Source of the DNA: Candidatus Moraniibacteriota bacterium
GTDB taxonomy: Bacteria > Patescibacteriota > Minisyncoccia > Moranbacterales > UBA1568
DNA length: 64,000 bases
Direction: 5' to 3'
NCBI GenBank assembly: GCA_016699875.1
Contig: CP064989.1
Location: 848,525 to 912,524, forward strand
The position numbers and the translations under genes were made by a program. Shown here piece after piece: positions 1 through 64,000 of this stretch. The notes beneath the pieces are model-generated. The model worked only from the letters and a program-made list of their open reading frames with translations. It ran no database searches and had not been told where the DNA came from. Position 1 is the first letter of the stretch. Each line of letters starts with the position of its first letter.

Positions 1-1
1 T

Positions 2-622
2 TCCGCTGCCGGCGAGGCATCGTCATTTAATCCCGATGAAGCGGTGAGAGTACTTGAAGATGCTGGCTGGACGCTTGGTGATGATGGTGTGCGGGAGAAG
101 GATGGTGTGCATCTGGAGTTTGATATTGCGACGCCCAATTGGGATGAGCTTGTCAAAACGGCACATATGATAGAGAATGAATGGAATGCTATTGGCGCTC
201 ACATAACGGTGACGGTGCTGGAGAATGTCTCCGATGCTCAGCGCACGATTCGATCGCGAGACTACTCCGCATTGCTTTACGGGCTTGCTACAACGTTTGA
301 GCCGGATCCGTATTCATTCTGGCATTCGAGTCAAACGGGCGAGCTTGAGCATAACTTCGCGTTGTTTTCTGATAAGCGAGCGGATGAGTTGCTTTCGAAT
401 GCCCGTGAAGAGCTTGATGCGGATGCCCGTTCCGGAATGTACCGCGAGTTTCAGGAGATTCTTGCCGCGAGAATGCCGGCGGTGTTTCTTTATTCACCGC
501 GGTACGTGTATATACAACGCAAGAGTGTGCAAGGGTTTTCCGCTCAGGCAATTAATACTCCGGCATCCCGGTTTCAGGATGTAGCACACTGGTACATGAG
601 CACAAAACGGGTGAAGAAATAA
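2..622 (+). CDS. ABC transporter substrate-binding protein, family 5 (peptide/nickel type), C-terminal fragment; 5' end lies outside the window
   Basis: The frame is open from position 2 with no stop. The C-terminal region (..SALLYGLATTFEPDPYSFWHS..AVFLYSPRYVYIQRKSVQG) resembles the end of SBP_bac_5 family proteins such as OppA/DppA. Confidence 0.55.
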   Translation, partial: SAAGEASSFNPDEAVRVLEDAGWTLGDDGVREKDGVHLEFDIATPNWDELVKTAHMIENEWNAIGAHITVTVLENVSDAQRTIRSRDYSALLYGLATTFEPDPYSFWHSSQTGELEHNFALFSDKRADELLSNAREELDADARSGMYREFQEILAARMPAVFLYSPRYVYIQRKSVQGFSAQAINTPASRFQDVAHWYMSTKRVKK

Positions 623-628
623 ATAAGA

Positions 629-1696
629 GTGTGGTTCTACGCCTTCAAAAGATACAAGAATATGACAGACAGAATGCAGAATGCCGATCCGTCGGATTTT
701 CGGAGAATGTTGATTGAATCGCCGGGACAGTTTCGTGTAGGATTTGAGTTGGGGAAGGCGGTTTTCGTATCGGGGACGTATTCCTCGATAGAGATTTCCG
801 GTATGGGTGGGTCGGCGTTACCGGGGAATCTTCTGCGTGTTTATTTGGCGGATCTTTTCCGTCGCTTTGATGGGAAGCATCCAATTGCTATTTATCAGAA
901 TCGCTTCTACGGTCTTCCTCACGAGGCATATCAAGAAGGGTGTCTGAATTTTATTTGTTCATATTCCGGCAACACCGAAGAAACCGTCGCCGCGTTCGAG
1001 GAGGCGCTGAAGCGAAATCTGCCGTCGGTGGGCATATCGGCTGGAGGTCGAATAGAAGCACTCTGTCGCGAACACCATATTCCGCACATCAAACTCCCGA
1101 TTCCGTTTGAGAATTTCCAGCCGCGCGTCGGCACAGGGTACTTCTTTGGGGCGATATTTGGAGTGTTGGCACAGCTTGGAATGGTGACGGATACCTGTGA
1201 TGAGCTTGTTGGCGAAGCTGAGGCGGTTTCCCGGGAAATGGCTCATCTCGAGGAACAAGGAGAACTTCTTGCTGAGAAGATTGTCGGGAAGACACCGGTT
1301 ATCTATGCGGATACGCGATACAAATCCGTTGCCATGATTTGGAAAATAAAAATGAACGAAAATGCCAAAACTCCTGCGTTTTGGAATTTCTTTCCCGAGC
1401 TCAATCACAACGAGATGGTGGGATTTACGAATCCTCAGGGGAAGTTTTTTCTCATCTTGCTGCTCGACAGTGAGGGAAACGCGCAGATGCGGAAGCGATT
1501 TGAAGTTACAGCGAAAATTCTTGAGAGTCGCGGCGTATCGTCGGAAACAATAGATATGGGCGAGGGAAGCGTTTTTACGAAAATGTTTCGCATGATCTTT
1601 CTTGGTGATTGGGCGTCGTACTATTTGGCACTGCGTTACGGTGTTGATCCGACGCCGGTCGATATGGTGGAGGAGCTCAAGAAATCGTTGGCATAG
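629..1696 (+). CDS. bifunctional phosphoglucose/phosphomannose isomerase (SIS-domain, archaeal-type PGI/PMI)
   Basis: A 355-aa ORF carries an SIS-type motif (SIEISGMGGSALPG, ..CSYSGNTEET..). Its C-terminal DPTPVDMVEELK end is characteristic of the bifunctional PGI/PMI family. Confidence 0.7.
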   Translation: MWFYAFKRYKNMTDRMQNADPSDFRRMLIESPGQFRVGFELGKAVFVSGTYSSIEISGMGGSALPGNLLRVYLADLFRRFDGKHPIAIYQNRFYGLPHEAYQEGCLNFICSYSGNTEETVAAFEEALKRNLPSVGISAGGRIEALCREHHIPHIKLPIPFENFQPRVGTGYFFGAIFGVLAQLGMVTDTCDELVGEAEAVSREMAHLEEQGELLAEKIVGKTPVIYADTRYKSVAMIWKIKMNENAKTPAFWNFFPELNHNEMVGFTNPQGKFFLILLLDSEGNAQMRKRFEVTAKILESRGVSSETIDMGEGSVFTKMFRMIFLGDWASYYLALRYGVDPTPVDMVEELKKSLA

Positions 1697-1821
1697 TTTT
1701 TGGAGAGAGCTTCGTGTATCCGGGATATTTTGTGTGTGGCAGGTTAGGTTATTGTGCATTGATGGTGTAGATGAGTGCGCCCCTGATCCGGGTCGGTTCT
1801 TTGGATAAAGAAAGGTAGTAA

Positions 1822-1905
<84 letters not shown>

Positions 1906-2064
1906 CACCGATAGCAATGACTTTGTTGTGCTAAAATGTTTGGAATTGCGAGTGTATGCCTGGTCGATGGCAGATACTCTTCTTCCTTCTTTGTCGCATG
2001 CTTGTGCGGCTCTCACAGTGTTTTTGCTTTTTCATTTGGTAATTGCAGTTTTTATTTTTTGCAT

Positions 2065-4347
2065 ATGACAGAATCATCATCTTTATCTCCCGCTTCGAGC
2101 GATTTTACTCCCGGGAGCTCGAGGCGTCCGCGGAATTTTCCGCGAAGGAGATCGTTTGGCGCAAATGATCAAAATAAACAGGGGATTCGTTCGGATCGAT
2201 CCGGCGAAGCGTCAGGCTCTCGAAATCATCATCGGGGAAGTTTTTCCCGCCACAATGTCAGCGGAGGTCGAACAAGTGAGTCCGGAAGGAAACCACTTGA
2301 CTTAGGATCTATCTCATCATTTTTGGCAGAGCCACTTCGCAATATCTCTTTCGAGCGGGATCGGAAATTTGTTGCCGCATCGGATATGGCAACATCGAAC
2401 CAGCTGGGAGCGCGCTTGCAAAGACCGGAGAGATCCCGAGAGAGCCAGCCGATGCCTCATTCAGGGAATCGTCGCACGGATCGCCCGAGAAAATCAATGC
2501 ATGCCAATAGATCGAGATCGGTCAACCGCTCGGCGGAAGCGTCGGATGATACCGTATCAATGTCGAAACAAACCGCACGTAAGTTTGCGGCGTCGCGACG
2601 GGAGCCAAAGCCGTTTCTCTTTGATCGGAACGAGGGCGGGACAGTGCCTCCTATCGGTAAGGGACTGCTTCGTGTTATTCCTGTTGGCGGTCAGGAGGAA
2701 GTCGGTCGAAACATGACGATATTCGAATATGAAAACGATATCGTGATTATCGACATGGGTGTGCAGTGGCCGGAGGCGGACATGCCCGGCATCGACTACA
2801 TCGTGCCGAATATCAGTTATCTCAGGGGGAAGGAAAAAAATATCCGCGGCGTAATTTTTACGCACGGGCACCTCGATCATATCGGCGCGGCGCCTATTCT
2901 TCTCAAAGAATTGAACTACCCGCCGATTATCGGTCGCGATTTGACCATTGCTCTTGTCAAACGAAAAGTGGAGGATCATGAACAGGGTTCCACTTCTCGT
3001 CTCAAGATCGTGCCAGTTCGCTCGCTGGCCGATGTGATACAGCTGGGCGTCTTTCGGGCGAAGTTCTTCGAGGTAGAACATTCTATCATGGATGCGGTGG
3101 GCGTTGTTCTCGAGACGCCGGAGGGATCGATCATTCACATGGGTGACTGGACTATTGGTCGGGACCCGATCAATCCCAAGCCGATTACGTATACGCATCT
3201 TGCCGATCTCCCCAAGCCTACAATACTGATGCTTGAAAGTCTGGGCGCGCTCAAGTCCGGAGATTCGCCGTCGGAGCGGGAAGTGCACCGGAATTTGCAG
3301 CATCTTTTGGAGAGTGCGCCGGGACGCATTATTCTCGCGACGTTTGCTTCACAAGTGCAGCGTATCGCGTATATCATCGAATATGCCGAGCGCATCGGGA
3401 AGAAAGTGGCGCTCGAGGGTTACAGCATGAAGATGAACATGGAAATCGCCAAGGAGCTCGGGTATCTCAAGGCGAAGAAGGAGACTATCATTACCGTGAA
3501 TGATATTCATAAGTATCCGGACAATCAGGTGTTGGTGATTTGCACCGGAGCACAGGGCGAACTTAATGCAGCACTTTCGAAAATTGTCACGGACAACCAC
3601 CGATTTATCAAGCTGCAGAAGAAGGACACGATTGTATTTTCGTCATCGGTGATTCCGGGAAATGAGCGGAGTATACAGCGGCTCAAGGACAATCTCTACC
3701 GAAAGTGCGACAACGTGCTTCATAGCGAGACGCTCGATGCGCAGGGTATTCATCTTGATATTCATATTGGCGGGCATTCGACGGCAAAAGGTATCGAAGA
3801 GATGCTCCGGCAGGTGCGCCCGACATTTTTCTTGCCGGTCTATGCCAATCACTACTTCCTCAAGGAGGCGGCAAAGATTGCGAGTCGAATCGGATTTCCG
3901 GAGAATCGGGTCTTCGTACTTGACAACGGAGGCATTCTCGAAGTGGCGAAAGGCGAAGCAAAAGTGTTTCCAAAGAAGGCGGATTCAAGCTATGTATTCA
4001 TTGATGGGCTCGGCGTCGGCGATATCGGACATGTGGTGTTGCGGGATCGGCAGATGCTCGCTCAGGACGGCATGATCGTTATCACAGTGGTCATCGATTC
4101 GAAGACAAAGAAAATAATAGGTTCGATACAGATTACGTCGCGCGGATTTATTCATGTAAAAGAAAATTTTGATTTGGTGAATGAGACAAAACGAAAGGTG
4201 ACAAAAATTGTGAAAGATTCTACGTCGAAAGACACGTCACTTGATTGGAATCTTGTGAAGAACAATATTCGTGATACCGTTGGACAGTTTCTCTTCATAA
4301 AGACCGAGCGCCGACCGATGGTCTTACCGGTTATTGTCGAGGCATAA
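2065..4347 (+). CDS. rnj: ribonuclease J (metallo-beta-lactamase / beta-CASP) with a long N-terminal R/S-rich low-complexity extension
   Basis: RNase J hallmarks are present: LRVIPVGGQEEVGRNMTIFEYENDIVIIDMG, the HxHxDH motif FTHGHLDHIGA, and a beta-CASP region. The table ORF begins at 1936 but its first 43 aa are Cys/Phe-rich and start only 30 nt after the tRNA. I prefer the internal ATG at 2065 (Met44). The true start may be further downstream, since the canonical RNase J core begins near aa ~240. Confidence 0.8.
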   Translation: MTESSSLSPASSDFTPGSSRRPRNFPRRRSFGANDQNKQGIRSDRSGEASGSRNHHRGSFSRHNVSGGRTSESGRKPLDLGSISSFLAEPLRNISFERDRKFVAASDMATSNQLGARLQRPERSRESQPMPHSGNRRTDRPRKSMHANRSRSVNRSAEASDDTVSMSKQTARKFAASRREPKPFLFDRNEGGTVPPIGKGLLRVIPVGGQEEVGRNMTIFEYENDIVIIDMGVQWPEADMPGIDYIVPNISYLRGKEKNIRGVIFTHGHLDHIGAAPILLKELNYPPIIGRDLTIALVKRKVEDHEQGSTSRLKIVPVRSLADVIQLGVFRAKFFEVEHSIMDAVGVVLETPEGSIIHMGDWTIGRDPINPKPITYTHLADLPKPTILMLESLGALKSGDSPSEREVHRNLQHLLESAPGRIILATFASQVQRIAYIIEYAERIGKKVALEGYSMKMNMEIAKELGYLKAKKETIITVNDIHKYPDNQVLVICTGAQGELNAALSKIVTDNHRFIKLQKKDTIVFSSSVIPGNERSIQRLKDNLYRKCDNVLHSETLDAQGIHLDIHIGGHSTAKGIEEMLRQVRPTFFLPVYANHYFLKEAAKIASRIGFPENRVFVLDNGGILEVAKGEAKVFPKKADSSYVFIDGLGVGDIGHVVLRDRQMLAQDGMIVITVVIDSKTKKIIGSIQITSRGFIHVKENFDLVNETKRKVTKIVKDSTSKDTSLDWNLVKNNIRDTVGQFLFIKTERRPMVLPVIVEA

Positions 4348-4374
4348 GCATTGAACGACAGCGTATGCAAATAG

Positions 4375-4410
4375 AGGGGGTTTCGATGTATCTGTCGAAC
4401 CCCTTTTGTT
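4375..4410 (+). terminator. putative rho-independent terminator after rnj
   Basis: A GC-rich hairpin (GAGGGGGTTTCGA .. TCGAACCCC) is followed by TTTTGTTG, about 28 nt after the rnj stop. Confidence 0.45.
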
Positions 4411-4591
4411 GTCTCAAGCAATGTTCCGAATGGGCGGTGATGTCTGTCCATATGGAATGGCGGTCTTTATGCTTCAGTAGTAGCTATGAGATTTCTCGGT
4501 TACGATCGGGATGACAGAAACAAGGGATACGTTAGGCAACTACGGAGGCTTACGTACGAATTTTCTGAAATGATATACTGGAGGCATCTCT

Positions 4592-7114
4592 TTGCAATTT
4601 TCTATGAAACAATCAGAACCCTCTTCGCCTGAGGAGCTGCTTCTCGGACTGTCATCCCATGAGGCGCATGATCGCTTGGAGCGATTTGGCGAGAATGTTC
4701 TTTCACCTCGCCGGCGTATAAACCCGGTTCTTGCATTTTTCAGGGAGTTTTCGAGTCCACTTCTCATTATTCTCCTGGCGGTTTCTTTCGTTTCCTTCTT
4801 CTTTCTCGGGCAGCGAACCAATGCGACGATTATCTTTGCTATGGTATTAATCTCGGCGGTTGTCGACTTTGCCAATACGTTCCGGTCGGAGCGTGCCGTG
4901 GAGCGACTTGCGGAGCGCGTGCGAACACTCTCTCGCGTGCGTCGCGACGGCAAAGAAAGAGAAGTTGATGCCAGAAGTCTTGTTCCGGACGATATCGTAC
5001 TCCTCTCTGCGGGGAGTCTCATTCCGGCGGATGCGGACGTACTTGAAGCTCGAGACTTTTTCGTTAATCAGTCGGCGTTTACCGGCGAATCATTTCCGGC
5101 GGAAAAGCGTCCGCTGGGCAATCGAACGCAGGCGGAACGCCTGACTGAACGGGACGACCGAGTATTTATGGGCACAAGTGTCGTGTCCGGATTTGCAACC
5201 GTTCGTGTCGCTTTGACGGGAGCACAGACGGAATATGGGAAAATTGCCTCGGGTGTTTCCCGGGAGAAAAGCGAGACTGATTTTGAACGGAATATTCGCG
5301 GATTCAGTCTCTTCGTGATGCGCCTCAACTTTGTACTGGTCGGGCTGGTGCTTTTGGTGAATACGCTTCTGGGACGAGACTTTATCGAGTCATTGACATT
5401 CTCAATTGCAATCGCTATCGGACTGACGCCTGAGCTTCTACCGGTCATGCTCTCGGTTTCACTCGCGCGCGGATCGGTACGCATGGCAAAGAAGCATGCT
5501 ATCGTTAAGAATCTTTCGTCCATACAAAATTTTGGCAGCATGACGGTGCTTTGTACCGACAAAACAGGAACGCTTACGCAAGACAAGATCACGCTCATCA
5601 AGCACATCGACGGAGATGGACATGACTCTGAAGAGGTATTCTTTTATTCGTATCTCAACAGTGCTTATCAAACAGGAGTTAAGAATCCGCTTGATCGGGC
5701 GATTGTGGAACACGGAAAGCCGGATATATCCTCCTATGAAAAAGTGGATGAAGTGCCGTTTGACTTTGTGCGGCGTCGTGAGTCTCTGGTGGTGGCGAAT
5801 CGCGGCAAGAAGATATTGACTACCAAGGGCGCTCCAGAGCACGTGCTTCCCATCGTGTCGTCTATCCGTATTGCCGGGAAAGACGTGGCGATAGATGAAG
5901 ATCGACAGAGAGCTCTTCGGGAATCGGCGGAGACTCTCTTCGGAGAAGGGTTTCGCGTTTTGGCGATTGCCACGAAGACACTCGATGCTGATGATTACAC
6001 TTACGATGCTGCTGATGAGTCGGACATGACATTTGTCGGGTTTGCCGCATTTCTCGACCCGCCAAAGAAAGATGCGATGCAAACCATTCGCGAGCTATCC
6101 GATGTTGGTGTCGCGGTAAAGATTCTTACGGGAGACAGCGATACGCTGACACGGAAAATCTGCGCGGATATCGGTATACCGGTTCTGGGAACCGTACTCG
6201 GGAAAGATATCGATCGGCTGTCTGAGTCAGAAGTGGCAAAACTCGCGCTTAAGACCACGATATTTGCCCGTGTGACGCCGGCAGAGAAAGAGCGTATTAT
6301 TCAAGCGCTTCGCACGCTCCCTGACACGGTGGTCGGCTATATGGGCGATGGCATCAATGATGTAACGGCGCTGCATGCCGCTGACATCGGTATATCGGTT
6401 GAGAATGCGGTCCCGGTTGCCAAGGATGCGGCGAATATTATTCTCCTCGAGAAGAGCTTCTCGGTGCTCAAAGACGGTATTGAGGAGGGAAGGAAGACCT
6501 TTCAAAACACACTCAAATATATTCGCATGTGGATCTCATCGAACTTTGGCAATATGTTTTCGATGATGGGCGCCTCGGCTATCTTGCCGTTTCTTCCGAT
6601 GAGTCCGCAGCAGATTCTTCTCAATAACTTTCTCTACGATTCCTCTCAGGTGGGACTGCCGATGGATCGCGTGGATCGAGAATCTATCACGCGTCCTGCG
6701 CGGTGGGACTTCAGTGGCATACGCCGATTCATGATTATCTTTGGCACGATCAGTTCAGTGTTCGATTTCCTGACATTTGGTGTGCTCTTTCTTTTCTTTG
6801 GACTCAATGAGGGTGTCTTTCAAACGGGATGGTTTTTGGAATCGCTTGCGACACAGGTGCTTGTCATATTCATTGTTCGCACGAGGCACATCCCGTTTTT
6901 CCGAAGCGTGCCGGGAGGATTTCTCATTGCCAATGCGCTTCTTGTCGTTGCAACCGGCTGGCTCATCGCGCTTTCGCCGTTTGGGCGCATATTCGGTTTC
7001 GAGCTTCTGCCGATACCGGTTTTTCTCTCAGTGGTTGGCATCACGATCGCTTATCTCCTCTCGGTTGAAATTGCCAAGCGCATCTTCGAAAAGACCGTTC
7101 GTCTGGAAGGTTGA
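4592..7114 (+). CDS. mgtA: magnesium-translocating P-type ATPase (MgtA/MgtB type)
   Basis: The ORF is 840 aa. It has the P-type ATPase phosphorylation motif CTDKTGTLTQ, the hinge motif GDGINDVTALHAADIGISV, the TGES actuator motif, and an MgtA-like C-terminal membrane region (LLNNFLYDSSQVGLPMDRVD). Confidence 0.85.
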   Translation: MQFSMKQSEPSSPEELLLGLSSHEAHDRLERFGENVLSPRRRINPVLAFFREFSSPLLIILLAVSFVSFFFLGQRTNATIIFAMVLISAVVDFANTFRSERAVERLAERVRTLSRVRRDGKEREVDARSLVPDDIVLLSAGSLIPADADVLEARDFFVNQSAFTGESFPAEKRPLGNRTQAERLTERDDRVFMGTSVVSGFATVRVALTGAQTEYGKIASGVSREKSETDFERNIRGFSLFVMRLNFVLVGLVLLVNTLLGRDFIESLTFSIAIAIGLTPELLPVMLSVSLARGSVRMAKKHAIVKNLSSIQNFGSMTVLCTDKTGTLTQDKITLIKHIDGDGHDSEEVFFYSYLNSAYQTGVKNPLDRAIVEHGKPDISSYEKVDEVPFDFVRRRESLVVANRGKKILTTKGAPEHVLPIVSSIRIAGKDVAIDEDRQRALRESAETLFGEGFRVLAIATKTLDADDYTYDAADESDMTFVGFAAFLDPPKKDAMQTIRELSDVGVAVKILTGDSDTLTRKICADIGIPVLGTVLGKDIDRLSESEVAKLALKTTIFARVTPAEKERIIQALRTLPDTVVGYMGDGINDVTALHAADIGISVENAVPVAKDAANIILLEKSFSVLKDGIEEGRKTFQNTLKYIRMWISSNFGNMFSMMGASAILPFLPMSPQQILLNNFLYDSSQVGLPMDRVDRESITRPARWDFSGIRRFMIIFGTISSVFDFLTFGVLFLFFGLNEGVFQTGWFLESLATQVLVIFIVRTRHIPFFRSVPGGFLIANALLVVATGWLIALSPFGRIFGFELLPIPVFLSVVGITIAYLLSVEIAKRIFEKTVRLEG

Positions 7115-7199
7115 ATTTGCTATCCAACCATTGACGGTGGATGATGACTATGTTACAGTGTTGCATGGGGAATCCCAATCACTTTCGAGGAGGTGTGAT

Positions 7200-7457
7200 A
7201 TGCAAGCACAATTTGTTCCTTTTGATTTTTTTGGAGACCTGTTTTTTGGAAGGATTTGGCACTTGGATCGTTGGAGGGAATTGCTGGCGGTATACCACAG
7301 CGCAACGCCTGGCAGCTTCATGAGCGCAGTCAGATCGGATGATATTGGAGAGGACGTTCCGAGTTTCACGCTTAATTCAGACAAATCTCAAGTCACTCTA
7401 GAGGAATGGGCAAAAAGTAACGGCATGTTTGATGAATTGATGTCTATTGGTGAATGA
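7200..7457 (+). CDS. hypothetical small protein (85 aa)
   Basis: An ATG is preceded by GGAGG at about 8-nt spacing, in the intergenic region after mgtA. It is the in-frame tail of table ORF 6777..7457, whose 5' part overlaps mgtA and is rejected. No family was recognised. Confidence 0.25.
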   Translation: MQAQFVPFDFFGDLFFGRIWHLDRWRELLAVYHSATPGSFMSAVRSDDIGEDVPSFTLNSDKSQVTLEEWAKSNGMFDELMSIGE

Positions 7458-7463
7458 ATGTTC

Positions 7464-7500
7464 GGACCCTGCAGGATGAATCTTGTAGGGTCTTGATTTT
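7464..7500 (+). terminator. possible hairpin terminator
   Basis: GGACCCT..AGGGTC stem followed by TTGATTTT, upstream of dus. Confidence 0.3.
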
Positions 7501-7530
7501 GCGTTTTACTGAGGAATTGCGTACACTGTC

Positions 7531-8508
7531 TTGACTATGAGGAAGAATTTTTGGCAGGAGTTGCCGAAGCCGTTCTTTGCACTTGCGCCGATGGCGGGAG
7601 TGACGGATACGGTGTTTCGGCAAATTATTGCGCGACGTGCGAAACCGGATGTGTTCTGGACAGAGTTTGTGTCGTGTGACGGAATATGTTCACGCGGGCG
7701 CGAAGCTCTCCTGCGGGATTTTATCTTTACAGAAATCGAGCGGCCGATCGTAGCGCAAGTATTTGGAGCGACGCCGAAACATTTCTACGAGACAGCGCGG
7801 CTCGTTGTTTCGCTTGGATTTGATGGCATCGATATCAATATGGGGTGCCCGGACAAAGCGGTGGTGGCGCAGGGCGCGGGCGCCGCACTCATCCGAACGC
7901 CGGAACTTGCGCGCGATATTATCAGCGCTACGAGAGAAGGTATCATGTCTGCCGGTTCCTCGATGTCTCTTTCGGTGAAGACGCGAACCGGATTCGATCG
8001 CGATGAAGTGGACACCTGGATTCCAACACTGCTCGATATGCAGCTTGACGCGCTCACGATTCACGCGCGGACCAAGAAAGAGCTGTCGGATGTGCCAGCC
8101 CGTTGGGACGATGTCGCGCGAGTGGTTTCGCTCGCGCGAGGTACGGACACGCTTGTCATCGGTAATGGTGATGTGCGCGATCTCGCCGATGCAAAGCAAA
8201 AGGCGAATGAAACGGGCGCCGATGGCGTGATGATGGGTCGCGCAATATTTGGAAATCCGTGGGCATTTGAAAAAAACGGAAAAATTCCAACCGTTCAAGA
8301 AAAAATCCGGGCGCTTGTCGAGCATACGCGCCTCTATGAGGAAACCTGGGGGAGTACCAAGAGTTTCGATCTTATGAAGAAACACTACAAAGCGTATGCG
8401 AACGGCTTTTCGAATGCGTCGGATCTTCGTGTGCAACTGATGCTCTGTCGAGACGCTGATGAAGTGGCGAGTGTTGTTGAAAGTTTTCTACACGCAACAA
8501 CCATATGA
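7531..8508 (+). CDS. dus: tRNA-dihydrouridine synthase (Dus family, TIM barrel)
   Basis: The N-terminal FALAPMAGVTDTVFRQI motif, a conserved Cys in ..NMGCPDKAV.., and the overall 325-aa length fit the DusB/DusA-like family. Confidence 0.85.
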   Translation: MTMRKNFWQELPKPFFALAPMAGVTDTVFRQIIARRAKPDVFWTEFVSCDGICSRGREALLRDFIFTEIERPIVAQVFGATPKHFYETARLVVSLGFDGIDINMGCPDKAVVAQGAGAALIRTPELARDIISATREGIMSAGSSMSLSVKTRTGFDRDEVDTWIPTLLDMQLDALTIHARTKKELSDVPARWDDVARVVSLARGTDTLVIGNGDVRDLADAKQKANETGADGVMMGRAIFGNPWAFEKNGKIPTVQEKIRALVEHTRLYEETWGSTKSFDLMKKHYKAYANGFSNASDLRVQLMLCRDADEVASVVESFLHATTI

Positions 8509-8783
8509 AAGCAACCTTTTCTGATCGGGTGCGCGCTGTGGTGGCGCGGATTCCCAGAGGCGAGACGATGACCTACAAACAGGTAGCGGAATGTGCGGGG
8601 AGTCCACGTGCTTTTCGTGCGGTCGGAAATATTCTCAACAAGAATTATGATCCGAGTATTCCATGCCACCGCGTCGTCCGAAGCGATGGAAGCACTGGCG
8701 GATACAATCGTGGTGCGGAGAAGAAGCGGGAGATATTGCAGGAGGAACGTTTCGATCTCGACAAGACAGTGCGAGAATGTTAA
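8505..8783 (+). CDS. methylated-DNA-[protein]-cysteine S-methyltransferase family protein (MGMT active-site/DNA-binding domain only, 92 aa)
   Basis: It contains the MGMT signature IPCHRVV, with the acceptor Cys in PCHR, plus an HTH-like segment YKQVAECAGSPRAFRAVGNI. Its start overlaps the dus stop (ATGA). Confidence 0.65.
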   Translation: MKATFSDRVRAVVARIPRGETMTYKQVAECAGSPRAFRAVGNILNKNYDPSIPCHRVVRSDGSTGGYNRGAEKKREILQEERFDLDKTVREC

Positions 8784-8823
8784 TGTGCGACTACTGTTCT
8801 TAACCAACTGAAAGGAGTGTTTC

Positions 8824-9129
8824 ATGAGTACCTTTTATGGTGGCTTGCTTGGGTTGGATGAAAATTCTTTGTATGATCTTGGAAGAGTGATAGGCGAAAT
8901 ATCAGAAAAAAGACCTGATATTACCCACCGAATACTTGTTGGTATTCGAGATGGGATGGTAGATGCCAAGTCCTTTTCTGGGTATGGGTTTGGTGAACTA
9001 CTAGAAGCACTGGAGCGGCATTATCGGTCTTCTTGCTCTATTAATCAAGATGTTGCTCCTTCTATCCCGTTTGTGAAGTCGAACACCCTCTCAGGTTCTG
9101 GGAGGCTTCGGTTTCAAATAATTCCTTGA
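8824..9129 (+). CDS. hypothetical protein (101 aa)
   Basis: An AAAGGAG Shine-Dalgarno precedes the ATG. No family was recognised. Confidence 0.4.
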   Translation: MSTFYGGLLGLDENSLYDLGRVIGEISEKRPDITHRILVGIRDGMVDAKSFSGYGFGELLEALERHYRSSCSINQDVAPSIPFVKSNTLSGSGRLRFQIIP

Positions 9130-9383
9130 AAGCGTTCATCTGAAAGGTTGCCAGTGCCGATATCGTCTCATAATGTCGTAATTGATGTAAGTGACAGCCT
9201 GTACAGATATGCGAAGGAGCAGGCGGGTAAGCCGTTTGATCCGAATACACCGCGCGTGACGGAAAAAGAAAGGAGAATCCTAAGAAATGGTCGGCTGTCG
9301 AAAGAATGAAAACTAAGGTGGAAATCCAATAAGAGTGTTGTCTTGGGAGTATAATTGCGCTACACTGTTCAATCAGTTGTAGC

Positions 9384-11963
9384 GTGTTTTTTATGCCGAA
9401 AAAGGCGAAAGTCGAGGCGCATTTGCCGCAGGAGTGGATTACGGTGAAGGGGGCGCGGACGCACAATTTGAAAAATATCACCGTGTCGATTCCGCGAGGA
9501 AAGATGACGGCATTTACCGGACTCTCGGGGTCGGGGAAGTCTTCGCTCGCCTTCGATACGATATTCGCCGAGGGGCAGCGGCGGTATGTCGAGTCGCTCT
9601 CGGCATATGCGCGGCAGTTCTTGAACCAAATGCAGAAGCCGGATGTCGACGAAATCGAAGGGCTCTCGCCGGCGATTTCGATCGATCAGAAATCGCGCTC
9701 ATCCAATCCGAGATCGACTGTGGCGACGATTACCGAAATCTATGACTACTTGCGCGTGCTCTACGCGCGCATCGGGCGGCCGCATTGTCTTCTCTGCGGG
9801 CGGGAAATCTCCAAACTTTCGACGGACGAAATGATCGGATTCATTTCGGAGCGAGCGGCGGCATCGAGTACGAAGGAATCGCTTCGTATTCTGGCGCCGG
9901 TGGTGCGCGGGCGGAAGGGTGAATACTATCAGCTTCTCTATGATGCGCTTGGCAAAGGGTTTTCAGAAGCTCGAATTGATGGCGAGATGAAGAGTCTGCG
10001 CGAGCGCGTCGTGCTCTCAAAACACAAGGCGCATACTATTGACCTCTTGGTCGATACAATACCTGTGTCGGAACTCTCGAGTACGATGTGGAGCGAGGAT
10101 GCGGCGATGCGTCTCCGTGAGGCGGTGGAACGATCGCTTGAGGAATCGGAAGGACTCGTCAAAGTCGTGATCGGCGAAGATGAGAAACTTCTGTCGTCGA
10201 AATACTCCTGCCCCTACGACGGGTTTTCATATCCGGAGGTTGAGCCGCGATTGTTTTCGTTCAATTCTCCCTATGGCGCGTGTCCGGAATGCAACGGACT
10301 GGGTACGAAGCATTTCTTCGGAAGCGATCCGTGCCCGGTGTGTCATGGGAGCCGCTTGCGCGAAGAGGCGCTTCAGGTAAAGGTATGCGGCAAGAACATC
10401 GTGGAATTCTCCGGCATGGTGATCGGCGAAGCGAAGGCGTTTCTCGATACGGCGGCGCTTGATGATCGCGAACGAGCTATTGCGGCGGTGGTTCTCCGGG
10501 AAATCGGCAGCCGCTTGAAGTTTCTTCTCGATGTCGGACTTGAGTATCTCTCGCTTGATCGCCGCGCCAATACGCTCTCGGGCGGCGAGTCGCAGCGCAT
10601 TCGTCTGGCGTCGCAGCTGGGAAGTCGGTTGGTGGGCGCGCTTTATGTATTGGATGAGCCGACGATCGGTCTGCACCCGCGCGACAATGATCGTCTCATC
10701 AAGACACTCGTTGAGTTGCGCAATCTCGGCAATACGATTATCGTCGTTGAGCATGATGAAGATACGATTTTCGCTTCCGACTATATTGTCGATATCGGAC
10801 CCAAAGCCGGCGTGCATGGCGGCGAAGTGGTGGTATCCGGATTTCTCGAAGAATTGCTGACGGCGAAGAAAAACGAATCGAAGTCGCTCACGCTTTCGTA
10901 TCTCCGTGGCGAGTCGATTATTCCGGTGCCGGAGCGGCGGCGTACGAAAGAGAAGGGTGCGGTAAAGATTCGTGGTGGCAGGGCATTCAATATCAAGAAT
11001 ATGGATGCGGATATTCCGCTCGGGCGCATCGTGGCGATTACTGGCGTGTCCGGATCTGGCAAGTCATCATTTCTCTATGAGATTCTCTATCAAAATCTTC
11101 GTGCGCGACTTGATCGGCGATATCGGAGTCCGAAGACGGTAAATTGCGCTTCATTCACGGGGACGGAATATCTCTCTCGCGCCGTGCTGATTGACCAGTC
11201 GCCAATCGGGCGGACACCGCGCTCCAACCCGGCGACCTATACCGGCATGTGGACGCATATTCGCGATATGTTTGCGTTGACTCCGGAAGCGCGCTTGCGC
11301 GGGTGGCGATCGGGGCGGTTCTCATTCAATGTGAAGGGCGGGCGATGTGAGACGTGTGAAGGAAACGGACAGATTGCGGTCGAGATGCACTTCTTGCCGA
11401 CCGTGTACGTGCCGTGCGATGTCTGTGGCGGGAAACGCTTTACCAAGGAAACGCTCGAAGTGACCTACAAGCACAAAAGTATCTATGATGTTCTTCGGAT
11501 GACCGTCGAAGAAGCGCGAGAATTTTTCAAGGACATTCCCGCGATTGCGGATCGCTTACAGACGCTCCTTGACGTGGGGCTTGGCTATCTCGAACTTGGA
11601 CAGTCAGCGACGACGCTCTCGGGCGGAGAGGCGCAACGCATAAAAATTGCGAGCGAACTCTATCGCCCCAATCTTCAACGAACGATGTATCTTCTCGATG
11701 AGCCGACCGTCGGGCTCCATTATGAGGATGTGCGAAAGCTTATCGAAATTCTCGACCGGCTCGTCGAAAAGGGAAACACGGTCGTAACCATTGAACACAA
11801 TATGGATATCTTGAAGAGCGCCGATTATATCCTCGATATCGGCCCCGAAGGTGGCGCAGGCGGTGGCTGCCTCGTTGGGAAAGGCACTCCCGAACAAGTC
11901 GCCAACAATCCGAAGTCACACACGGGCATATATTTGAAACGGGTGTTGAAACACGCGCGGTAA
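9384..11963 (+). CDS. uvrA: excinuclease ABC subunit A
   Basis: Two ABC ATPase modules are present (GLSGSGKSSLAFDT and GVSGSGKSSFLYE; LSGGESQR and LSGGEAQR signatures). Zinc-finger Cys clusters are present (CPYDG..CPEC, CETCEGNG..CDVCGGKR). The table start is GTG at 9384. An in-frame ATG (MPKKAK) at 9393 is an alternative. Confidence 0.9.
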   Translation: MFFMPKKAKVEAHLPQEWITVKGARTHNLKNITVSIPRGKMTAFTGLSGSGKSSLAFDTIFAEGQRRYVESLSAYARQFLNQMQKPDVDEIEGLSPAISIDQKSRSSNPRSTVATITEIYDYLRVLYARIGRPHCLLCGREISKLSTDEMIGFISERAAASSTKESLRILAPVVRGRKGEYYQLLYDALGKGFSEARIDGEMKSLRERVVLSKHKAHTIDLLVDTIPVSELSSTMWSEDAAMRLREAVERSLEESEGLVKVVIGEDEKLLSSKYSCPYDGFSYPEVEPRLFSFNSPYGACPECNGLGTKHFFGSDPCPVCHGSRLREEALQVKVCGKNIVEFSGMVIGEAKAFLDTAALDDRERAIAAVVLREIGSRLKFLLDVGLEYLSLDRRANTLSGGESQRIRLASQLGSRLVGALYVLDEPTIGLHPRDNDRLIKTLVELRNLGNTIIVVEHDEDTIFASDYIVDIGPKAGVHGGEVVVSGFLEELLTAKKNESKSLTLSYLRGESIIPVPERRRTKEKGAVKIRGGRAFNIKNMDADIPLGRIVAITGVSGSGKSSFLYEILYQNLRARLDRRYRSPKTVNCASFTGTEYLSRAVLIDQSPIGRTPRSNPATYTGMWTHIRDMFALTPEARLRGWRSGRFSFNVKGGRCETCEGNGQIAVEMHFLPTVYVPCDVCGGKRFTKETLEVTYKHKSIYDVLRMTVEEAREFFKDIPAIADRLQTLLDVGLGYLELGQSATTLSGGEAQRIKIASELYRPNLQRTMYLLDEPTVGLHYEDVRKLIEILDRLVEKGNTVVTIEHNMDILKSADYILDIGPEGGAGGGCLVGKGTPEQVANNPKSHTGIYLKRVLKHAR

Positions 11964-11989
11964 TATACCCATAGACCTTTGTTTATTCT

Positions 11990-13051
11990 GTGATTTCTCG
12001 TAGATTTCTTGGTGCTATGCAGACCAAACGGATTGTGACAATTGGCGGGGGGACGGGGAGTTTTACGTTGCTGCAGGGATTGAAGCGGCACCCGTTTCGG
12101 CTTTCGGCAATTGTTTCCATGGCGGACGACGGCGGATCGACCGGGGTGCTTCGTGATGAGCTTGGGGTATTGCCGCCGGGCGATGTGCGGCAGTGTCTCG
12201 TGGCGCTTTCGCAGTCGTCGGACAAGATGCGCGAACTCATGAACTATCGTTTCGAAGACGGGGGACTCAAGGGGCATAGTTTCGGCAACTTGTTCTTGTC
12301 GGCACTCGAGAAGATGGAGGGGAATTTTTCAGAAGGCGTCCAGCGGGCAATGGAAATACTGAATGTGTGCGGTGAAGTGATTCCCGTCACCGATGACGAT
12401 GCACATCTCGAGATGAAACTTTCCGATGGAACGATATTGCGAGGAGAAAATGAGATTAATCATGCGGAGACATTGCAGGAGTCCGGCATTGAAAAGTTCT
12501 CTTTTGCAAAGCCGGTTCGGGCGAGCACTCTTGCTTTGAAACGAATTGGCGAGGCGGATGCGATTGTGATCGGACCGGGGAATTTTTACTGCAGCCTCTT
12601 GCCCAATATGCTCATCAAGAGCTGCGCAAGAGCGATACGCGATGCGTCGGCGCGGGTGATATTTGTCGCCAACCTGACGAATAAGCGCGGGCATACGAGC
12701 GGCTGGAATATCGGGGACTTTGTGCGGGAACTGGAGAAGTATATCGGGCATGGCCGTGTGGATTTCGTTGTCTGGAATGCGCGGAAGCCCAGCGGAGAAC
12801 TCATTCGGAAATATGAAGAGCAGGAAGGAGAAGGCATGCTGGTTGACTTTGATCGGGAAGGAGATGATTCTCGCACGTACCGCGTGCTCCGCGCCGATAT
12901 CGTGTCGGATCGCGCGCCGGTTGCGCAGGGAAGCGACGCAATCGCGACGACACGCTCGTTTATTCGCCACGATCCGGATCGTCTGGCGCAGGCAATTGCT
13001 TTCTTGGTCCATTTTGATTCAAAGAAGCGCGTTATTCACGATATCGTATGA
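11990..13051 (+). CDS. YvcK/CofD-like family protein (UPF0052; gluconeogenesis factor / 2-phospho-L-lactate transferase fold)
   Basis: The N-terminal VTIGGGTGSFTLLQGLK and ..MADDGGSTG.. motifs are typical of the YvcK/CofD family. The real start may be the internal Met (MQTKRIV). Confidence 0.7.
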   Translation: MISRRFLGAMQTKRIVTIGGGTGSFTLLQGLKRHPFRLSAIVSMADDGGSTGVLRDELGVLPPGDVRQCLVALSQSSDKMRELMNYRFEDGGLKGHSFGNLFLSALEKMEGNFSEGVQRAMEILNVCGEVIPVTDDDAHLEMKLSDGTILRGENEINHAETLQESGIEKFSFAKPVRASTLALKRIGEADAIVIGPGNFYCSLLPNMLIKSCARAIRDASARVIFVANLTNKRGHTSGWNIGDFVRELEKYIGHGRVDFVVWNARKPSGELIRKYEEQEGEGMLVDFDREGDDSRTYRVLRADIVSDRAPVAQGSDAIATTRSFIRHDPDRLAQAIAFLVHFDSKKRVIHDIV

Positions 13052-14400
13052 ATATTGAAATGTTTGAAAATCAATATCGAAAACAGTTGCCCGACTCTCC
13101 GGGGGTGTATTTTTTCGTGGACGAACAGGGGCGGATACTGTATATCGGCAAGGCGACGTCGCTTCGGGATCGGGTGAAAAGTTATTTCATGCAAGACATG
13201 CTCCTGACACGCGGACCGAAAATTGTGCGGATGCTTGAACTTGCGACGGATATCAAATGGCAAGAAGCCGACTCGGCGCTCGAAGCACTGCTTCTTGAAG
13301 CAAATCTTATTCACAAGCATCGGCCGCCGTACAATACAGACGCGAAAGATGACAAGAGCTGGAATCATGTTGTGATCACGAAGGAGAAATTTCCGCGAGT
13401 GCTTATTGAACGCGGTAGAAGATTGGAAGATCGAATATCGAATGCGGAAGAGGGAAGTAAGAATAAAGAATTTGGAATGAAGATTCGGGCGATGTTCGGA
13501 CCGTTCCCGAGCGGCGGGTCGCTCAAGGAGGCGGTGAAAATTGTGCGGAAAATTTTTCCGTTTCGGGATACTTGCACGCCGTTTGATAATGCTGCAAGCA
13601 AAGAAGATGCAATCAAATCTGCTCGTCATGCTTCTCGACGAAGGAGAGATGTGAGGGGGTGTTTTAACTCGCAAATAGGATTGTGCCCCGGCGTCTGCAC
13701 GGGTGATATATCGGCGCGGGAATATGGCAAGACGATACGAAATATAATTTTGTTCTTCGAGGGGAAGAAATCGACTCTCGTGCGTATGCTGGAACGCGAA
13801 ATGAAATCCGAGGCGAGAGCGCTTCGATTTGAGCGTGCAAGCGAAATTAAGAAAACGCTCTTTGCACTTTCGCATATTCAAGATGTGGCGCTTTTGAAGA
13901 AAAGCATATTCGATATTTCTTCGTCTGAGCGTTCCGGCGAATCGGAAGGAAAACAGAGAATAGAATCGTACGATGTGGCACACTTGGGCGGAACGGATAC
14001 GGTTGGCGTGATGACAGTGGTGGAGAATGGAAAGTCCAACAATCAAGCATATCGGAAATTTATTCTTCGAGGTGAGGCGCGCGGAAATGATTTGGCGGCA
14101 CTTGAAGAAGTATTGAGGCGCCGCTTCAAACACAGCGAGTGGGGATTGCCGACACTCATTGTCGTTGATGGGTCAAACCTTCAGAGACATGTAGCCGAAG
14201 CGGTATTGCGTGATTTTTCGATTGATATCCCGATTGTTTCTGTTCTGAAAGACGAGCATCATCGGCCAAAGGGGGTGCTCGGACCAAGAAAGGAGCGAAT
14301 GGCTCATCAAGAATCCATACTCCTTGCCAATAGCGAGGCGCACCGATTTGCAATTTCTTTTCATCGGAAGCGCAGAGGACGGGCTTTCTTAAGACAGTGA
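13048..14400 (+). CDS. uvrC: excinuclease ABC subunit C (GIY-YIG + UVR + RNase H-like endonuclease domains; C-terminal HhH domain absent)
   Basis: The GIY-YIG N-terminus is PGVYFFVDEQGRILYIGKATSLRDR. A UVR-like segment is RALRFERASEIKKTL. The RNase H-like region ends in the conserved EAHRFAIsfHRKRR. The protein stops right after this motif. In E. coli UvrC the (HhH)2 domain would follow here. Confidence 0.85.
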   Translation: MNIEMFENQYRKQLPDSPGVYFFVDEQGRILYIGKATSLRDRVKSYFMQDMLLTRGPKIVRMLELATDIKWQEADSALEALLLEANLIHKHRPPYNTDAKDDKSWNHVVITKEKFPRVLIERGRRLEDRISNAEEGSKNKEFGMKIRAMFGPFPSGGSLKEAVKIVRKIFPFRDTCTPFDNAASKEDAIKSARHASRRRRDVRGCFNSQIGLCPGVCTGDISAREYGKTIRNIILFFEGKKSTLVRMLEREMKSEARALRFERASEIKKTLFALSHIQDVALLKKSIFDISSSERSGESEGKQRIESYDVAHLGGTDTVGVMTVVENGKSNNQAYRKFILRGEARGNDLAALEEVLRRRFKHSEWGLPTLIVVDGSNLQRHVAEAVLRDFSIDIPIVSVLKDEHHRPKGVLGPRKERMAHQESILLANSEAHRFAISFHRKRRGRAFLRQ

Positions 14401-14483
14401 TCTGATTTTTTGTCTGTTTCCAGCTCACCTGCTACACTGACGGTAACAGAGAATTTCTTTGTATTTTCTTACAGATTCCTATT

Positions 14484-14858
14484 ATGGGTGCAACGAAAAA
14501 AATTCTTATTATAGAGGATGAGAAACCGTTGTCTCGGGCGTTGGAATTAAAACTGACGCATGTCGGATTTGAGACGAAAACCGCCGTGAACGGCGAAGAA
14601 GGGCTGTCTCTCTTGCAGAAGGAATCGTTCGATCTTGTTCTGACGGATTTGGTTATGCCGAAGGTGGATGGGTTTGCCGTGCTTTCGGCACTGAAGGAGC
14701 GAGGCAATACGACGCCGGTGATTGTATTGACCAATTTAAGCCAAGCGGAAGATGAGTCACGAGCGAGAACTCTTGGCGCATCGGGCTTTTTGGTAAAATC
14801 GGATATCTCTGTCGCTGAAATTGTCGAACGTATAAAGTACGTGTTCGAAGAGGCATGA
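14484..14858 (+). CDS. single-domain response regulator (CheY-like receiver)
   Basis: ILIIEDE..D(L)VLTDLVMPKVDG..VIVLTN.. matches a REC domain, including the conserved Asp and Lys. There is no output domain. It lies directly upstream of pilB. Confidence 0.8.
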   Translation: MGATKKILIIEDEKPLSRALELKLTHVGFETKTAVNGEEGLSLLQKESFDLVLTDLVMPKVDGFAVLSALKERGNTTPVIVLTNLSQAEDESRARTLGASGFLVKSDISVAEIVERIKYVFEEA

Positions 14859-14911
14859 GTTTTTCTCCGGATCGGTTTTCTTGAGGGAGCAAAAATAAAA
14901 AGAGGGATTTT

Positions 14912-16570
14912 ATGGATATCAGTGCGGAGGACATCAAGAGGATTCTTCTCGAGGGGAGTTATGTGGCGCAGGACGATATTCGGAAGACAGAAATAAAAGC
15001 GGAGGCTCGGGGAATTTCTCTGACGAAGCTTCTCTTAGAGGAGGGATTGATGAGCAAGGATCTTTTGGGACAGGCGATTGCCGAATCGCTCGGTGTGTCG
15101 TATTCCGATTTGAATTCCGCATCTGTCTCACCGGAGCAGGTGAGGCGAATTCCCGAAGAGATTGCAAAGAAATATCGCGCGGTTGTTTTTTCCGAAAAAC
15201 AAGACACTGTTACCATTGCAACAGATTCTCCTCGAGAAGAGGTGATGATTTCAGAGATTGCCCCGATTTTTACTGGCAAGAAAATTGTTACAACTTATTC
15301 ACTTCCGGAGGACATCGAGTCACTTTTTATTCATTACAAGAAATCGCTCGAGACGCGCTTCTCAAAGATTCTTGAAGATAATAGCCAGGTTGCTTCGGGA
15401 TTTCTGGAGGAGATATTCGAAGATGCGGTTGAGTTTCGGGCATCGGATATTCATTTTGAGCCGAATGAGAGTAGTGTGGTTATTCGGTTTCGTATCGATG
15501 GCGTCTTGCAAAATGCCGGAACGCTTCCGAAAGAATACTACGATACGCTATTGAATCGAATCAAGGTGAAGAGCGGTTTGCGTATCGACGAGCACTTCTC
15601 GGCACAGGACGGATCGCTACGGTATGGAAAAGGCGATGGAGCGGTTGATATGCGGGTCTCGATTGTCCCGACTGTCGAGGGAGAAAAAGCAGTGTTGAGA
15701 GTGCTCTCTTCCTATATTGAGGGGCTCTCGTTGGCAGATATCGGTCTTTCTTCCGAGAATCAGGAAGTGTTGCAAACGTCTGCCAAGAAGCCGTTCGGCA
15801 TGATCTTGGTCGTGGGACCGACGGGAAGCGGGAAGACAACGACGCTGTATTCATTGCTGAAACTTCTGAATAGCCCCGATGCGAACATTACCACTATCGA
15901 AGATCCGGTCGAATACAAAGTGAGAGGAATAAATCAGATTCAAGTGAATGCGCGAACGAACTTGACATTTGCTCAGGGCTTGCGTTCGATTGTCCGTCAA
16001 GATCCCGATACGATTCTTGTGGGGGAGATACGTGATCGGGAAACAGCGGAAATCGCAGTGAATGCGGCACTCACCGGACATTTGCTTCTCTCAACCTTTC
16101 ACGCGAATGATGCAGCGACAGCACTCCCTCGGCTGGTTGATATGGGCATTGAATCGTTTCTCTTAGCCTCGACGCTTGATATCATCGTAGCGCAACGTTT
16201 GGTACGAAAGATATGTGCGGCATGCCGATCGGGAGTTTCGGCGTCTGTTCTCAGTGGAAAGCTCGGCGCGGTATCTCGGTCTGTTTTGACGACATATTTC
16301 CCTGAGGAGTCGGCCACATTTTATGAAGGAAAGGGATGCGCTCTGTGTAGCGGCACGGGATATAAAGGGCGAACGGCGCTTTTTGAATGCATACGTATCA
16401 CGCCTGCCATGCAGGATCTTATTGTGAAAAAACCGTCGACGCAAGAAATATGGAAGTTGGCAAGAGAGGAAGGTTCACTTTCCTTGTTTGAAGACGGCGT
16501 CCTTAAGGTGAAGAATGGCATTACTACTGCAGAGGAGTTGTTCCGTGTCGCTGAGCCGCCAAATGTATGA
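14912..16570 (+). CDS. pilB: type IV pilus assembly ATPase PilB (GspE family)
   Basis: Walker A is GPTGSGKTTTLYSLL. A GspE N-terminal domain is present. The tetracysteine zinc motif is CAACRS..CALCSGTGYKGR. Asp and His box regions are present. Confidence 0.85.
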   Translation: MDISAEDIKRILLEGSYVAQDDIRKTEIKAEARGISLTKLLLEEGLMSKDLLGQAIAESLGVSYSDLNSASVSPEQVRRIPEEIAKKYRAVVFSEKQDTVTIATDSPREEVMISEIAPIFTGKKIVTTYSLPEDIESLFIHYKKSLETRFSKILEDNSQVASGFLEEIFEDAVEFRASDIHFEPNESSVVIRFRIDGVLQNAGTLPKEYYDTLLNRIKVKSGLRIDEHFSAQDGSLRYGKGDGAVDMRVSIVPTVEGEKAVLRVLSSYIEGLSLADIGLSSENQEVLQTSAKKPFGMILVVGPTGSGKTTTLYSLLKLLNSPDANITTIEDPVEYKVRGINQIQVNARTNLTFAQGLRSIVRQDPDTILVGEIRDRETAEIAVNAALTGHLLLSTFHANDAATALPRLVDMGIESFLLASTLDIIVAQRLVRKICAACRSGVSASVLSGKLGAVSRSVLTTYFPEESATFYEGKGCALCSGTGYKGRTALFECIRITPAMQDLIVKKPSTQEIWKLAREEGSLSLFEDGVLKVKNGITTAEELFRVAEPPNV

Positions 16571-18021
16571 GTAATGCAACATCGGCATCTCATCGCCTAT
16601 TCGCCACGGTTGGATTGGGGAAGGAGTTGGATTATTTGGTTGAGAATTTGAGCATGCTTGTGTCGGCGGGTATGCCTGTTTCGAGCGCGCTTGATGCGAT
16701 CGCCGAAGAAACGCAGTCTCATCGAATGAAACGCGCTATTCTCTCGATGCGCACTGATATCGAGAGCGGATTGACGCTCTGGGCAGCTTTGGAAAGAAGC
16801 GGATTGTTCCGAGAACATGTAGTATCGCTTGTCCGCATCGGCGAAGAATCCGGAAGGCTGGTTGAGAATCTGAAAGTAGTATCGGTTGAAGAAGAAAAAG
16901 ATCGGCTTTTCCGTTCCAAACTTCGATCGGCAATGACGTATCCGATCTTTGTGCTCCTAGTGACAGCGGTTGTCGGTATCGGTATTGCATGGTTTATCTT
17001 GCCGAAACTCGCGTTGGTATTCTCACAGTTAAAGATTGCTCTTCCGTGGATCACCAAAGCACTGATTAGTGTGGGCGTGTTTCTGAATGCGTCCGGCTGG
17101 AAGGTGCTTCCAGCGGGGTCGATCGTGATTGCGGTACTTTTTTATTTCGCATTCTTCTTCCCGAAGACCAAGGTTATCGGACAGTACTTTCTGCTCTTCA
17201 TTCCCGGAGTAAAGCAGTTGATATCGGAGGTTGAAATGGCGCGGTTCGGATTTCTTTTGGGGACGCTTCTTTCCGCGGGAATACCGGTGGTAAAGTCTCT
17301 TGACTCTTTAGTGAGAGCGACTGATTCTGTCCCGTACAGAAAACTTTTTCTGTATCTGCGTAATTCTATTGAAGCGGGAAACTCTTTTCAAAAAAGCTTT
17401 GCTTTGTTGCGTCGCGGAGACCGTCGAATATCTCGGCCTATTCAACAACTCATCGTTGCGGCTGAACGATCCGGAAATCTTCCGGAAACATTCTTGAAGA
17501 TAGGATCGACGTACGAAGGCAAAGCGGATGCGACGACGAAAAATCTCACGGTTATTTTGGAGCCGATCCTATTGGTTCTCGTATGGCTCGGAGTGGTCGG
17601 AGTGGCGCTTGCGGTTATTCTTCCGATCTACAGTCTGGTAGGCGGACTCAACCAGAATGAAGATTCGACAGCGTCTATGCAGTCAACTACCGAACAGCCT
17701 CTCTCGGTCAATTCTTCTCCCGAATCCCCGGAAAGCGGATCGTTGGCCGAACCGCAAGCAATTCCAGAGACCGGTGCTGCATTGTCGGGAGAAACGCCCA
17801 ATGTTCTGCCAGTGATTCGCGTGCAAGAAACGAATGTTGGATACTTGAATGTTCGCGATATCCCTGCGGCGTCGGGTGCGCTGGTGGGGAAGGTGGTTCC
17901 GGGCGATACGCTCTCGTATACGGAAGAACGGGATGGCTGGTTCTCGGTTGTCTTGCCGAATGGAGAGTCCGGCTGGGTGTCCGGAGATTATGTGGAAAGA
18001 GTAACTGAACAATCGCCATGA
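16567..18021 (+). CDS. pilC: type IV pilus inner-membrane platform protein PilC (GspF family) fused to a C-terminal bacterial SH3 (SH3b) domain
   Basis: Two GspF-type repeats with three TM segments are present (..SGNLPETFLKIGSTYEG..). After an S/P/E-rich linker comes an SH3b-like module: VGYLNVRDIPAASGALVGKVVPGDTLSYTEERDGWFSVVLPNGESGWVSGDYVERV. Its start overlaps the pilB stop by 4 nt. Confidence 0.8.
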   Translation: MSNATSASHRLFATVGLGKELDYLVENLSMLVSAGMPVSSALDAIAEETQSHRMKRAILSMRTDIESGLTLWAALERSGLFREHVVSLVRIGEESGRLVENLKVVSVEEEKDRLFRSKLRSAMTYPIFVLLVTAVVGIGIAWFILPKLALVFSQLKIALPWITKALISVGVFLNASGWKVLPAGSIVIAVLFYFAFFFPKTKVIGQYFLLFIPGVKQLISEVEMARFGFLLGTLLSAGIPVVKSLDSLVRATDSVPYRKLFLYLRNSIEAGNSFQKSFALLRRGDRRISRPIQQLIVAAERSGNLPETFLKIGSTYEGKADATTKNLTVILEPILLVLVWLGVVGVALAVILPIYSLVGGLNQNEDSTASMQSTTEQPLSVNSSPESPESGSLAEPQAIPETGAALSGETPNVLPVIRVQETNVGYLNVRDIPAASGALVGKVVPGDTLSYTEERDGWFSVVLPNGESGWVSGDYVERVTEQSP

Positions 18022-18458
18022 GATCGTCGGCCCATGCTTTCACTCTGCTTGAAGTCATGCTCTCACTTGCGGCTATGGCGGCGATTGCGGGTATTTCCGT
18101 GCCGATCTATCAATCGTTTCAAGTAAGAAATGATTTGGATATTGCGGCAACGACTATAGCGGAGAGTTATCGTCGTGCTACGGTGCTCGCGCAGGCATCG
18201 GACGGCGATGCTAGTTGGGGAGTGCGCATTCAATCGGGAGGCGTCACCCTTTTTAAGGGGGCGAGCTATGCGGCTCGGGACGCTTCGTTCGATGAGTTTT
18301 TTCCCGTTCCGACAGGCATTGTTCCGTCAGGGATGTCCGAGGCAATTTTCGCGAAGTTTACCGGCATGCCAATGGCGACCGGCACCGTAACACTCACCTC
18401 TTCCGCCAATGAAACACGAACCATCACAATCAATACCAAGGGCATGGTTGATTACTGA
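18018..18458 (+). CDS. prepilin-type minor pilin (GspH/FimT-like)
   Basis: The class III signal is MRSSAHA|FTLLEVMLSLAAMAAIAG, with conserved Glu5 and Ala at position -1. It overlaps the pilC stop. Confidence 0.6.
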   Translation: MRSSAHAFTLLEVMLSLAAMAAIAGISVPIYQSFQVRNDLDIAATTIAESYRRATVLAQASDGDASWGVRIQSGGVTLFKGASYAARDASFDEFFPVPTGIVPSGMSEAIFAKFTGMPMATGTVTLTSSANETRTITINTKGMVDY

Positions 18459-19038
18459 GAAATTCCGCGGATTTTCGCTTGTGGAAGTGCTTCTTTCGGG
18501 CGCAGTTTTCTCGCTCCTGGTGACAGCCTTGGTGGGGGTGTATCTCTATGGCGAAGAGTCGACCGCTCTCGCGGGGAATCGAGCGCGAGCAGTCTTTTTT
18601 GCGGAAGAAGGGCTTGAAGCGGTGCGGAATATTCGTGATGCGAACTTTACTAATCTTTCTAATGGCACATACGGACTTGCAGTATCCGGAGGACAATGGA
18701 ATTTCTCTGGCTCTTCCGATACAAACGGTATTTTCACGCGAGAAGTTGTCATTAGTTCGGCGGGTATGAACCGGAAGGATGTCGAAGTAACGGTTTCTTG
18801 GCAGCAAAATGCCAGTCGGATCGGTCAGGTATCTCTTACCTCGCGTTTTACCCATTGGCAGGAGGGTTCTGCTGCCTCGTCTTCGTGTACGGAATTTGTT
18901 ATTCCGCTTGGCTATAGCCAGGGAACGTGTCGGCAGAATACGGTTCAGTGCGGTCACAATGGCGAGACACATGAGGCAGGCGGAGATGTTCTTTGCATAG
19001 GAGGACCGTCGGCGGATACCTGCTGCGCGCTTCCGTGA
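18409..19038 (+). CDS. prepilin-type minor pilin (PilV/GspI-like) with Cys-rich C-terminus
   Basis: The ..EKFRG|FSLVEVLLSGAVFSLLV prepilin motif is present. The table ATG at 18409 gives a 21-aa leader. A TTG 12 codons downstream would give a typical short basic leader. The C-terminus has 7 Cys. Confidence 0.55.
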   Translation: MKHEPSQSIPRAWLITEKFRGFSLVEVLLSGAVFSLLVTALVGVYLYGEESTALAGNRARAVFFAEEGLEAVRNIRDANFTNLSNGTYGLAVSGGQWNFSGSSDTNGIFTREVVISSAGMNRKDVEVTVSWQQNASRIGQVSLTSRFTHWQEGSAASSSCTEFVIPLGYSQGTCRQNTVQCGHNGETHEAGGDVLCIGGPSADTCCALP

Positions 19039-19043
19039 ATCCT

Positions 19044-19559
19044 ATGAAACAAAATGAATATAGACAATCCGGGTTTACACTGATCGAGCTGCTTCTCTAT
19101 GTTGGGATCGCTTCGTTATTGCTTTTTGCTGCATCGATCATCTTGTCAATATTGCTCGAATCGCGCATCAAGAATCAGACAATAGCTGAAGTTGAGGGGC
19201 AGGGCGCGGCAGTGTTACACATTCTTGGGCAATCGGTCCGAAATGCGAGTGGCATAAATTCGCCATCTCCCGGTTCAAGTGCTTCAATGCTCTCGCTTGC
19301 TGTTGATAATTCGGGAAATAATCCGACGGTGTTTAATATTGAGTTAGGCGCGCTTCGTGTGAAAGAGGGTTCATCCGGAGCGATCAATCTCACAAATAGT
19401 CGCGTTGTCGTGTCAAACTTATCGGTAGCTAATCTTTCTCGTTCGGGTACGCTGGGAACGGTTCGGATTGAGTTTACTGTGGCGGCAAAAAACACTTCCG
19501 GACGCAATGCCTATTCTTTTTCGAAAACATTTGCAACTTCGGCTACGCTGCGACAATAG
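19044..19559 (+). CDS. prepilin-type minor pilin (PilW/GspJ-like)
   Basis: Internal Met MKQNEYRQSG|FTLIELLLYVGIASLLLFAA carries the canonical G-FTLIE motif. The table ORF begins at TTG 18993. Confidence 0.55.
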   Translation: MKQNEYRQSGFTLIELLLYVGIASLLLFAASIILSILLESRIKNQTIAEVEGQGAAVLHILGQSVRNASGINSPSPGSSASMLSLAVDNSGNNPTVFNIELGALRVKEGSSGAINLTNSRVVVSNLSVANLSRSGTLGTVRIEFTVAAKNTSGRNAYSFSKTFATSATLRQ

Positions 19560-19605
19560 TCAACGCTGGTCGGTTTGGGACTCAAACAGTATTTTCGTTG
19601 ATGCT

Positions 19606-20007
19606 ATGTTGAATCGCAAGAAACAATCCGGGTATATCACGCTTCTCAGTATCTTGGTTGTCGGAGCGGTCGGGGTCTCGATATCCGTATCGCTCCTCTT
19701 GCTTGGGCTGGGGAATTCACGGACCGGACTCTCTCTGCAGCAAATGTACCAAGCGAAAGCGCTCGCGGATGCTTGTGCGGAAGAGGCTCTTATTGAGGTG
19801 CAGAGCTCTGTTTCGTTTGCCGGGAGCGGCTCTTTGGCAATCGGACGGGGAACCTGTTCGTACTCGGTAACGAATCAGGGCGGGCAAAATAGGACGGTGA
19901 CAGCTGTGGGCACAATCGGCACAATTGTTCGGAAAACAGAAGTTATTTTGAGTAAGATTACTCCAAATATCGCTGTGATATCTTGGCAAGAGGTAAGGGA
20001 TTTGTAA
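19606..20007 (+). CDS. PilX-like pilus-associated protein / atypical minor pilin
   Basis: MLNRKKQSGYITLLSILVVGAVGVSISVSLLLLGL is a hydrophobic PilX-like N-terminal segment lacking Glu5. It is Met47 of table ORF 19468..20007. Confidence 0.45.
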   Translation: MLNRKKQSGYITLLSILVVGAVGVSISVSLLLLGLGNSRTGLSLQQMYQAKALADACAEEALIEVQSSVSFAGSGSLAIGRGTCSYSVTNQGGQNRTVTAVGTIGTIVRKTEVILSKITPNIAVISWQEVRDL

Positions 20008-20053
20008 CAAAGTATGGTATACTCGCAACATCAAGTGTTATTTTTCTGCCGCT

Positions 20054-20518
20054 ATGCGTGACATTCGAAGAGGGTGTATTCAAAATGAGAGGCAGCGAGG
20101 ATTTACCTTGCTTGAAATACTTTTGGTTGTAGCGGCAATCGGCATTCTTGCCGGCATCGTTATTCTCGCAATAAATCCGACCAAGCAGCTCGGGGACACT
20201 CGGAATGCCCAGCGCCGTTCCGATGTGAATACGATTCTGAATGCGGTTTATCAATATGCCATCGACAACAATGGCACTCTGCCAGCATCTATCACTACCA
20301 CCGCAACGCCTGTTTGCAAGACGGGCGGAACCTGTACAAGTCTTATCGATTTGAGCGCGCTTACGACGAATGAGAAATACCTCGTTTCTCTGCCATACGA
20401 TCCGATCGGTTCGACGACGAATAGCACCGGGTACAATATTAGCAAGTCTGCGAATGGGCGAGTGACAGTTTCAGCTCCAAGTGCCGAACAGAGCGTGACG
20501 ATCAGTGTCACGAGATGA
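20054..20518 (+). CDS. type IV pilin (major pilin candidate, paralog 1)
   Basis: ..QRG|FTLLEILLVVAAIGILAGIVILAINPTKQLGDTRNAQRRSDVNTILNAVYQY.. is a canonical type IVa pilin N-terminal helix. The C-terminal domain is Cys-containing and Thr/Ser-rich. Confidence 0.75.
   Translation: MRDIRRGCIQNERQRGFTLLEILLVVAAIGILAGIVILAINPTKQLGDTRNAQRRSDVNTILNAVYQYAIDNNGTLPASITTTATPVCKTGGTCTSLIDLSALTTNEKYLVSLPYDPIGSTTNSTGYNISKSANGRVTVSAPSAEQSVTISVTR
20105..20284 (+). repeat. direct repeat copy 1 (conserved pilin N-terminal coding block, ~180 nt)
   Basis: Near-identical nucleotide stretch (..attctcgcaataaatccgaccaagcagctcgg..actcggaatgcccagcg..) shared with 20697..20876, roughly 85-90% identity by eye. Confidence 0.7.
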
Positions 20519-20678
20519 CGTATGTCATGGCAGCGAAAGTGGGTGTTTGGGTTTCCTTTCCCTAAGAGAAGTGCGTGAAGAGTTTCATTGAGGATGGCGA
20601 ATATTTATCTGGTGACGGCTGGATTTCTGAGAAGGCAGAAATGACAAGAAAAGAAATACGTCGCATACATGATACATT

Positions 20679-21137
20679 ATGAAAAACACAAAGGCGTTTA
20701 CGCTTATAGAGATCTTGCTGGTTGTTGCGGCGATTGCTATTCTTGCTGGCATTGTTATTCTCGCAATAAATCCGACCAAGCAGCTCGGCGATACTCGGAA
20801 TGCCCAGCGTCATGCTGATGTGACGACGATTCTCAATGCTGTCTATCAGTATGCGCTTGATAATAATGGTACTTTGCCGACGATTCCTTCGAGTTCGACC
20901 TGTGACAACACCGCTTCCCACCAGATTTGCAAAGCAGGTTCTACAGGGACATGTTCGACCGGCGTTGATATTTCTGTCATTACGGACAACCAGAAATATG
21001 TGACGAGCATACCGATTGATCCGTCGGTTTCTTCGGCGGACGGAACAGGATACTATATTGTTCGAAGTTCGAACAATCGGGTGACGGTCTGTGCGCCGAA
21101 TGCCGAACAGGGGGTTGCGATTAGTGTGACTCGGTAG
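20679..21137 (+). CDS. type IV pilin (major pilin candidate, paralog 2)
   Basis: MKNTKA|FTLIEILLVVAAIAILAGIVILAINPTKQLGDTRNAQRHADVTTILNAVYQY.. has an N-terminal helix near-identical to paralog 1. The C-terminal domain is divergent with 5 Cys. Confidence 0.75.
   Translation: MKNTKAFTLIEILLVVAAIAILAGIVILAINPTKQLGDTRNAQRHADVTTILNAVYQYALDNNGTLPTIPSSSTCDNTASHQICKAGSTGTCSTGVDISVITDNQKYVTSIPIDPSVSSADGTGYYIVRSSNNRVTVCAPNAEQGVAISVTR
20697..20876 (+). repeat. direct repeat copy 2 (conserved pilin N-terminal coding block)
   Basis: See copy 1. The repeat separation is about 590 nt. Confidence 0.7.
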
Positions 21138-21154
21138 AATTTCAGAGAAATCGT

Positions 21155-21736
21155 ATGAATATACGAAGCCAGCTGTTCGCAAGTTATCTTGCGCTCGTTC
21201 TCTTGGGTGCCGGGACGTGGCTCTTTCTTATTGTAGAAGTGAAGACTCTCGCTCGTACGCACGAGGAATATGAGAGGATGGAATTGAACTCGTTTTCGGA
21301 TACGACGCTCTCCAAGCATGTCGGCGAGTCACAGATATTTGACGAATCGCTGAAACGAGTGCTTGATATCGTTGCGGTAAGCGTTGTGACATGGTCGATA
21401 CTGTCAGTCGTCGTCATCTGGAGAGTGTCGTCTCGGTTTACGAAGCCGATTCTTGAGTTGAAACTGGGAATGCAAAGGGTTTCCCAGGGAGAATCTTCAG
21501 TGCGTACCACCATATCGTCACGTGATGAATTCGGAGAACTTTCGGAAGCATTTAATCGCATGGCGGAGGAACTCGAGGGAGATAGGGAAAACATAGAGAA
21601 GAAAGTGGCAAGTCGGACAGCGGAACTTGAACGGATGAACCGGATCATGATGGATCGCGAGTCTAAGATGATCGAATTGAAAGAGAAGATACGGGAACTT
21701 GAGCAACACTATGGGAATATACGCGGCAACGATTGA
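21155..21736 (+). CDS. membrane HAMP-domain protein (2 TM + HAMP + coiled coil, no recognisable output domain)
   Basis: TM1 is LALVLLGAGTWLFLIV and TM2 is IVAVSVVTWSILSVVVIW. A HAMP-like segment follows (RFTKPILELKLGMQRV..RDEFGELSEAFNRMAEELE). The C-terminus is a charged coiled coil. Confidence 0.6.
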   Translation: MNIRSQLFASYLALVLLGAGTWLFLIVEVKTLARTHEEYERMELNSFSDTTLSKHVGESQIFDESLKRVLDIVAVSVVTWSILSVVVIWRVSSRFTKPILELKLGMQRVSQGESSVRTTISSRDEFGELSEAFNRMAEELEGDRENIEKKVASRTAELERMNRIMMDRESKMIELKEKIRELEQHYGNIRGND

Positions 21737-22397
21737 GGGCATTGCGACAAGAGCGTTGAATACGACGGAAGTGACATTTGGCATATCGGAACCGTTCAAA
21801 TTTACGGCCGGGCAGTATGTTACTGTGACGTTGCCAACACTCTATCATCTCGCAGAACGGGAACAGTATCGAGAATTCTCTCTTATTTCTCCGCCAGAAG
21901 ACGCATCTCGGCTTTCCATCGTGTTTCGAAACTCCGGAAGTCATTTTAAGCAGGAAATTTTACGAGGAAGAGATATTGGTCGGAATATAAAAGTCTCTCT
22001 TGAAGGGCCAAAGGGGGTGTTTACGTTGTCTCAGGATCTGAGTATGCCAATCGTTTTTCTTGCCGGAGGCATCGGCATCGCGCCCTTTCTTAGCATGATG
22101 CGGCATCTCTCAAACTTGAAAATTTCGGCTGACATCACACTTTTTTACTGTAATCGCAATCGCGAAAGTGCCACGTATCTGGATGAAATTATGAGCTATG
22201 AATTTGTTCGTTGCATCCCTGTGTTCGGCGACTTGTCTCTCACATTGATTGAGTCTCATGCGAAAGAGTATTCGAAGGACGGATTATGGTATGTATCGGG
22301 TCCTCGGGGGATGGTGAGGACAGCTCGTGAGATTCTCACGGCGCTTTCCGTTGAAGACAGATATATAAGATCAGAAGAATTTTCCGGGTATGAGTGA
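21699..22397 (+). CDS. FAD/NAD(P)-binding oxidoreductase, ferredoxin-NADP reductase-like fold
   Basis: An RxYS-type FAD motif (YREFSLIS) and an NAD-binding GGIGIAPF motif are present. The protein is ~230 aa. An internal Met at 21711 is the likely start. Confidence 0.6.
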   Translation: MSNTMGIYAATIEGIATRALNTTEVTFGISEPFKFTAGQYVTVTLPTLYHLAEREQYREFSLISPPEDASRLSIVFRNSGSHFKQEILRGRDIGRNIKVSLEGPKGVFTLSQDLSMPIVFLAGGIGIAPFLSMMRHLSNLKISADITLFYCNRNRESATYLDEIMSYEFVRCIPVFGDLSLTLIESHAKEYSKDGLWYVSGPRGMVRTAREILTALSVEDRYIRSEEFSGYE

Positions 22398-24018
22398 TGA
22401 TTTCCAACTGGCGCAAGAAAACAAGCTTCCAATTGAAGATTGCAGAGCGTTACTGACGGCGGTGAGTCAGGCAGCGCTTGTTTCCGTGACGGATTCTCGC
22501 GGCTCTATAATTTATGCAAACGACACTTTTGTAAAAGTCTCGAAGTATTCCTACGAAGAGCTTATCGGACAGAATCACCGGATCTTGAAATCAGGCGATC
22601 AACCGGATGTGATGTTTGAAGAACTGTGGAGAACGATTTCTTCCGGAAAAGTATGGCGAGGAGAGATTAAGAACAGGGCGAAGGACGGATCATACTATTG
22701 GGTTGATACTTCAATCGCTCCGATACTCGATGCTTCCGGGGTTCCGGAGCGGTATATTGCCGTTCGTTTTCTCATTACGGAGAAGAAGAATTCTGAGGAG
22801 GGAATCATGCAACAGAACGAGGAACTGGAAAAGACTAAGCGCATCATGCTCAACGTGCTCGAAGACGTGCAGGAGGAACGAAGTCGTGCGGAATCGCTTG
22901 CTTCCGATTTGGAGAAATTCAAGGTCGCACTCGACGGGACATCCGATCATGTTGTTATCACCGATCCGAATGGTGTTGCCTTATATGCAAATGCCGGATT
23001 GAAACGGATCACGGGGTTTAGTCCGAAGGAAGTTCTCGGGAAAAAGGTAGGGACGAAAGAGTTGTGGGGCGGGAATATGAATCAGGAATTTTATGAGAAT
23101 CTTTGGCGTGTTATCAAGATTGAAAAAAAACCTTTTGTCGGAGAAATTACTAACACGCGAAAAGATGGGACGCCATACCAGGCACTTTCAAGCATTTCAC
23201 CTATTGTGAACAAGCATGGCACTTTGGAATTTTTTGTCGGTATAGAGCGCGATATCACCAAGGAGAAAGAAATCGATAATGCAAAGACGGAATTTGTGTC
23301 GCTGGCGTCGCACCAACTTCGAACGCCGCTTTCCGCTATCAACTGGTATACGGAAATGCTCTTGTCGGAGGATGCGGGATCGATATCGGATATACAGCGA
23401 GAGTACCTTGAGGAGGTAAGTCACGGAAGTCGGCGTATGGTGGAATTGGTGAATGCTCTGCTCAATGTCTCGAGGATAGAGTTGGGCACATTTGCCATTC
23501 AGCCGGAGCCGACGGATGTTGTAGAGCTGGCGCGTGATGTGCTCAATGAGCTCAAACCGAAGATCTCGGAGAAACAGCTGCATATAAAGGAACAATTTGC
23601 AGAAGATCTTCCAAAAATGCTGATCGATCCGAAACTCACTAGAATTGTCTTTCAGAATCTTCTGACAAATGCGGTGAAATACACGCCGGAACAGGGGAAT
23701 GTCTCGATGTCGATTGCTATGAGTCAAGAAAAGACAAAATTCAGTATTTCTGTTTCAGACACGGGATATGGAATTCCCAAAGAAGATCAGTCTCGCATAT
23801 TTACCAAGTTGTTCCGGGCGTCGAATATCCGAGAGAAGGAAACGGATGGAACGGGATTGGGTCTTTATATCGTCAAGTCCATCATTGAACATTCTGGCGG
23901 AACGGTGACATTTGAGTCGGAAGAGGAAAAGGGAACGACGTTTACGATCGAACTTCCCGTTTCAGGTATGCGTTCGCAGGAGGGAAGTAAGCAAATCGAA
24001 TGGAAAGAAGAGCTTTGA
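22390..24018 (+). CDS. PAS/PAC-domain sensor histidine kinase
   Basis: Two PAS-like regions are present (..IIYANDTFVKVSKYSYEELIGQNHRIL.. and ..VALYANAGLKRITGFSPKEVLGKKV..). The H-box is SHQLRTPLSAINWYTE. The N box and G boxes are present (DTGYGIPKED, GTGLGLYIVKSIIEHSGG). Confidence 0.85.
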   Translation: MSDDFQLAQENKLPIEDCRALLTAVSQAALVSVTDSRGSIIYANDTFVKVSKYSYEELIGQNHRILKSGDQPDVMFEELWRTISSGKVWRGEIKNRAKDGSYYWVDTSIAPILDASGVPERYIAVRFLITEKKNSEEGIMQQNEELEKTKRIMLNVLEDVQEERSRAESLASDLEKFKVALDGTSDHVVITDPNGVALYANAGLKRITGFSPKEVLGKKVGTKELWGGNMNQEFYENLWRVIKIEKKPFVGEITNTRKDGTPYQALSSISPIVNKHGTLEFFVGIERDITKEKEIDNAKTEFVSLASHQLRTPLSAINWYTEMLLSEDAGSISDIQREYLEEVSHGSRRMVELVNALLNVSRIELGTFAIQPEPTDVVELARDVLNELKPKISEKQLHIKEQFAEDLPKMLIDPKLTRIVFQNLLTNAVKYTPEQGNVSMSIAMSQEKTKFSISVSDTGYGIPKEDQSRIFTKLFRASNIREKETDGTGLGLYIVKSIIEHSGGTVTFESEEEKGTTFTIELPVSGMRSQEGSKQIEWKEEL

Positions 24019-24043
24019 GGGATAATATTTAGATAATACGGTT

Positions 24044-24424
24044 ATGGATTCGATGAAGAAAAAAATTTTGATTGTTGAGGATGACACCTCGCTGCGGAAT
24101 GCGCTTTCGGAGAAACTTTCTTATGAGGGATTCTCCGCGTTTGAAGCGGAGAATGGCATTGTCGGTTTTGAAGTTGCGCTTCGAGAACGTCCGGATCTTA
24201 TCTTGCTCGATGTGATTATGCCGAAAATGGACGGTCTTACGATGCTCTCAAAGTTGAGAGAAGACTCGTGGGGAAAGAATGCGCAAGTTATCATGCTGAC
24301 CAATGTGAGCGACGGTGAAAGCGTATTGAAGTCCTTGAATCAGGCGGCATTTGACTATCTCATAAAATCGGACTGGAAGCTGGAAGACATTGTGCGAAAG
24401 ATCCGTGACCGACTTGAGAAATAG
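24044..24424 (+). CDS. single-domain response regulator (CheY-like receiver)
   Basis: KILIVEDD..DLILLDVIMPKMDG..VIMLTN.. is a REC domain. It lies immediately downstream of the histidine kinase. Confidence 0.8.
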   Translation: MDSMKKKILIVEDDTSLRNALSEKLSYEGFSAFEAENGIVGFEVALRERPDLILLDVIMPKMDGLTMLSKLREDSWGKNAQVIMLTNVSDGESVLKSLNQAAFDYLIKSDWKLEDIVRKIRDRLEK

Positions 24425-24436
24425 GGAGGGCAACCT

Positions 24437-25753
24437 GTGTGTCGGCTTGAAGGATGCCAACTTTTCGGCTATACTGCGCGCATGGATACTGAAATCTTCC
24501 GTATTGAAGGAGGGACGAAGCTCTCGGGCGAAATCGAGGTGCGCGGATCAAAAAACGCCGCAGCGCCTATCATTGCTGCGACGCTTCTCACAAAAGAACC
24601 ATGCATTATCCGTAATGTCCCTCGCATCGAGGATGTGTTTCGGTTACTTGAGATACTCGAAAGTATGGGATCGAAGATTGATTGGATCGGCGATCGAACG
24701 GTGCGTATCGAAAACGCCGATATCCATCCAGATCGAATGAATGTCGAGCTGGTAAAGAAGATTCGGTTTTCGATTCTTCTCTTAGGTTCGCTTTCAGCGC
24801 GTTTTGATTCGTTTTCACTGGCACATCCGGGCGGGTGCGCGATAGGTTCAAGGCCGGTTGATGCGCACTTTGATGCGCTGCGGAAACTTGGCGTTGAATC
24901 TCATTCCAAAGAGAAGTTTTATGTTGTTTCCGCTGCCGATCGTCATCCTGCGAGTGTTGTCATGAAAGAATTCTTCTCGGTGACAGCAACCGAAATCGCG
25001 CTTATGCTTGCGGCATCGCTTCCTGGAACGACGACGCTTAAAATTTCCGCCGCAGAGCCCCACGTTGAAGATCTCGGACGTTTTCTTATCTCCATGGGGG
25101 CGAATATTGAGGGATTGGGGACGCACACTATTTCTGTTGAGGGTGGCGCACTTTGTGGAACGGAACATACGATTATTCCCGATCCGATTGAAGCGGCGAC
25201 ATTTCTGGTGCTGGGTGCGGCAACGAAAAGCGATATTACTGTTTGTCACGCGCGACGAGACCATCTCGATATTGTACTTGAGAAGTTGCGGGAATTCGGT
25301 GTGGGATTCGAGTATTCCGACGATACTGTCCGCATTATTCCAACGAATGCTCTTCGGAGTCCGGGCAAAGTAAAGACGGAAATATATCCCGGTATTCCAA
25401 CGGATACGCAGTCACTTTTCGGTGTTCTTTCGTCGCTTGCCGATGGCGAGACGCTGATTCATGATCATATTTATGAAAGTCGATTTAACTATCTTGCGGA
25501 GCTTGAGAAGATGCGGGTAATGTCCGTCATTTTGAATCCGCATCAGGCGGTGATTCATGGTCCGGCTCATTTGCGCGGTACGACAATCAAGAGTTTCGAT
25601 CTTCGAGCCGGAGCGGCGCTTATTATTGCGGCGCTTGCTGCCGAAGGCACGACGACAATCGAAGATATTTACCAGGTCGATCGCGGCTACGAGCGAATTG
25701 AAGAGCGGTTGCAGAAAATCGGAGCGAAGATAGAACGGGTGAATAAGGAATGA
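24437..25753 (+). CDS. murA: UDP-N-acetylglucosamine 1-carboxyvinyltransferase
   Basis: MDTEIFRIEGGTKLSGEIEVRGSKNAA.. aligns with the MurA N-terminus. The active-site Cys lies in LAHPGGCAIGSRPVD. The GTG at 24437 has a GGGAGGG SD 6 nt upstream. An in-frame ATG at 24482 gives the canonical MDTEIF start. Confidence 0.9.
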   Translation: MCRLEGCQLFGYTARMDTEIFRIEGGTKLSGEIEVRGSKNAAAPIIAATLLTKEPCIIRNVPRIEDVFRLLEILESMGSKIDWIGDRTVRIENADIHPDRMNVELVKKIRFSILLLGSLSARFDSFSLAHPGGCAIGSRPVDAHFDALRKLGVESHSKEKFYVVSAADRHPASVVMKEFFSVTATEIALMLAASLPGTTTLKISAAEPHVEDLGRFLISMGANIEGLGTHTISVEGGALCGTEHTIIPDPIEAATFLVLGAATKSDITVCHARRDHLDIVLEKLREFGVGFEYSDDTVRIIPTNALRSPGKVKTEIYPGIPTDTQSLFGVLSSLADGETLIHDHIYESRFNYLAELEKMRVMSVILNPHQAVIHGPAHLRGTTIKSFDLRAGAALIIAALAAEGTTTIEDIYQVDRGYERIEERLQKIGAKIERVNKE

Positions 25754-25779
25754 TGGGCGGGAAGAGCACCGAATTCAAA

Positions 25780-25866
25780 ATTTCAAGTTCCAAATAAATT
25801 TCAAATTCCAAACAGGAGTTCCTGGTTCTCTCTTCGATGTTTTGGTGTTTATTTGGAACTTGGAAT
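25780..25866. repeat. large imperfect inverted repeat in murA-mreB spacer
   Basis: The left arm is ttcaagttccaaataaa and the right arm is tttatttggaacttgga, about 50 nt apart. Further ttccaaa/tttggaa sub-repeats are present. Coordinates are approximate. Confidence 0.4.
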
Positions 25867-25888
25867 TTGATTTTTGGAATTTTTACAC

Positions 25889-26896
25889 ATGTTTGTCAAA
25901 AAGATCGGTATTGATTTGGGGACGGCGAATACGCTGGTCTTTGTTCCCGGGCGGGGGATCGTAGTGAACGAGCCCTCGGTAGTTGCCGTATCTATCGGTG
26001 AGAACAAGGTGCTTGCCGTCGGCAATGAAGCCAAGGAGATGCTTGGTCGGACACCTGACACTATCGTTGCGTCGCAACCGCTTCGGGATGGCGCCATTGC
26101 CGACTATCGTATCACCGAGGCGATGCTTCGATATTTTATCGGGCTTGTGTCCGGGCGACTGCGCTTTTTCCGTCCGGAAGTCGTGCTCTCTATTCCGGCG
26201 GGCGTGACCTCGACAGAGCGCCGTGCCGTAGTGGATGCGGCGATCAAAGCGGGCGCTAAGTCCGCCTATGTCGTCAAGGAACCGATACTCGCGGCGATCG
26301 GAGCGGGCATCCCGATTCACACGGCGCAGGGGAATATGATTATCAATATCGGCGGCGGCACGTCTGAAATCGCGATTATCTCGCTTGGAGGAATTGTTGC
26401 GGCGCACTCGGCGCGCGTCGGCGGAAATCGTATTGATCAGGCGATATCGGACTATATCAAGCGCAAGTACAGTATGGCGATCGGCGAGCGCACTGCGGAG
26501 GAGGTAAAGAAGACGATCGGATCGGCGATTGCCTTAGTCAAAGAAGAATACTTTGATCTGCGCGGGCGCGATCTCATGGGTGGACTCCCGAAGACGCTCA
26601 CGGTGTCATCGAATGAAATCACCGAGGCGATACAGGACGAGCTTCGTGAAATTATAAACGTCATCAAACATGTGCTCCAGGAAACGCCACCCGAACTCGC
26701 CGCGGATATCATGGACAAGGGCATGATACTCTCGGGCGGCACGGCCCAACTCAAAAATCTGGATCAGCTGATAGCGCGCACGATCGGCGTGCCCTGTTTC
26801 GTTGCTGATGATGCGGCGTTTTGTGTTGCCAAGGGAACCGGCATCGTGCTTGAAAATCTCGACATCTACAAGCGAAGCATCATGATTGGTAAGTAG
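25889..26896 (+). CDS. mreB: rod shape-determining protein MreB (actin homolog)
   Basis: MFVKKIGIDLGTANTLVFVPGRGIVVNEPSVVAV.. and the ..IGGGTSEIAIISLGGIV.. and ..LSGGTAQLKNLDQLI.. motifs are present. ATG 25889 is chosen over the table TTG at 25874. Confidence 0.9.
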   Translation: MFVKKIGIDLGTANTLVFVPGRGIVVNEPSVVAVSIGENKVLAVGNEAKEMLGRTPDTIVASQPLRDGAIADYRITEAMLRYFIGLVSGRLRFFRPEVVLSIPAGVTSTERRAVVDAAIKAGAKSAYVVKEPILAAIGAGIPIHTAQGNMIINIGGGTSEIAIISLGGIVAAHSARVGGNRIDQAISDYIKRKYSMAIGERTAEEVKKTIGSAIALVKEEYFDLRGRDLMGGLPKTLTVSSNEITEAIQDELREIINVIKHVLQETPPELAADIMDKGMILSGGTAQLKNLDQLIARTIGVPCFVADDAAFCVAKGTGIVLENLDIYKRSIMIGK

Positions 26897-26926
26897 ATTG
26901 AGAACATTCAAATATCGAAGTACTGA

Positions 26927-28093
26927 ATGTTTTTATCTTCCGTTTTTATGATTATCGGCATTGATGCGTCGCGGGCGTTTCTTGCGAAGCGAACAGGGAT
27001 AGAAGAGTATTCATACCAACTGATCAAACATTTGCGCCATGAACTTGCAGGAGAGCGGGTTGTTTTGTATGTGAGGGCAACCAACAACAGGCAACAAACG
27101 ACAAGCAGTAAACAATCAATAACAGATGGGATTGATTTTGAATTGCCAGAAAAATGGGCGGTGCGAGAACTGTGGGCGCCAAGGTTCTGGACGCAAGGGA
27201 GATTGGCGATCGAGATGCTGTTTCATTCGGTGGATGTGCTTTTCGTACCGGCGCATACGGTGCCATGGATACATCCGAAACGAACAGTCGTCGTGGTTCA
27301 CGGACTCGAGTACGAATTCTGTCCCGAGACCTACTCGCTGTGGGAGCGGATCTATATGCGGTGGTCGATCAGAAATTCTTGCCGGTGGGCATCCTCGATT
27401 ATTGCCGTTTCTGAAAATACGAAGCGAGATTTGATGAGTCGGTATAGCATGCCGGAGGAGAAGATGCGAGTGGTGTATGAGGGAGTGTCTTACCTACAAT
27501 TTCCAACTGACAACGAGCAATCGGATTCAAGACCCTCTGTTTCAAGGTTTCCGATTTCCAATCCGTACTTTCTCTTCATTGGACGGATTGAGGCAAGGAA
27601 AAACGTGAGGAGAATCATCGCGGCATTTGATCGCTTCAAGAAAAAGCACGGGACAAATCACCAGCTTGTTTTGGCGGGAAAGCCGGGATTTGGATATGAG
27701 GTTATCAGCGATCAGTTGAAGACGCTACCTTGTCGGGAGGACGTGGTTGAGGCTGGTTATGTCAGCGAAGAGGAGAAATGGCGGCTTTTGCGGAATGCGA
27801 ATGGGTTTCTCTTTCCGACATTGTATGAAGGGTTCGGTCTCCCGGTTCTTGAAGCGCAATCGGCCGGTGTGCCGGTCGTAACATCGAATGTCTCGTCGCT
27901 GCCGGAAGTGTCCGGTTCGGATTCAGCTATTCTCGTTGATCCTCTGAATGTCGAGGAGATTGCTCAGGGAATAGAAAAAATCGCCTTGGATCAAGGCTTT
28001 CGCAGTGGTATAATCGAACGAGGCTTTCAAAATGCCGCTCGGTTCAGCTGGGAAGCGTGCGCAAGAGAGATTGCGGAGCTGTTGAAACTATGA
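26927..28093 (+). CDS. glycosyltransferase family 4 (GT-B, group 1)
   Basis: The C-terminal ..LFPTLYEGFGLPVLEAQSAGVPVVTSN.. is the EX7E-type GT4 motif. Confidence 0.8.
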   Translation: MFLSSVFMIIGIDASRAFLAKRTGIEEYSYQLIKHLRHELAGERVVLYVRATNNRQQTTSSKQSITDGIDFELPEKWAVRELWAPRFWTQGRLAIEMLFHSVDVLFVPAHTVPWIHPKRTVVVVHGLEYEFCPETYSLWERIYMRWSIRNSCRWASSIIAVSENTKRDLMSRYSMPEEKMRVVYEGVSYLQFPTDNEQSDSRPSVSRFPISNPYFLFIGRIEARKNVRRIIAAFDRFKKKHGTNHQLVLAGKPGFGYEVISDQLKTLPCREDVVEAGYVSEEEKWRLLRNANGFLFPTLYEGFGLPVLEAQSAGVPVVTSNVSSLPEVSGSDSAILVDPLNVEEIAQGIEKIALDQGFRSGIIERGFQNAARFSWEACAREIAELLKL

Positions 28094-28161
28094 GGCTCTA
28101 TAACTGAACTGTTGGAGGGTTTCATAGCTTTTTGGGGACTCAAGGGTAAAAAAGGGAAATG

Positions 28162-28192
28162 AAAAACCCGTTGATGTGATCTCGGGGTTTTT
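28162..28192. terminator. bidirectional hairpin terminator between convergent genes
   Basis: AAAAACCCG..loop..CGGGGTTTTT, flanked by A-tract and T-tract. Confidence 0.4.
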
Positions 28193-28215
28193 GGTTAGTG
28201 ACTGGTTTCGTGGGA

Positions 28216-28464
28216 TTAATCAATCACTCGCATCGCCCAGAGTTCATCGTCCGTGTATTCCTCTGAAGCAAATTGATCTCGAGCAAGTTGGTTAACGGGT
28301 TGAATATCCCATTCCTCTGGAACTTCATCGCCAACAGCTATACCTGGGCAGTTTGGATCTGTGATGAAAATAAATTTCCCATTGACTTCCCTGGCGTAGC
28401 CACCGCCCTGTGTTACGTAAACAGGGTACTTTCGATCTTCAAGGTCATTCAATTTTTTTTCCAC
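28216..28464 (-). CDS. hypothetical protein (82 aa, acidic)
   Basis: ORF only. No family recognised. Confidence 0.35.
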   Translation of the reverse strand: MEKKLNDLEDRKYPVYVTQGGGYAREVNGKFIFITDPNCPGIAVGDEVPEEWDIQPVNQLARDQFASEEYTDDELWAMRVID

Positions 28465-28757
28465 GGGAACTCTCCTAGTTTTTCTTGATTGTGGTCTATC
28501 ATTTTCCAGAACTTGATGTCCTGCACGATACCCAGTAAAAGAACTGTGACTGCTCCTCCTATGCCTATGGTAAATATGATGCCAAGGATAACCTCTTTAA
28601 TTGTTATTCGGACAGCGAGTATTTCTTTGGATGCCACTGCAATAAGCACCACTATCAAGACAACTACCACTAATGTGTGACAAATGTAACGTAGCGTCCA
28701 TCGTTTTTTCATGGGGTCTCTCCTAATTGGTAAGGTATCGTCTGTGATTCCAGACAC
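28449..28757 (-). CDS. hypothetical small membrane protein (2 predicted TM)
   Basis: Hydrophobic segments are LVVVVLIVVLIAVA and ILGIIFTIGIGGAVTVLLLGIV. Internal Met MKKRW (start codon near 28712) is an alternative start. Confidence 0.4.
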   Translation of the reverse strand: MSGITDDTLPIRRDPMKKRWTLRYICHTLVVVVLIVVLIAVASKEILAVRITIKEVILGIIFTIGIGGAVTVLLLGIVQDIKFWKMIDHNQEKLGEFPWKKN

Positions 28758-28768
28758 AAAATTCTAGC

Positions 28769-29926
28769 ATGTATATGGAAAAAAGTCAAGTACCACAGAA
28801 TATGACGGAAGAACTTGGGAAGGTGGCTTTGGTGCACGATTTTCTCTTGTATCGCGGTGGGGCGGAGCGGGTACTTCGGGTGCTTTCGAATATGTTTCCG
28901 GAGGCGCCGATTTATACGCTCCTCTATGACCCGGAAGGGATGCGAGGAATGTTTGCGGATCGGGAGGTGCGCACATCGTTTCTGGGGAAGTGGCCGAAGT
29001 TTTTACAGCGTCGGCATCGGTGGCTCTTGCCGTTTTATGGAGCGGCGACGGAGGCGATCGACCTTCGGGATTTCGATCTGGTCATTTCGTCATCGGGTGC
29101 GTGGAGTAAGGGGATTGTGACGCGGCTTCGCACGAAACATGTGGCGTATCTTCACTCGCCGATGCGCTTTGTATGGGATGAGAATGAGCGGTACCTTCGC
29201 GAGAGCGGCGGGTTTCATTTTTGCAAACGCGCGTTGCTCTCATATTTGCGGCTCTGGGATTTCGAAGCGGCGGCGCGGCCGGATGTGCTCGTCGCCAATT
29301 CCAGCTATACGCAGGCTCGCATCGAGAAATACTATCGCCGTCCGTCGGAAGTGATCTATCCGTCGGTCCGCCGATTGCCAGCAACAGAGCAGGGCGCACG
29401 CGATATCAGAGACAGACCATTTGTGACGGTTTCGCGACTTTCAAAATACAAGCATACTGAGGCTATTGTGAAGGCATTTATACAGCTCAAGCTTCCGCTT
29501 ACGGTAGTTGGAACAGGAAGGGAGTTGGAATGCTTGCAGCGTATAGCTCCTCCGAATGTGTATTTTCTTGGCGATATATCGGATGGTGAATTGGGTACGG
29601 TGCTTGGGAAGGCGCGGGCATTTGTATTTGCGGGGGAGGAAGACTTTGGATTGGCGCTTGCCGAGGCGCAGATGGCGGGGCTTCCGGCCATCACGCTTGC
29701 TTCCGGTGGTGCCGGGGAAATTGTGAGAGAAGATATTTCCGGAGTGTTCTTCTCAGTGCCCAATGCGGAGAGTATCGTTGCGGCGGTGCAGCGCTATATT
29801 GAGCAGGAAGATTCTTTCGATCGGGAAAAAATACGGAATGACACCGAGAGGTTTTCAGAGGAGCTGTTTCGAGAGGCAATGAAGAGGAGTATCCTGAAAT
29901 GCGTACACGAAAAGAAACAGGGCTGA
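28769..29926 (+). CDS. glycosyltransferase family 4
   Basis: ..FAGEEDFGLALAEAQMAGLPAITLASGGAGEIV.. is a GT4 C-terminal motif. Confidence 0.8.
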   Translation: MYMEKSQVPQNMTEELGKVALVHDFLLYRGGAERVLRVLSNMFPEAPIYTLLYDPEGMRGMFADREVRTSFLGKWPKFLQRRHRWLLPFYGAATEAIDLRDFDLVISSSGAWSKGIVTRLRTKHVAYLHSPMRFVWDENERYLRESGGFHFCKRALLSYLRLWDFEAAARPDVLVANSSYTQARIEKYYRRPSEVIYPSVRRLPATEQGARDIRDRPFVTVSRLSKYKHTEAIVKAFIQLKLPLTVVGTGRELECLQRIAPPNVYFLGDISDGELGTVLGKARAFVFAGEEDFGLALAEAQMAGLPAITLASGGAGEIVREDISGVFFSVPNAESIVAAVQRYIEQEDSFDREKIRNDTERFSEELFREAMKRSILKCVHEKKQG

Positions 29927-29969
29927 TTCGAAAATGCTTGCCGTATCCTTCATGTGATTCCATTCACCT

Positions 29970-30875
29970 ATGATTCTCGGGCATGAAGCAATTCGGGATC
30001 GACTCCGACGAGCGGTCGAAAAACGATGTGCCGCGCAGACATATCTTTTTGTCGGGCCGGAGAGTGTCGGGAAGCTGTCGGTTGCTCTTGATTTTGCAAG
30101 GCGGCTTTCGGGGGACGATTCGCTGTCCGATTGTTCGGTTATCCGGTCGGAGCGGGTTGAAGAAAAAGGAAAAGTAAAAGAAATGCCCATAAGCGTTAAG
30201 ATGATCCGTGAGGCGACGCGCGCGCTTGGACTCTCCGGACGCAACGGAACAAGAACGATACTTATCGTGGATGATGCGCACAAAATGTCTGAGGGGGCGC
30301 AGAATGCATTTCTTAAGACGCTCGAAGAGCCGCTTCCCGGAGTGACGATTATTCTGGTGACGCATAATGAAGGGGGCGTTCTCTCGACGATTCTCTCCAG
30401 GTGCGAGCGGGTATCGTTTTCTTTGGTTTCGAGGGATGTGATCGACACGGGGTTTCCGGATGTTCCCGAAGCGATTCGTCGACTCGGTCGTCCGGGACTC
30501 TGTATTTCTGTGAGGGAGCATCCCGATGAATTTGCGGAGTCTTTTCGTAGATTGGATAGGCTTCAGTCGTTTCATCTGCTTTCAATCAGCGATCGCGCCA
30601 TGCTTGCGGATGCGTGCGTGAATGATATCTCAGCGGCGGAGCGATTGTTCTCCTGGTGGATGAGCTTCTTGACTCAAGAGTTGTCGGCCGATGTTTCCAC
30701 GGCAAGTCGTCGGCGAGAGATACTCAAACTCCTCCATGCTATCGCGGCAACGCTTCGTGATGTGAGACGATTTCCCGGAAGTGTGCGACTGACCGTGGAG
30801 CAGCTCTTTTTCTTTCGGGAAAGTTCCTCGACGCTCTTCTCGAGGAATATGACAAAGAGCGGACTCGCAAAGTGA
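29970..30875 (+). CDS. holB: DNA polymerase III subunit delta' (clamp-loader AAA+ protein)
   Basis: ..AQTYLFVGPESVGK.. is a degenerate Walker A typical of delta'. ..ILIVDDAHKMSEGAQNAFLKTLEEP.. matches the SRC/sensor region of clamp-loader subunits. Confidence 0.7.
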   Translation: MILGHEAIRDRLRRAVEKRCAAQTYLFVGPESVGKLSVALDFARRLSGDDSLSDCSVIRSERVEEKGKVKEMPISVKMIREATRALGLSGRNGTRTILIVDDAHKMSEGAQNAFLKTLEEPLPGVTIILVTHNEGGVLSTILSRCERVSFSLVSRDVIDTGFPDVPEAIRRLGRPGLCISVREHPDEFAESFRRLDRLQSFHLLSISDRAMLADACVNDISAAERLFSWWMSFLTQELSADVSTASRRREILKLLHAIAATLRDVRRFPGSVRLTVEQLFFFRESSSTLFSRNMTKSGLAK

Positions 30876-30918
30876 CCAAAGTTGTTTTATTCTTTCCATA
30901 CGTACGGCGAATTTTCGT

Positions 30919-31905
30919 ATGAAGTTTTTCCGAACAAAGAAATCGCGAGGAGACTCATCAACGCTTTTGCGTCCGAAGCGAAGCCGATTATTTCGCGCCG
31001 CTCTTCGGAAGCAGCAGAGAACTATCTCTCAAGAGAATGTGCGACGGTGGTCGTTGTGGGCGGTGGGATACGTGCTTCTCTGGGGAGCATTTTTTGGACT
31101 TGTTATTTTCGCGTTGTTTTTCTCTTCATTGCTCCGGATCGACCAGGAAGATATCGATCCGCTGAAATATGTCTCGATGGATGAAGTGAATGCGGTAATC
31201 CGCGACGAACTCTCCGGGAAAGTATTCGGCATATTTCCGAAAGATACGATACCGGTTGCTTTTCTGCGACGGCATATATTGGAACGAAAGATTCTTGAAG
31301 TCTTTCCGGTGCTTCGAAGTGTAACGGTTTCTTTTGCTTTTCCAGAAATGATTATCTTAAAAAGCGAGGAGCGAGTTCCCACGCTGATGTTTTGTTCGGG
31401 CGGTCCGTGCTTCTTGGTTGATGAACGAGGTGTCGCCTTTGAAGGAGTGCCGAATCCGAGTGCTGCGAGCGAGCCGAAAGTGCTCTCTGTTATAGACATG
31501 TCTGCCAAACCGGTTTCGCAGCAAGACCCGTTGTTTTCAGAAGATTTCCTGAAAGTGTTTCCTGTTATACGACAGCGACTTCTTGACGAGCTTGGCGTGG
31601 AGGTATCGAATATTGCCGAAACACCGTCTCGTCTCTCGGACGAGTTGTGGTTTCGGAGCGTAGACGGATGGAAATTGCGTATGAGTGCGACTGTGCCGGT
31701 GGAAAAGTCAATGCTCGCGCTCCGGCTTCTTTTTGCAAAAACGCTCTCCGAAGGCGATCTAAAAAATCTCGATTACATCGATCTTCGAACGGAGAACCGG
31801 ATTTTCTATGCTATGAAGGGCGATGAACAAAAAGAACACGAAACGACTTCAGATGATGAGTCAGAGAATGAATCAAGCGATGCTTCACAAGAGAAGGGAA
31901 AGTAA
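30919..31905 (+). CDS. FtsQ/DivIB-like cell division protein (cytoplasmic tail + 1 TM + POTRA-like domain), acidic C-terminal tail
   Basis: A basic N-terminus is followed by a TM (WSLWAVGYVLLWGAFFGLVIFALFF). A POTRA-like segment (IDPLKYVSMDEVNAVIRDEL..VTVSFAFPEMIILKSEERVP..FLVDERGVAF) follows. It ends in a DDESENESSD tail. Confidence 0.55.
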   Translation: MKFFRTKKSRGDSSTLLRPKRSRLFRAALRKQQRTISQENVRRWSLWAVGYVLLWGAFFGLVIFALFFSSLLRIDQEDIDPLKYVSMDEVNAVIRDELSGKVFGIFPKDTIPVAFLRRHILERKILEVFPVLRSVTVSFAFPEMIILKSEERVPTLMFCSGGPCFLVDERGVAFEGVPNPSAASEPKVLSVIDMSAKPVSQQDPLFSEDFLKVFPVIRQRLLDELGVEVSNIAETPSRLSDELWFRSVDGWKLRMSATVPVEKSMLALRLLFAKTLSEGDLKNLDYIDLRTENRIFYAMKGDEQKEHETTSDDESENESSDASQEKGK

Positions 31906-31911
31906 TGATTT

Positions 31912-33879
31912 CTATCGCTCTTGCCCGGGAACGCGGTCCACGTAGAAGATGAATATGGAGTCGCCAGCACGGCCGACCAGCGAGTGCTGTGGAATCCACA
32001 AGTAGTTTATGGATCCTGCTGGTTGCGGTTTGTAAATGCTCTCTTGGTAGAATCCTGCGGAAACGGCATACCAGCCGGGTTCCGGTACGCTGTCGCTGTG
32101 CCAGGATTTGTATTTATTGCCGAGGAAATATTCCGGACTTGATCCGCCGAAGTAGTCGACGCGGATTGTCTGTATCGGCAACGACGTTGGAAAGCTCTTC
32201 CCATCGGTGAGAGCGCGGCATTGGGCTGAGTCGGTTTGGCTGTTGTTGACGCAAAGATTGTAGGTGTCGACCCAGGTTTGCAACCGCTTCGCATCCTGCC
32301 CCCAATCGTAGTTGGAGTCGGTGACATACTTATACCCCTCGGTGTGTCCGCCCATGGCCGTATTGAAATAGGACAGATAGCCCGGATAGGAGAATACCGG
32401 TATGAGGAGTATCCAGCAAGTGAAGAGAAAGATGAATCCTCGCATGATGCTCCAGGTAGTGTGATTGCCGTGGTGGCGCTTCCAATAGTCGAACACGGCT
32501 TTGGTTCCGAGGACGTAGAGGAAAGGAAGGATTGGGAAGAGATGTCTGAAGCCGATATTGAGATTTCCGGTAATACTGAGATAACTGTAGAGCGCAACAA
32601 ATCCGAGCATGGTGTACTGCGCAATATGCGATTGGAATGAGTGTGCGAATATGCCGCTCCATGTTCGCCCGTCTTTTCTGTTCGCATGCGCAACCTTTGT
32701 GATGCGTCGGAGTCCGTAGAGGAGTCCGAAACCGAGTATGGCAAGGAATGGCAACGTAGATTTCATGAGAAAGACAATGGGAAAATAGAGCGAAGTCGCT
32801 TGATTGGAAACCGTGCCAAGAAAGTAATAGGTATTGCCACCGGAGACGCGCGCAAACACCATGAAGACGCCGAGGAAATACTGCGCGAGCGGCTTCATAA
32901 GGGGGATTTCGCTCATTCCAACGATAGTGGATTCGGCGAATCGTCCAATAGCGCGGTCATTGGGGAATTGCGCCCGTGCAATTTCCTGTACGGTTTCTGC
33001 AGACATATTCCAGGTATTTGGCACATAGAGTGCCCAGATGGCGATGAAGCATATTGCGACTGATCCTGCGAATTTGAAGATGAGAGAGAAAAAGAATTTC
33101 CACTTCCACATGCGACGATCTGCTCCTTCAAGAGTGTCCGGAGCGGGTTTTGAGAGCGCATAAAGAAGAACAATGAGTCCGAAGAGCGGGAACAGCGTGA
33201 CGGCTGAGAACTTGGCAAGGTTGGCGAGTCCGAGGAAAACTCCCGAGAGAATTGTGTTTTTCGCAGATGGGTCTTTAAGGAATCTAACGAAAAAATAAAC
33301 GGAAAAGAAAACGAATGCCGCGATGCCGATATCGGTTGTGACGAGATGATCGTGTCCGAGGACATTGGGATCGGCGGCGTAGAGCAAGAGCGCGAAGAGT
33401 CCGGCGACGGTGCCGGCAAGTTCGCGTGTCCATCGAAAGATAGCGAATCCAAGGAAGAGTGCGATGAGAATAATAGGAAGTCTTGCAAAGAATGTCACCC
33501 GGTTTGGATCATTGCCCATGCTGAAAAGGAATTGGTCGCCAAATGTCCACTGTGCGAATCCCCATGATTGCGCCGGTCCTTCCGGATGATTGCTTGGGTC
33601 TACACTCTCATCGCCTCGCGTCCAGAGTGTGCTTGGGACGGGAAATGCCGGCAATGGAGAGATGAGAAGCATGGCGAGTCCGGAGAGGTCTTTGATGAGA
33701 GGAGGATGCTCGGGGTTGATGCGCATATCAAGATAGCGCACGTAGCTGTAGGAAGCGGGGATATGCGCCTTCTCATCCATTGTGGTGGAGTCATCCCAGG
33801 CGAGACGGAGTGATACAGCTGCAAGCGTGACCAGTATCCCAGCAACAAACCATGCGGCGTATTTTTTCAAGAATTCCAT
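31912..33879 (-). CDS. GT-C fold membrane glycosyltransferase, family 39/83-like (PMT/ArnT-like, polyprenyl-phosphate-sugar dependent)
   Basis: The protein is 655 aa with about 11 TM. The N-terminal first-loop region (..DEKAHIPASYSYVRYLDMRINPEHPPLIKDLSG..) resembles the DE-motif loop of PMT_2/ArnT-type enzymes. A large C-terminal extracytoplasmic domain is present. Confidence 0.7.
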   Translation of the reverse strand: MEFLKKYAAWFVAGILVTLAAVSLRLAWDDSTTMDEKAHIPASYSYVRYLDMRINPEHPPLIKDLSGLAMLLISPLPAFPVPSTLWTRGDESVDPSNHPEGPAQSWGFAQWTFGDQFLFSMGNDPNRVTFFARLPIILIALFLGFAIFRWTRELAGTVAGLFALLLYAADPNVLGHDHLVTTDIGIAAFVFFSVYFFVRFLKDPSAKNTILSGVFLGLANLAKFSAVTLFPLFGLIVLLYALSKPAPDTLEGADRRMWKWKFFFSLIFKFAGSVAICFIAIWALYVPNTWNMSAETVQEIARAQFPNDRAIGRFAESTIVGMSEIPLMKPLAQYFLGVFMVFARVSGGNTYYFLGTVSNQATSLYFPIVFLMKSTLPFLAILGFGLLYGLRRITKVAHANRKDGRTWSGIFAHSFQSHIAQYTMLGFVALYSYLSITGNLNIGFRHLFPILPFLYVLGTKAVFDYWKRHHGNHTTWSIMRGFIFLFTCWILLIPVFSYPGYLSYFNTAMGGHTEGYKYVTDSNYDWGQDAKRLQTWVDTYNLCVNNSQTDSAQCRALTDGKSFPTSLPIQTIRVDYFGGSSPEYFLGNKYKSWHSDSVPEPGWYAVSAGFYQESIYKPQPAGSINYLWIPQHSLVGRAGDSIFIFYVDRVPGQER

Positions 33880-33940
33880 ATGAGTAACGGGTAAAGATGT
33901 ATTAAAAACCCAAACACTACACTGAGGTGTGGCATTCGTC

Positions 33941-35626
33941 CTATTGTATCATGATCACTTGGAAATTTTTTTGCGAGGTATATTGGAAGGGAATAGTGGT
34001 AACGGTGGATTTCTTCGGAAGAGTGAGGCGAACCTTTTCGGCGATAGCATCATCCCATTTTTGCGGAATGATAACGGCAGGCGTTTGAATGATCGTGTCC
34101 GGCTTCAGAAATTCGACCGGAGCCCTCTTGGCATCGTGAGTGAGAAAGAGAAATGGCTGGGCGGTAATCGGGAGACCGTTATCAATCATGGTGCCGCCCG
34201 CATTGGCGAGGATATACGCATGTGTATCGGTCGGCAGGGTGTTTATGAAGTATGCCATGGAGGTGAAATCTTCGTTAAAGGCACTTCGGGCATTTTGGTT
34301 GTTGGCGAAAAAGAGAAAGTATTTGCTGACATTCCAGAGGGGAATGCAGGCGAGGACGGTTCCGACAAAGAGTATCATGCCGATTTGTGCGCCCAACTTC
34401 CGTTTTCTGAGCCACTCGCCAAACCACAACAATGGAATGCTCGCGATGAGAAAGACGACCGGCTGAGTGCCGATAGCACGAAGGGCGTGGGGGAGCCCTT
34501 CTGCGGTCAAGAATTCCGGAATGAGCATGGTGAAAAACCATCCGAGAAGAAAGAGGGAAATCATGAGCTCTCGATTTCGTTCGGTATACTTCCATCGTTT
34601 CCGAATGAGAAGCGTGATACGCATGAGAAGGAAAACAAACCCGGCAAGAAACAATATGCCGCTCACGAGGTCAAGAAGCGGATAAGGCGGATAGTTGTGT
34701 CGCCAATTCATATCGCCTACAAAGGTATACTTGATCAGAGAAAGGCTGAGCGTTTTGGCGAGCGTGAGAGCGAAGTGTCCGTGATTGACCGCGGGCGAGA
34801 AAATGGAAATCGATGCCGATCGCGATGAAACATATTCCGGATGCTTGACGAATTCATAGACGAGCGGCAGGGCAGTAATGAGCATGCCGCCAGTGAAGAT
34901 GAGCGCCTGTCTCCAGTAGTGTTTTAAAAACTCTCGATAGGAAGCCATGCATCCGATCGTCACGATGAGGAGAATGAGCGGTGCGACGCGGAAGGCAATA
35001 TACGTATGGAATCCGAGTCCAAAGATGATGCCAGAGATGAGAAATGAGAGGAGACTCTTGGTGCGAAGACCGCGGAAGAAGAAAAAGAACGAAAACGAGA
35101 GAATGAACGGCACCATGATGGCGCGGAAGCCGATCCTTGAAAAGTTAATCGCCCAATAGGAAAAAGTGAGAAGAAAAGCGGAAAAGAGCGCGACGCTACG
35201 TTTGTGCCAGAGTTCTTTGGCGAGCAAATAGATACCGAGCACGGTTGCCGTGCCGAATATCGCCGACCAGAGTTTGAGCGCTGGGATAGTGGCGCCAAAG
35301 AGGAGGAGTGCGAGTGCTTGGAGATTAATGAAGAGTCCTTCTCGCCCGCTGTTGTTGGGGTAGAAAAGCTGATAATCACCGGTTTCATTGGCATGAATGG
35401 CATCGACGCCATTCATCGCTTCGTCGGGATAGAGTCCGGCGGGGAGATGCTCGATATTCCAGAATCGCAAAAAGAACGCGGCTGCCAAAAGCACGACAAG
35501 AACGGAAATGGTTATCAGTTTTTCCGCCGTAAAAAAATGCCCGAAGAAATGCCGTCGCATAATAAATGGAAGTGTTTTGTTTTCGTCTTGACGATTCAAT
35601 TGGAGAAGCGTCGTCGATACGTTCAA
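33941..35626 (-). CDS. GT-C fold membrane glycosyltransferase family 39/83 (ArnT/PMT-like)
   Basis: ..LYPDEAMNGVDAIHANETGDY..FYPNNSGREGLF.. is the conserved first periplasmic loop with DE motif of the ArnT/PMT_2 family. It has multiple TM. Internal Met (MRRHFFGHFF, start near 35560) is a likely alternative start. Confidence 0.75.
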   Translation of the reverse strand: MNVSTTLLQLNRQDENKTLPFIMRRHFFGHFFTAEKLITISVLVVLLAAAFFLRFWNIEHLPAGLYPDEAMNGVDAIHANETGDYQLFYPNNSGREGLFINLQALALLLFGATIPALKLWSAIFGTATVLGIYLLAKELWHKRSVALFSAFLLTFSYWAINFSRIGFRAIMVPFILSFSFFFFFRGLRTKSLLSFLISGIIFGLGFHTYIAFRVAPLILLIVTIGCMASYREFLKHYWRQALIFTGGMLITALPLVYEFVKHPEYVSSRSASISIFSPAVNHGHFALTLAKTLSLSLIKYTFVGDMNWRHNYPPYPLLDLVSGILFLAGFVFLLMRITLLIRKRWKYTERNRELMISLFLLGWFFTMLIPEFLTAEGLPHALRAIGTQPVVFLIASIPLLWFGEWLRKRKLGAQIGMILFVGTVLACIPLWNVSKYFLFFANNQNARSAFNEDFTSMAYFINTLPTDTHAYILANAGGTMIDNGLPITAQPFLFLTHDAKRAPVEFLKPDTIIQTPAVIIPQKWDDAIAEKVRLTLPKKSTVTTIPFQYTSQKNFQVIMIQ

Positions 35627-35630
35627 ATGA

Positions 35631-35639
35631 TGGTATAAT
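35631..35639 (+). promoter_or_regulatory. candidate extended -10 element (TGnTATAAT) upstream of the 1100-aa gene
   Basis: tggtataat lies about 35 nt upstream of ATG 35673. No clear -35 element. Confidence 0.25.
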
Positions 35640-35672
35640 TATACCACGAATTATTTTTTCTTTGCGTTCGAT

Positions 35673-38600
35673 ATGAAAGCCGAAGTTGTTTCTTTGGATT
35701 CTTCTGAGGCAACTCTCTCTCCCGGAGAGAGAGTGTTTAATCTTCTGCCGGAAACTGTTCAGGGTAAACTTTCCGGTCGCTATAATAGGGAAGAAATAGC
35801 GAGGCGAGTACTTCGGGAGCTTGGAGAAGGAAAACGAGATGACAGATCTCTACATAATGGAGTTGTGTCAGCTATTTACCTTGACAAAGATATTCCATCT
35901 TCAATCAAGAAGGGTCTTTTGAGACATCTGGGCAGTATCGTTCCAGCGCAGGAAAATGAGACTTTGAAATTCTTTAAAAAGGTGAATAAAAACTTGGAAA
36001 ACCAACAAGTGCGTAAAGGAGACGTGCGGCAGCAGAATTCAACTTCAGCGGATACGCACAGGCATGACGATGACGCTATTGATCGGGAGGTTCGAGCGGT
36101 TGGCGCGGATATGCACCCCGATCATAGTGAAAAACTTGAACAAAAAAAGTATATTGCAAGAGAAAGAGCTTCCAAAAAGTCAAAGCAAGCAAAAGTGGCA
36201 AGTGTTCCAGGGGAATCCCATGACAGCAGAAAACCTTCAAACCTCGAAGGGAATGTTCAGGGTGACGCATCTGTATCCGAAGATCTTCCTGATGACCAAA
36301 AAGTAAGTCCGCCAAACGAGGGGTATTTCGGCTCGCTTGATTACATAGAAGCAATAGATGATCAAAGTCTGGATGCTTCAGTCGCGCAGCAAGAGGGAAT
36401 TGATTGGGAGGGTGTCAAGAAGGATTTTGATGAAGAAGGGAAAAGGATACAGGAGGAACGTGCGCGTTCAGTGAAGTTCAATCGATTGGATGTACAGGAA
36501 ACGTTCGACCAAGGAATGGAGCAATTGAAAAATCGTGACAAACTTGCTGAACGTTTTCGTGATGTTAAAAGCTTCGATGAGCTCTTAGTGCTTCTCAATG
36601 ATCCGGAGTTTCCCGGAATTCAGGGCTCGAAGCAGTTCTACTCCGGTGATGACTTGAAAAGAATAATTGCCATAGCTCGAGAAACTGGAGCGACGAAATT
36701 TGTCACACGCTCTCATGGATTTCTTGATATGGCGGAGCGGCTCTTGCGCGAGGAGAAAGAAGGAAAGATTGGCGCATTGAAAGAGGATAATATTGTGGAA
36801 GGTTTTGGTGTTGTGAACCGTACAGCTCCCGGTGTTTTTGAAAGAGTTCCGGATGCGCTGAATGAATTGCATATTGAGAAAGAGAATGATCTTTCTCGCG
36901 CAGTCGAATCTTTGGAAGAGCTTCAGGAGAGGGTGGATCGATTGAAAAATGATGCAGATGCTGCAAGAAATCTCTTGTTCTCTTGTCGACGGAAGAATGG
37001 TGATCGATGGAAGGAGGTGAAAAAGTTTTTTGCTTTTCCAAAGGAAAAGGAAGCTCCAAAACCAGTGATTGAAGAATGGGAAATGTTGGAGGTGGCTTGG
37101 AAATATAGACTTACCCTCTACAAGGATGCTCGGGTGGAGTTGGCAAAGCGCCAGGTTGCAGAAGGTGGTTTGCAAGGGAGGGATGTCGGTGCTGTTATGG
37201 CGGAGACGATTCGGGAGTTGGATTTTCGCGGAAGAGTGGAAAACTACAATGCGTGGAAAGATGCGGCGTGGAGTGGCAAGAAGGATTCATGGCTTCTTCG
37301 GGCAGTCGGTCGGGCGAAAGATTGGGGCGAATCGTATCGAAAGCTTGACTGGAAGAAGCGCGCGGCGATTTCCGCGCTGGTGATAGGCGCGGGCGCGACC
37401 GGCGTTGCCGTAGGATCAGTCGGATTGATTGGATTGGGTGCGGCAAGTGGCGTGGCGGTCCGATTGCTGGGGTCATACGCCGCCGGGCGCGGACTTTATG
37501 AATACCTGGAGGGTCGTGCCAACAAAGATACGGTGAAGTTTCAGGAGGCAGCACTTTCTCATGTCGAGCAATCCGGCGATATTGGTTTCCTCGATCATCG
37601 TACGCGGGATTATGCCGATCGAATACGGAAGGATTTCGAACAGATGACGAGGAAGAATCGGAAACGGGTGTGGGCGGGCGTAGCTGCCGGAGCATTACTT
37701 TTTGCGGGCGGGACGGCGCTCTCGCTCGCGCATGCGGCAAGTGCGGCGGAGCGGGTAGTGGACGGTGGAAGTGGCAAACAAGTTGTACAAGATGCTCTTA
37801 CAGCGAGAGGTGCTGAGATTCCGGAGATATCAAAAAATGTTCCTGTTGTTCCGAGTGTTGTCGAAGCGAGCGTACCTGCATCGGATACGAGTGGGCTTAT
37901 GCCGGATTCGGTTGGATCGGGGGTGGTTGACCATGGGATATCGGTTGAGGCTGCCGGGGACATTGGGAAAAGTTTTGAGAATATGGAAATAGCTGCCGTT
38001 CCAAAGGGCGGGAGTTTCGAGAAGGTTCTCATTGAGAAGCTTACGGGAGTCGGGATTCCTAAAGAAGAAGCAGGGAAGCTGGCGCATCGGGCGATGCTTG
38101 ACTTGGCGGAGAAATCAGGAAAGTCGTTTGAGATATTTAATCATATCCAACCAGGTGCGGAGATTCAGTATGAGATAGGTCCGGACAAATCCCTCTCTGT
38201 GTTTGGTGTGACCAGGGAAGCTGGCGGTCGGGTGATTCAGCGGATGGCGGGTTCTGCCCTGGAGGGAAGCCATGCTTCGCCGGATGTGCAAGTCCTCGAA
38301 GAGGTTCTGTCTCCGCCTTTGCAGCCGACTGATGCGGTCTCTGTTCCCTCTGTTCAGACGCCTCCTTTGAGCTCGTTTCCAAAGATGCCCGAAGTAAACC
38401 TGGAGTCTCCACCGGATATTTTTGATCGCGTGCTTCCGGAAGTGCCACAAATTCCTCCTCTTGAAGACACACTGAGCGGGAATGTTCCTCTTGATACTTC
38501 AGTATCTGCACATCCTCTTGAATCTATTTCGACAAACATCCCTGCCCCGGCGCATGATTTCGAGTCGCTTGACCTTTCTGTTCCCGGCGGGGAATATCTG

Positions 38601-38975
38601 AAGAATATCGGTTCGGTAGTAAAGGAAAGGCTGACATTCCTTCCGCTTTCCGAAACACAGAAAGATCTTATAGAGAACATCTTTAGTGCGAGAATTCCGA
38701 CGGCGGGCACTGAGCCGACAACGAGTTCCGTGTTGTTTGTAAGAGATGCTCTTGGAAAAGCTCTTTTCTCGTCGGGTGATGTGGAACGCTGGATGCAAGC
38801 TGATATCGAACAAGTGCGAGAGAGGGTGAATAAGGCAATCTATGCCGGCATTGTTCGTATTGGTGGCGAGTCGCTACGCATTGGAAAAATGGTCGCGGAG
38901 GGTGAGACGGTAGAGGGTTGGCTGACAAAAATGGCGCGACATATCCTTACACATCCGATTGAACCTGCGAAATAA
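35673..38975 (+). CDS. large hypothetical membrane protein (1100 aa): acidic or disordered N-terminal half, two Gly/Ala-rich TM segments, P/S-rich C-terminal region
   Basis: It is a long uninterrupted ORF. TM-like glycine-zipper segments are AISALVIGAGATGVAVGSVGLIGLGAASGVAV and VWAGVAAGALLFAGGTALSLAHAA. No enzymatic motif was recognised. Confidence 0.6.
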   Translation: MKAEVVSLDSSEATLSPGERVFNLLPETVQGKLSGRYNREEIARRVLRELGEGKRDDRSLHNGVVSAIYLDKDIPSSIKKGLLRHLGSIVPAQENETLKFFKKVNKNLENQQVRKGDVRQQNSTSADTHRHDDDAIDREVRAVGADMHPDHSEKLEQKKYIARERASKKSKQAKVASVPGESHDSRKPSNLEGNVQGDASVSEDLPDDQKVSPPNEGYFGSLDYIEAIDDQSLDASVAQQEGIDWEGVKKDFDEEGKRIQEERARSVKFNRLDVQETFDQGMEQLKNRDKLAERFRDVKSFDELLVLLNDPEFPGIQGSKQFYSGDDLKRIIAIARETGATKFVTRSHGFLDMAERLLREEKEGKIGALKEDNIVEGFGVVNRTAPGVFERVPDALNELHIEKENDLSRAVESLEELQERVDRLKNDADAARNLLFSCRRKNGDRWKEVKKFFAFPKEKEAPKPVIEEWEMLEVAWKYRLTLYKDARVELAKRQVAEGGLQGRDVGAVMAETIRELDFRGRVENYNAWKDAAWSGKKDSWLLRAVGRAKDWGESYRKLDWKKRAAISALVIGAGATGVAVGSVGLIGLGAASGVAVRLLGSYAAGRGLYEYLEGRANKDTVKFQEAALSHVEQSGDIGFLDHRTRDYADRIRKDFEQMTRKNRKRVWAGVAAGALLFAGGTALSLAHAASAAERVVDGGSGKQVVQDALTARGAEIPEISKNVPVVPSVVEASVPASDTSGLMPDSVGSGVVDHGISVEAAGDIGKSFENMEIAAVPKGGSFEKVLIEKLTGVGIPKEEAGKLAHRAMLDLAEKSGKSFEIFNHIQPGAEIQYEIGPDKSLSVFGVTREAGGRVIQRMAGSALEGSHASPDVQVLEEVLSPPLQPTDAVSVPSVQTPPLSSFPKMPEVNLESPPDIFDRVLPEVPQIPPLEDTLSGNVPLDTSVSAHPLESISTNIPAPAHDFESLDLSVPGGEYLKNIGSVVKERLTFLPLSETQKDLIENIFSARIPTAGTEPTTSSVLFVRDALGKALFSSGDVERWMQADIEQVRERVNKAIYAGIVRIGGESLRIGKMVAEGETVEGWLTKMARHILTHPIEPAK

Positions 38976-39007
38976 TCCGATTTTTCTCATTCTTAAAACC
39001 TTCTTCT

Positions 39008-39346
39008 ATGTCGCTCTCTATCGAACAGGTCAAGGCCGATCTCATAAAAGAATTCGGATTGGAAACGCTGCCGGATGCAAAACAGCAGGAGCTTTTGGAT
39101 ATGATGACGGAAACGGTCATGAAGCAAATATTTCTCGCGCTTGGGGAAAAGATGGGGGATGACGGCGCGGACGAATTCGAGGCGCTGATGAAAGCGGGTG
39201 ATCAGGAGAAGGTAGAGGCATTTATCAAGCGCTTTGTGCCGGATCCGGATGCCTTTGTGAAGGGAATTGTTGCGGAGTTTCGTGATGCGATGAAGAACGG
39301 AGGAATCCCGGCCGGTCCTGAGAATATGGAGAAGTCCGGTGAGTAG
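39008..39346 (+). CDS. hypothetical acidic protein (112 aa)
   Basis: ORF with an ATG start. No family recognised. Confidence 0.4.
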   Translation: MSLSIEQVKADLIKEFGLETLPDAKQQELLDMMTETVMKQIFLALGEKMGDDGADEFEALMKAGDQEKVEAFIKRFVPDPDAFVKGIVAEFRDAMKNGGIPAGPENMEKSGE

Positions 39347-39916
39347 ATGTGTTTGTGTAGTAGTTTTTCTTTAGAGAGAAATTTTATGCTACGGGAAGAT
39401 AGAATGGAACATATGGGACAGCCGAAAGCAGGGAATGTTTTTGATTATGCCGGGTCTCTGGATGACGAGAGTGACTTTGAAGCTTTGAAGAGGGAAAATG
39501 AGGCTGAGCGCGGTGAGAAATTGCAAATGAAAAGGAATTCGGAAATGAAAACTCTTCAAGAAGATTTCGATCGAGATTCCGAAAAGATACAACGGGAGCG
39601 TGCTCTCGTGCGGAGAACTTCAGAGAGAAAGGTTCTCCAAGAGAAAGTTGAGAGGTTGAAAATGGAATATCATGAGAGTATGAAGCGGCGGAATGAGTAT
39701 GCCGAGGCGGAGAGAAATCGCGGGTTTATGAAAAGAATGTGGGAGAAACTTTTTGTGCCTCGAAATGCCTCATCTCCGGATCGTTTGAATGTTATTGCGC
39801 TTGATACACGTGTTCGACAGAGTCTTGCTATGTATCGAGCTGCCAAGAAAGAACTTGAAGATGTTGAACGGTTGATCTCAGCGGAGAAACCAGAGCCACA
39901 AATGAAAGGGAGCTAA
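39347..39916 (+). CDS. hypothetical coiled-coil protein
   Basis: K/E/R-rich heptad-like sequence. It abuts the previous gene. Internal Met (MLREDRMEH) is the likely start. Confidence 0.4.
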   Translation: MCLCSSFSLERNFMLREDRMEHMGQPKAGNVFDYAGSLDDESDFEALKRENEAERGEKLQMKRNSEMKTLQEDFDRDSEKIQRERALVRRTSERKVLQEKVERLKMEYHESMKRRNEYAEAERNRGFMKRMWEKLFVPRNASSPDRLNVIALDTRVRQSLAMYRAAKKELEDVERLISAEKPEPQMKGS

Positions 39917-39939
39917 TTTTTTAGATTGACGATATATTT

Positions 39940-40401
39940 ATGCCTGAAGAAAAGAGTATCATCGGCGTGCCGGAAGATGTGGCGGAGAAGTTGAAATCGG
40001 ATGATTCGGAGAGTGTTCGAGATATATTGGATGTTCCGGGGAGACGATCGGAGTTGTGGGTGGACGGGAAGATGGAAAAGCATGCCGACGCTCACGAAAG
40101 CGCCTCGCAGTATGAGAAGAAATTGGGCGAAGTACAGGCGGCACCATCCACATCGACATCGGCCTCAATGTTGAAGGATGATGCGGTAAAATTCGATGCC
40201 GATGCAATTCGTCATATGGAGGATGCGGTAGCGCGAGTGCAGAAGCTTCTTGAGCTGGCCCGTATCAAAGGAGTGGCACATGCGGTGTCGGTAGCGGAGC
40301 ATATCGATGCGTATACCTTGGATCTTACACATGATCGTATGGCAGATGAACTTGCGGATGAACTTCGCAAGCAGGGGATGCTTGATGATGCAACAGAGTA
40401 G
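39940..40401 (+). CDS. hypothetical acidic protein (153 aa)
   Basis: ORF only. Confidence 0.4.
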   Translation: MPEEKSIIGVPEDVAEKLKSDDSESVRDILDVPGRRSELWVDGKMEKHADAHESASQYEKKLGEVQAAPSTSTSASMLKDDAVKFDADAIRHMEDAVARVQKLLELARIKGVAHAVSVAEHIDAYTLDLTHDRMADELADELRKQGMLDDATE

Positions 40402-40429
40402 TTGATGATGAGCGGCATGTCATTTCACT

Positions 40430-42931
40430 ATGGAGACGACTTTTGATTTCAATCTGATTCTTATCCCACTTCTTTTTGTGGTCGGAGCGCTTGCTGCGCT
40501 TTCGGGAATCTTGCTGTTGATTCGGATGATTCTGTTTTTCAGATCACGGATCAATCGATCGCTTAATATGGACCTGGAAACGATTCAGGTGTCGAAGCCG
40601 GCTGAGCGAAAAGGGGAATCGTCGCGCCCGGATGAATGGAAGGAGGAAATTGGTGCAATGGAACAGCTTTTGGTGTCGCTCCAATCCTTCCGCGGGATGA
40701 AACACGGTTTTGATGTGTTCTCCGGTATGAAGCGGTTTTTCTATGGTCCGCCAGCCATTGTGTTTGAGGTGGCGAATCCGGAGAGAGATGAGGAGATGAC
40801 TTTTTTTCTTTCCATGCCGAGAAAGTTTCGTGAGAGTATCGAGAAACAGGTACACAGCTTTTTCCCAAACGCATTCGTTGAAAAGGTGAAGGACTACACT
40901 ATTTTCTCGCCGAAAGGATTCTCGTCCGTTTCAATACTTTCGCTTTCGAAAAGTCCGGCACTTCCCATACGGACGTATGAGTCACTCGATGTGGATCCGC
41001 TCAATGAGATTTCAAACTCTTTGAGTAAGCTCTCCAAAGAGGGTGAAGGCGCAGCGATGCAAATCATTCTCTCGCCGGCGGGCACCTCATGGCGTTCGGA
41101 GGGGCGGCGTATCGCACATGAAATGCAGCAGGGGAAGCGTTTGGCGGATGTGTATCACGAATCGCCGTTTTTGCACTTTCTCGGATCGGCATTCGCCTCT
41201 CTTTTTCATGCGGCGGTTCATGCGAACAAGCCTGCTGAACCGTTGAATGACAAGTCGCTTGTCCAGTTGACTCCGGAAGAGCAGGAGCTGGTGAAGTCAA
41301 TCGAGCGCAAGGTATCGAAGGCGGCGTTTCATGCCAATGTCCGATTGCTTGCCTCAGCTGCTTCTCAGGAGCGGGCAGATCAGATTCTCGCAACGATGGA
41401 GAATGCGTTTGCGCAGTTTGAATATCCGGACGCAAATCTTTTCCGGACGCGCCGTTTGCGGGATCGGTCGGCGAAGCCGGTGATTTTCGACTACATTTTC
41501 CGAGCATTTCGCCCGGAAACATCGTTTCTCTTGGGCGTTGAAGAGGTGGCGAGTCTTTTTCATTTTCCCATATCGACAACTGAGACGCCGAATATAAAAT
41601 GGCAGAAAGCCGGTTCCGCGCCGCCGCCGCCGAATATTCCGAAAGACGGCATCCTCTTGGGACACAATGATTATCGCGGCGTGAAGACGGATATCCGTTT
41701 AGCTGTTGCCGATCGTCGGCGACATCTCTACTGTATCGGACAAACCGGTGTTGGAAAGTCGGTATTCTTGCAGGAGATGGCGAAGCAAGACGTGCGTGAG
41801 GGACGGGGACTGTGCTTTATTGATCCGCATGGCGACGCAGTGCAAGATATCTTAGCGGCAGTGCCTCGGGAACGCGCCGAAGATGTCGTCTATTTCGATC
41901 CTGCTGATACGGAGCGCCCGTTCGGACTTAATATGCTTGAGTTCTCTCGGCCGGAAGAAAAGACTTTCGTCGTAAACGAGATGATCAATATTTTCGGGAA
42001 ACTTTACGACTTGAAACAGACGGGCGGACCGATGTTTGAGCAGTATATGCGAAATGCCATGCTTCTCATCATGGAAGACCCGACGACAGGTTCGACGCTC
42101 ATGGAGATATCGAAGGTGCTTGCTGACCCGGATTTCCGTCGGATGAAGCTCGACCGATGCAAGAATCCGGTAGTGTATGACTTCTGGGTGAAGGAGGCAG
42201 AAAAAGCAGGCGGTGAAGCGTCGCTTGCGAATATGGTGCCCTACATCACGTCGAAGCTCACGCCTTTCGTGGCAAATGACATGATGCGCCCGATTATCGC
42301 GCAACAGAAGAGTACTCTTGATTTCCGCACGCTCATGGATGAGAAGAAGATCATCTTACTCAATCTCTCAAAGGGAAAACTCGGGGAAATTAACAGTCAC
42401 TTGCTCGGCATGGTCGTGGTGGGGAAGATCTTAATGGCAGCGCTCTCGCGGGCGGATATCCCCGAAGCGGACCGAAAAGATTTCTCGCTCTACATCGATG
42501 AGTTTCAGAATGTAACTACGGACTCTATCGCGCAAATCCTCTCCGAGGCGCGAAAATACGGGCTCAATCTCATTATTGCGCACCAATTTATCGGACAGCT
42601 CTCGGAGGATATCTCGAAAGCGGTCTTTGGTAACGTGGGCTCAATGGTTTCATTTCGAGTTGGTCCCGAAGATGCGGAATTTCTTGAGAAGCAATTCGCA
42701 CCGATCTTCTCAGCTCGCGATCTGGTGAATGTTGACAATTACCGTGCTTTCGTCCGTCTTCTCATCAATAATCAGTCTACGAAACCGTTCAATCTCTCAG
42801 TCTATCCGCCAACATCCGGCGATGAGGAGCTTGCCGGGCATCTCAAGGAACTCTCGCGTCTTCGCTTTGGCCGCGACGCCGATATCGTCAATCACGAGAT
42901 AATGGAGCGGACGAAGCTGGCAGCTGCGTAG
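40430..42931 (+). CDS. type IV coupling protein-like ATPase (VirD4/TraD/TraG family) fused to an N-terminal TM + uncharacterised domain (833 aa)
   Basis: N-terminal TM is ILIPLLFVVGALAALSGILLLIRMILFF. Walker A GQTGVGKS is followed about 25 aa later by FIDPHGD (compare F-plasmid TraD GATGTGKS..IVDPNGD). Walker B-like YIDEFQN and a ..ARKYGLNLIIAHQ.. motif are present. The N-terminal ~430 aa are homologous to gene 58071..59369. The C-terminal ATPase is homologous to 59417..61501. Confidence 0.7.
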   Translation: METTFDFNLILIPLLFVVGALAALSGILLLIRMILFFRSRINRSLNMDLETIQVSKPAERKGESSRPDEWKEEIGAMEQLLVSLQSFRGMKHGFDVFSGMKRFFYGPPAIVFEVANPERDEEMTFFLSMPRKFRESIEKQVHSFFPNAFVEKVKDYTIFSPKGFSSVSILSLSKSPALPIRTYESLDVDPLNEISNSLSKLSKEGEGAAMQIILSPAGTSWRSEGRRIAHEMQQGKRLADVYHESPFLHFLGSAFASLFHAAVHANKPAEPLNDKSLVQLTPEEQELVKSIERKVSKAAFHANVRLLASAASQERADQILATMENAFAQFEYPDANLFRTRRLRDRSAKPVIFDYIFRAFRPETSFLLGVEEVASLFHFPISTTETPNIKWQKAGSAPPPPNIPKDGILLGHNDYRGVKTDIRLAVADRRRHLYCIGQTGVGKSVFLQEMAKQDVREGRGLCFIDPHGDAVQDILAAVPRERAEDVVYFDPADTERPFGLNMLEFSRPEEKTFVVNEMINIFGKLYDLKQTGGPMFEQYMRNAMLLIMEDPTTGSTLMEISKVLADPDFRRMKLDRCKNPVVYDFWVKEAEKAGGEASLANMVPYITSKLTPFVANDMMRPIIAQQKSTLDFRTLMDEKKIILLNLSKGKLGEINSHLLGMVVVGKILMAALSRADIPEADRKDFSLYIDEFQNVTTDSIAQILSEARKYGLNLIIAHQFIGQLSEDISKAVFGNVGSMVSFRVGPEDAEFLEKQFAPIFSARDLVNVDNYRAFVRLLINNQSTKPFNLSVYPPTSGDEELAGHLKELSRLRFGRDADIVNHEIMERTKLAAA

Positions 42932-43011
42932 CCATTGACACATTATACGACTTCATGGTATACATATCAGTAGCACTTTTTGAACCAAGAATTTAGAGAG
43001 GATAATGCATC

Positions 43012-43335
43012 ATGAACAATGCATTGGTAGTGTTGGTGGTTGCAGTGTCATGGGCGGTTCTTTTCTTTGCAGAGCAAGAAGCGATGCAAGTGTGGTCATG
43101 GATGATCATTGCGTCTGCTATTTTTGCGATGACTTCCCTCGGCTTTGTCTTTCTGGGATTCTTCGCTCGCCGAGGAAGGAGATACCCGTTCTTTATTGCG
43201 GCGGCCATCCCTCTGTTCCTTTCAGTTGCCCTCATGTTTGTCGGGCATGAGGAACACGAAGATCTTCTTGGTAAGATACGCGCTGAGAGGAGAATTCAAG
43301 AGAAAATATACATGATCCAACTTGGACGGATGTGA
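43012..43335 (+). CDS. hypothetical small membrane protein (3 hydrophobic segments)
   Basis: VVLVVAVSWAVLFFA, WMIIASAIFAMTSLGFVFLGFF and FFIAAAIPLFLSVALMFVG. Confidence 0.4.
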   Translation: MNNALVVLVVAVSWAVLFFAEQEAMQVWSWMIIASAIFAMTSLGFVFLGFFARRGRRYPFFIAAAIPLFLSVALMFVGHEEHEDLLGKIRAERRIQEKIYMIQLGRM

Positions 43336-43383
43336 ATATCGCATTTTGGAAACAGAGCATGACTTTTGTTGCTCTCAGGCTGG

Positions 43384-44865
43384 TCATTTTGACGAGCCTT
43401 TTTTCTTTGGGAGAAATGAGGTGAAACCAGCGAGATCTTCTCGGGTGAGGACACCAAGAAAGAAGAGTGTGGCAAGATAGCCGATGCCGAGGAAAGTGGC
43501 GGGAATGAGAAATGCGATGGAATGAGCGGGAAAGAGTTGAACAGCAAATAAGAGGAGTGCTCCTGCCAGGAGAATGCGCGCACCGTGTGAAATGCGGAAA
43601 GGTGTTCGGATGTATCTTTGCATGAGAGCGAGTGTTATCAGGGTGACAAGTATGGAGCTGAGAGTGGTTGACCAGGCGGATCCGACGATGCCGAAGTGCG
43701 GAACAAGGAATAGGTTGAGTGTTGCGTTCAATATGGTGCCGGAAATAGCCATCCACATAGCGAGGCGGGCATGTCCGAGTCCCATAAGTCCGGAAGAAAC
43801 TACATAAAAAACCGTGAGAAATGAAAGCCCGCCAATCAAGATACGGAAAGCGTCTACGGCTCCGGTGTACTGCGTTCCGAAGAAGAGTGTGAGTGTCGGC
43901 TTGGCATAGGCAAAGAGCAGGATGAAGAGCGGGAGGAGTATGATGCCGGCATAGCGGAGCGACTGTGACATGAGGCGAGAAACTTTCTCCGGATCGCCGT
44001 CGCTCTTGAGTTTGGCGAGTGCTGGCAGAAGCACGATGGAGAGCGCGTAGAAGAGATAGTACGGGAGACGTCCTACGGTGAGAGCGGCATTGTAGAAACC
44101 GGTTTGTACATCGTCATGAAGAATTGCTTTGACGAGGTAGAGATCGATGGAAATGAATATTTCATAGAAAAGCAGGAAGAGCGTGATAGGCCAGGCGGAT
44201 GACAGAAGGAGCTTCCAGGAAAACGACGACTCAGTTGTGGCATCTGCTGATCCTCTGAATGGGGCGGAAGATCGCCGATCGAGAAAGAGTCCGAGGAGAA
44301 ATGTACAAAGGGGAACGAGTATATATCCGGCAATAGCGCCATAGATGCCGAAGGCGAATACCATGGAGGCGATGAGTGTGATGCGCAAGACAGCCCTCGT
44401 CATTTTGAGGGCGGCTTGGGTTCGGAAACGGTGAATGCCAGTGAAGTAGTAAAAGTAGAAGGACGAAGCGGCGAAAGTGGGAATAATGAGAGACGAGAGG
44501 GCGAAGAGCGGTGTGAGTGACGGATCTCCCAAGAGGTATGCGATGAATGGTGAGGCGAAGAAGAATGTGATAGTGACACCTCCGATGAGGAAAAATTGGA
44601 GGCGCGCGCCGGCATGCTTTATGGTGCCAACCATGCGAGGCGACTTCTCGAAGTATTCGCTGAGGTATCGCGACATGGCCGTTGGGACGCCATTTCCGAT
44701 GAGGATGATGACGGTGGTGGTGAGGGTGACGACGAGTGCGTAGCGTCCGTAGTCGGCGGGTCCCAAGACGCGCCCAGCGACCGCGTGAATCACATAGCCG
44801 GAAATATTGAAGAGCACTTCGGCAAGCGTGAGCCAGATGAGTGATCGTGAAAGGGATATTGACAT
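43384..44865 (-). CDS. polysaccharide biosynthesis protein / Wzx-type oligosaccharide flippase (MOP superfamily)
   Basis: The protein is 493 aa with about 12-14 TM. The N-terminus (..LAEVLFNISGYVIHAVAGRVLGPADYGRYALVVTL..) is typical of the Polysacc_synt/Wzx family. Confidence 0.75.
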   Translation of the reverse strand: MSISLSRSLIWLTLAEVLFNISGYVIHAVAGRVLGPADYGRYALVVTLTTTVIILIGNGVPTAMSRYLSEYFEKSPRMVGTIKHAGARLQFFLIGGVTITFFFASPFIAYLLGDPSLTPLFALSSLIIPTFAASSFYFYYFTGIHRFRTQAALKMTRAVLRITLIASMVFAFGIYGAIAGYILVPLCTFLLGLFLDRRSSAPFRGSADATTESSFSWKLLLSSAWPITLFLLFYEIFISIDLYLVKAILHDDVQTGFYNAALTVGRLPYYLFYALSIVLLPALAKLKSDGDPEKVSRLMSQSLRYAGIILLPLFILLFAYAKPTLTLFFGTQYTGAVDAFRILIGGLSFLTVFYVVSSGLMGLGHARLAMWMAISGTILNATLNLFLVPHFGIVGSAWSTTLSSILVTLITLALMQRYIRTPFRISHGARILLAGALLLFAVQLFPAHSIAFLIPATFLGIGYLATLFFLGVLTREDLAGFTSFLPKKKGSSK

Positions 44866-45091
44866 AATAGAGGCGTTGTTGTAGTCTGGGAGCAGTTTTT
44901 TTGAGGTCCCTAATCTTCAATGGGAGATACGGAAGTGAAATCGCTACCTGTTTTTCTGCTCCTCTTGGTTATTGCCCTGATTGTCTTGCCGGCAGAAACC
45001 CTCGTTTTTCTAAGCGTGTTCCTTGATGTGATTTCTATTGTCGTGGGGATTATTTTGGTCGGCTCTTGTTTCTATGTAGCTCTTGCCGTCT

Positions 45092-45757
45092 TTATGGTCT
45101 CTCAGATGGTTGACAGCTTAGATATCGAGGAGATTGGAGAATAGCGAGAGAAATATCTGAGAAGACTGAACTTTTTTCGCGACTGGCATCAATTTCCATA
45201 AGATGCCAGTCCGATTTTTTTTGTTCGATGAGAGTGAATTTTTTGTGGAGGTATTCCAAGCCTTGTTCGGGGACGCGGCTGCGACGGAGAACTTCTTCGG
45301 GGGTGATGCGGAGATAGAAAGCGATATCGGGGTGAGGAACGAGTGTGGCAAGCGATGAGAAATATTTCTGCGGCGACGGCATTTTGTCGAGGCCGAGGTA
45401 TTCGAGGTTTATAATGGAGTCATAGAAGTATCGGTCCGAGAGAATAAACTCGATGCCACTTTGTTCGAGTTTTTTCAGAAAGAATCGGAAGCGGACGATA
45501 TCGATGAGGAGGAATATTTTCCGGAGCAAGAGAGAAAAAAACGAGACTTGCGTGACGGCGGATTCTTTTCCTGGCACGAAAGATTTTTCGCCTTTGAGGA
45601 GTCTGCTGATCTTGTTTGCCAGAGAAAACTCAATCGCATGAAACGTGGCAACTCGCCGCCCGTCAGCTTCGAGGCGCTCTTTGAGAAGAACGAGTTGCGT
45701 TGATTTTCCGGAGCCGTCTATGCCGGTAAAAGTAATGAGTTTCATGGTCGCGATCAA
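45092..45757 (-). CDS. tmk: thymidylate kinase-like P-loop kinase
   Basis: MKLITFTGIDGSGKSTQ is the dTMP kinase P-loop at the N-terminus. It is ~215 aa. The start is probably the MKLITF Met (codon near 45745). Confidence 0.65.
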   Translation of the reverse strand: MIATMKLITFTGIDGSGKSTQLVLLKERLEADGRRVATFHAIEFSLANKISRLLKGEKSFVPGKESAVTQVSFFSLLLRKIFLLIDIVRFRFFLKKLEQSGIEFILSDRYFYDSIINLEYLGLDKMPSPQKYFSSLATLVPHPDIAFYLRITPEEVLRRSRVPEQGLEYLHKKFTLIEQKKSDWHLMEIDASREKSSVFSDISLAILQSPRYLSCQPSERP

Positions 45758-45784
45758 ATGCTACAGGAATTTCTCTTGATGAAT

Positions 45785-47323
45785 TTAATACATAATAATC
45801 GAAACGGGCATCATGCGGGCAACCGGTTTTCCGACGCCATTTTCGCGAACACCCGCCATAATTTCGTCGATGTTTTTGTAGTGCGATGAATCCTGTTCGA
45901 TTACTTTCTTTGACCGACCATTGTAGAGCGTCACGCCGCGGCTTGCCAGTTTAGTATCGAGTGCGGATCGGTCATCGGGAATAATTGTTTCCGTTTTTTT
46001 GGCAACCTTCCCGGCACCGTGATTGCAGGAGAAAAAGCTGGACTCATTCGCGTCCGTGCCGACAACCAAATAGGCCTCCGTCGACATAGAAGAGGGGATG
46101 AAAGCCGGTTCGCCCGTCTCGTGAAATGTCGGATGGTCCGCCATGCGCGCGGGACCATACGCACGGCTCGTGCCATTTCGGTGCACCCACACATCTTTGC
46201 CAAAGTGCTCCTCTCGGGAAACGAGAATATGCGGCATATCGTAGAGAAGATCGAACTCCGGATCGCGACCGGTTTTTTCCTTGATGGTCTTTGATATTGT
46301 GTGCGCGATAACGGCGCGATTCGCATGAGCAAAGTTGGAGCAAGCATTTCGCGCTGCCATGTAGAGATCCGCCTCATCCCCGGTAAATTCTATAAGCGGC
46401 TCCTTCTTGCCGAAGTCCGATTCGCGGATTTTTCGAGCGATTGAGTTTATCGTGTTTCGATGCGGCGTCTTCCAGAGAGAGCGACCAATATTCATCATGA
46501 CAGCTGTTGACTTGTGCTCGCGTTTCTTTGCTGTGTACATGTACATGGTGTATTGTCCGAGGATTCCGGAGCCGCAGTGCACCATGAAGAGATAGTCACC
46601 GTTTTTGATATTGAATTTTTTCGCGAGCGCTTCATCCTCGATGCCGGTCACTTTCATAAGGTCGAGGAAATGGTTGCCGGCAGCGCCCAAAATACCGGAG
46701 CGGAATTGCGCTAAGAAGAGAAAGAACGGCGGGATAATATCGTAGATATCCTTTCGCGACAGCTCCTTTGAGAAGAAATTCCCCCGATCGAGAGAATTCA
46801 GCGCTTCATTTTCTGTTTCAATGCCGAAGTGATCAATGAGCGGCTGAATGCCGGCGCGGCAAATGTCCGCAATGAGTGGGAAGGGAAGATAGGTGCCAAG
46901 ATATGCTTTAGTCGGGATGCGCGGCACAAGCGCCTCGAAGACGCGGCGAATGTCCTCCGGCGAGAAATTTGATTCATTGAGGTTGGTACGGACGAGTCGC
47001 ATACCACAGGCGGGATCAGAATCATTGAGCTGCGGGAGAATTGCATTCTCCGAGGCAACAGTCGTACCGGTCGCATTCTTCCGCCCCGGCTTCGAATGTA
47101 CATCCGCCATCGCCGCAATGTGATGAAACAGCCCGTCATTTGAGGCGACGCTTTCGAGCTGATGCATCGTCTCCTCATTCGGCATGAGCTTTTCGGATAC
47201 ATGAAACACGACCGGCACGTTCATCTTGTCCGTCTTCATTTTACGTTTGTGGGGGGAAATTTCTTTGGTTGATTCACTTGACATATACTCTAATTTATGC
47301 AATGATGCTTTCGTCGCCGACAA
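45785..47323 (-). CDS. rtcB: RNA-splicing ligase RtcB
   Basis: Conserved metal and GMP-site motifs are present: ..AAMADVHSKPG.., ..SDPACGMRLV.., ..VHRNGTSRA.., ..FIPSSMSTEAYLVVG.. and ..SCNHGAGKV... The start is likely an internal Met (MKTDKMNVPV). Confidence 0.85.
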   Translation of the reverse strand: MSATKASLHKLEYMSSESTKEISPHKRKMKTDKMNVPVVFHVSEKLMPNEETMHQLESVASNDGLFHHIAAMADVHSKPGRKNATGTTVASENAILPQLNDSDPACGMRLVRTNLNESNFSPEDIRRVFEALVPRIPTKAYLGTYLPFPLIADICRAGIQPLIDHFGIETENEALNSLDRGNFFSKELSRKDIYDIIPPFFLFLAQFRSGILGAAGNHFLDLMKVTGIEDEALAKKFNIKNGDYLFMVHCGSGILGQYTMYMYTAKKREHKSTAVMMNIGRSLWKTPHRNTINSIARKIRESDFGKKEPLIEFTGDEADLYMAARNACSNFAHANRAVIAHTISKTIKEKTGRDPEFDLLYDMPHILVSREEHFGKDVWVHRNGTSRAYGPARMADHPTFHETGEPAFIPSSMSTEAYLVVGTDANESSFFSCNHGAGKVAKKTETIIPDDRSALDTKLASRGVTLYNGRSKKVIEQDSSHYKNIDEIMAGVRENGVGKPVARMMPVSIIMY

Positions 47324-47371
47324 CGATCGGTTTTTCTGTTAATTTCACAAACAAGTTCTGGAGAAACAGCC

Positions 47372-47815
47372 ATGAGACCTTTCTTCTGTTTTGATAGCAA
47401 CAAGGAAATATTTATTATGGGTTTCAGAGAGGAGGATGCTTGTAAAAAGGCTGTTATGCTTGTCAGAGAAGGTGCGCAAGAGGTATTTTGCCGACTTTAT
47501 CCTACGCGTGACAAGCGTCTTAAGACTACTTGGGAAAATTCACTTTGGGACAACCCTGACGACGATAGTCCATTCAGATTATTTAGATTCAAACATAATT
47601 TTTCTGAAGAAGGAGTTTCTCAAGCGTGGGCACTGTTTTGGCTTTCCCGAGAGAACTATTTTCTTTTAATCAGTTTTCAAAGGAGTTTGGGGAGAGGTTT
47701 TGTTCCCGGATATCGTTTCAAGTTTCGCCTTACAAAATGTGGGCGGATAGTCCTAAGGCGGAGGAAGGGGAAGATGGACTGTCAGAAAGAAATAAGAAAG
47801 CTTTTAGCCTCTTAG
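47372..47815 (+). CDS. hypothetical protein
   Basis: ORF only. Its 3' end overlaps the convergent GT4 gene by a few nt. Confidence 0.3.
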   Translation: MRPFFCFDSNKEIFIMGFREEDACKKAVMLVREGAQEVFCRLYPTRDKRLKTTWENSLWDNPDDDSPFRLFRFKHNFSEEGVSQAWALFWLSRENYFLLISFQRSLGRGFVPGYRFKFRLTKCGRIVLRRRKGKMDCQKEIRKLLAS

Positions 47816-49083
47816 TCACTACTAAGCTCACAGTACAACTTTTCATACTCCTTCGCCGTCTCTTTGAGATCAAATGATCTCTCCACAAACGCCCTCGCAT
47901 TCGTGCCAAGGGCGTTTCTTTTTGCCTCATTGGCGCGAAGCGACTCGATGGCGCTCCAGAGAGCGTCGCCATTGTCACGGGGAATGGTAGCAGAAATTTG
48001 CGGGTTTGAGAACTCTTCGAATATCGGAAGGTCGGAGAGAATCACCGGTCTTCCGCAGGCATAGGCTTCGAGGATAACGAGTGGCACATCGAACTTTCCG
48101 TGCATATTGCTGACCGGAAAGGTAACAATGTCGGCAATATTGTAGAGTGCGGCGACATCGGAGACCGTATCGCTGAAGCGCACCTGGTCAAGTATTCCCG
48201 CTTTCCGGAATTTCTCTGTGATTTCCTCTTTCTTCTTTTGGTCGGCATCGTTTTTGATACGGAGCGCGAAGAGGAATTTCATGTCTTCGCCACCCATGCG
48301 ATCCGCCAGCTGACGGATGGGGTCCAGATTTTGCTGACTCAAGGGAATGTCTTCGCAAACTCTACTTGCTAGAGCCTCCCGTTGGCTGGTGGTGTCTGGA
48401 TTCCCGCCTTCGCGGGAATGACGACTTGGACTACGTGATACGTGTTTGACGAGCATGTCGGCGATCATATCAGTCGCACCGAGGCGAGCATATTCGCCGG
48501 CATAGGAAATGACAAAGTCAGCCGGAGAGATGTTGAGTTTTTTGAGGGTTTCGGGATCTTTTGGTCGCGGAGAGAATCGTTCGAGGTCGATTCCCGGGTA
48601 TATGCGCTCAACATTCTCAAGGCCAACTGATTGCAGTTTCTGCTTCGAGTACTCGGTATAGGTGATGAGGCGGTCAGCAAAAAACATACGCTTCCAATCT
48701 GACTCATTCCATCGCTCTTCACGGAGTGTTGCGATAGTCTGAATCGTCTTGGGATGCGTGCCGATGAGGTGTTTTGACAGGAAAGAGTTGAAAGGTGTCG
48801 GCGTGAAGAGGAAATGTACCATATCAAACGTTCGCCCTTTGGTTCCAAGAAACGCAGCGAGGCGCGCCTTGGCTTCGAAGTTGAATCGACCGCTTCGGAA
48901 TATCGGGTGTTGGACGCAGTTTGTGCCCAATTCCTCGAGTGTTTCGTTGGCGGTGAGCAGGTGAAATTCGAGCTGTGGATCCCGGATGCTCTTTGCCAAG
49001 AAATACGCGAAGTTTTTCGACGCTTCATCCCATGGCGGCACGAGCGGCCGAGTAGCAAGGAGGATTTTGATGGGAGTTGACAT
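47812..49083 (-). CDS. glycosyltransferase family 4 carrying an in-frame palindromic insertion
   Basis: The C-terminal GT4 motif is ..VPLVILEAYACGRPVILSDLP... An internal low-complexity segment (..SRSPSRHSREGGNPDTTSQREALASR..) is encoded by a hairpin-forming repeat-like sequence. Confidence 0.7.
   Translation of the reverse strand: MSTPIKILLATRPLVPPWDEASKNFAYFLAKSIRDPQLEFHLLTANETLEELGTNCVQHPIFRSGRFNFEAKARLAAFLGTKGRTFDMVHFLFTPTPFNSFLSKHLIGTHPKTIQTIATLREERWNESDWKRMFFADRLITYTEYSKQKLQSVGLENVERIYPGIDLERFSPRPKDPETLKKLNISPADFVISYAGEYARLGATDMIADMLVKHVSRSPSRHSREGGNPDTTSQREALASRVCEDIPLSQQNLDPIRQLADRMGGEDMKFLFALRIKNDADQKKKEEITEKFRKAGILDQVRFSDTVSDVAALYNIADIVTFPVSNMHGKFDVPLVILEAYACGRPVILSDLPIFEEFSNPQISATIPRDNGDALWSAIESLRANEAKRNALGTNARAFVERSFDLKETAKEYEKLYCELSSD
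48396..48422. repeat. short palindromic REP-like element inside the GT4 coding region
   Basis: ggattcccgc-cttc-gcgggaatg(acg) is a perfect 9-bp stem. On the plus strand it reads DSRLRGND-like, resembling widespread small interspersed palindromes. Coordinates are approximate. Confidence 0.4.
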
Positions 49084-49110
49084 AATTCGTTTGTTTGGAT
49101 AAGATGTTCT

Positions 49111-49398
49111 ATGCTTGACAATTCACGATTTAATTCAAAAAGAGAGGAATTTTCAATGTTAATGAAATTCGTCCTGAATAGTAGTCATGAAGCACTTTTT
49201 GTTCAACATTTCTCTGCCAGCGCGGCTGTTCCCAGGGTTGGGGACATTGTTGGAAATTTCCCGCTAGGAAGTAGGAATGAATATTTGGTGATACGGGTCA
49301 AATGGGTTCTTGATGACTCTATCGAAGCAAGAGAGAACAATGCCCTTATTAAGAATATGCGGGACGTGGAAATAACTCTCGTTTCGTATATCCCTTAA
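49111..49398 (+). CDS. hypothetical protein (95 aa)
   Basis: ORF only. Confidence 0.3.
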   Translation: MLDNSRFNSKREEFSMLMKFVLNSSHEALFVQHFSASAAVPRVGDIVGNFPLGSRNEYLVIRVKWVLDDSIEARENNALIKNMRDVEITLVSYIP

Positions 49399-49494
49399 CT
49401 TCGAGATCAACTCGAAAAAACATGTTTGTCTACTGGGCGGTGAAGCAAATGTGGATCCGCCTTTATTGTTCCTTATTCTTCATTTCCTCTCTTA

Positions 49495-50342
49495 GAACCT
49501 GTTTACAATCTTTTCAACAACAATCGAGCAAAACTTAAAACCATCATCTGTAAGCTCGAATCCAGTGTCCGTTCGCAATTCTTCCAGAGCCTTCGGCATT
49601 TCTCCAGCCAGGAGAAGCTTCTCTCGACCACCCAGCGCTGAGGAAGAACGGCAAACGTATGCAATTCGTTTCGTTTAGCTACTCCCACTTCCGCACCGAT
49701 ACATGCTTTGATCGCTTTGGCGAAGTTTTCTCCGGTATAACTACCATCAGTCAAGAGTTTCTCCACCCGTGAAAGGTGTTTTTTGTTTGCCTTGACGGCT
49801 TGGATAGCTCCATTTCGATCAGTGACGTTAGCAGTGGTTACCGTGAACGCATGCGGCAATCCGTTGGTGTCAACGAGAATATGTCGCTTGATACCGGAAA
49901 CTTTTTTCCTGCATCATAACCTTTTTCTCGAGCCGTATCTGTATTCTTGACACTTTGAGCATCAACGATGCAGAAACTGGTTTTGCATTGTTTGCCATTT
50001 TTCATACGTTCTTGTTCGACCAATTTTTTTTAAGACTTGCTCAAGCATACTCTCTGTCTGTTTGTTTTTTCGTTCCTTCCAGACAAGGAAGTGTCGATAG
50101 ACACTCTGCCATTTTGGATAATCCTTGGGAAGTGCCCTCCATTGGCAACCCGTGACCAGAATGTAGAGCAGAGCGTTGAATACGTCATAGGAATCAAGTG
50201 TCTTTGGTTTGGTTCTCTTCCTGGTTGATTCGAGAAATGGTCTGATGTGTTCGAATTGTTCTCGGGTTATGTCGCTTGGATACATGGTTCTTTTGGTTTG
50301 AGGATTATGTCCTCAGTGTACCAGAAGATTGTAAACAGGTTC
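49495..50342 (-). mobile_element. IS5-family insertion sequence (ISL2/IS1031-like, ~848 bp) with 18-bp terminal inverted repeats and TTA target-site duplication
   Basis: The left end gaacctgtttacaatctt (49495..49512) is the exact reverse complement of the right end aagattgtaaacaggttc (50325..50342). Flanking TTA is found on both sides. An internal DDE transposase (GCQWRALPKDYPKWQSVYRHF, IVDAQSVKNTDTAREKGYDAGKK, WVVERSFSWLEKCRRLWKNCE) is encoded in three frames. Confidence 0.75.
49503..50285 (-). pseudogene. IS5-family DDE transposase, interrupted by two frameshifts located at poly-A runs
   Basis: It spans three table ORFs (49962..50285, 49838..50023 and 49503..49859, all minus). Junction 1 is at ttaaaaaaaattgg and junction 2 at ggaaaaaagttt. 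Each needs a +1 shift to restore the conserved protein (..LEQVLKK|LVEQER.. and ..GYDAGKK|VSGIKRHILVDTNGL..). Confidence 0.75.
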
Positions 50343-50710
50343 TTATAAATCTCTTTCTTCTTACTCAATTCTTTACTTTCTCTGTTTGACTCGTTTTCCG
50401 TCCAGACGCGTATGGTAATGGGCTGCTTGTTTGGGTTCTTGGCGAGGATGGTTTGTCCGCCGGTGCCGCTCAGGGTGAATGAGGCGGATTCGGTGATAGT
50501 GTCGCCTTCCTGTACTTCGTAGAAGAATGTTCGTGTGGGACCGAAATTTGAAACAGTGAAACTCGCATCGGTTTCTTGCTGCGAAGCAAATGAGAGTGAC
50601 CACCAATCGGAATGCGATGGGTCGGCAAGGAAGCTCTCGCGAAAGGCGAGCACGGAAAAGGCGAGGGCAATGGAGATGGCGATAGAGAGAATAAGCGTCT
50701 TTTCTTTCAT
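50267..50710 (-). CDS. hypothetical secreted protein whose 3' end runs into the IS element (C-terminus likely replaced by the insertion)
   Basis: A signal peptide MKEKTLILSIAISIALAFSVLA is present. The last ~25 codons and the stop lie inside the IS right end. Confidence 0.4.
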   Translation of the reverse strand: MKEKTLILSIAISIALAFSVLAFRESFLADPSHSDWWSLSFASQQETDASFTVSNFGPTRTFFYEVQEGDTITESASFTLSGTGGQTILAKNPNKQPITIRVWTENESNRESKELSKKKEIYKNLFTIFWYTEDIILKPKEPCIQAT

Positions 50711-50771
50711 AGGAATTTCCTGGTCGTATGTGTACTGGATTGGGCAAAAAGGGAAATGACGAAAATATGCG

Positions 50772-52772
50772 TTAGTTGAGATTCGATCTCTTGTATACGG
50801 CGATGTCGTTGGAGAGATAGAGGAGAGACATATCTTTGGCTTTGGTGAACTGAATGCTGTCCATGTGCGGGTTGACGACAACGGTATCGACGCCGGTTCC
50901 TGCGAAGCAATCTTGTCCCTTGGGCGTGTTGGGGGCGGAGATCATGAGGAGGGTGCACTGCTCTCGCGCTTTGGTTTCATCGGTATAGCGGCGGAAGAGT
51001 CCGCGCGAGAGCGGATATGAATAGTCTCTCATGAAGAAGAGTTTCATCCACGAATCAGCGACAATGTAGTTGTGATCCTTGAGTACCCATTCGTCCGCAC
51101 TGGTGTTTTTGGCGAGCCAGGAGGAAGCAGCAAAGGTTTGAACCGCTTCGCTCACGTTGCTTTTTGCGGATATGGTGCCGGCATTGTCGAAGAATCCACC
51201 GACGAAGACGGCGACGAGGAAAATGGCGAATGTCCATCGAAGCAAGCGATGTTCGCCAGATGGATGATGCTCGACGGTCTTTTTTTCGCTTTTTCCTTGC
51301 ATAAAGAGCGAAACAAAAGCGAATCCGGCAAGGAGAGCGGCTGGAAACGTGTTGTAGGTGCCGATGCGGTTCGACGGGATATCGATGAACAGAATGTTTG
51401 GGAAAAGTGTCATTACGATGAGACCGGCACTCCATGCGAGCATGACCAGTCCTCCGAGGCGTTTTCGTCTCGATGAAAAGAGAAGAAGGATGATGCCGAT
51501 CATTTCGAGTCCGAAGCGGGATCCGCCGATACTTTGGGTGAGCTGGTCGAAGGTGAGTCCTTCGCGAGTTGCTTTTGACGGTGTGCCGACGGCGGTGTCA
51601 ATCGCGCTCACGTGCAGATATGTCGGCGTATACACAAAAGCGGTGATAACAACGAGCGAAGCAATGACGACTGCGGGGAATGGCGCGCGAAAAAGCAGTA
51701 TCCACTCTCGAAGTTCGGAGAATCGTCTCTGCTTGGATTTTTCCGAAAGAAACAGAGACAGAAGGAGAAATATGGAAATAAAGAGGACTACAAAGAGGAA
51801 GATGAAGGTGGAAAGGTGATGTGTAAAAGCGAGTGTGCCGGAAAAGAGAGCAGCCAGACCGAGGAGGGACGAATTCTTTTCTTGAAAGGCTCGGAAGAAA
51901 CAAAGTATCGCTATCGGGATGAGGAAGTTGCCAAACATGTTCCCGACGACGCCGCCGCTTACATACTTTGCCTCCGGCGAGGAGAGTGCCCAGAGAGGGC
52001 CTATGCACAAGAGGACAGTGATCATGCCCCAGCGAGCGAGGTGTTTTGATGGAAATACGTCTTCGAAAAGGCGATAGCTCAGCATGACGACTGCGAGAAC
52101 TGTGAGGATATTGACGAGCAAGAGGAGCAGTGACGGGAAGGCAGAGATAAAATCGAGGCGAGCGACGAGAGCGGTCGCTGCGAAGGGCAAATGCTCGCCG
52201 ATGATGAAGTCATCGATTGGTTCCGGATCAGTCAGCGTGTCTCCAGCACTTTCGGTTCCTTCGAAGGCGATGTCGATTTTTTCATAGGTGGGAATACTGC
52301 CGGTTTCGGCCATCTTCTTCGCCCAGAACATATGGTGTCCGAGATCGGTCGATGTGGGGAGGATGGTGCCCCAGAGATAGATGGATTTTATGAGTATGGT
52401 GAGGATAACCAATCCAAGGAAGAGCCACCCTTCCTTCTTTGGAAATCGTATCTCCGATGCGGTGGGATCGGGATGCTGCGCGGCAAGTTTCTTATGCCTC
52501 CTTTGTACAAGAACGATGAGTGGAATGAGTGCAAAAATACTTTCGACGCCAATGATTGAGAGGGCAGTGAGAGGGACATGGAGACGAGACAGGATGAGCA
52601 TGCAAAAGTCGAGCACCGAGAGGCTGAGCGCGAACGAGAACAGGATGTATTCGAAAAGAGAGGTTGGAGGCAAATGCTTTCGGAAGAAAGCAGACAAAAG
52701 GAATGCGCCGGGCACAAAAAAGAGACCGAGAAGAGCGAGGAGAAATCCGCATTGATCAAGAAGTGTGTTCAT
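50772..52772 (-). CDS. polytopic membrane protein (666 aa, ~13 TM + C-terminal extracytoplasmic domain); candidate GT-C-type glycosyltransferase/oligosaccharyltransferase
   Basis: Hydrophobicity pattern only. No catalytic motif was confidently recognised. It is co-directional and overlapping with the downstream GT4 gene. Confidence 0.5.
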   Translation of the reverse strand: MNTLLDQCGFLLALLGLFFVPGAFLLSAFFRKHLPPTSLFEYILFSFALSLSVLDFCMLILSRLHVPLTALSIIGVESIFALIPLIVLVQRRHKKLAAQHPDPTASEIRFPKKEGWLFLGLVILTILIKSIYLWGTILPTSTDLGHHMFWAKKMAETGSIPTYEKIDIAFEGTESAGDTLTDPEPIDDFIIGEHLPFAATALVARLDFISAFPSLLLLLVNILTVLAVVMLSYRLFEDVFPSKHLARWGMITVLLCIGPLWALSSPEAKYVSGGVVGNMFGNFLIPIAILCFFRAFQEKNSSLLGLAALFSGTLAFTHHLSTFIFLFVVLFISIFLLLSLFLSEKSKQRRFSELREWILLFRAPFPAVVIASLVVITAFVYTPTYLHVSAIDTAVGTPSKATREGLTFDQLTQSIGGSRFGLEMIGIILLLFSSRRKRLGGLVMLAWSAGLIVMTLFPNILFIDIPSNRIGTYNTFPAALLAGFAFVSLFMQGKSEKKTVEHHPSGEHRLLRWTFAIFLVAVFVGGFFDNAGTISAKSNVSEAVQTFAASSWLAKNTSADEWVLKDHNYIVADSWMKLFFMRDYSYPLSRGLFRRYTDETKAREQCTLLMISAPNTPKGQDCFAGTGVDTVVVNPHMDSIQFTKAKDMSLLYLSNDIAVYKRSNLN

Positions 52773-53878
52773 AGATGCAGTTCGCGTTCGCCGGTCGTCT
52801 GCGCGACCACTGCTTTGATGATGCCGGCGTAGCAGGCTGAGATAGTTTTCCAGTTGAAATGCTCGGCTGTGTATCTTCGGGCTCGTTCGCCGAAAGTTTT
52901 TCGTAATTCTTTGTCAGAGAGGAATCGTTCTGCTTTCTTCTTCCAATCTTCGATATCTTCCGATTCGGCGAGTACCCCATTCTTATCATCGGTGAAGGCG
53001 TCTTTGAGTCCTTCGAGACGAGAAACGATGACGGGAATGCCGCATGATGCTGCTTCGATCGGCGTGATGCCAAACCCCTCCACATCGCCGGGGATGCGGA
53101 TGTTCGGCTGAACAAAAATATCGCAAGTATTCATAAGGATATCTCGCGCGCGATCACTCACATAGCCCAGCAGCTTCACGCGCTCGAAGGTTTTGGTTTC
53201 TTCGATAGCGCGACGGATATTGTCTCGATCCGGTCCGTCTCCGGCGACCACGTAGATGGTTTCTCGGGGGAGTAGGGGGAGGACATTGCGAATAAACCAG
53301 GTAACGCCTTTGCGACGGGCGAGACGTCCGGCAGTCAGGAGTACTGTTTGATTTTTGTGTATATCGCCGATAACTCCTTCGAGATCTCTGCGCGTGAACT
53401 CGGGGTGATAGTGTGCTTCCGGATCAATGCCGTTCGGTACGAATTCAAATTTGCCATCCGCGATGCCGTGGCGTATTCCGAGAGCAATAGTTTCATTGCC
53501 AACGGCGATGAGTTTGTCGAGCTTGGGAATGAAGATGCGGACCCAAAGCGCCTGATAAATAAAAAGCGGATAGGTAATGTCCAGTCCGTGAATGACGGAA
53601 ATGACCGCTTTCTTTGGAAAGAGGATCTTGACCGCCCAACCGACAATAGAGAGTACGCCGTCACCGAGGAGAATGGCGTCATAATTTCGTGCGGAGAGAA
53701 TTGCTCGACAGAGTGCGTATGGCAAGAAAATCGGCAGGAATTTTTTGCCGAATCGGTTTGCTATCGTGGTGACTTCGGCGTGTTTCTGAAGCCAAAGTGC
53801 CAGGGCGGCGTTTTGGTTCTCGATGCCGCCGACGATCGGCGGGTAGGCACGAGAGATAAAGAGAATGCGAAACGGCAT
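52769..53878 (-). CDS. glycosyltransferase family 4
   Basis: The N-terminus is ..ILFISRAYPPIVGGIENQN... The C-terminus is ..GDVEGFGITPIEAASCGIPVIVSRLEGL... Confidence 0.8.
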   Translation of the reverse strand: MPFRILFISRAYPPIVGGIENQNAALALWLQKHAEVTTIANRFGKKFLPIFLPYALCRAILSARNYDAILLGDGVLSIVGWAVKILFPKKAVISVIHGLDITYPLFIYQALWVRIFIPKLDKLIAVGNETIALGIRHGIADGKFEFVPNGIDPEAHYHPEFTRRDLEGVIGDIHKNQTVLLTAGRLARRKGVTWFIRNVLPLLPRETIYVVAGDGPDRDNIRRAIEETKTFERVKLLGYVSDRARDILMNTCDIFVQPNIRIPGDVEGFGITPIEAASCGIPVIVSRLEGLKDAFTDDKNGVLAESEDIEDWKKKAERFLSDKELRKTFGERARRYTAEHFNWKTISACYAGIIKAVVAQTTGERELHL

Positions 53879-54056
53879 AAGAAATCGGTAGCGAGCAAGC
53901 CAATGAAGGGTTAGGATTTGTCTTTGCGAGGAGTGTCAAGTTCGAAATTACAGGTTCAAAATAAACTCCATTTTTCGACACAATATGAGGTCTCTCTGTT
54001 TGTTTTGCTCCGCGTTGCTTCTGCGGGGCTTATGGGTTTGGATCTGAATCTTTTTG

Positions 54057-55025
54057 TTATTTTTCAGTTTCTTCTCTTTTTGCAGAGAGGTTTTTCTTTG
54101 TCAGGTAGAGCTGTTCTTCGATGAGTCTTCGATTGGACTTGACCATATCGGCAAGGAGAGCGAAGACAACAAATTGGAGACCGATGATGAAAAAGAGCGC
54201 GGAGAAAAAGAGATAGTTCCGATACGGAGAGATCTTAAAATCTTGTACGTAGAAACCGAAAAATATGAAGAAGAGGAGAACGGCGATGCCGATTAGAATG
54301 AATCCGGGAATGCCAAAGAACTTCATCGGGCGGACATCGCGAACGGCTTTGACGATGATGCGCGAGCTTTGCCGGATATAATTCACGATACTCTTCGTCA
54401 TTTTGGATTTCCGCTCGGCAAAATAGGTGACGGAAACGGGAATCCAGACGATCTTGAGTCCCTTGCCAATGGCATCAATGATAACCTCCTGTGTGTAGGT
54501 GAAATTTTCGAGGAGGTTGAGACGGAGTAGTGACTCGCGGCTGTAGGTCCGGAAGCCGCATGTGAGATCCTGTATGGGTGTTTTGAGGAAGCCGGAAATG
54601 AGGCGTGCGGCAAGTCGGTTGAGGCGGTCTTTGATGAGGGGAATGTTTTTTGCGGCATGCTCTCCGAATCGATCGGCGCTTACGATGTCGGCTGTTCCGG
54701 CAAGTACGGGTGCAAGAATCGTGCCGATGTCGTTCGGATCAAACTGCCCGTCGGCATCGATATTCACCATAACGTCGGCATTGGCTTCAAGTGCGGCTTC
54801 AACCGAGGTGCGGAAGGCTTTCCCGAGTCCGCGATTCCGCTGATGCACGATGACGCGATTGGCGCCAGCCTCTTGAGCGATTTCGCTGGTGTGATCGGTT
54901 GATCCGTCATCCACCACGTGCACGACGATTTCGTCGATACCTTTGAGTGTTCGAGGTATTCTCCGTATGGTTTCCCCGATTTTCTCCGCCTCATTGTACG
55001 CGGGAATGTTTACGATAAGTTTCAT
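54057..55025 (-). CDS. GT2 polyprenyl-phosphate glycosyltransferase (DPM1/ArnC/GtrB-like) with C-terminal TM anchor
   Basis: GT-A motifs are present: ..VNIPAYNEAEKI.., ..VVDDGSTD.., DAD (..MVNIDADGQFDP..) and ..NRGLGKAF... Two C-terminal TM helices follow, as in GtrB/ArnC. Confidence 0.8.
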   Translation of the reverse strand: MKLIVNIPAYNEAEKIGETIRRIPRTLKGIDEIVVHVVDDGSTDHTSEIAQEAGANRVIVHQRNRGLGKAFRTSVEAALEANADVMVNIDADGQFDPNDIGTILAPVLAGTADIVSADRFGEHAAKNIPLIKDRLNRLAARLISGFLKTPIQDLTCGFRTYSRESLLRLNLLENFTYTQEVIIDAIGKGLKIVWIPVSVTYFAERKSKMTKSIVNYIRQSSRIIVKAVRDVRPMKFFGIPGFILIGIAVLLFFIFFGFYVQDFKISPYRNYLFFSALFFIIGLQFVVFALLADMVKSNRRLIEEQLYLTKKNLSAKREETEK

Positions 55026-55086
55026 AAAGAGAGATTGAGAGGACTTAGAATCGAGAAGATCAAAGAGGGGAGAAAGGGAGATATCA

Positions 55087-55317
55087 TCACTGCTTTTCTA
55101 CGAGTTTGCTGAACTCGAAGCAGGCAACTTTGCAACGGGCATTCCCGGATCCGTTCTTTGCGATATCCTGCTGGCACTCGAGCGCTGCACCAAAACAGCG
55201 ATTGCGGCTCTCTCGGACATATGACCAGTCTATTTGATAGTGGAAAAAATTCAACAGAAAACTTCCGACGACTGCGGCGCCGACAACCCAAATGGCGAGT
55301 CGAAGGAGGTGGAACAT
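55087..55317 (-). CDS. hypothetical small membrane-anchored Cys-containing protein (76 aa)
   Basis: N-terminal hydrophobic segment LLRLAIWVVGAAVVGSFLL and 4 Cys. It is preferred over the overlapping table ORF 55022..55291 in another frame. Confidence 0.3.
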   Translation of the reverse strand: MFHLLRLAIWVVGAAVVGSFLLNFFHYQIDWSYVRESRNRCFGAALECQQDIAKNGSGNARCKVACFEFSKLVEKQ

Positions 55318-55341
55318 ATGCGTAATACTCTGTGCTGATTG

Positions 55342-56634
55342 TTATCGCCCGATGCCTTTGTAAATGATGCCCGATGTTCGGAAGAGATTCTTGTCAAAGG
55401 CATTCTTGCCGTCGATAAAGACTTTGATTCCGTGCTTCTTGAGAAGTGCCGGCGTGATAGCCTCTTTGAATTCGGTGTGGTCGGTCGCCAGGATGAGCGC
55501 GGTGGATTTTTTGAGGATGGCATCGAGGGATTTCAGGCTTGATCGATCAAGAATGTGCGGGTCGAAGGTCTCGACTTCTGCGGAGTGCTTCTTGAGATGC
55601 TCGATGATACGGACGGACGGCGATTCGCGTACGTCGTCGATATTTGCCTTGTAGGCGATGCCAAGCACGCCGACGGTTGTTCCGTTGAGAGGGAGCTTTA
55701 CGGCATTCAAGGCATCCTGTAAGAGTTCGACGGTATAGCCCGGCATGTCGTTGTTGATTTCCCGTGCAAGTCGCAGAAACTTGTGATCGAACCCGGCTTT
55801 CTTGGCGCGCTCGATCAAATAATATGGATCGACGGGGATACAGTGTCCGCCCACGCCGCAGGAAGGGAAATGCGCAAGGAACGAGAAAGGCTTGGTGGCG
55901 GCGCCGCGGATGACGTCGGCGACATCAATACCGAGTCGGTCAAAAGATCGGGCGAGTTCATTTACGAAGGCGATATTGATATCGCGAAAAGAATTCTCGA
56001 CGACTTTGACCGCTTCCGCTTCGCGGATGGATTTCATCGGGCGGATCTCGCCATCGACGATGGATCGATAGAACTCGAGTGCACGCTTCAATCCGGTTGC
56101 ATCGAGTGAACCGACGACGCGGGGGATGTTGGTGACATTCCACACGGCATCTCCCGGATTGATGCGCTCGGGGCAGTGAGCGAGAAACACGTCTTTTCCG
56201 ATAGCGTGTCCGGCTTGCTTGAAGATGGGGACAACTATTTCTTCGGAAACACCCGGATTGACGGTTGATTCAAGGACGACGAGCGCGCCTTTTTTGAGAT
56301 GATCGGCGATGGTTTTCATGGCGCCGATAACCGGAGTGAGATCCGGAGTGTAGAGTTCGTCTACCGGTGTCGGGACGCACACAAGAATGATGTCTGCCTG
56401 TTCGAGTGTATGCGGATCGGAAGAAGCCGGGAACGGATATTGCGGGAGATGCTCTTCGAGATATTGGTCTTCGATCGGACTTTTCCCTTGGCTGATGAGA
56501 GAATTCTTTTTTTCATCGAGATCAAATCCGATGACTTCGTATCCTCGTTCTTTGGCTCGAACGGCAAGCGGCAATCCGACATATCCCAATCCGACAATGC
56601 CAACGGCGATATTTTTTTTCTCGACTTCTTTCAT
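55342..56634 (-). CDS. nucleotide-sugar dehydrogenase (UDP-glucose / UDP-N-acetylmannosamine 6-dehydrogenase family)
   Basis: Rossmann motif GIVGLGYVGLPLA. The catalytic Cys lies in ..GVGGHCIPVDPYYL... The C-terminal UDP-binding domain has ..VLGIAYKANIDDVRESP... Confidence 0.85.
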   Translation of the reverse strand: MKEVEKKNIAVGIVGLGYVGLPLAVRAKERGYEVIGFDLDEKKNSLISQGKSPIEDQYLEEHLPQYPFPASSDPHTLEQADIILVCVPTPVDELYTPDLTPVIGAMKTIADHLKKGALVVLESTVNPGVSEEIVVPIFKQAGHAIGKDVFLAHCPERINPGDAVWNVTNIPRVVGSLDATGLKRALEFYRSIVDGEIRPMKSIREAEAVKVVENSFRDINIAFVNELARSFDRLGIDVADVIRGAATKPFSFLAHFPSCGVGGHCIPVDPYYLIERAKKAGFDHKFLRLAREINNDMPGYTVELLQDALNAVKLPLNGTTVGVLGIAYKANIDDVRESPSVRIIEHLKKHSAEVETFDPHILDRSSLKSLDAILKKSTALILATDHTEFKEAITPALLKKHGIKVFIDGKNAFDKNLFRTSGIIYKGIGR

Positions 56635-56793
56635 AATGGCGCATGAGCAGATTATTCTTCCTGTCCCTCACCACTCATTGTACGAAAAAAGAGCGGAGAC
56701 GTCGAGATGAATGCCGGGGAACTTGCGGGGGAGGTGTTTTCCGGTGCTTCTTAGTGGCATTCTCTCTTCGGGAAGAGAGAGCGGTTATCGGTC

Positions 56794-56823
56794 TTGACAA
56801 AACATTGTATTGTGCGCTAATAT
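56794..56823 (+). promoter_or_regulatory. sigma70-type promoter candidate (TTGACA - 18 nt - TAATAT) for the HTH regulator gene
   Basis: cTTGACAaaacattgtattgtgcgcTAATATt lies about 35 nt upstream of ATG 56859, in a divergent intergenic region. Confidence 0.4.
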
Positions 56824-56858
56824 TATTTCACTCAATTTTATCCGAAGAATGCATCATT

Positions 56859-58013
56859 ATGACAGCCCGAGACACGAGAGCGGAGGGGAAAATTGCTCAA
56901 AAATCGCTCCAGAGCCGAAAGCAGGTGTTTGCTAAGAAAACAGAGAAATCCTCTCGCAAAGAGGTGATTTCCCGAGGGTTCTATGGAACGGCATTTCACC
57001 GTTTCCTTCATTCCATATCGCCGCGGGCGGTTGCGATTGTTTCGGCTCGCTATGGAGCTGGCGGAAAAGAACCGATGACGCTCGAAGAGATCGGGAAAAC
57101 CTATGGCATTACGCGCGAGCGGATTCGTCAAATTATTTCGGTGCTTCTTGGAAATGTTCGCGCGCGTCGGTACCCGGCATCGCTCGAGGAGGTGTCAAAG
57201 CGCATGGAATCGACGCTCAGTGGCAAAAGTGGTATTATGGAGAGGGAAGAGTTCTTCGACACGATAGCCGGAACGGATGCGAGGGAGCGTGGAGCAGTGC
57301 GGTTTTTTCTTGCGGTGCTATCAGAGCGCTTCCGATCGCTTGAGAGCGCGTCTATGGTTCCCGCTCTGGCGCTTGTTTCTTTTGAATTGGAATTGTGGAT
57401 TGCAGTAAACACGGCGGCGAAATCGGTGCTGGTGGAGAACGGTGCATCGCTTCCCGAAGCGGAGTTTCTGAAGCGAGTCAGTAAGGATTCTTCACTAAAG
57501 GGAATTTCTCAGAAAACAATATTGGATTTTCTTGCTGTATCGGAAGGCTGTCGCAAGAACCCATTTGGTCAGTGGGGACTTCCCGAATGGAGCGATATCT
57601 GCCCGCGAGGAACTCGCGAGCGCGCGTACTTGGTGGTACATGCTGAAGGAAAACCACTTCACTTCCGCGAGATAGCGGCAAAGATTGACCTGTCCGGACT
57701 GCAGAAACCGGGAAAGGTGACGCATCCGCAAACGGTGCACAATGAACTGATCAAAGATAAGCGATTTGTCTTGGTGGGTCGAGGCACATACGCACTCGTC
57801 GAGTGGGGGTTTCGTCGCGGAACCGTTCGCGAAGTGGCGGAGGAGATTCTTCGGGAGCGAGGCGTACCGATGAAACGTGAAGAATTGGTAGCTGAAGTGC
57901 TCAAAGTTCGCGATGTGAAGGCGTCGACGGTGGTAATCAACTTGAATGCATTTTTCGTTCGTACGCCGGAAGGCGCATATTGTCTCAAGGAATCGAAGAG
58001 GAGAGCTAAATAA
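56859..58013 (+). CDS. putative regulator: sigma-70 region 4-like HTH plus C-terminal HARE-HTH-like winged helix
   Basis: ..MTLEEIGKTYGITRERIRQII.. is a sigma70_r4-type HTH. The C-terminal ..FVLVGRGTYALVEWGF.. resembles the HARE-HTH / RpoE-delta-like motif. Internal Met73 was chosen over the table start 56643, whose N-terminus overlaps the divergent gene. Confidence 0.5.
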   Translation: MTARDTRAEGKIAQKSLQSRKQVFAKKTEKSSRKEVISRGFYGTAFHRFLHSISPRAVAIVSARYGAGGKEPMTLEEIGKTYGITRERIRQIISVLLGNVRARRYPASLEEVSKRMESTLSGKSGIMEREEFFDTIAGTDARERGAVRFFLAVLSERFRSLESASMVPALALVSFELELWIAVNTAAKSVLVENGASLPEAEFLKRVSKDSSLKGISQKTILDFLAVSEGCRKNPFGQWGLPEWSDICPRGTRERAYLVVHAEGKPLHFREIAAKIDLSGLQKPGKVTHPQTVHNELIKDKRFVLVGRGTYALVEWGFRRGTVREVAEEILRERGVPMKREELVAEVLKVRDVKASTVVINLNAFFVRTPEGAYCLKESKRRAK

Positions 58014-58070
58014 GAGGGATCTATTGATTCGATTGCGGAATGTCGTTAGGGATTTTCAACGAACTATCCC

Positions 58071-59369
58071 ATGGGCACTATTATACTGCAGAGTTTTTCG
58101 GATATGTCGGAGGCGTTCCTGTCTATTTGGAACGTCATGGGAGAGGTATGGTTTCTGGTGCTTCCGCCATCTCTCTATTTTATCTTCAAGTTTCTCTGGA
58201 TGGACCACATCCAGAATCAATACATAGAGAGTACAAAGACAGTGCTTCTCGAGATTATTCCGCCTCGCGATATCGAAAAGAGTCCCAAGGTGATGGAGAC
58301 GATATTCGATGGTATCGCGGGCGTTGATAAGGGTCCGACGGTCGTTGAGACGTATGTGCAAGGGTATCTCCCGCCGCTTATCAGTCTGGAGATAGTGGGT
58401 GACGGCGTCGATGGTACGCATCTCTACGTGCGGACACCGGTCGTATTTCGCAATCTCATTGAAGCGTATTTCTACGCTCAGTATCCGAATGTTGAAATAA
58501 TGGAGGTGTCTGATTATGTTGATCGGATTCCGAAAGGCGCGCCGAATCGCGATTGGGATCTCTTTGGAGCTGATATCGAATTCACTAAGCCGGATCCCTA
58601 TCCAATCAAAACTTACCACTACTACGAGGAGGATGTTTCGGGGAAAATGATCGATCCGCTCGCGGGGCTGTTTGAAAGTTTTGGTAAGTTGCCGCCGGGG
58701 CAGAAGCTCTGGTTTCAGATGATTATCACACCGCTCAAACCAGACTACTACAATACCGGAAAGGCGCTTCTTGATGAAATTATCGGACGCGCTACCAAGG
58801 TGAAACCGACATCTGTGCTGGGCGATCTCACATCCGGCATCGGAGAAATCGCGACGGCGGTGCCGAAGGCATTCTTTGGTCCGGTGGAATTTGCATCTTC
58901 GAGTGACAAACCGGAGAAAAAAGATTTTCTCGAATACCAGTTGACACCGGTTGAGAAGGAGGTAGTAAAGGCACTTGAAGCGAATATCGGGCGCAATGTG
59001 TTCGGATCCCGCCTTCGCATGATTTATATCGGCAAAAAGAAGGGATTTGACAAATCTTTTGTCTCGGCATTTTTTGGCGGGCTTAAGCAATTCAATGACT
59101 TCAACTTAAACGGATTCAAACCGAACGACGCGTCGAAGACTTACGCGAACTATTTGATGACCGATATTCGTATGCGTTATCGGCAGCGCAAGCTCCTCCG
59201 TCGGTATAAATTCCGCGATCCGGATTCCCCGGTTCCGATGCTGGCGCTGAGTACGGCGGAACTGGCGACGATTTTTCATATTCCTGACATGAACGTTGTG
59301 GCGCCGTCTTTGCCTCGTATTTCGGCGAAGCGGGGTTCTGCTCCGCAGAATTTGCCGATACAATTGTGA
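58071..59369 (+). CDS. membrane protein homologous to the N-terminal (non-ATPase) half of the 40430 T4CP-like protein
   Basis: N-terminal TM VWFLVLPPSLYFIFKFLWM. It shares conserved blocks with 40430..42931: PPLISLEIVG../PPAIVFEVAN.., YPIKTYHYYE..WFQMIITP / LPIRTYESLD..MQIILSP, and LSTAELATIFHIPD..SAPQNLP / LGVEEVASLFHFPI..SAPPPPNIP. Confidence 0.6.
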   Translation: MGTIILQSFSDMSEAFLSIWNVMGEVWFLVLPPSLYFIFKFLWMDHIQNQYIESTKTVLLEIIPPRDIEKSPKVMETIFDGIAGVDKGPTVVETYVQGYLPPLISLEIVGDGVDGTHLYVRTPVVFRNLIEAYFYAQYPNVEIMEVSDYVDRIPKGAPNRDWDLFGADIEFTKPDPYPIKTYHYYEEDVSGKMIDPLAGLFESFGKLPPGQKLWFQMIITPLKPDYYNTGKALLDEIIGRATKVKPTSVLGDLTSGIGEIATAVPKAFFGPVEFASSSDKPEKKDFLEYQLTPVEKEVVKALEANIGRNVFGSRLRMIYIGKKKGFDKSFVSAFFGGLKQFNDFNLNGFKPNDASKTYANYLMTDIRMRYRQRKLLRRYKFRDPDSPVPMLALSTAELATIFHIPDMNVVAPSLPRISAKRGSAPQNLPIQL

Positions 59370-59416
59370 TAATGTCGGTTTTTCTCGGGTGTCCCTCGAC
59401 TTTTTGATGTTCTCCT

Positions 59417-61501
59417 ATGTCTGACAATATTACCTATTTCGCCAAGACGAACTTCCGGAACGAAGATCGGGTTTTCGGTATCAAAGCCGATGATCGTCGT
59501 CGGCATATGTATGTCATTGGGAAAACGGGCATGGGGAAGACTAATATGCTCGAGAATCTGGTTATTCAAGATATTCAACACGGACACGGCGTCGCTTTCA
59601 TTGATCCGCATGGCGATACGGCGGAGAAGCTGATTCGCGCTATTCCGCCGTCGCGCGTCAATGACGTCATTTACTTCAATCCGTCAGATCAGGATTTCCC
59701 GGTAGCATTCAATGTGATGGAACATGTGTCGGCGGAGTACCGGCACCTGGTTGCTTCCGGCTTGGTCGGCGTTTTCAAGAAGATTTGGGCGGACTCTTGG
59801 GGACCGCGCCTCGAGTATATCTTGCGCAATGCGATTTTGGCGCTTCTGGAATATCCGGGGAGCACGCTTTTGGGTGTGATGCGCATCCTGGTTGACAAGG
59901 AGTATCGCAAACGTGTCGTCGACAAGGTGACGGATCCGGTCGTGAAGTCATTTTGGGTTGATGAATATACCAAGTGGAATGACCGCGTGTTGCAGGAAGT
60001 GATTGCACCGATCCAAAACAAAGTCGGGCAATTCCTCTCGAGTTCGCTCATCCGAAATATTGTCGGGCAGACCGTCTCGTCATTCGATGTTCGCGATATC
60101 ATGGACCGTCGGAAGATTCTTATCATGAATCTTTCGAAGGGGCGTATCGGGGAAGACAATAGTGCTCTTATCGGCGCAATGATGATTACCAAGATACAGC
60201 TTGCGGCGATGGGGCGTGTGGACATTCCGGAAGATGATCGCCAGGACTTCTATCTTTATGTTGATGAGTTTCAGAATTTCGCAACGGAGTCATTTGGTAA
60301 TATTCTTTCCGAGGCGCGGAAATATCGGCTGAATTTGATTCTTGCAAACCAGTATATTTTGCAAATCGAAGAATCGGTTCGAGATGCGATCTTTGGCAAT
60401 ACGGGAACGATTATCAGTTTTCGTGTTGGAGCGACTGATGCGGAATTCCTTGAAAAAGAGTTCTCCCCGATTTTCTTGGCAACGGATATTGTAAACTTGG
60501 AAAAGTACCATATCTATCTCAAGCTCATGATTGACGGCATCTCCGGGGATGCTTTCAGTGCGACGACGCTTCCTCCGATCGATCTGCCGGAGAGTGATGA
60601 AAATGCTGAGAAGGTGGTTCGTATTTCTCGGGAGCGGTACGCGGCCAAGAAGCAAGATGTCGAAGATAAAATTCGCCGGTGGACTGGTATCTTGACTGAA
60701 GAGGAGCGGCAGAATTTTGAAGAGCGAATGCGAATGCGCGCCGAAACGACTCTTGCTAAAAAGGCTCCCGTTGAAATCGATGGCTCTCTGTCGACGCCGC
60801 CTTCCTCATCGGTGCGCCAGCAGGAATTCTTCAGGAGCTCTTCTCATGACAACCGATCTACTCCTGATCGAATATCTCGTCATGAATCCCCCTCGCGCAT
60901 ACCAACCGGTCATCCTTATCGGAATTCCGCTCTTCCAAATGAACTGACGATTTCCTCGGATTCGCCGTCTCTAACGGGAACGACGAGCGCTTCCATGCAA
61001 TCAGCTGATCGATTGCGACGAGACCCATCTGAGCATTCGGGAAATGAGATATCATCTCCCAGTTCTCGACCTCTGTACAAATCCGTATGTGCAGTATGTG
61101 GTGTCGAGATTGACGTTCCGTTCAAGCCCGATGGGAAGCGTCCGACATTTTGTCGAGAGCACTTCAAAAGTTTTCAGAAGACGATTGCTCGTACGAGAAC
61201 AGGCGTGGACATGCAGTCCTCCCAAGCATCGCCCGAGAAACGTTCGGAGCATGTGCGGGACGATCATTCCGAGGAAAATCCAGCGTACTCCCGCAGAGAA
61301 GATGCGCCATCGGAAGTGTCGCGCGAACGCCATTCGTTTGCTCCAAAGGCGTATGTCTCGATGGAGACGCCGCTTTCTTTGGGGCAGATGCAATATATCG
61401 CTCCAAAACCTTTTAAGCGTAGCAAGGAGAAAATCGATTTGGGAGAAGTTCGCAGGATTCTTTCGTCCGAACGAACCGCTGATGGCCATTCAGATTCTTA
61501 G
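59417..61501 (+). CDS. type IV coupling protein-like ATPase (VirD4/TraD/TraG family) with S/R-rich C-terminal tail containing a zinc-ribbon-like motif
   Basis: Walker A GKTGMGKT, then FIDPHGD. Walker B-like YVDEFQN. ..ARKYRLNLILANQ.. is present. Beyond about aa 480 the sequence is low-complexity S/P/R-rich. It contains CAVCGVEIDVPFKPDGKRPTFCREHF, a C-x2-C..C-x2-H pattern. Confidence 0.7.
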   Translation: MSDNITYFAKTNFRNEDRVFGIKADDRRRHMYVIGKTGMGKTNMLENLVIQDIQHGHGVAFIDPHGDTAEKLIRAIPPSRVNDVIYFNPSDQDFPVAFNVMEHVSAEYRHLVASGLVGVFKKIWADSWGPRLEYILRNAILALLEYPGSTLLGVMRILVDKEYRKRVVDKVTDPVVKSFWVDEYTKWNDRVLQEVIAPIQNKVGQFLSSSLIRNIVGQTVSSFDVRDIMDRRKILIMNLSKGRIGEDNSALIGAMMITKIQLAAMGRVDIPEDDRQDFYLYVDEFQNFATESFGNILSEARKYRLNLILANQYILQIEESVRDAIFGNTGTIISFRVGATDAEFLEKEFSPIFLATDIVNLEKYHIYLKLMIDGISGDAFSATTLPPIDLPESDENAEKVVRISRERYAAKKQDVEDKIRRWTGILTEEERQNFEERMRMRAETTLAKKAPVEIDGSLSTPPSSSVRQQEFFRSSSHDNRSTPDRISRHESPSRIPTGHPYRNSALPNELTISSDSPSLTGTTSASMQSADRLRRDPSEHSGNEISSPSSRPLYKSVCAVCGVEIDVPFKPDGKRPTFCREHFKSFQKTIARTRTGVDMQSSQASPEKRSEHVRDDHSEENPAYSRREDAPSEVSRERHSFAPKAYVSMETPLSLGQMQYIAPKPFKRSKEKIDLGEVRRILSSERTADGHSDS

Positions 61502-61938
61502 TAAGAACTCTCTAGAGAGAGCCCCTCTTCTATTGGCAAGTCTTCAGGTGGTGATTCGCGAGTATGGTTTTTCGTTGTTTTGTTATTCCGGCTGGAGTAA
61601 TGGGAATGTCGCAGGGTTGAGTTTATCTCAAGAGTAAATTTTGGAGCCGAAAAAGACCAAGACTCGAGTCATGAAGGATTTTTGAGAAGAGAGCTCTCTA
61701 ATGAAATTTTTCAGGTATTTTCGCTCTCGAATTCTTTTGCTATACTAAAGTGCGCTTTCGGGTTTCTTTTGTCTCTCAAGTTTTAGCAGGACTTTTATGA
61801 CGCCGTTCAAAAAACGCTATCGACGTATCTACGCTGCATGGGTGGTGATCTCGATTCTTGCGGTTATATCGATGATATTCTTCCTTATTGCCCCTATCTT
61901 TACGTATCGATAAGTCGTTTGCCTTGAGCCGGTGCGAT

Positions 61939-62346
61939 ATGAAAGGACTGGTGTTTACTCTTCTGTCTGCTTTGGCCGTACTGATTGGTATCGGTGGGAG
62001 TTGTGTGATGGGATATCGGGCCTATAAAGAATCTGAACGAAATCGGGGAATCGCCGAGGAGATCCGTGATTTGCAAGATGAAGCGCGTCGCATTGATCAG
62101 GAAAATCGAAAACTGAATGATCGAATCGAGTATCTTCAGTCGGACACATTCCGCGAACGAGAGGCAAAGCGTGTTCTTGAATATCAGAAGGCGGGGGAGA
62201 AGGTTGTCTTTATACGAGACCGGGTCAGTGCATCAGGGAGCATACCGGACACATCATCACAGAGCGAATCATTCGTGCTTGGCGCATCAAAAGACGCTGA
62301 ACCGAATCCTCTCAAGTGGTGGCGAGAGTTTTTCGGGAAAAGTTAA
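61939..62346 (+). CDS. FtsB/DivIC-like septum formation initiator (TM + coiled coil)
   Basis: MKGLVFTLLSALAVLIGIGGS is a TM segment. It is followed by the coiled coil ..EEIRDLQDEARRIDQENRKLNDRIEYLQSD... Confidence 0.45.
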   Translation: MKGLVFTLLSALAVLIGIGGSCVMGYRAYKESERNRGIAEEIRDLQDEARRIDQENRKLNDRIEYLQSDTFREREAKRVLEYQKAGEKVVFIRDRVSASGSIPDTSSQSESFVLGASKDAEPNPLKWWREFFGKS

Positions 62347-62381
62347 CCGTTTGGAATATATTGCCGCTTATCAAATTGGGT

Positions 62382-63467
62382 ATGTCTCAACCAGTAGCGC
62401 TATCCGGAGATCAGCCGGAATCAAAGAAGAAGCGAGGGGTAATTCGCGTGCGAACGGCGATTTTTGGGTTTCTGATAGGAGGTATTCTTACGTTGCTCAT
62501 AGTGTCTCTTCTGGTAGCCTTTGCTCCGGATGCGTCGGTCGGCATTGCTTTGCGCCGCATATTTCCGTTTCCAGTCGCGATTGCTGACGGCGCTTTTATC
62601 TCTTACGGAGAACTTGATAAAGATCGAGAGTCGGTTCGTCGCTTCTATGAATCTCAGTCGGATGACTTGGCAGAGAAAGGGCTTCGTGTGGACTTTAGTA
62701 CTCCGGATGGAAAGAGTCGTTTGCTGCTTCGGGAGAAAGATATTTTGAATAAACTTGTCGAGGATCGGATCATTCTTTTCTTGGCGCAGAGCAAAGGTAT
62801 TCGTTTTTCTAATGACGATGTGACAGCAAGGGTTGAGGATGCGATTCGTGAACAGGGCGGAAGTCGGGAGAACCTCGAGAGTCGACTCTTGCATTTTTAC
62901 GGATGGAATCTCGAAGAATTTAAAGAGAAAATTGTTGTGCCGTCGCTTTACCGAGATGCGCTCGAGGCGTCATTCTTGAAAGAACGCGATGTTTCGGCAG
63001 CGAAATCGAATATTGAAAAAGCTGATTCGGAACTGAAGAATGGGGTGCAGTTTGACAGGGTGGCGGAAGAATTGTCAGAAGGTGATTCCAAGAAGAACGG
63101 CGGTGATCTTGGTTGGGTAGATATCGATTCGTTAGTTCCGGAACTTCAGGAGGTGGCGCGAACTCAAGAGATCGGCGCGGTAAGCTCGATACTTGAAAGT
63201 ACGCTTGGATTTCATATCGTAACTGTTGCGGACAGGAAGACGGAATCCGGAAAAGAGATGGTTCGGATGCGGCAGATATTTACTCGAAAGCCCTCGTTTC
63301 CGGAGTGGCTTGCTGACAAAAAGCGCGAAGCGGTTGTCTTTGTTCTTCCTCGTCGATATCTCTGGGATTCGAAAAGTGGCAGTGTCGCTTTTCGGGACGA
63401 GTCAATGCGTACTTTTGAAAAGAATGCGCTTCAACAATCCGAAGGCGACCCGTCACTTGTCTTTTAA
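62382..63467 (+). CDS. PpiC-type peptidyl-prolyl cis-trans isomerase (parvulin; SurA/PrsA-like), N-terminally membrane-anchored
   Basis: N-terminal TM AIFGFLIGGILTLLIVSLLVAF. The parvulin domain is ..DSKKNGGDLGWVDIDSLVPELQEV..STLGFHIVTVADRK... The start was chosen at Met23 of table ORF 62316..63467. Confidence 0.65.
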   Translation: MSQPVALSGDQPESKKKRGVIRVRTAIFGFLIGGILTLLIVSLLVAFAPDASVGIALRRIFPFPVAIADGAFISYGELDKDRESVRRFYESQSDDLAEKGLRVDFSTPDGKSRLLLREKDILNKLVEDRIILFLAQSKGIRFSNDDVTARVEDAIREQGGSRENLESRLLHFYGWNLEEFKEKIVVPSLYRDALEASFLKERDVSAAKSNIEKADSELKNGVQFDRVAEELSEGDSKKNGGDLGWVDIDSLVPELQEVARTQEIGAVSSILESTLGFHIVTVADRKTESGKEMVRMRQIFTRKPSFPEWLADKKREAVVFVLPRRYLWDSKSGSVAFRDESMRTFEKNALQQSEGDPSLVF

Positions 63468-63511
63468 GGCTGAATCGATTTTTCTCAGGTGTAATTTCGT
63501 ATATCCTTCGT

Positions 63512-64000
63512 ATGGAAACAACGGATACAACTGTTCCGGTGACGGAACGATCGGATGTGTCTCCCCGGAAGACATGTCATCATGGGGGCGCATCGTTTCT
63601 TCTGGCAAGTTTTCTCTTCGGTGTTTTTGGCGGTATTCTCGGCTGGTGGGTCGGACCACGCCTCGCGAGTGACTTGAAACTTCCCATTTCTCCTGCCTTA
63701 TTGGAGATGACAAAAAACGCAAAAGATTCAGGCGGACAAGGGGCATCGTCTTCATTGCCGGCGTCAGTGTCGTCGGAAGAGTCGCTTCTGGTCTCTCTGG
63801 TAGAGAAAAGCACTCCGGGTGTTGTAAGCGTTGTTATTTCAAAAGATGTTCCCAAATACAGGAGCTTTTTTGATGACCCGAATTTTCCCTCGTTTTTCTT
63901 TGGTCGTCCGTTTGGGAATAATTCAAATTCCGATTCAGGGGAGACTGAAAAACAGACGGTTGGCGAAGGATCGGGTTTCTTCGTATCTTCGGATGGAACT
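63512..64000 (+). CDS. HtrA/DegP-like trypsin-family serine protease (S1C), N-terminal fragment continuing beyond the window
   Basis: The reading frame is open to the window end. It encodes a TM/signal segment (ASFLLASFLFGVFGGILGWWVG) and ..QTVGEGSGFFVSSDGT.., the start of the S1C catalytic domain. The start coordinate is approximate. Confidence 0.5.
   Translation, partial: METTDTTVPVTERSDVSPRKTCHHGGASFLLASFLFGVFGGILGWWVGPRLASDLKLPISPALLEMTKNAKDSGGQGASSSLPASVSSEESLLVSLVEKSTPGVVSVVISKDVPKYRSFFDDPNFPSFFFGRPFGNNSNSDSGETEKQTVGEGSGFFVSSDGT

Follow-up and report, generated by a model that had tools for sequence, protein, structure and literature searches.

The conserved core of the gene cluster described here is a two-gene unit, in which a small acidic protein (g4) is paired with an ATPase of the VirD4/TrwB and VirB4 clade (g5). 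Tentatively, and at somewhat less than an even chance, this pair is read as an orphan coupling-protein-type translocation motor with g4 as its cytoplasmic adaptor, next to which a variable surface-protein cassette (g1 and g2) was acquired in Moranbacteria. The cluster lies in a 64-kb stretch of a Candidatus Moranbacteria (Patescibacteria/CPR) chromosome, which was analysed as a whole and is referred to as the window. It was compared with a set of 84 Moranbacteria loci, with ATPase identities taken from 80 species representatives, and with 80 more distant metagenome loci; the 80 genome loci represent a single lineage. Loci are given by their L numbers where they have to be told apart. The six ORFs of the initial annotation, all on the plus strand, were confirmed at their positions (Table 1). 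Successive gaps from g1 to g6 measure 32, 0, 23, 28 and 80 nt.

Table 1. Features of the locus, in window coordinates.
Feature	Position	Strand	Description
PMT_2 (GT-C) glycosyltransferase genes (two)	31912-33879, 33941-35626	-	Pfam PMT_2, both
Extended -10 in palindrome	35631..35646	both	read from sequence
g1	35673..38975	+	1100 aa, fast-evolving membrane protein
g2	39008..39346	+	112 aa, acidic helical, Pfam DUF5663
g3	39347..39916	+	basic, coiled-coil-like, lineage-restricted
g4	39940..40401	+	153 aa, acidic, ATPase neighbour
g5	40430..42931	+	833 aa, membrane-anchored ATPase
g6	43012..43335	+	107 aa, three predicted TM segments
t2, ATPase paralogue	59417..61501	+	694 aa, soluble, T4CP-type

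A test for co-occurrence of all six genes had been proposed. Co-occurrence was found for g1, g2, g4 and g5, which are co-conserved in the same order and orientation across Moranbacteria; g3 and g6 are confined to close relatives. Genes 3' of the ATPase are variable and were kept in just 1 of 59 loci. The g1/g2 cassette is present in about 75% of the Moranbacteria loci: g2 lies upstream of g4 in 66-67 of 84, and a g1 homologue was found at the same position in 63. Where present, g1 and g2 always occupy the interval from PMT_2 to g4, tightly spaced and in the orientation of the ATPase. Both genes were lost jointly in L052, L061, L074 and L080, and duplicated jointly in L050 and L123, where the extra g1-g2 pair is located downstream of the ATPase. 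In several lineages g4 and the ATPase are kept without g1 and g2. A second, unrelated giant-protein family occupies the g1 slot in L070, L071, L075, L082 and L083, which suggests that the position itself is under selection.

The ATPase starts with an N-terminal TM helix (aa ~8-44), followed by an alpha/beta domain (~50-380) and a T4CP/VirB4-clade P-loop domain, in which Walker A (GQTGVGKS, 437-444) and Walker B (LYIDE, 687-691) are both intact. The earlier designation as a fused T4CP-like ATPase was borne out by this combination of TM helix, N-terminal domain of ~350 aa and T4CP-type P-loop. In Pfam searches, g5 scored above the cut-offs of TrwB_AAD_bind (26.8 bits, cut-off 20.5) and TraG-D_C (23.1, cut-off 22) and below that of T4SS-DNA_transf (13.7, cut-off 20.1). 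DUF8128 (PF26449) has precomputed matches in g5 homologues of 64-93% identity, with the window protein itself unmatched in the Pfam search. The best NCBIfam matches were TraD and VirD4-like models, at scores far under their cut-offs (TIGR03743, 48.4 bits vs 366; NF045973, 25.5 vs 250). A g5 profile matched TrwB (5.7e-6) and DotL (3e-4) among PDB sequences, and g5 matched phrog_5156 over its full length (9.1e-82). When the g5 model, which is mediocre (mean pLDDT 59.5), was submitted to Foldseek, full-length TrwK/VirB4 was the best match (3e-10) and Cag-beta the next; 8dol and 7ovb were among the structural matches, and the nucleotide-binding domain is structurally similar to solved coupling proteins.

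Identity of g5 across the 80 Moranbacteria species representatives ranges from 58 to 96%. In comparison with eight relatives, identities were 62-96% for the ATPase, 27-70% for holB and 0-75% for g1; the ATPase is more strongly constrained than holB. The wider g5 family comprises 22,454 cluster representatives. The paralogue t2 shares 41% identity with g5 over aa 417-830; it is devoid of the TM helix and of the N-terminal domain and has a C-terminal zinc finger (CxxC-x17-CxxC). In other lineages, a t2-type paralogue that has retained the N-terminal domain immediately follows the g5-type gene in a tandem arrangement.

Like type IV coupling proteins (VirD4/TrwB/TraD/DotL/Cag-beta, including those of monoderms), g5 combines an N-terminal membrane anchor with a P-loop domain that has a helical insertion. 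It differs from them by the additional alpha/beta N-terminal domain of ~350 aa (putative DUF8128), by its putative private partner g4, and by a chromosomal, housekeeping-like site without relaxase, VirB4 or channel genes nearby. Coupling proteins usually have two TM segments, whereas a single TM helix is predicted for g5. VirB4 (TrwK) shares with g5 the arrangement of an N-terminal domain and a C-terminal ATPase in a total of ~800 aa. Assignment of g5 to VirB4 itself was rejected, as neither CagE_TrbE_VirB nor AAA_10 was matched in Pfam and TIGR00929 scored 13.3 bits vs 643. In addition, phage G and a Bacillus plasmid each carry a member of the g5 family plus a separate VirB4-like ATPase.

On this plasmid of B. 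subtilis (NZ_OX419568), a full-length g5 homologue, aligned over aa 108-798, is part of a conjugation operon, and is followed by a replication-relaxation family gene (putative relaxase), TcpC, TcpE and an AAA_10 VirB4-like ATPase. In phage G, the genes that precede gp156, the g5 homologue, are a TrbL_4 (VirB6-like) and a VirB4-like one. In the Bacillus operon, which is Tcp/ICEBs1-like, the coupling-protein slot is occupied by distant full-length homologues of g5. Among the large ORFs of the window, VirB4, relaxase and other T4SS genes were not detected. Single-sequence phmmer searches with Bacillus and phage T4SS queries, which are insensitive, yielded no homologue of relaxase, TcpC, TcpE, VirB4 or VirB6 in the window or the flanks, and no T4SS channel gene either in the window or, for the Moranbacteria loci, up to 10 kb away from the ATPase. 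In one distant locus (L144), a VirB4-like gene is situated ~2 kb upstream of the ATPase. The sections considered here of a survey of 2,918 Patescibacteria genomes (Quinonero-Coronel et al. 2025, PMC12102498) report 5,713 VirD4-like genes, of which 148 are near virB4. The orphan t4cp genes described there resemble the present case: g5 and t2 agree with the pattern of about two VirD4-like genes per genome, rarely near virB4. The same sections contain no mention of the N-terminal domain, of a g4 partner, of a DUF5663/giant-protein cassette or of PMT_2 linkage. A full-text literature search returned no papers for DUF8128 or DUF5663.

The three small proteins had been described as acidic or coiled-coil and without recognisable family. 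Acidity applies to g2 and g4 (pI 4.41 and 4.73), whereas g3 is basic (pI 8.47); absence of a family applies to g4, for which none was found in Pfam or PDB, whereas g2 belongs to DUF5663 (27.9 bits, cut-off 23.7), a family matched by 38 of 39 g2 family members. In alignments, the N-terminus of g4 is variable, whereas its C-terminal ~65 aa form a conserved helical domain with an LDxxHD motif. Its gene immediately precedes the ATPase in 82 of 84 Moranbacteria loci. The same arrangement was found in 19 of the 80 distant metagenome loci, in which g4 often abuts or overlaps the ATPase start; translational coupling of the two genes is probable. Co-conservation of the four genes, the lack of conservation downstream and the persistence of the g4-ATPase pair outside Moranbacteria together make an ATPase-centred functional unit credible. 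Several coupling proteins are bound by small acidic partners, namely Cag-beta by CagZ, DotL by IcmS/IcmW and TraD by TraM. As small, mostly acidic, helical and cytoplasmic proteins, CagZ, IcmS/IcmW/LvgA and TraM provide an analogy for g4 and possibly for g2, which draws on what is established for those systems and on the presence of 8dol and 7ovb among the structural matches; neither g4 nor g2 resembles any of these proteins in sequence or profile searches.

For g1, two Gly/Ala-rich TM helices of glycine-zipper type, a disordered acidic N-terminal half and a long P/S-rich tail had been proposed. The hydrophobic Gly/Ala/Ser-rich segments were confirmed at aa 563-601 and 666-692. They contain one motif of the candidate glycine-zipper form (G/A/S)xxxGxxx(G/A/S) (AGATGVAVG, 573-581) and three GxxxG (577, 589, 669), and their G/A/S-rich composition is kept across ~60 g1 homologues (median 0.51 and 0.44). 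The acidic N-terminal half was overstated: residues 1-562 contain 107 D+E vs 100 K+R, and aa 1-570, with a pI of 6.05, are in part predicted helical. The P/S-rich stretch exists at aa 870-960 (P 21%, S 12%); it is a linker rather than a tail, as the protein continues into a conserved C-terminal domain that is helical (aa ~973-1093). Overall, g1 is a very fast diverging mosaic, in which a lineage-specific charged N-terminus (aa 1-350) precedes a conserved core (aa ~400-850) composed of a helical region, the two G/A/S-rich segments and a small beta/alpha domain (~770-850). K/R account for 6 of the 18 residues before segment 1 and for 14 residues in the 64-residue loop, and the C-terminal part is acidic. 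Judged by these K/R-rich flanks and the acidic C-terminal part, the charged helical N-terminal half would be cytoplasmic and the variable P/S-rich C-terminal 400 residues extracellular. Membership of a known adhesin family was checked as well: g1 matched no family in Pfam, NCBIfam, PHROG or PADLOC and no fold in the PDB. A LysM domain at aa ~775-845 was considered and rejected, since Pfam LysM was not matched and Foldseek on the g1 model, which is poor (mean pLDDT 46.9), returned nothing with E <1.

With the DUF5663 profile of g2, the N-terminal domains of several GpsB proteins were matched weakly (E 0.005-0.09). An E-x-x-x-FL-x-x-x-x-x-Y pattern is common to g2 and the GpsB/DivIVA N-terminal domain; unlike the latter, g2 is missing the RGY loop motif, and the DivIVA Pfam model was not among the top families of any g2 member. 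Kinship of g2 to this domain is taken as a lead only. The gene g3 lies outside the conserved cluster. Its known occurrence is limited to this genome and others like CP064974, with no homologue in 83 related loci, including the closest species representative (L004), relative to which it lies within an insertion of ~550 bp. It shares 55% identity with a 171-aa gene of CP064974 (L086), in an alignment that begins at Met14, and its true start is likely this Met14, at 39386. Also outside the conserved cluster is g6, for which jackhmmer identified a homologue only in L004, the nearest relative; no similarity to a 137-aa 3-TM protein of L002 was found.

Upstream of g1, the candidate extended -10 element that had been noted earlier was confirmed as TGGTATAAT (35631-35639, 34 nt 5' of the g1 ATG); TGnTATAAT occurs only three times on both strands of the whole window. 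The element is kept in L004, L086 and L001 despite g1 protein identities of ~36-44%. It sits inside the perfect palindrome TGGTATAATTATACCA, which reads as an extended -10 either way, on the plus strand towards g1 and on the minus strand towards the divergent PMT_2 gene. L001 has a symmetric variant, TGATATAATTATATCA, and in L007, L026 and L049 the palindromic element likewise borders the start of the PMT_2 gene. From its sequence, this element may be a divergent promoter common to g1 and the PMT_2 gene. Upstream synteny (two PMT_2 genes on the minus strand, an ftsQ-like gene and holB) is conserved in 58 of the 60 loci whose upstream sequence extends over 8 kb or more, and PMT_2 is divergent from g4-ATPase also outside Moranbacteria (L105, L141, L155, L162). 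As the block reaches through these genes, gene order alone is no proof of one apparatus, and part of it may be inherited rather than selected. Of the membrane-spanning apparatus proposed initially, the unit centred on the ATPase stands as credible, and its extension to the whole cluster is weakened by lineages without g1/g2 and by the upstream extent of the block.

The same observations bear on whether g1/g2 and g4-ATPase belong together at all. They could be two unrelated units in an inherited order, g1/g2 being a surface glycoprotein that is O-glycosylated by PMT_2 and g4 with the ATPase a separate module. The conserved block up to holB, the putative palindromic promoter common to g1 and the PMT_2 gene, the extracellular appearance of the P/S-rich stretch and the lineages with PMT_2, g4 and ATPase but without g1/g2 all favour such an arrangement. 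It is nevertheless considered somewhat unlikely, in view of the invariable position, strand and tight spacing of g1/g2, the extra g1-g2 copies that adjoin the ATPase too, and the unrelated giant family in the same slot. Origin from a conjugative element or prophage, of which the cluster would be a remnant, is extremely improbable. The full-length phrog_5156 match and the homologues on plasmids and in phages are in line with it; the cluster, however, occupies one and the same chromosomal site, flanked by the same housekeeping genes, in no fewer than 58 species, conjugation genes were not detected in the searches described above, window composition is uniform, and constraint on the ATPase is stronger than on holB.

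Other readings concern the activity of the ATPase. A cellular DNA motor for chromosome segregation at division or for DNA uptake/export, comparable to FtsK/SpoIIIE, Streptomyces TraB or archaeal CedB and assisted by g4 as DNA-binding or regulatory partner, is distinctly unlikely. Very high ATPase conservation, which suggests a housekeeping role, the proximity of ftsQ-like and holB or dnaX genes and the zinc finger of t2 speak for it. Yet the window ATPase has no FtsK_SpoIIIE Pfam match, it is most similar in sequence and structure to coupling proteins and VirB4 rather than to FtsK or HerA, and g4 contains no recognisable DNA-binding motif. Since coupling proteins themselves handle DNA, this reading overlaps with that of a coupling-protein-type motor. 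That g2 and g4 are secreted substrates, following a type VII-like logic in which an FtsK/HerA-class membrane ATPase serves small helical clients alongside a large membrane component, is very unlikely. Small acidic helical proteins are indeed encoded beside a membrane ATPase, but the WxG motif is missing in g2 and g4, and homologues of EssB, EsaA and EccB/D were not detected in Pfam or NCBIfam. EccC/EssC have three P-loop domains, in contrast to one in g5, and a match to EccE3 was weak and obtained from a mediocre model.

In the preferred reading of an orphan coupling-protein-type motor, the ATPase would, by homology, form a ring at the cytoplasmic membrane face, where a presumably macromolecular substrate would be recruited and pushed towards a translocon at the expense of ATP. 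By analogy with CagZ, IcmS/IcmW and TraM, g4 may bind the ATPase as adaptor or regulator. The g1/g2 cassette would have been inserted in Moranbacteria between the ancestral PMT_2 genes and g4. Its larger product, g1, may be the client or the membrane partner of the motor, displaying a variable surface module, with g2 as candidate chaperone or adaptor; the neighbouring PMT_2 enzymes may O-glycosylate g1. A more far-reaching proposal, which is speculative and judged unlikely as it stands, is that the coupling-protein-derived ATPase and g4 act as an autonomous machine without a VirB4-type T4SS. This machine would be near-essential in Moranbacteria and related Parcubacteria, and would serve the installation or export of surface proteins that are giant, hypervariable and glycosylated, g1 as well as the alternative giant family, for contact with host cells.

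The six ORFs of the cluster (g1 to g6, table) were recovered on the plus strand exactly as the initial annotation had placed them, with gaps of 32, 0, 23, 28 and 80 nt in gene order. Intrinsic-terminator-like sites were sought between the six genes and none were found. The window is chromosomal and uniform in composition, and also carries genes for RNase J, uvrA, uvrC, type IV pilus proteins, mreB, murA, holB, an ftsQ-like protein and many glycosyltransferases. Two divergent genes for GT-C glycosyltransferases (PMT_2) lie directly upstream of g1, and a Wzx-type flippase, tmk and rtcB are encoded downstream. Several small ORFs following pilB and pilC may be pilins. Rfam and tRNA scans returned nothing but one distant tRNA-Leu.

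Features of the locus and of the surrounding window (nucleotide positions are those of the window, aa positions those of the protein)
Feature	Position	Description
pilB, pilC	14912-18021 onward	type IV pilus genes; T2SSE (pilB), T2SSF with SH3_3 domain (pilC)
Histidine kinase	22390-24018	PAS histidine kinase
Extended -10 element	35631-35639	TGGTATAAT, 34 nt 5' of the g1 ATG
Palindrome	35631-35646	TGGTATAATTATACCA, perfect, 16 bp
g1	35673-38975	giant membrane protein, 1100 aa
Stem in g1	35712-35734	ACTCTCTCTC/GAGAGAGAGT, 10-bp perfect stem, 3-nt loop, 40 nt into the coding sequence
g1 hydrophobic segments	aa 563-601, aa 666-692	G/A/S-rich
g2	39008-39346	DUF5663 protein, 112 aa
g3	39347-39916	basic coiled-coil-like ORF
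g4	39940-40401	acidic protein, 153 aa
g5	40430-42931	ATPase, 833 aa
g5 N-terminal helix	aa ~8-44	hydrophobic
g5 alpha/beta domain		~350 aa, between N-terminal helix and P-loop domain
g5 P-loop domain	aa 437-444, aa 687-691	Walker A, Walker B
g6	43012-43335	107 aa, three predicted TM segments
t2	59417-61501	second T4CP-type ATPase, 694 aa

The alpha/beta domain of the ATPase g5 carries the label DUF8128 in precomputed Pfam hits of close homologues. Sequence profiles group the P-loop domain with coupling proteins, and on it both TrwB_AAD_bind and TraG-D_C scored above cut-off. The top NCBIfam models were TraD and VirD4-like, with scores far below the equivalog cut-offs, and the best matches among PDB sequences in a profile search were TrwB and DotL. 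With an AF2 model of only moderate quality (mean pLDDT 59.5; up to 75-89 in the N-terminal domain), Foldseek ranked full-length TrwK/VirB4 at the top, followed by Cag-beta and HerA. Sequence profiles and Foldseek matches together establish the family and fold of g5 and make its membership of the VirB4/VirD4 clade secure. A defence-system reading was discarded, as matches were limited to generic HerA and mad8 ATPases. At 50% clustering, the family comprised 22,454 representatives at E up to 1e-3 and 5,903 at E up to 1e-30; many representatives aligned full-length, as did phrog_5156, and the names of distant clusters were mostly empty. The exact g5 sequence was not on record. A protein of a Candidatus Moraniibacteriota MAG shares 93% identity with it, and across 80 species representatives identity ranges over 58-96%. 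Among the relatives compared with both proteins, identity was 62-96% for g5 versus 27-70% for holB, so that g5 is under unusually strong constraint.

Relatives of g5 were also found in conjugation-like contexts. B. subtilis plasmid NZ_OX419568 encodes a 913-aa homologue, alignable over aa 108-798, in the slot that a coupling protein takes in a Tcp/ICEBs1-like conjugation operon: downstream of it come, in order, a putative relaxase, TcpC, TcpE and an AAA_10 VirB4-like ATPase. The putative relaxase is annotated as a replication-relaxation family protein and gave no Pfam match. In Bacillus phage G (JN638751, locus L084, 2770-8334), a T4SS-like trio is encoded in a row, consisting of gp153 (TrbL_4/VirB6-like), gp155 (P-loop_TraG/AAA_10, VirB4-like) and the DUF8128-type ATPase gp156. 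These plasmid and phage contexts support 'coupling protein' over 'VirB4' as a function label, because in both a separate VirB4-like ATPase adjoins the family member. Members without the trio partners occur in Bacillus phages SP-10, SPO1-like and Bastille-like, and the family extends to haloarchaeal, Sulfolobus and Streptomyces plasmids. In one distant metagenome locus (L144, 3985-5745), a VirB4-like homologue of gp155 (phmmer E 9e-62) lies ~2 kb upstream of a DUF8128-type ATPase, a rare proximity of both ATPases.

The second T4CP-type ATPase of the window, t2, shares 41% identity with the g5 P-loop domain and lacks both a TM helix and the N-terminal domain. Its disordered tail carries a CxxC-x17-CxxC zinc finger. 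In other lineages (L094, L100, L103, L106) a t2-type paralogue that has retained the N-terminal domain follows the g5-type gene directly in tandem, which suggests that both motors work together.

For co-occurrence analysis, ORFs were called in 84 Moranbacteria loci (the window and L001-L083, one lineage only), and profiles were built from the window proteins. Many of the MAG records with a Moranbacteria-type locus (within L004-L083) bear the title 'uncultured Bdellovibrionales' or 'Micavibrio sp.', apparently through mislabelling in bulk submissions. A g4 homologue was located directly upstream of the ATPase in 82/84 loci, a tight linkage. The DUF5663 protein preceded g4 in 66-67 of the 84 loci, and a g1 homologue (shared core aa ~400-850) lay upstream of g2 in 63. 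PMT_2 genes were present upstream on the minus strand in 58 of the 60 loci having at least 8 kb of upstream sequence, and the window's downstream genes in one of the 59 having at least 6 kb downstream. Of the six genes that the initial annotation had tentatively combined into one membrane-spanning apparatus, g1, g2 and g4 recur beside the ATPase, whereas g3 and g6 are confined to near relatives. g6 was kept in L004 only. No g3 homologue was found among the 83 genome loci, and relative to L004, the closest species representative, g3 lies in a ~550-bp insertion. The same-place gene of CP064974 is 55% identical, and with absence elsewhere this indicates a real yet lineage-restricted gene. The alignment begins at Met14 of g3, which suggests from sequence comparison a true start at 39386 rather than 39347.

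Eighty loci came from a metagenome scan that started from distant ATPases (37-44% identity to the seed). In 19 of these, g4 immediately precedes the ATPase gene and often abuts or overlaps its start; all 19 belong to the ATPase subfamily nearest the Moranbacteria type. g1 and g2 were present only in five or six Moranbacteria-like loci among the 80. The remaining g4-positive loci again showed divergent PMT_2 upstream, with a GtrA-like gene and dnaX downstream; in L141, L156, L105, L155 and L162 the g4-ATPase pair is placed between PMT_2 and the GtrA-like flippase, followed by dnaX. A link of the motor to lipid-linked glycosylation genes therefore recurs outside Moranbacteria.

The small proteins g2 and g4 had been described as lacking a recognisable family. 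This does not hold for g2, which is a DUF5663 protein; Pfam scans of the individual members did not bear out its weak similarity to the N-terminal domain of GpsB, which is a lead only. g4 has no Pfam or PDB family, and combines a variable acidic N-terminus with a conserved helical C-terminal domain of ~65 aa bearing an LDxxHD motif. Its matches to designed helical proteins and ribosomal protein S20 were treated as noise.

The Gly/Ala-rich hydrophobic segments predicted for g1 were confirmed (table). They follow a helical region in the core, and the N-terminal 350 aa and the C-terminal part vary even between close relatives. g1 is 43% identical to its CP064974 counterpart, the ATPase 93%. The segments have K/R-rich flanks, with 6 K/R among the 18 residues preceding the first and 14 within the loop of 64 residues. 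Provided that the first segment (39 residues) folds as a helical hairpin, the positive-inside rule would make the N-terminal half and this loop cytoplasmic and leave the acidic, P/S-rich C-terminal 408 residues outside. No g1 family was found in Pfam, NCBIfam, PHROG or PADLOC, and a word-indexed search gave 13 close homologues only. Foldseek against the PDB with aa 380-1100 (AF2 mean pLDDT 46.9) yielded no match with E <1. A LysM-like domain at aa 775-845, proposed by eye, is unsupported given the missing family and the lack of a Foldseek match for this weak model.

The extended -10 element noted before g1 was verified by direct reading. It was not among the matches of a consensus sigma-70 promoter scan because a -35 match is lacking. 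TGnTATAAT occurs only three times in the whole window on both strands. The element is part of a perfect palindrome in the divergent PMT_2/g1 intergenic region, which presents an extended -10 on each strand and may act as a promoter in both directions or as the operator of a dimeric regulator. It is kept 5' of g1 in L004, L086 and L001, although g1 identity drops to ~36-44% there, and conservation despite this divergence speaks for a function of the element. The L001 version is a symmetric variant (TGATATAATTATATCA), and comparable palindromes adjoin the PMT_2 start in L007, L026, L049, L050 and L062. The stem inside g1 may not be conserved, as the L004 peptide differs there.

We tentatively favour a motor of the coupling-protein type that has its own cytoplasmic partner and that, in Moranbacteria, was joined by a g1/g2 cassette. 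g5 would assemble as a ring and translocate a cargo, and g4, like CagZ, IcmS/W or TraM, would be its adaptor or regulator. The cassette would have brought in a giant variable protein of the membrane or surface (g1) together with its small companion (g2); g1 and the PMT_2 enzymes are possibly linked. The main rival, in which g1/g2 function with the PMT_2 genes and merely adjoin an independent g4-ATPase unit, is rather doubtful. The conserved upstream block runs past PMT_2 into the ftsQ-like gene and holB, so part of the gene order may be inherited. g1 and g2 behave as a cassette: they are jointly lost in L052, L061, L074 and L080, where PMT_2 abuts g4, and a g1-like/DUF5663 pair is duplicated downstream of the ATPase in L050 (12647-14536 and following) and L123 (~5667-7687), as expected of a mobile or duplicable unit. 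In L070, L071, L075, L082 and L083 an unrelated giant family (1344-1750 aa) replaces g1/g2 directly upstream of g4. Mosaic evolution is suggested by the C-terminus of the L070 protein, which is similar to those of g1-type proteins in L013 and L027. Joint loss, joint duplication and the alternative giant family argue that the slot beside the ATPase is selected.

T4SS genes were absent near the ATPase: no homologues of VirB4, VirB6, TcpC/E or relaxase were found in the window or the Moranbacteria loci, with flanks searched by single-sequence phmmer. A T4SS may be encoded elsewhere in the genome. That g5 is a self-serving DNA motor is given little credence, and type VII-like secretion of the small proteins appears improbable. 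A mobile-element remnant, the least credible reading, was rejected in view of conserved chromosomal synteny and these absent genes.

Patescibacteria harbour thousands of VirD4-like genes that do not adjoin any T4SS, whose role was left open by a 2025 survey (PMC12102498); the survey comments that such genes, abundant away from virB4, may have been exapted. In the sections consulted it describes neither the DUF8128-type architecture and the g4 family nor the DUF5663/giant-protein cassette and the PMT_2/GtrA linkage, and no paper was retrieved by full-text searches for either DUF8128 or DUF5663. For the orphan VirD4 question, the locus delimits one subfamily, built of TM helix, DUF8128 domain and P-loop, whose conservation exceeds that of a replication protein. 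It also contributes an obligate partner family that had not been described before (g4), a cassette in which a DUF5663 protein is linked with a giant fast-evolving membrane protein, and a recurring association with GT-C glycosyltransferases. If g5 is only the remote coupling protein of the known T4SS, g4, g2 and g1 become candidate adaptors and substrates of this essential system. Should the motor act in surface-protein display or host interaction, episymbiotic bacteria would have put conjugation machinery to a new use.

Follow-up and report, generated by a model that had tools for sequence, protein, structure and literature searches.

Two loci coding for ATPases that resemble type IV coupling proteins (T4CPs) in sequence lie within a 64 kb stretch of DNA, here called the window, on the chromosome of a member of the Moranbacteria, a tiny genome of the Patescibacteria (CPR). 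At the first locus a membrane helix, an N-terminal domain and the ATPase are joined in a single gene (ORF A), and at the second the corresponding halves are distributed over two adjacent genes (ORFs B1 and B2); a third copy was not found in the window. The features of both loci and of their neighbours are compiled in Table 1. The initial annotation had described these three open reading frames with their respective halves and motifs, and all were recovered where it had placed them. In ORF A the motifs are GQTGVGKS (residues 437-444), FIDPHGD (463-469), YIDEFQN (688-694) and ARKYGLNLIIAHQ (707-719), and in B2 they read GKTGMGKT (35-42), FIDPHGD (61-67), YVDEFQN (281-287) and ARKYRLNLILANQ (300-312); Walker A and Walker B are intact in both ATPases.

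Table 1. Features of the two ATPase loci and their neighbours (positions within the window)
Feature	Position	Strand	Remarks
1100-aa protein	35673..38975	+	2-3 central TM segments, no known domain; opens the conserved block ending in ORF A
DUF5663 protein	39008..39346	+	112 aa; its place after the 1100-aa gene and before ORF A is conserved (synteny)
Charged/coiled protein	39347..39916	+	189 aa; block position variable, absent or replaced in other genomes
Acidic protein	39940..40401	+	153 aa; directly upstream of ORF A
ORF A	40430..42931	+	833 aa; fused paralog, TM helix + DUF8128 + T4CP-type ATPase
ORF A, sole N-terminal TM helix	40454..40540	+	aa 9-37; hydropathy 2.62; followed by RSRINRS
ORF A, DUF8128 (PF26449), VirB4-N-terminal-domain-like by predicted fold	40562..41644	+	PF26449 on homologues 64-93% identical; fold assigned from the B1 model
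ORF A, T4CP-type nucleotide-binding domain	41657..42829	+	Walker A 41738-41761, Walker B 42491-42511
Sigma-70 region 4 HTH + HARE-HTH protein	56859..58013	+	conserved partner upstream of B1; Pfam
ORF B1	58071..59369	+	432 aa; N-terminal half of split paralog, hydrophobic helix aa 26-44 + DUF8128
ORF B2	59417..61501	+	694 aa; ATPase of split paralog + tail
ORF B2, ATPase	59429-60646	+	Walker A 59519-59542, Walker B 60257-60277
ORF B2 tail, treble-clef zinc finger	61067..61168	+	aa 551-584; CAVC-x17-CREH

In the predicted structure of ORF A a long helix at residues 8-47 covers the TM segment, and the positive-inside rule suggests an N-out/C-in topology, with the remainder of the protein in the cytoplasm. 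The nucleotide-binding domain of the same model contains an all-helical insertion (residues ~510-623), and such an all-alpha domain inserted in the nucleotide-binding domain is a feature of T4CPs. In B2 the ATPase is extended by a C-terminal tail of 274 aa, rich in Ser, Arg, Glu and Pro, whose zinc finger matches Pfam zf_Tbcl_2 with 37.7 bits (cut-off 27) and TIGR04272 with 40.6 bits (cut-off 36); the CxxC...CxxC pattern of this tail is present in 63 of the 74 complete orthologues.

The N-terminal domain of ~400 aa, which had been considered unknown, can be assigned through close homologues to Pfam DUF8128 (PF26449): the assignment is precomputed on clusters P0001 and P0121, which are 93-94% identical to A and B1, and also on the A and B genes of the complete Moranbacteria genome CP064994.1. 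The model of the B1 domain, of medium confidence (pLDDT 67), is predicted to fold like the N-terminal domain of VirB4. A profile of DUF8128 aligned by hhalign to the TrwK sequence of R388 gave no signal (probability 0.2), so that the likeness to VirB4 is a structural one only.

The ATPase halves contain a P-loop nucleotide-binding domain of the FtsK/HerA/VirB4/VirD4 group, and their placement with the T4CPs, as proposed early on, holds at the level of sequence. TrwB_AAD_bind (26.8 and 38 bits in the two copies; gathering cut-off 20.5) and TraG-D_C (23.1 and 25.5 bits; cut-off 22) are matched above their Pfam thresholds, T4SS-DNA_transf reaches 13.7 bits in A (cut-off 20.1) and has no match in B2, and the best NCBIfam match, SXT_TraD, stays with 48-50 bits far under its cut-off of 366; the cut-offs of the NCBIfam TraD, TraG and VirD4 families are reached by neither A nor B2. 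PDB searches, conducted with single sequences and with a profile, returned TrwB and DotL on top and HerA more weakly; TraD is likewise among the best Pfam and PDB matches, and BLASTP to TrwB yields only about 40-50 bits. In the table published by Quinonero-Coronel et al. (PMC12102498), two proteins per Moranbacteria genome match the CONJScan model t4cp1. Given the Pfam models passed, the best PDB matches and these published assignments, HerA and FtsK do not outrank the T4CPs, and neither was the top match by profile or by fold ahead of the T4SS ATPases. When the predicted ATPase structure was compared by fold, TrwB aligned over 348 aa.

ORF A closes a block of genes that is conserved in gene position upstream of it. 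Counterparts of the 1100-aa protein, 1010-1273 aa in length, occupy the equivalent position in other genomes, with sequence similarity detected only to the L001 counterpart (44%), and a ~145-aa counterpart of the acidic protein is kept in the other Moranbacteria examined (33-52% by tblastn in L001, L084 and L085). At the B locus, the reading frame of the sigma4/HARE-HTH protein opens at 56643, its conserved start being probably M73 at 56859, and a PDB profile search related the protein to sigma region 4 of SigA/RpoD (E 6e-19). The triad of sigma4/HARE-HTH gene, DUF8128 gene and gene for ATPase plus zinc finger is found in all but 2 of 82 B-type loci and also, differently flanked, in other Parcubacteria. 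The conserved partners of the two paralogs thus form separate sets. The sigma4/HARE-HTH neighbour was considered as a hidden relaxase and rejected: hhalign against a Replic_Relax protein was negative, and the PDB profile search returned only sigma region 4.

Among the major open reading frames of the window, scanned against Pfam, there was no relaxase, VirB4 or VirB6, and the sole pilus genes form a type IV pilus cluster (PilB/PilC/pilin, 14912-~19600) that is not part of a T4SS; here and in eight CPR contexts no relaxase, T4SS or other channel gene was linked to A or B. The initial annotation was thus right in describing both copies as chromosomal and in seeing no partner of a conjugative system around them. 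The A block is preceded by an FtsQ-like gene, genes for DivIC, PpiC and HtrA lie downstream of B, and in CP064994.1 an SMC gene lies upstream of B. A role in cell division or chromosome segregation was rejected, the linkage to division genes being restricted to Moranbacteria and the triads of other Parcubacteria being flanked by SecDF and RpiB-Rpe.

Early on the two loci were regarded as a genuine fusion/fission pair within 20 kb; of this view, the homology of the halves and the difference between fused and split forms stand, but a local event does not. By BLASTP the ATPase halves of A and B2 are 42% identical over 416 aa (E 2e-118), and the N-terminal halves of A and B1, whose relatedness had been claimed, are homologous with 22% identity over 334 aa (E 1e-16), well above chance. 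The split point is clean and falls within the linker: B1 ends with APQNLPIQL and its stop codon, A runs on with PPPNIPKDGILLGHNDYRGVKTDIRLAVADRRRH, and B2 begins with MSDNITYFAKTNFRNEDRVFGIKADDRRRH. As to which state is the commoner in related genomes, each paralog keeps its own. A-type genes are fused in 120/120 best clusters, and B-type genes are split in 120/120 best clusters and throughout the top 150 of 3455 representatives, with a stop codon between the two genes in 81 of 82 loci and no in-frame fusion in the remaining one; the best 80 loci of a scan of GTDB genome contigs were all of the Moranbacteria type. In CP064994.1 both copies are present about 370 kb apart, and fused forms occur also in Gracilibacteria, Altimarinota and Bacillaceae. 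Across Moranbacteria the ATPases are 78-80% identical and the N-domains 50-55%, for A as for B. That two neighbouring duplicates fused or split recently in this genome, as the initial annotation implied, would agree with the two copies being just 15 kb apart in the window, but this scenario is already refuted by the levels of identity, the states fixed across the lineage, the distance in CP064994.1 and the wider occurrence of fused forms, and has practically no probability left. A and B are ancient paralogs and not the product of a local fusion or fission.

The family is widespread in Patescibacteria and is found on Bacillaceae plasmids as well. In hhalign, both halves of an 883-aa protein encoded on the Shouchella clausii plasmid NZ_CP012476.1 aligned with the A profile (probability 100, E 4e-46, 655 columns); the gene of this protein immediately precedes a Replic_Relax gene and has a conjugal transfer gene nearby. 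On the B. subtilis plasmid NZ_OX419568.1, the gene of a 913-aa protein with DUF8128 and ATPase is followed by Replic_Relax, TcpE-family and VirB4-like genes, and a split DUF8128/ATPase pair resides on the B. subtilis plasmid CP121709.1; many of these Bacillaceae proteins carry a precomputed PF26449 assignment. That the DUF8128-ATPase unit adjoins Replic_Relax and T4SS genes on Bacillaceae plasmids is a new observation, and an experimental study of such proteins was not found, as far as the search went. Plasmid pLS20 was rejected as the closest model because its VirD4 is a classical protein of 786 aa with two TM helices.

The nearest non-CPR sequences of the ATPase itself are stand-alone, soluble proteins of ~400 aa from proteobacterial islands and plasmids, 41-47% identical to B2 and annotated as 'type IV secretion system DNA-binding domain-containing' or DUF87. 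By tblastn no DUF8128 gene was found beside them, and no T4SS was found nearby; their genes adjoin integrases or transposases. Relatives of the ATPase also occur on twelve IMG/VR contigs, and a phage or mobile origin was dismissed, as the CPR-like contigs look like chromosomal fragments and the others carry stand-alone island ATPases.

Quinonero-Coronel et al. (2025, Microb Genom, PMC12102498) have described VirD4-type T4CP homologues of Patescibacteria that are orphans, number about two in each genome and may have been exapted. According to that paper, 5,713 T4CP homologues are spread over 2,918 Patescibacteria genomes, compared with 2,474 virB4 genes, and just 148 of the homologues lie near virB4; the Moranbacteria assembly GCA_000989885.1 has two T4CPs and a separate VirB3-TrsD-VirB4 cluster, and for Woesebacteria assemblies the supplement lists T4CP homologues and does not list VirB4. 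The paper also reports that relaxases are nearly absent from CPR and that in Southlakia epibionticum the T4SS is essential and the T4CP homologue is not. A and B appear to be the same genes as these published homologues. The gene family itself was thus already known, and the available part of PMC12102498 makes no mention of the N-terminal domain, the fused and split paralogy, the conserved partners or the Bacillaceae link; relative to it, the DUF8128 domain reading, the link to plasmid coupling proteins and the partner sets are new.

With a probability of roughly 55%, both loci belong to a family of membrane-anchored, T4CP-class ATPases that would be docked through DUF8128 and feed a substrate to a membrane channel, likeliest a relaxase-less chromosomal T4SS. 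In each unit a single N-terminal membrane helix is followed by DUF8128 of ~370 aa, probably cytoplasmic, and by the T4CP-type nucleotide-binding domain. The ATPase would assemble into a hexameric ring on the inner side of the membrane, held there by the TM helix, and DUF8128 would dock this ring to membrane partners, as the VirB4 N-domain does to VirB3 and VirB8. Driven by ATP, the ring would recruit a nucleic-acid or nucleoprotein substrate and pass it into the channel, for which the T4SS of the VirB3-TrsD-VirB4 cluster, encoded elsewhere in Moranbacteria, is the likeliest candidate. The CPR copies may have been repurposed, as was suggested at the outset; on this question, close architectural relatives on Bacillaceae plasmids adjoin Replic_Relax-family and T4SS genes. 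The explanation as a whole is opposed by the lack of linkage of either copy to a T4SS, relaxase or channel gene in the window and in the CPR genomes examined, by the excess of genomes with T4CP homologues over virB4 genes, the Woesebacteria assemblies listed with T4CP homologues and no VirB4, the dispensable homologue of S. epibionticum and the scarcity of relaxases (PMC12102498), and by a sigma4/HARE-HTH partner that is unlike Replic_Relax. The absent two-TM N-terminus of classical proteins, the stand-alone, soluble nature of the nearest ATPase relatives, with no T4SS nearby, and the purely structural VirB4 likeness, on a model of pLDDT 67, also speak against it.

Some of the same observations can be turned into a different explanation, possible though doubtful, in which a descendant of a conjugative T4CP has become a T4SS-independent housekeeping DNA pump, a core CPR machine that imports, exports or segregates DNA with its own partners: at B the triad, with its DNA-binding sigma4/HARE-HTH protein and its zinc-finger tail, and at A the block with the 1100-aa membrane protein. 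Such a pump would agree with the very strong conservation of the ATPases across Moranbacteria (78-80% identical), with genes that in three CPR groups are surrounded by housekeeping genes, with conserved partners of which none belongs to a T4SS, and with the nucleic-acid-binding accessories of B. It would also suit T4CP homologues that are wider spread than VirB4, almost never near it, and dispensable where the T4SS is essential (PMC12102498). However, one TM helix per subunit would be ill suited to form a pore, a docking domain like that of VirB4 points to a partner complex, Bacillaceae plasmids carry the architectural homologues in conjugation loci, and outside Moranbacteria there is no tie to uptake (ComEC) or division genes and the flanks differ. 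To our knowledge, no classical T4CP crosses a membrane without a channel. A further and rather unlikely proposal is that the DUF8128-T4CPs form a deep branch of their own, the third among the VirB4/VirD4 ATPases, in which the VirB4-type N-domain was kept, the CPR paralogs being core T4SS-independent DNA-handling motors; if so, the DUF8128-T4CPs would be a 'missing link' pointing to coupling proteins from a VirB4-like ancestor, and with the B triad and the A block ultra-small bacteria would possess two translocation machines that had so far gone unrecognised.

It is improbable that A and B are divergent VirB4-type ATPases, of a VirB3/VirB4-like layout with TM segment, N-domain and C-terminal ATPase, which would energise secretion or pilus assembly and would not act as substrate receptors. 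The predicted ATPase is by fold indistinguishable from the VirB4 C-terminal domain; the VirB4 Pfam models (CagE_TrbE_VirB and TraC_F_IV) find no match in A or B2 at E<=0.1, and NCBIfam VirB4_CagE gives only 13-16 bits against a cut-off of 643. It is very improbable that the two loci are what is left of an integrated conjugative or mobile element, or that they encode a HerA/DptH-like ATPase for defence against phages. Weak PADLOC matches (mad8 with 49 bits, and HerA), DptH as the second-best fold match, stand-alone relatives beside a P4-type integrase and AlpA, and an IS5-family fragment between the A and B loci would fit one or the other, but in all genomes retrieved both genes keep the same syntenic place on the chromosome; they are subject to strong purifying selection, share the base composition of the rest of the window and have no integrase, nuclease, methylase or Sir2-type partner. 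A defence system was rejected on the weakness of the PADLOC matches and on context and conservation, which are contrary to it.

A large part of bacterial diversity belongs to the Patescibacteria, which are host-dependent and possess an essential, relaxase-less T4SS. Their orphan coupling-protein genes, roughly two in each genome, offer one of the few handles on what is transported, and the VirB4-like docking domain suggested by the model, the architecture common with Bacillaceae plasmids and the separate partner sets make the question of channel and substrate testable, leading to experiments on which channel is docked and which substrate is bound. Bacillaceae plasmids with homologues in the position of the coupling protein are genetically tractable, and results would bear on the evolution of T4CPs from VirB4-like ATPases. 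For annotation, DUF8128 may be named a VirB4-N-domain-like module found in a subclass of T4CPs, and split B1 genes that now go under 'hypothetical' or 'membrane protein' should be grouped with the adjoining ATPase gene.

In classical T4CPs, two N-terminal TM helices are placed directly on the nucleotide-binding domain, and no domain of ~370 aa lies between them. Unlike these proteins (TrwB of R388, TraD of F and SXT, VirD4, DotL), ORF A has one TM helix followed by DUF8128, and both loci are free of relaxase or T4SS linkage. VirB4, as in TrwK of R388 and in T. pseudethanolicus, has the N-terminal domain whose fold DUF8128 is predicted to adopt, whereas at the sequence level neither VirB4 nor the split TrsD and TrsE/VirB4 of monoderm T4SS resembles A or B, and the adjacent VirB3, VirB6 and VirB8 genes of VirB4 were not found beside them. 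The orphan T4CPs of Quinonero-Coronel et al. agree with A and B in numbering about two per genome, in being chromosomal and away from virB4, and in the lack of relaxases. Compared with the CPR proteins, the Bacillaceae DUF8128 + DUF87/T4CP proteins reach only 23-31% identity over the ATPase and 20-27% over the N-domain. Their genes reside on plasmids and are linked to Replic_Relax, TcpE-family and VirB4-like genes, unlike the orphan genes on CPR chromosomes; common to both is the two-domain architecture, which occurs in fused as well as in split form.

The three open reading frames proposed in the initial annotation all exist exactly as given there, and every motif quoted for them is found in A, the fused paralog (TM helix, DUF8128 and coupling-protein-type ATPase), and in B2, the ATPase gene of the split pair, whose N-terminal half is the separate gene B1. 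The ATPase halves of A and B2 share 42% identity over 416 aa (BLASTP, E 2e-118), and the proposed homology of the N-terminal halves of A and B1 is borne out at 22% identity over 334 aa (BLASTP, E 1e-16). The linker of A (...PPPNIPKDG) matches the gene break of the split copy, with B1 ending in ...APQNLPIQL. No third copy of the unit was seen within the 64-kb window.

Coordinates of the paralogs, their partners and compared loci (window positions unless a contig is named)
Feature	Position	Remark
A	40430-42931	833 aa
B1	58071-59369	432 aa
B2	59417-61501	694 aa
1100-aa membrane protein, DUF5663, variable gene, ~150-aa acidic protein	35673-40401	position upstream of A the same in Moranbacteria examined
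Sigma-70 region 4 + HARE-HTH protein	56643-58013	directly upstream of the split pair
Zinc finger in B2 tail	61067-61168	CAVC-x17-CREH
PilB-type ATPase with MshEN domain	14912-16570	type IV pilus cluster (14912-19559)
PilC-type platform protein	16567-18021	C-terminal SH3 domain; type IV pilus cluster
Pilin-like genes	18018-18458, 18993-19559	N-methylation motifs; type IV pilus cluster
IS4/IS5-family transposase	49503-50285	- strand; two ORFs, DUF4096 part 49962-50285, DDE part 49503-49859
Stand-alone ATPase	L089 2383-3618	beside P4-type integrase, AlpA and 1165-aa protein
Stand-alone ATPase	L088 7968-9248	beside DUF4238 protein
Stand-alone ATPase	L101 5983-7170	Sulfitobacter plasmid; recombinase and transposase genes adjoining
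B-type ATPase genes	L086 7956-9254, L087 7950-9698	IMG/VR 'viral' contigs; 55-70% identical
Split pair, B. subtilis plasmid	L102 3962-6128
Fused gene, S. clausii plasmid	L104 4752-7403	883 aa

The Pfam families TrwB_AAD_bind and TraG-D_C score above their cut-offs in A and B2 alike, and DUF87 does so in B2 only. The top NCBIfam matches are TraD families, with scores far under the family cut-offs, those to VirB4, HerA and CedB/CedD being much weaker still, while TrwB and DotL rank best in PDB searches, whether run from single sequences or from a profile. Taken together these matches make the ATPase domain a member of the VirB4/VirD4 group, within which sequence favours a T4CP-like (type IV coupling protein) identity, as originally suggested; neither HerA nor FtsK matched better than T4CPs in Pfam, NCBIfam or the PDB. 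By structure T4CP and VirB4 are not separable for this half, FtsK being clearly more distant. The N-terminal half, at first described as an unknown domain, carries a name in precomputed annotation, PF26449 (DUF8128); the AF2 model of B1 has a pLDDT of 67 and a pTM of 0.64. One hydrophobic helix lies ahead of the domain, and from the basic residues that follow it in A the remainder of that protein should be cytoplasmic.

Among the best 120 A-type clusters all are fused (800-850 aa, 64-93% identity), among the best 120 B1-type clusters all are split (~420-455 aa), and B1 and B2 are kept apart by a stop codon in 81 of 82 B-type loci, the remaining locus not being an in-frame fusion. With the DUF8128 profile, nearly all of the best 150 of 3,455 representatives (50% identity) have 400-580 aa and lack the ATPase half. 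The complete Moranbacteria genome CP064994.1 holds both copies ~370 kb apart, so that the 15-kb spacing in the window is incidental. Of the fusion/fission pair within 20 kb that had been proposed, the fused and split homologs thus stand, but not the local event: A and B are ancient paralogs. Moranbacteria-wide identity is alike for both (ATPases ~78-80%, N-domains ~50-55%), selection on them looks similar, and the conservation of the ATPases suggests an important cellular role. Many Moranbacteria-type loci, including L004, L006 and L009, come from metagenome records titled 'uncultured Bdellovibrionales', a taxonomy that looks wrong; L004 is 94% (B1) and 99% (B2 ATPase) identical to the window.

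Outside the Patescibacteria (CPR), the B2 ATPase matched 503 plasmids in PLSDB (tblastn, 27-41% identity), and a weak B1 match (E 0.07) pointed to a Shouchella clausii plasmid, on which the gene for an 883-aa 'DUF87' protein immediately precedes a Replic_Relax gene; a conjugal transfer gene lies farther downstream. The A-type profile covers both halves of this protein (probability 100, E 4e-46, 655 columns), and the DUF8128 profile alone reaches a probability of 98.4 (E 5e-15). A 64.7-kb B. subtilis plasmid carries a 913-aa equivalent (N-half probability 95); after it come genes for Replic_Relax, a conjugal transfer protein, a member of the TcpE family and a VirB4-like ATPase. On a smaller B. 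subtilis plasmid the unit is split into a 272-aa DUF8128-like gene (probability 96.6) and a 412-aa ATPase, which match the halves of the fused S. clausii protein at 81% and 89% identity, so that fission, fusion or gene disruption was recent in Firmicutes. Searching with the latter protein retrieved numerous 800-900-aa proteins from Bacillaceae and Paenibacillus that carry precomputed PF26449, as well as fused DUF8128 + T4CP proteins in Gracilibacteria, where the gene is a chromosomal orphan amid housekeeping genes, and Altimarinota. The fused state is thus the widespread one and probably ancestral, and the B-type split appears to be a fission that became fixed long ago in Parcubacteria. The closest ATPase sequences outside CPR are ~400-aa stand-alone proteins of proteobacterial islands and plasmids (41-47% identity to B2), beside which no DUF8128 gene was detected; those on L089, L088 and L101, from high-GC bacteria and 41-46% identical to B2, are a soluble island-borne branch of the B2 subfamily. 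The 'viral' contigs L086 and L087 look like CPR chromosome pieces (AsnS, Na/Pi transporter, M23 peptidase); tblastn detected no DUF8128 upstream of their ATPase gene, and the partner may lie elsewhere or be lost.

By the names of its homologues the window belongs to Candidatus Moranbacteria/Moraniibacteriota, within the CPR. With its major ORFs scanned against Pfam, it is ordinary chromosome, with genes for RNase J, UvrA, UvrC, CofD, MurA-type transferase, MreB, DNA polymerase III delta', RtcB and thymidylate kinase, numerous glycosyltransferase genes and one type IV pilus cluster (PilB, PilC, pilins), which is not a type IV secretion system (T4SS). The chromosomal setting first noted for both copies is thereby confirmed, as is the lack of a relaxase, VirB4 or VirB6 around them; VirB8 was likewise not found among the ORFs scanned. 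The transposase between the paralog loci is either frameshifted or decayed, and may be linked to a rearrangement that gave the present spacing. GC skew is positive in all 2-kb bins (0.06-0.29) and most genes lie on the + strand, which would fit a stretch within a single replichore whose genes favour the leading strand.

Each paralog has partners of its own. The A block runs holB, an FtsQ-like gene, two PMT genes (opposite strand), a ~1000-1270-aa membrane protein, DUF5663, a ~145-aa acidic protein and A, its order and gene sizes being kept in three other genomes (window equivalent 29970-42931). Directly upstream of B1, in all but 2 of 82 B-type loci, lies the sigma-70 region 4/HARE-HTH gene, also found there in two other Parcubacteria with different remaining flanks. 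Its sigma-like part hits the primary sigma factors (SigA/RpoD) in their region 4 at E 6e-19, and the protein could be a regulator or DNA adaptor; relatedness to Replic_Relax was not found, and that candidate was rejected. The first 72 codons of its ORF are probably untranslated, with a conserved start at 56859. The B2 tail is long, Ser/Arg/Glu/Pro-rich and bears a treble-clef zinc finger, CxxC...CxxC in 63 of 74 orthologues, whereas His is the fourth ligand in the window.

Quinonero-Coronel et al. (2025, PMC12102498) count 5,713 VirD4-type T4CP homologues in 2,918 Patescibacteria genomes, relaxases being rare, and raise possible exaptation; a supplementary table gives, for one Moranbacteria assembly, two t4cp1 matches far from a VirB3-TrsD-VirB4 cluster. 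The window genes appear to be these orphan T4CPs. The best-supported reading is a membrane-anchored hexameric motor of the T4CP class, whose VirB4-like N-domain would dock it to a membrane complex and which would recruit a nucleic-acid or nucleoprotein substrate, a role to which B's zinc finger and its HTH partner would be suited; the chromosomal T4SS would most likely be the machine that it serves. Chief among the rival readings is a DNA-handling machine independent of any T4SS. More genomes have T4CP homologues than VirB4, the homologues almost never lie near virB4 (only 148 of the 5,713), in S. epibionticum the T4SS is essential and the T4CP homologue is not, and both paralogs keep conserved partners. 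The molecular picture is common to the T4SS-coupled and T4SS-independent readings, which differ in the channel used.

No literature was found that mentions DUF8128, nor any on the N-domain, on the fused and split paralogs, on their partner genes or on the link to Bacillaceae. The feature is real and belongs to a published class; new are the VirB4-like character of DUF8128, its link with plasmid genes in coupling-protein position, the ancient paralogy of A and B, and the partner sets. From TM helix through VirB4-like N-domain to ATPase, the unit is built like a VirB3/VirB4 fusion, except that here the motor is T4CP-like.

Follow-up and report, generated by a model that had tools for sequence, protein, structure and literature searches.

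Introduction

Neisserial intergenic mosaic elements (NIMEs) are repeat units flanked by dRS3 inverted repeats, intergenic in position and clustered. The Neisseria dRS3 palindrome (ATTCCC-N8-GGGAAT), a known target of a Neisseria phage recombinase, is contained in a longer sequence, the 28-nt Neisseria Transformation Sequence (NTS), which was defined by Chenal et al. 2025 (PMC11893778) with the consensus CGTCATTCCCGCGMAVGCGGGAATCYRG. The NTS is bound by SsnA, a single-domain GIY-YIG nuclease (cd10448), as single-stranded DNA only and on one strand only, with the cut made a few nucleotides upstream, and RNA is not bound (PMC11893778). NTS-like sequences, termed Ssn-related motifs (SRMs), are found on either side of ssnA genes from many phyla, the number of SRMs having been correlated with the presence of SsnA across RefSeq, and in N. 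meningitidis the NTS is rarely intragenic (2%) (PMC11893778).

The in-frame palindromes of reduced genomes form a literature separate from that of the Ssn/NTS system, and the insert described here touches both. Ogata et al., in 2000 and 2002, are said to have presented the Rickettsia palindromic elements (RPEs) as in-frame palindromic repeats in housekeeping-type genes; known since 2000, these elements have, to our knowledge, still not had their manner of spreading explained. In R. felis, 728 RPEs have been counted, 85 of them in ORFs (PMC1166351). No link between RPEs and the Ssn system is made in the literature searched, and the paper defining the NTS mentions neither RPEs, nor in-frame copies, nor the Patescibacteria (0 occurrences) (PMC11893778).

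The DNA analysed here (the window) is a stretch of 64,000 nucleotides from Candidatus Moraniibacteriota bacterium (GCA_016699875.1 CP064989.1:848525-912524). A previous reading, made from the sequence alone, had proposed that a REP-like palindromic element lies in frame within a GT4 glycosyltransferase gene, either as a recent insertion or as a regulatory RNA hairpin, and had compared it with the small in-frame palindromes of reduced genomes, a comparison which holds, RPEs being the described parallel. The insert is an exact NTS copy that behaves like an RPE; both kinds of element are already known, and it is the host group, the Patescibacteria, that is unreported for the NTS.

Results

The host gene and its neighbourhood

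The features discussed below are collected in Table 1. The host gene had been correctly delimited and assigned: it is an intact ORF with both GT4 domains, Pfam placing Glyco_transf_4 at residues 29-169 and Glycos_transf_1 at residues 281-398. The second of these matches does not start until profile position 55, a hint of an interruption ahead of it. An AlphaFold model of the protein, built on 35 orthologues, has a mean pLDDT of 84.9 and a pTM of 0.81, and its best PDB matches in Foldseek (HepE, PimB' and BshA) are all GT4 enzymes. All 51 of the columns that are invariant across 120 orthologues are retained in the insert-bearing protein.

The gene belongs to an envelope polysaccharide cluster with the order UDP-glucose dehydrogenase, GT2, GT4, membrane protein, host GT4, RtcB, thymidylate kinase and flippase, a synteny common to the related loci L124-L128. 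An IS4/IS5-family transposase, without counterpart in the syntenic loci, lies about 400 bp upstream of the host gene, and the window also holds a type IV pilus-like operon.

Table 1. Coordinates of the insert, its parts and the host gene within the 64,000-nt window.
Feature	Position	Strand	Basis or remark
Host gene, GT4 (GT-B fold) glycosyltransferase, 423 aa	47812..49083	-	Intact ORF, Pfam, Foldseek, synteny
Composite palindromic insertion, 135 nt, codons 221-265 (RHSREGGNP...ADRMGG)	48289..48423	-	Boundaries +/-1 nt
NTS (Ssn-related motif) 28-mer CGTCATTCCCGCGAAGGCGGGAATCCAG	48396..48423	- (gene's sense strand)	28/28 consensus match
dRS3-type palindrome ATTCCC-N8-GGGAAT	48400..48419		8-bp perfect stem, 4-nt loop
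Composite spacer, 68 nt	48328..48395	-	Alignment with L001 and L003, diverged from both
Inverted right-end hairpin	48289..48327	-	Inverted repeats, alignment with L001

The hairpin is an exact NTS

The palindrome that had drawn attention is a plus-strand 26-mer, GGATTCCCGCCTTCGCGGGAATGACG (48398-48423), which is present as a single copy in the window and in 0 of 100 shuffles. It had been called a perfect hairpin over its whole length, but only the central 20 nt (ATTCCCGC-CTTC-GCGGGAAT, 48400-48419) pair perfectly; the translation quoted for it (..SRHSREGGNPDTTSQREALAS..) is correct. Taken alone, this 8-bp hairpin is not beyond chance for a 64-kb window, where 14 distinct perfect hairpins of at least 8 bp occur against about 6 expected (our own estimate: 64000 x 6 loop sizes x 4^-8).

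Read on the minus strand, positions 48396-48423 reproduce the NTS consensus CGTCATTCCCGCGMAVGCGGGAATCYRG at every one of its 28 positions (0 mismatches; 0 such matches expected from shuffles), and the identity includes the directional flanks, that is, the 5' CGTCAT and the 3' C past the palindrome. The degenerate SRM pattern HGTCWYN(0-2)YYVSBRHN(0-5)WNVSBRGN(0-2)RNCYNB has one match in the window, at this same site (mean in shuffles, 0.18). Unlike the bare hairpin, these two matches, judged against shuffled sequence, exceed chance. The element thus belongs to the NTS/SRM family, with a dRS3 core, and stands at the end of a two-hairpin composite, instead of being REP-like. The 28-mer is free of stop codons in five of its six reading frames.

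The composite and its parts

The composite consists of the NTS at its left end, a 68-nt spacer and an inverted variant hairpin. An extra segment of about 35 residues had been placed within 48330-48440; the segment is real, but it extends over 48289-48423 and measures 135 nt, or 45 codons. In comparison with L001, a related locus carrying the complete element, the first 10 nt of the spacer are identical and about half of the remainder is identical by eye. The right-end hairpin reads GCCACCC-ATGCGATCCGCCAGCTGACGGAT-GGGGTCCAG on the plus strand; its outer arms are similar to those of the inverted NTS variant in L001 (GTCACCCCCGC...GCGGGGGTCCAG), whereas its inner palindrome (48301-48318) differs from that of L001. 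The inner module, CCGCCAGCTGRCGG, is also found in other Moraniibacteriota repeats, with three copies in L126 and an occurrence in L124.

The inverted ends of the composite, which are clear in L001, are degenerate in the window (17 nt, 71%), and neither boundary shows a visible target-site duplication. When the 146-nt stretch 48285-48430 is folded, the energy obtained is -25.6 kcal/mol as DNA (z -2.3 against shuffles) and -53.5 kcal/mol as RNA (z -2.8 against shuffles), and the 8-bp NTS hairpin is retained in both folds. A 23-mer made of NTS plus spacer has 0 matches in the JGI metagenomes, and there is therefore no evidence for the composite as a mobile family of its own. An Rfam scan of the window returned one tRNA elsewhere and no family at the insert.

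The insert within the protein

As the sequence-only reading had anticipated, alignment with orthologues reveals extra residues: between the invariant GATDM motif and the beta-strand that follows, 66 of 120 orthologues have a segment of 18 residues and the window protein has one of 63, an excess of 45 codons that equals the length of the composite exactly. Excision of the composite leaves IADMLVKHVSRSPSEDMK, which matches the canonical LTDWLIKYFTNHPDSNMK in length and pattern; an example of the peptide encoded by the insert is HSREGGNPDTTSQR.

In the AlphaFold model, pLDDT falls below 50 only at residues 219-265, approximately the inserted residues 221-265, and these low values may partly stem from the sparse alignment in the inserted columns. 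The inserted loop sits between helix 204-215 and strand 268-274, which corresponds to the connection between the first helix and the second strand of the C-terminal Rossmann domain. The canonical 18-residue loop of the orthologues and the confinement of low pLDDT to the insert bear out the proposal of a small palindrome carried in frame and tolerated as a loop: the insert is probably translated into a disordered loop that the fold tolerates and, given the GT-B topology, this loop would be exposed at the surface, at a distance from the catalytic cleft.

Age of the insertion and conservation of its DNA

Orthologues carrying the element at the same site are 65-73% identical in protein sequence to the window GT4. 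In L001 (protein P0012, 69% identity), the complete element occupies the same position, as a 123-nt insert bounded cleanly by the NTS and by an inverted NTS variant, GTCACCCCCGCGAAGGCGGGGGTCCAG. In L003 (P0018), the same-site element has an internal deletion, in L128 (P0025) there is a solo NTS with one stem mismatch in a loop of normal length or less, and in L002 (P0009) the element is absent. To judge from these diverged Moraniibacteriota orthologues (L001, L003 and L128), the insertion is inherited and old, and the suggestion that it was recent does not stand. Neither is the segment an ancient native loop that other orthologues carry in the absence of the palindrome, given that the orthologues bearing the segment also have the palindrome.

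At the DNA level, the window and L001 genes are 70.1% identical, and the longest identical run between them, 38 nt, consists of the NTS plus 10 nt (the second-longest is 20 nt). Among codons for residues shared by the two proteins, third positions agree at a rate of 0.55 over the whole gene, yet a run of 12 identical codons extends across the NTS, for which our own arithmetic on the gene-wide third-position identity gives 0.547^12 ~ 7e-4. The NTS is retained in four lineages, in which flanking native loop codons and spacer have been deleted or have diverged. That the longest identical DNA run between the two genes is the NTS suggests a constraint on the DNA itself, and this nucleotide conservation, occurring in codons of a predicted disordered loop, points to DNA-level constraint, to concerted evolution or to re-insertion. 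Decay does occur, since the right-hand hairpin has become different from the NTS and the stem in L128 has a mismatch.

Other inserts in the same loop

Among the closest ~55 orthologues, at least five insert families are found in this same loop, a notable hot spot for inserts: the NTS family (HSREGGNP... / ...LDPRLRGGD) and the families 'QGEV', 'FPARN/HSPHS', 'HPEL...GMT' and 'CHCE'. The three non-NTS families with DNA at hand all form hairpins, with stems of 6-11 bp (8-11 bp in L124, L125 and L127); several non-NTS inserts start with GTCAT, as SRMs do, and fragments of these inserts are met again at other positions of their loci, the RtcB gene included. In a neighbour-joining tree (no bootstrap), the insert families are interleaved among near-identical alleles, and one allele, P0017, is a recombinant mosaic, which matches P0009 at 97% identity over one segment and P0019, also at 97%, over the adjoining one, with a breakpoint that lies off the insert.

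Some orthologues carry inserts in other loops, as in P0037, where the sequence AKAGIQ...LDSRLRGND at a second site is encoded by an NTS (L125, 10418-10445). The idea that the native loop served as a target site mimicking the NTS was rejected, the canonical loop DNA having no NTS-like sequence.

NTS and SsnA across genomes

An exact 24-nt core of the NTS, GTCATTCCCGCGAAGGCGGGAATC, is present in at least 120 loci of species-representative genomes and, in IMG/VR, in at least 120 viral contigs. According to the record titles, these loci belong to Bacteroidota, many Proteobacteria classes, Planctomycetota, Chloroflexota, Nitrospirales and Gemmatimonadetes, and further to Terriglobia, Myxococcota, Spirochaetota and Clostridia, with nine Patescibacteria loci among the matches listed. 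The further copies of the palindrome that the sequence-only reading had envisaged are therefore abundant in other genomes; elsewhere in the 64-kb window, on the other hand, no further NTS or SRM copy was found with the exact 26-mer, the dRS3-type pattern, the SRM pattern or the NTS with as many as 8 mismatches allowed, and 12-mers taken from the full 135-nt element matched only short chance 12-13-mers.

Conservation across the loci with the 24-nt core is limited to the 28-mer, which is seen in every orientation and context across phyla. Its commonest arrangement is an inverted pair, NTS(+)/NTS(-), with the two copies 39-115 nt apart. A simple 'cut-out' mobilisation by the Ssn system was considered for such pairs and discarded, because an inverted NTS pair implies one cut per strand and the release of no single-stranded element. 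In the related genomes, three NTS copies lie within 4.3 kb (L001) and three within 21 kb (L125).

Four loci (L031, L072, L078 and L111) have SsnA-like GIY-YIG ORFs flanked by NTS copies, and in a fifth (L082) such an ORF adjoins an NTS, the GIY-YIG domain being Pfam-confirmed for L072 and L082 only; these ORFs reproduce the published NTS-ssnA association. In-frame NTS copies also occur in other Patescibacteria genes, namely a P-type ATPase (L034), PrmC (L074) and Wzy_C membrane proteins (L080 and, in the C-terminal tail, L094), and a class I tRNA synthetase gene of a Rickettsia endosymbiont contains, in frame, a composite bounded by the NTS.

No SsnA-like gene was found in the 64-kb window, either with a regular expression or with an HMM (E<=1) built from the four NTS-flanked SsnA-like ORFs, and no SsnA-like ORF in about 100 kb of orthologous Moraniibacteriota loci, nor was SsnA found in the Patescibacteria loci examined. 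The only GIY-YIG-like motif seen in the window is at the N-terminus of the ORF at 13048-14400, a putative UvrC. The only small GIY-YIG genes seen in the Patescibacteria loci, those of L063 and L080, were considered as SsnA partners in Patescibacteria and rejected: they are without the SsnA-type C-terminal tail and have duplicated tRNA-fragment flanks, and so look like a different, homing-type cassette.

Discussion

An interpretation of the insert and its alternatives

The reading that we prefer, and hold to be probable, is that an NTS/SRM copy forms the left end of a 135-nt composite lodged in frame in a GT4 loop, where its peptide would be a tolerated passenger and its action would be exerted at the level of the DNA. 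The insertion would have persisted thanks to a length divisible by three, an NTS that can be read through in five of six frames and a permissive loop. Whenever the sense strand becomes single-stranded, during the entry of transforming DNA or during replication, the hairpin would be exposed to an SsnA-like nuclease, which would bind it and cut just upstream, and cutting at the NTS would shorten recombination tracts across the envelope locus. Such an action on the DNA would explain why the hairpin is perfect while the rest of the insert decays. The type IV pilus-like operon of the window speaks for this reading. Against it stand the finding of no more than one NTS/SRM copy in 64 kb, even when 8 mismatches are allowed, the absence of an SsnA-like ORF from the window and from about 100 kb of orthologous Moraniibacteriota loci, the rarity of intragenic NTS in N. 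meningitidis (2%, PMC11893778) and the fact that the 38-nt identity could come from a short conversion tract or from re-insertion, and not from selection.

The single copy in the window and the lack of an SsnA-like gene in the sequence examined would equally suit an inert relic of selfish DNA, which entered an ancestral genome once or on a few occasions, has only decayed since and is recognised by no protein in the cell, an account that is plausible but that we consider doubtful. The internal deletions in L003 and L128, the altered right end in the window, the replacement of one repeat family by another at this site among close relatives and the composite-specific 23-mer without a match in the JGI metagenomes all agree with it, and the perfect NTS would then be due to chance, to short gene-conversion tracts from other copies or to later re-insertion. 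It is harder to reconcile with the NTS being the longest identical run while synonymous sites are near saturation, and with its survival in four lineages where flanking codons and spacer were lost or diverged; conversion from other NTS copies, moreover, would not explain the additional 10 identical nucleotides, which lie outside the NTS consensus. The presence of at least five low-complexity families in one loop, interleaved on the gene tree and with three of the non-NTS ones forming hairpins, could also indicate a hot spot of recombination or integration, in which the hairpin is the target of a site-specific recombinase or nuclease and the loop a landing pad for exchanging elements. The mosaic allele P0017 and the role of dRS3 as a phage recombinase target (PMC11893778) are compatible with this idea, which we nevertheless find improbable: the only recombinase nearby is the IS4/IS5-family transposase, absent from the syntenic loci, the canonical loop DNA offers no NTS-like target, the breakpoint of P0017 is away from the insert, and a permissive loop together with selection accounts for the clustering equally well.

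A role of the hairpin in the mRNA, as a translational pause, an RNase site or an attenuator within the coding region, would draw on the stable, GC-rich 8-bp stem on the sense strand and on the RNA fold of 48285-48430 (-53.5 kcal/mol, z -2.8). We regard this role, proposed earlier as a regulatory RNA hairpin, as very improbable, considering that no T-tract, terminator-like site or promoter is present at the hairpin, that the same 28-mer appears in all orientations and contexts across phyla, that Rfam gives no match at the insert and that SsnA does not bind RNA (PMC11893778). The variation of loop length among orthologues might finally suggest a native variable linker with a chance palindrome, but this is hardly credible in view of the 28/28 match to a published repeat, of the occurrence of the same 24-mer in unrelated genomes and in viral contigs, at least 120 of each, and of a loop excess that is the repeat block exactly.

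Implications

Selection on the DNA, if it is what preserves the hairpin in this gene, would mean that Patescibacteria house DNA-level signals in loops of their proteins, with a bearing on the control of recombination; it would also account for many odd low-complexity segments (HSREGGNP, LDSRLRGND, IPAFAGMT and similar) of predicted proteins. A broader extension, which we put forward as speculative and rather unlikely, is that SRMs are a general source of 'protein-coding palindromes' in small-genome bacteria, so that RPEs and the Patescibacteria inserts would be the same phenomenon, with hairpins kept by selection on the DNA. Intragenic hairpins would then be punctuation marks for single-stranded DNA cleavage and recombination, with permissive loops as their parking places. 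Inserts of this type lengthen loops, can lead domain annotation and structure prediction astray, and flag places in envelope gene clusters that are prone to recombination.

Comparison with known systems

With the NTS/dRS3/SRM system and its nuclease SsnA (PMC11893778), the element described here shares the identical 28-nt consensus, the same hairpin, the tendency to form inverted pairs and a wide phyletic spread. It differs in that the window copy is intragenic and translated, compared with 2% intragenic copies in N. meningitidis (PMC11893778), in that one copy is present in 64 kb instead of clusters, and in that no ssnA is found in the window or in the orthologous loci examined. The REP/BIME elements with their RAYT enzyme, an analogy drawn by the Ssn paper itself (PMC11893778), are similarly short hairpin repeats recognised as single-stranded DNA by a small dedicated nuclease. 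They are, however, extragenic by definition, have another consensus and depend on a Y1 HUH transposase (IS200/IS605-like) and not on a GIY-YIG enzyme, whereas the present element is intragenic and the sole transposase among the few Pfam-scanned ORFs of the window is an IS4/IS5-family DDE enzyme.

MITEs, such as the Correia elements, are likewise short, non-autonomous elements with terminal inverted repeats, but in our case no target-site duplication is visible and each terminal repeat of the composite is itself a hairpin; we know of no cognate transposase for an NTS-type composite. The NIMEs come closer in architecture, with inverted dRS3-type hairpins on both sides of a spacer of about 50-150 nt, and differ in that the window element is a single unit inside a coding sequence. 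The RPEs, finally, are palindromic repeats of about 100-150 nt that are inserted in frame, keep the ORF and place their peptide in a loop, all of which is found in the window insert; the likeness is one of architecture, and the host phylum is another one, so that the element, whose host belongs to Moraniibacteriota, is not an RPE in the strict sense. The composite in the tRNA synthetase of the Rickettsia endosymbiont is an NTS-bounded element in the situation of an RPE.

Results and Discussion

In the Moraniibacteriota loci syntenic with the GT4 glycosyltransferase cluster of the window, hairpin repeats are found both in the orthologous GT4 gene and in its neighbours. Two of the three copies of the Ssn-related motif (SRM)-like hairpin in L126 lie within the GT4 orthologue (P0056, 516 aa, with inserts in four loops), and the third lies in the next gene. 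Similarly, the RtcB gene beside GT4 in L125 (at ~12395) and in L127 (at ~12451) holds pieces of the GT4-loop hairpin repeats. With 537 and 515 aa, respectively, RtcB exceeds its length in L124 (498 aa), so that several genes of these genomes are affected by in-frame repeat insertion. The GT4 orthologue P0017 shares 97% identity with P0009 over residues 270-360 and 97% with P0019 over residues 361-420, where it shares only 48% with P0011 (the next-closest allele of the P0009 group); judged by these identities, P0017 is a recombinant mosaic allele.

The 28-nt hairpin repeat NTS also occurs in other bacteria, and its core in viral or proviral sequences. The composite of oppositely oriented copies in the Rickettsia endosymbiont locus L061 is in frame within an ORF of 1137 aa for a class I tRNA synthetase, in an 8-kb stretch carrying six NTS copies, and suggests that NTS forms the boundary of some Rickettsia palindromic elements. 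The copies in the Dehalococcoidia locus L095 have a period of 107 nt and their flanks are repeated too, thus forming an array and not inverted pairs. At least 120 IMG/VR contigs of viral or proviral origin carry the exact 24-nt NTS core (L129-L208 and beyond).

Coordinates of the features discussed
Feature	Location	Strand	Remarks
NTS(+)/NTS(-) composite	L061 1641-1770		two inner hairpins; Rickettsia endosymbiont of Polydrusus tereticollis
Tandem NTS array	L095 7715-7956		3 copies; Dehalococcoidia MAG
36-nt SRM-like extended hairpin	L126 2620-2657, 3039-3076, 4502-4539		GTCATTGCGATCCGCCAGCTGGCGGAGAAGCAATCC; 3 copies
Type IV pilus-like operon	window 14912-20518	+	T2SSE ATPase, T2SSF platform protein, N_methyl pseudopilins (at least two: 18018-18458, 20054-20518)
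ORF, 147 aa	window 47372-47815	+
IS4/IS5-family transposase	window 49503-50285	-	two-frame split
DDE_Tnp_1 part	window 49503-49859	-
DUF4096 part	window 49962-50285	-
Small single-domain GIY-YIG gene	L063 1924-2166
Small single-domain GIY-YIG gene	L080 4238-4489

In the window, the transposase separates the GT4 gene from the membrane-protein gene upstream of it, and none is present at the matching position in the syntenic loci L124, L125, L127 and L128. Between RtcB and GT4, on the opposite strand, lies the 147-aa ORF, which has no Pfam match and whose position is occupied in related loci by shorter, unrelated small ORFs. The pilus-like operon may encode a DNA-uptake machinery, a role which would bear on NTS if this repeat exerts its effect on single-stranded DNA entering the cell.

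The small GIY-YIG genes, found on Moraniibacteriota and Paceibacterota contigs, each lie between duplicated fragments from the 5' end of a tRNA gene, an arrangement that looks like a homing-type cassette aimed at tRNA genes. Unlike SsnA, the GIY-YIG nuclease acting on single-stranded NTS, their products lack the SsnA-type C-terminal tail.
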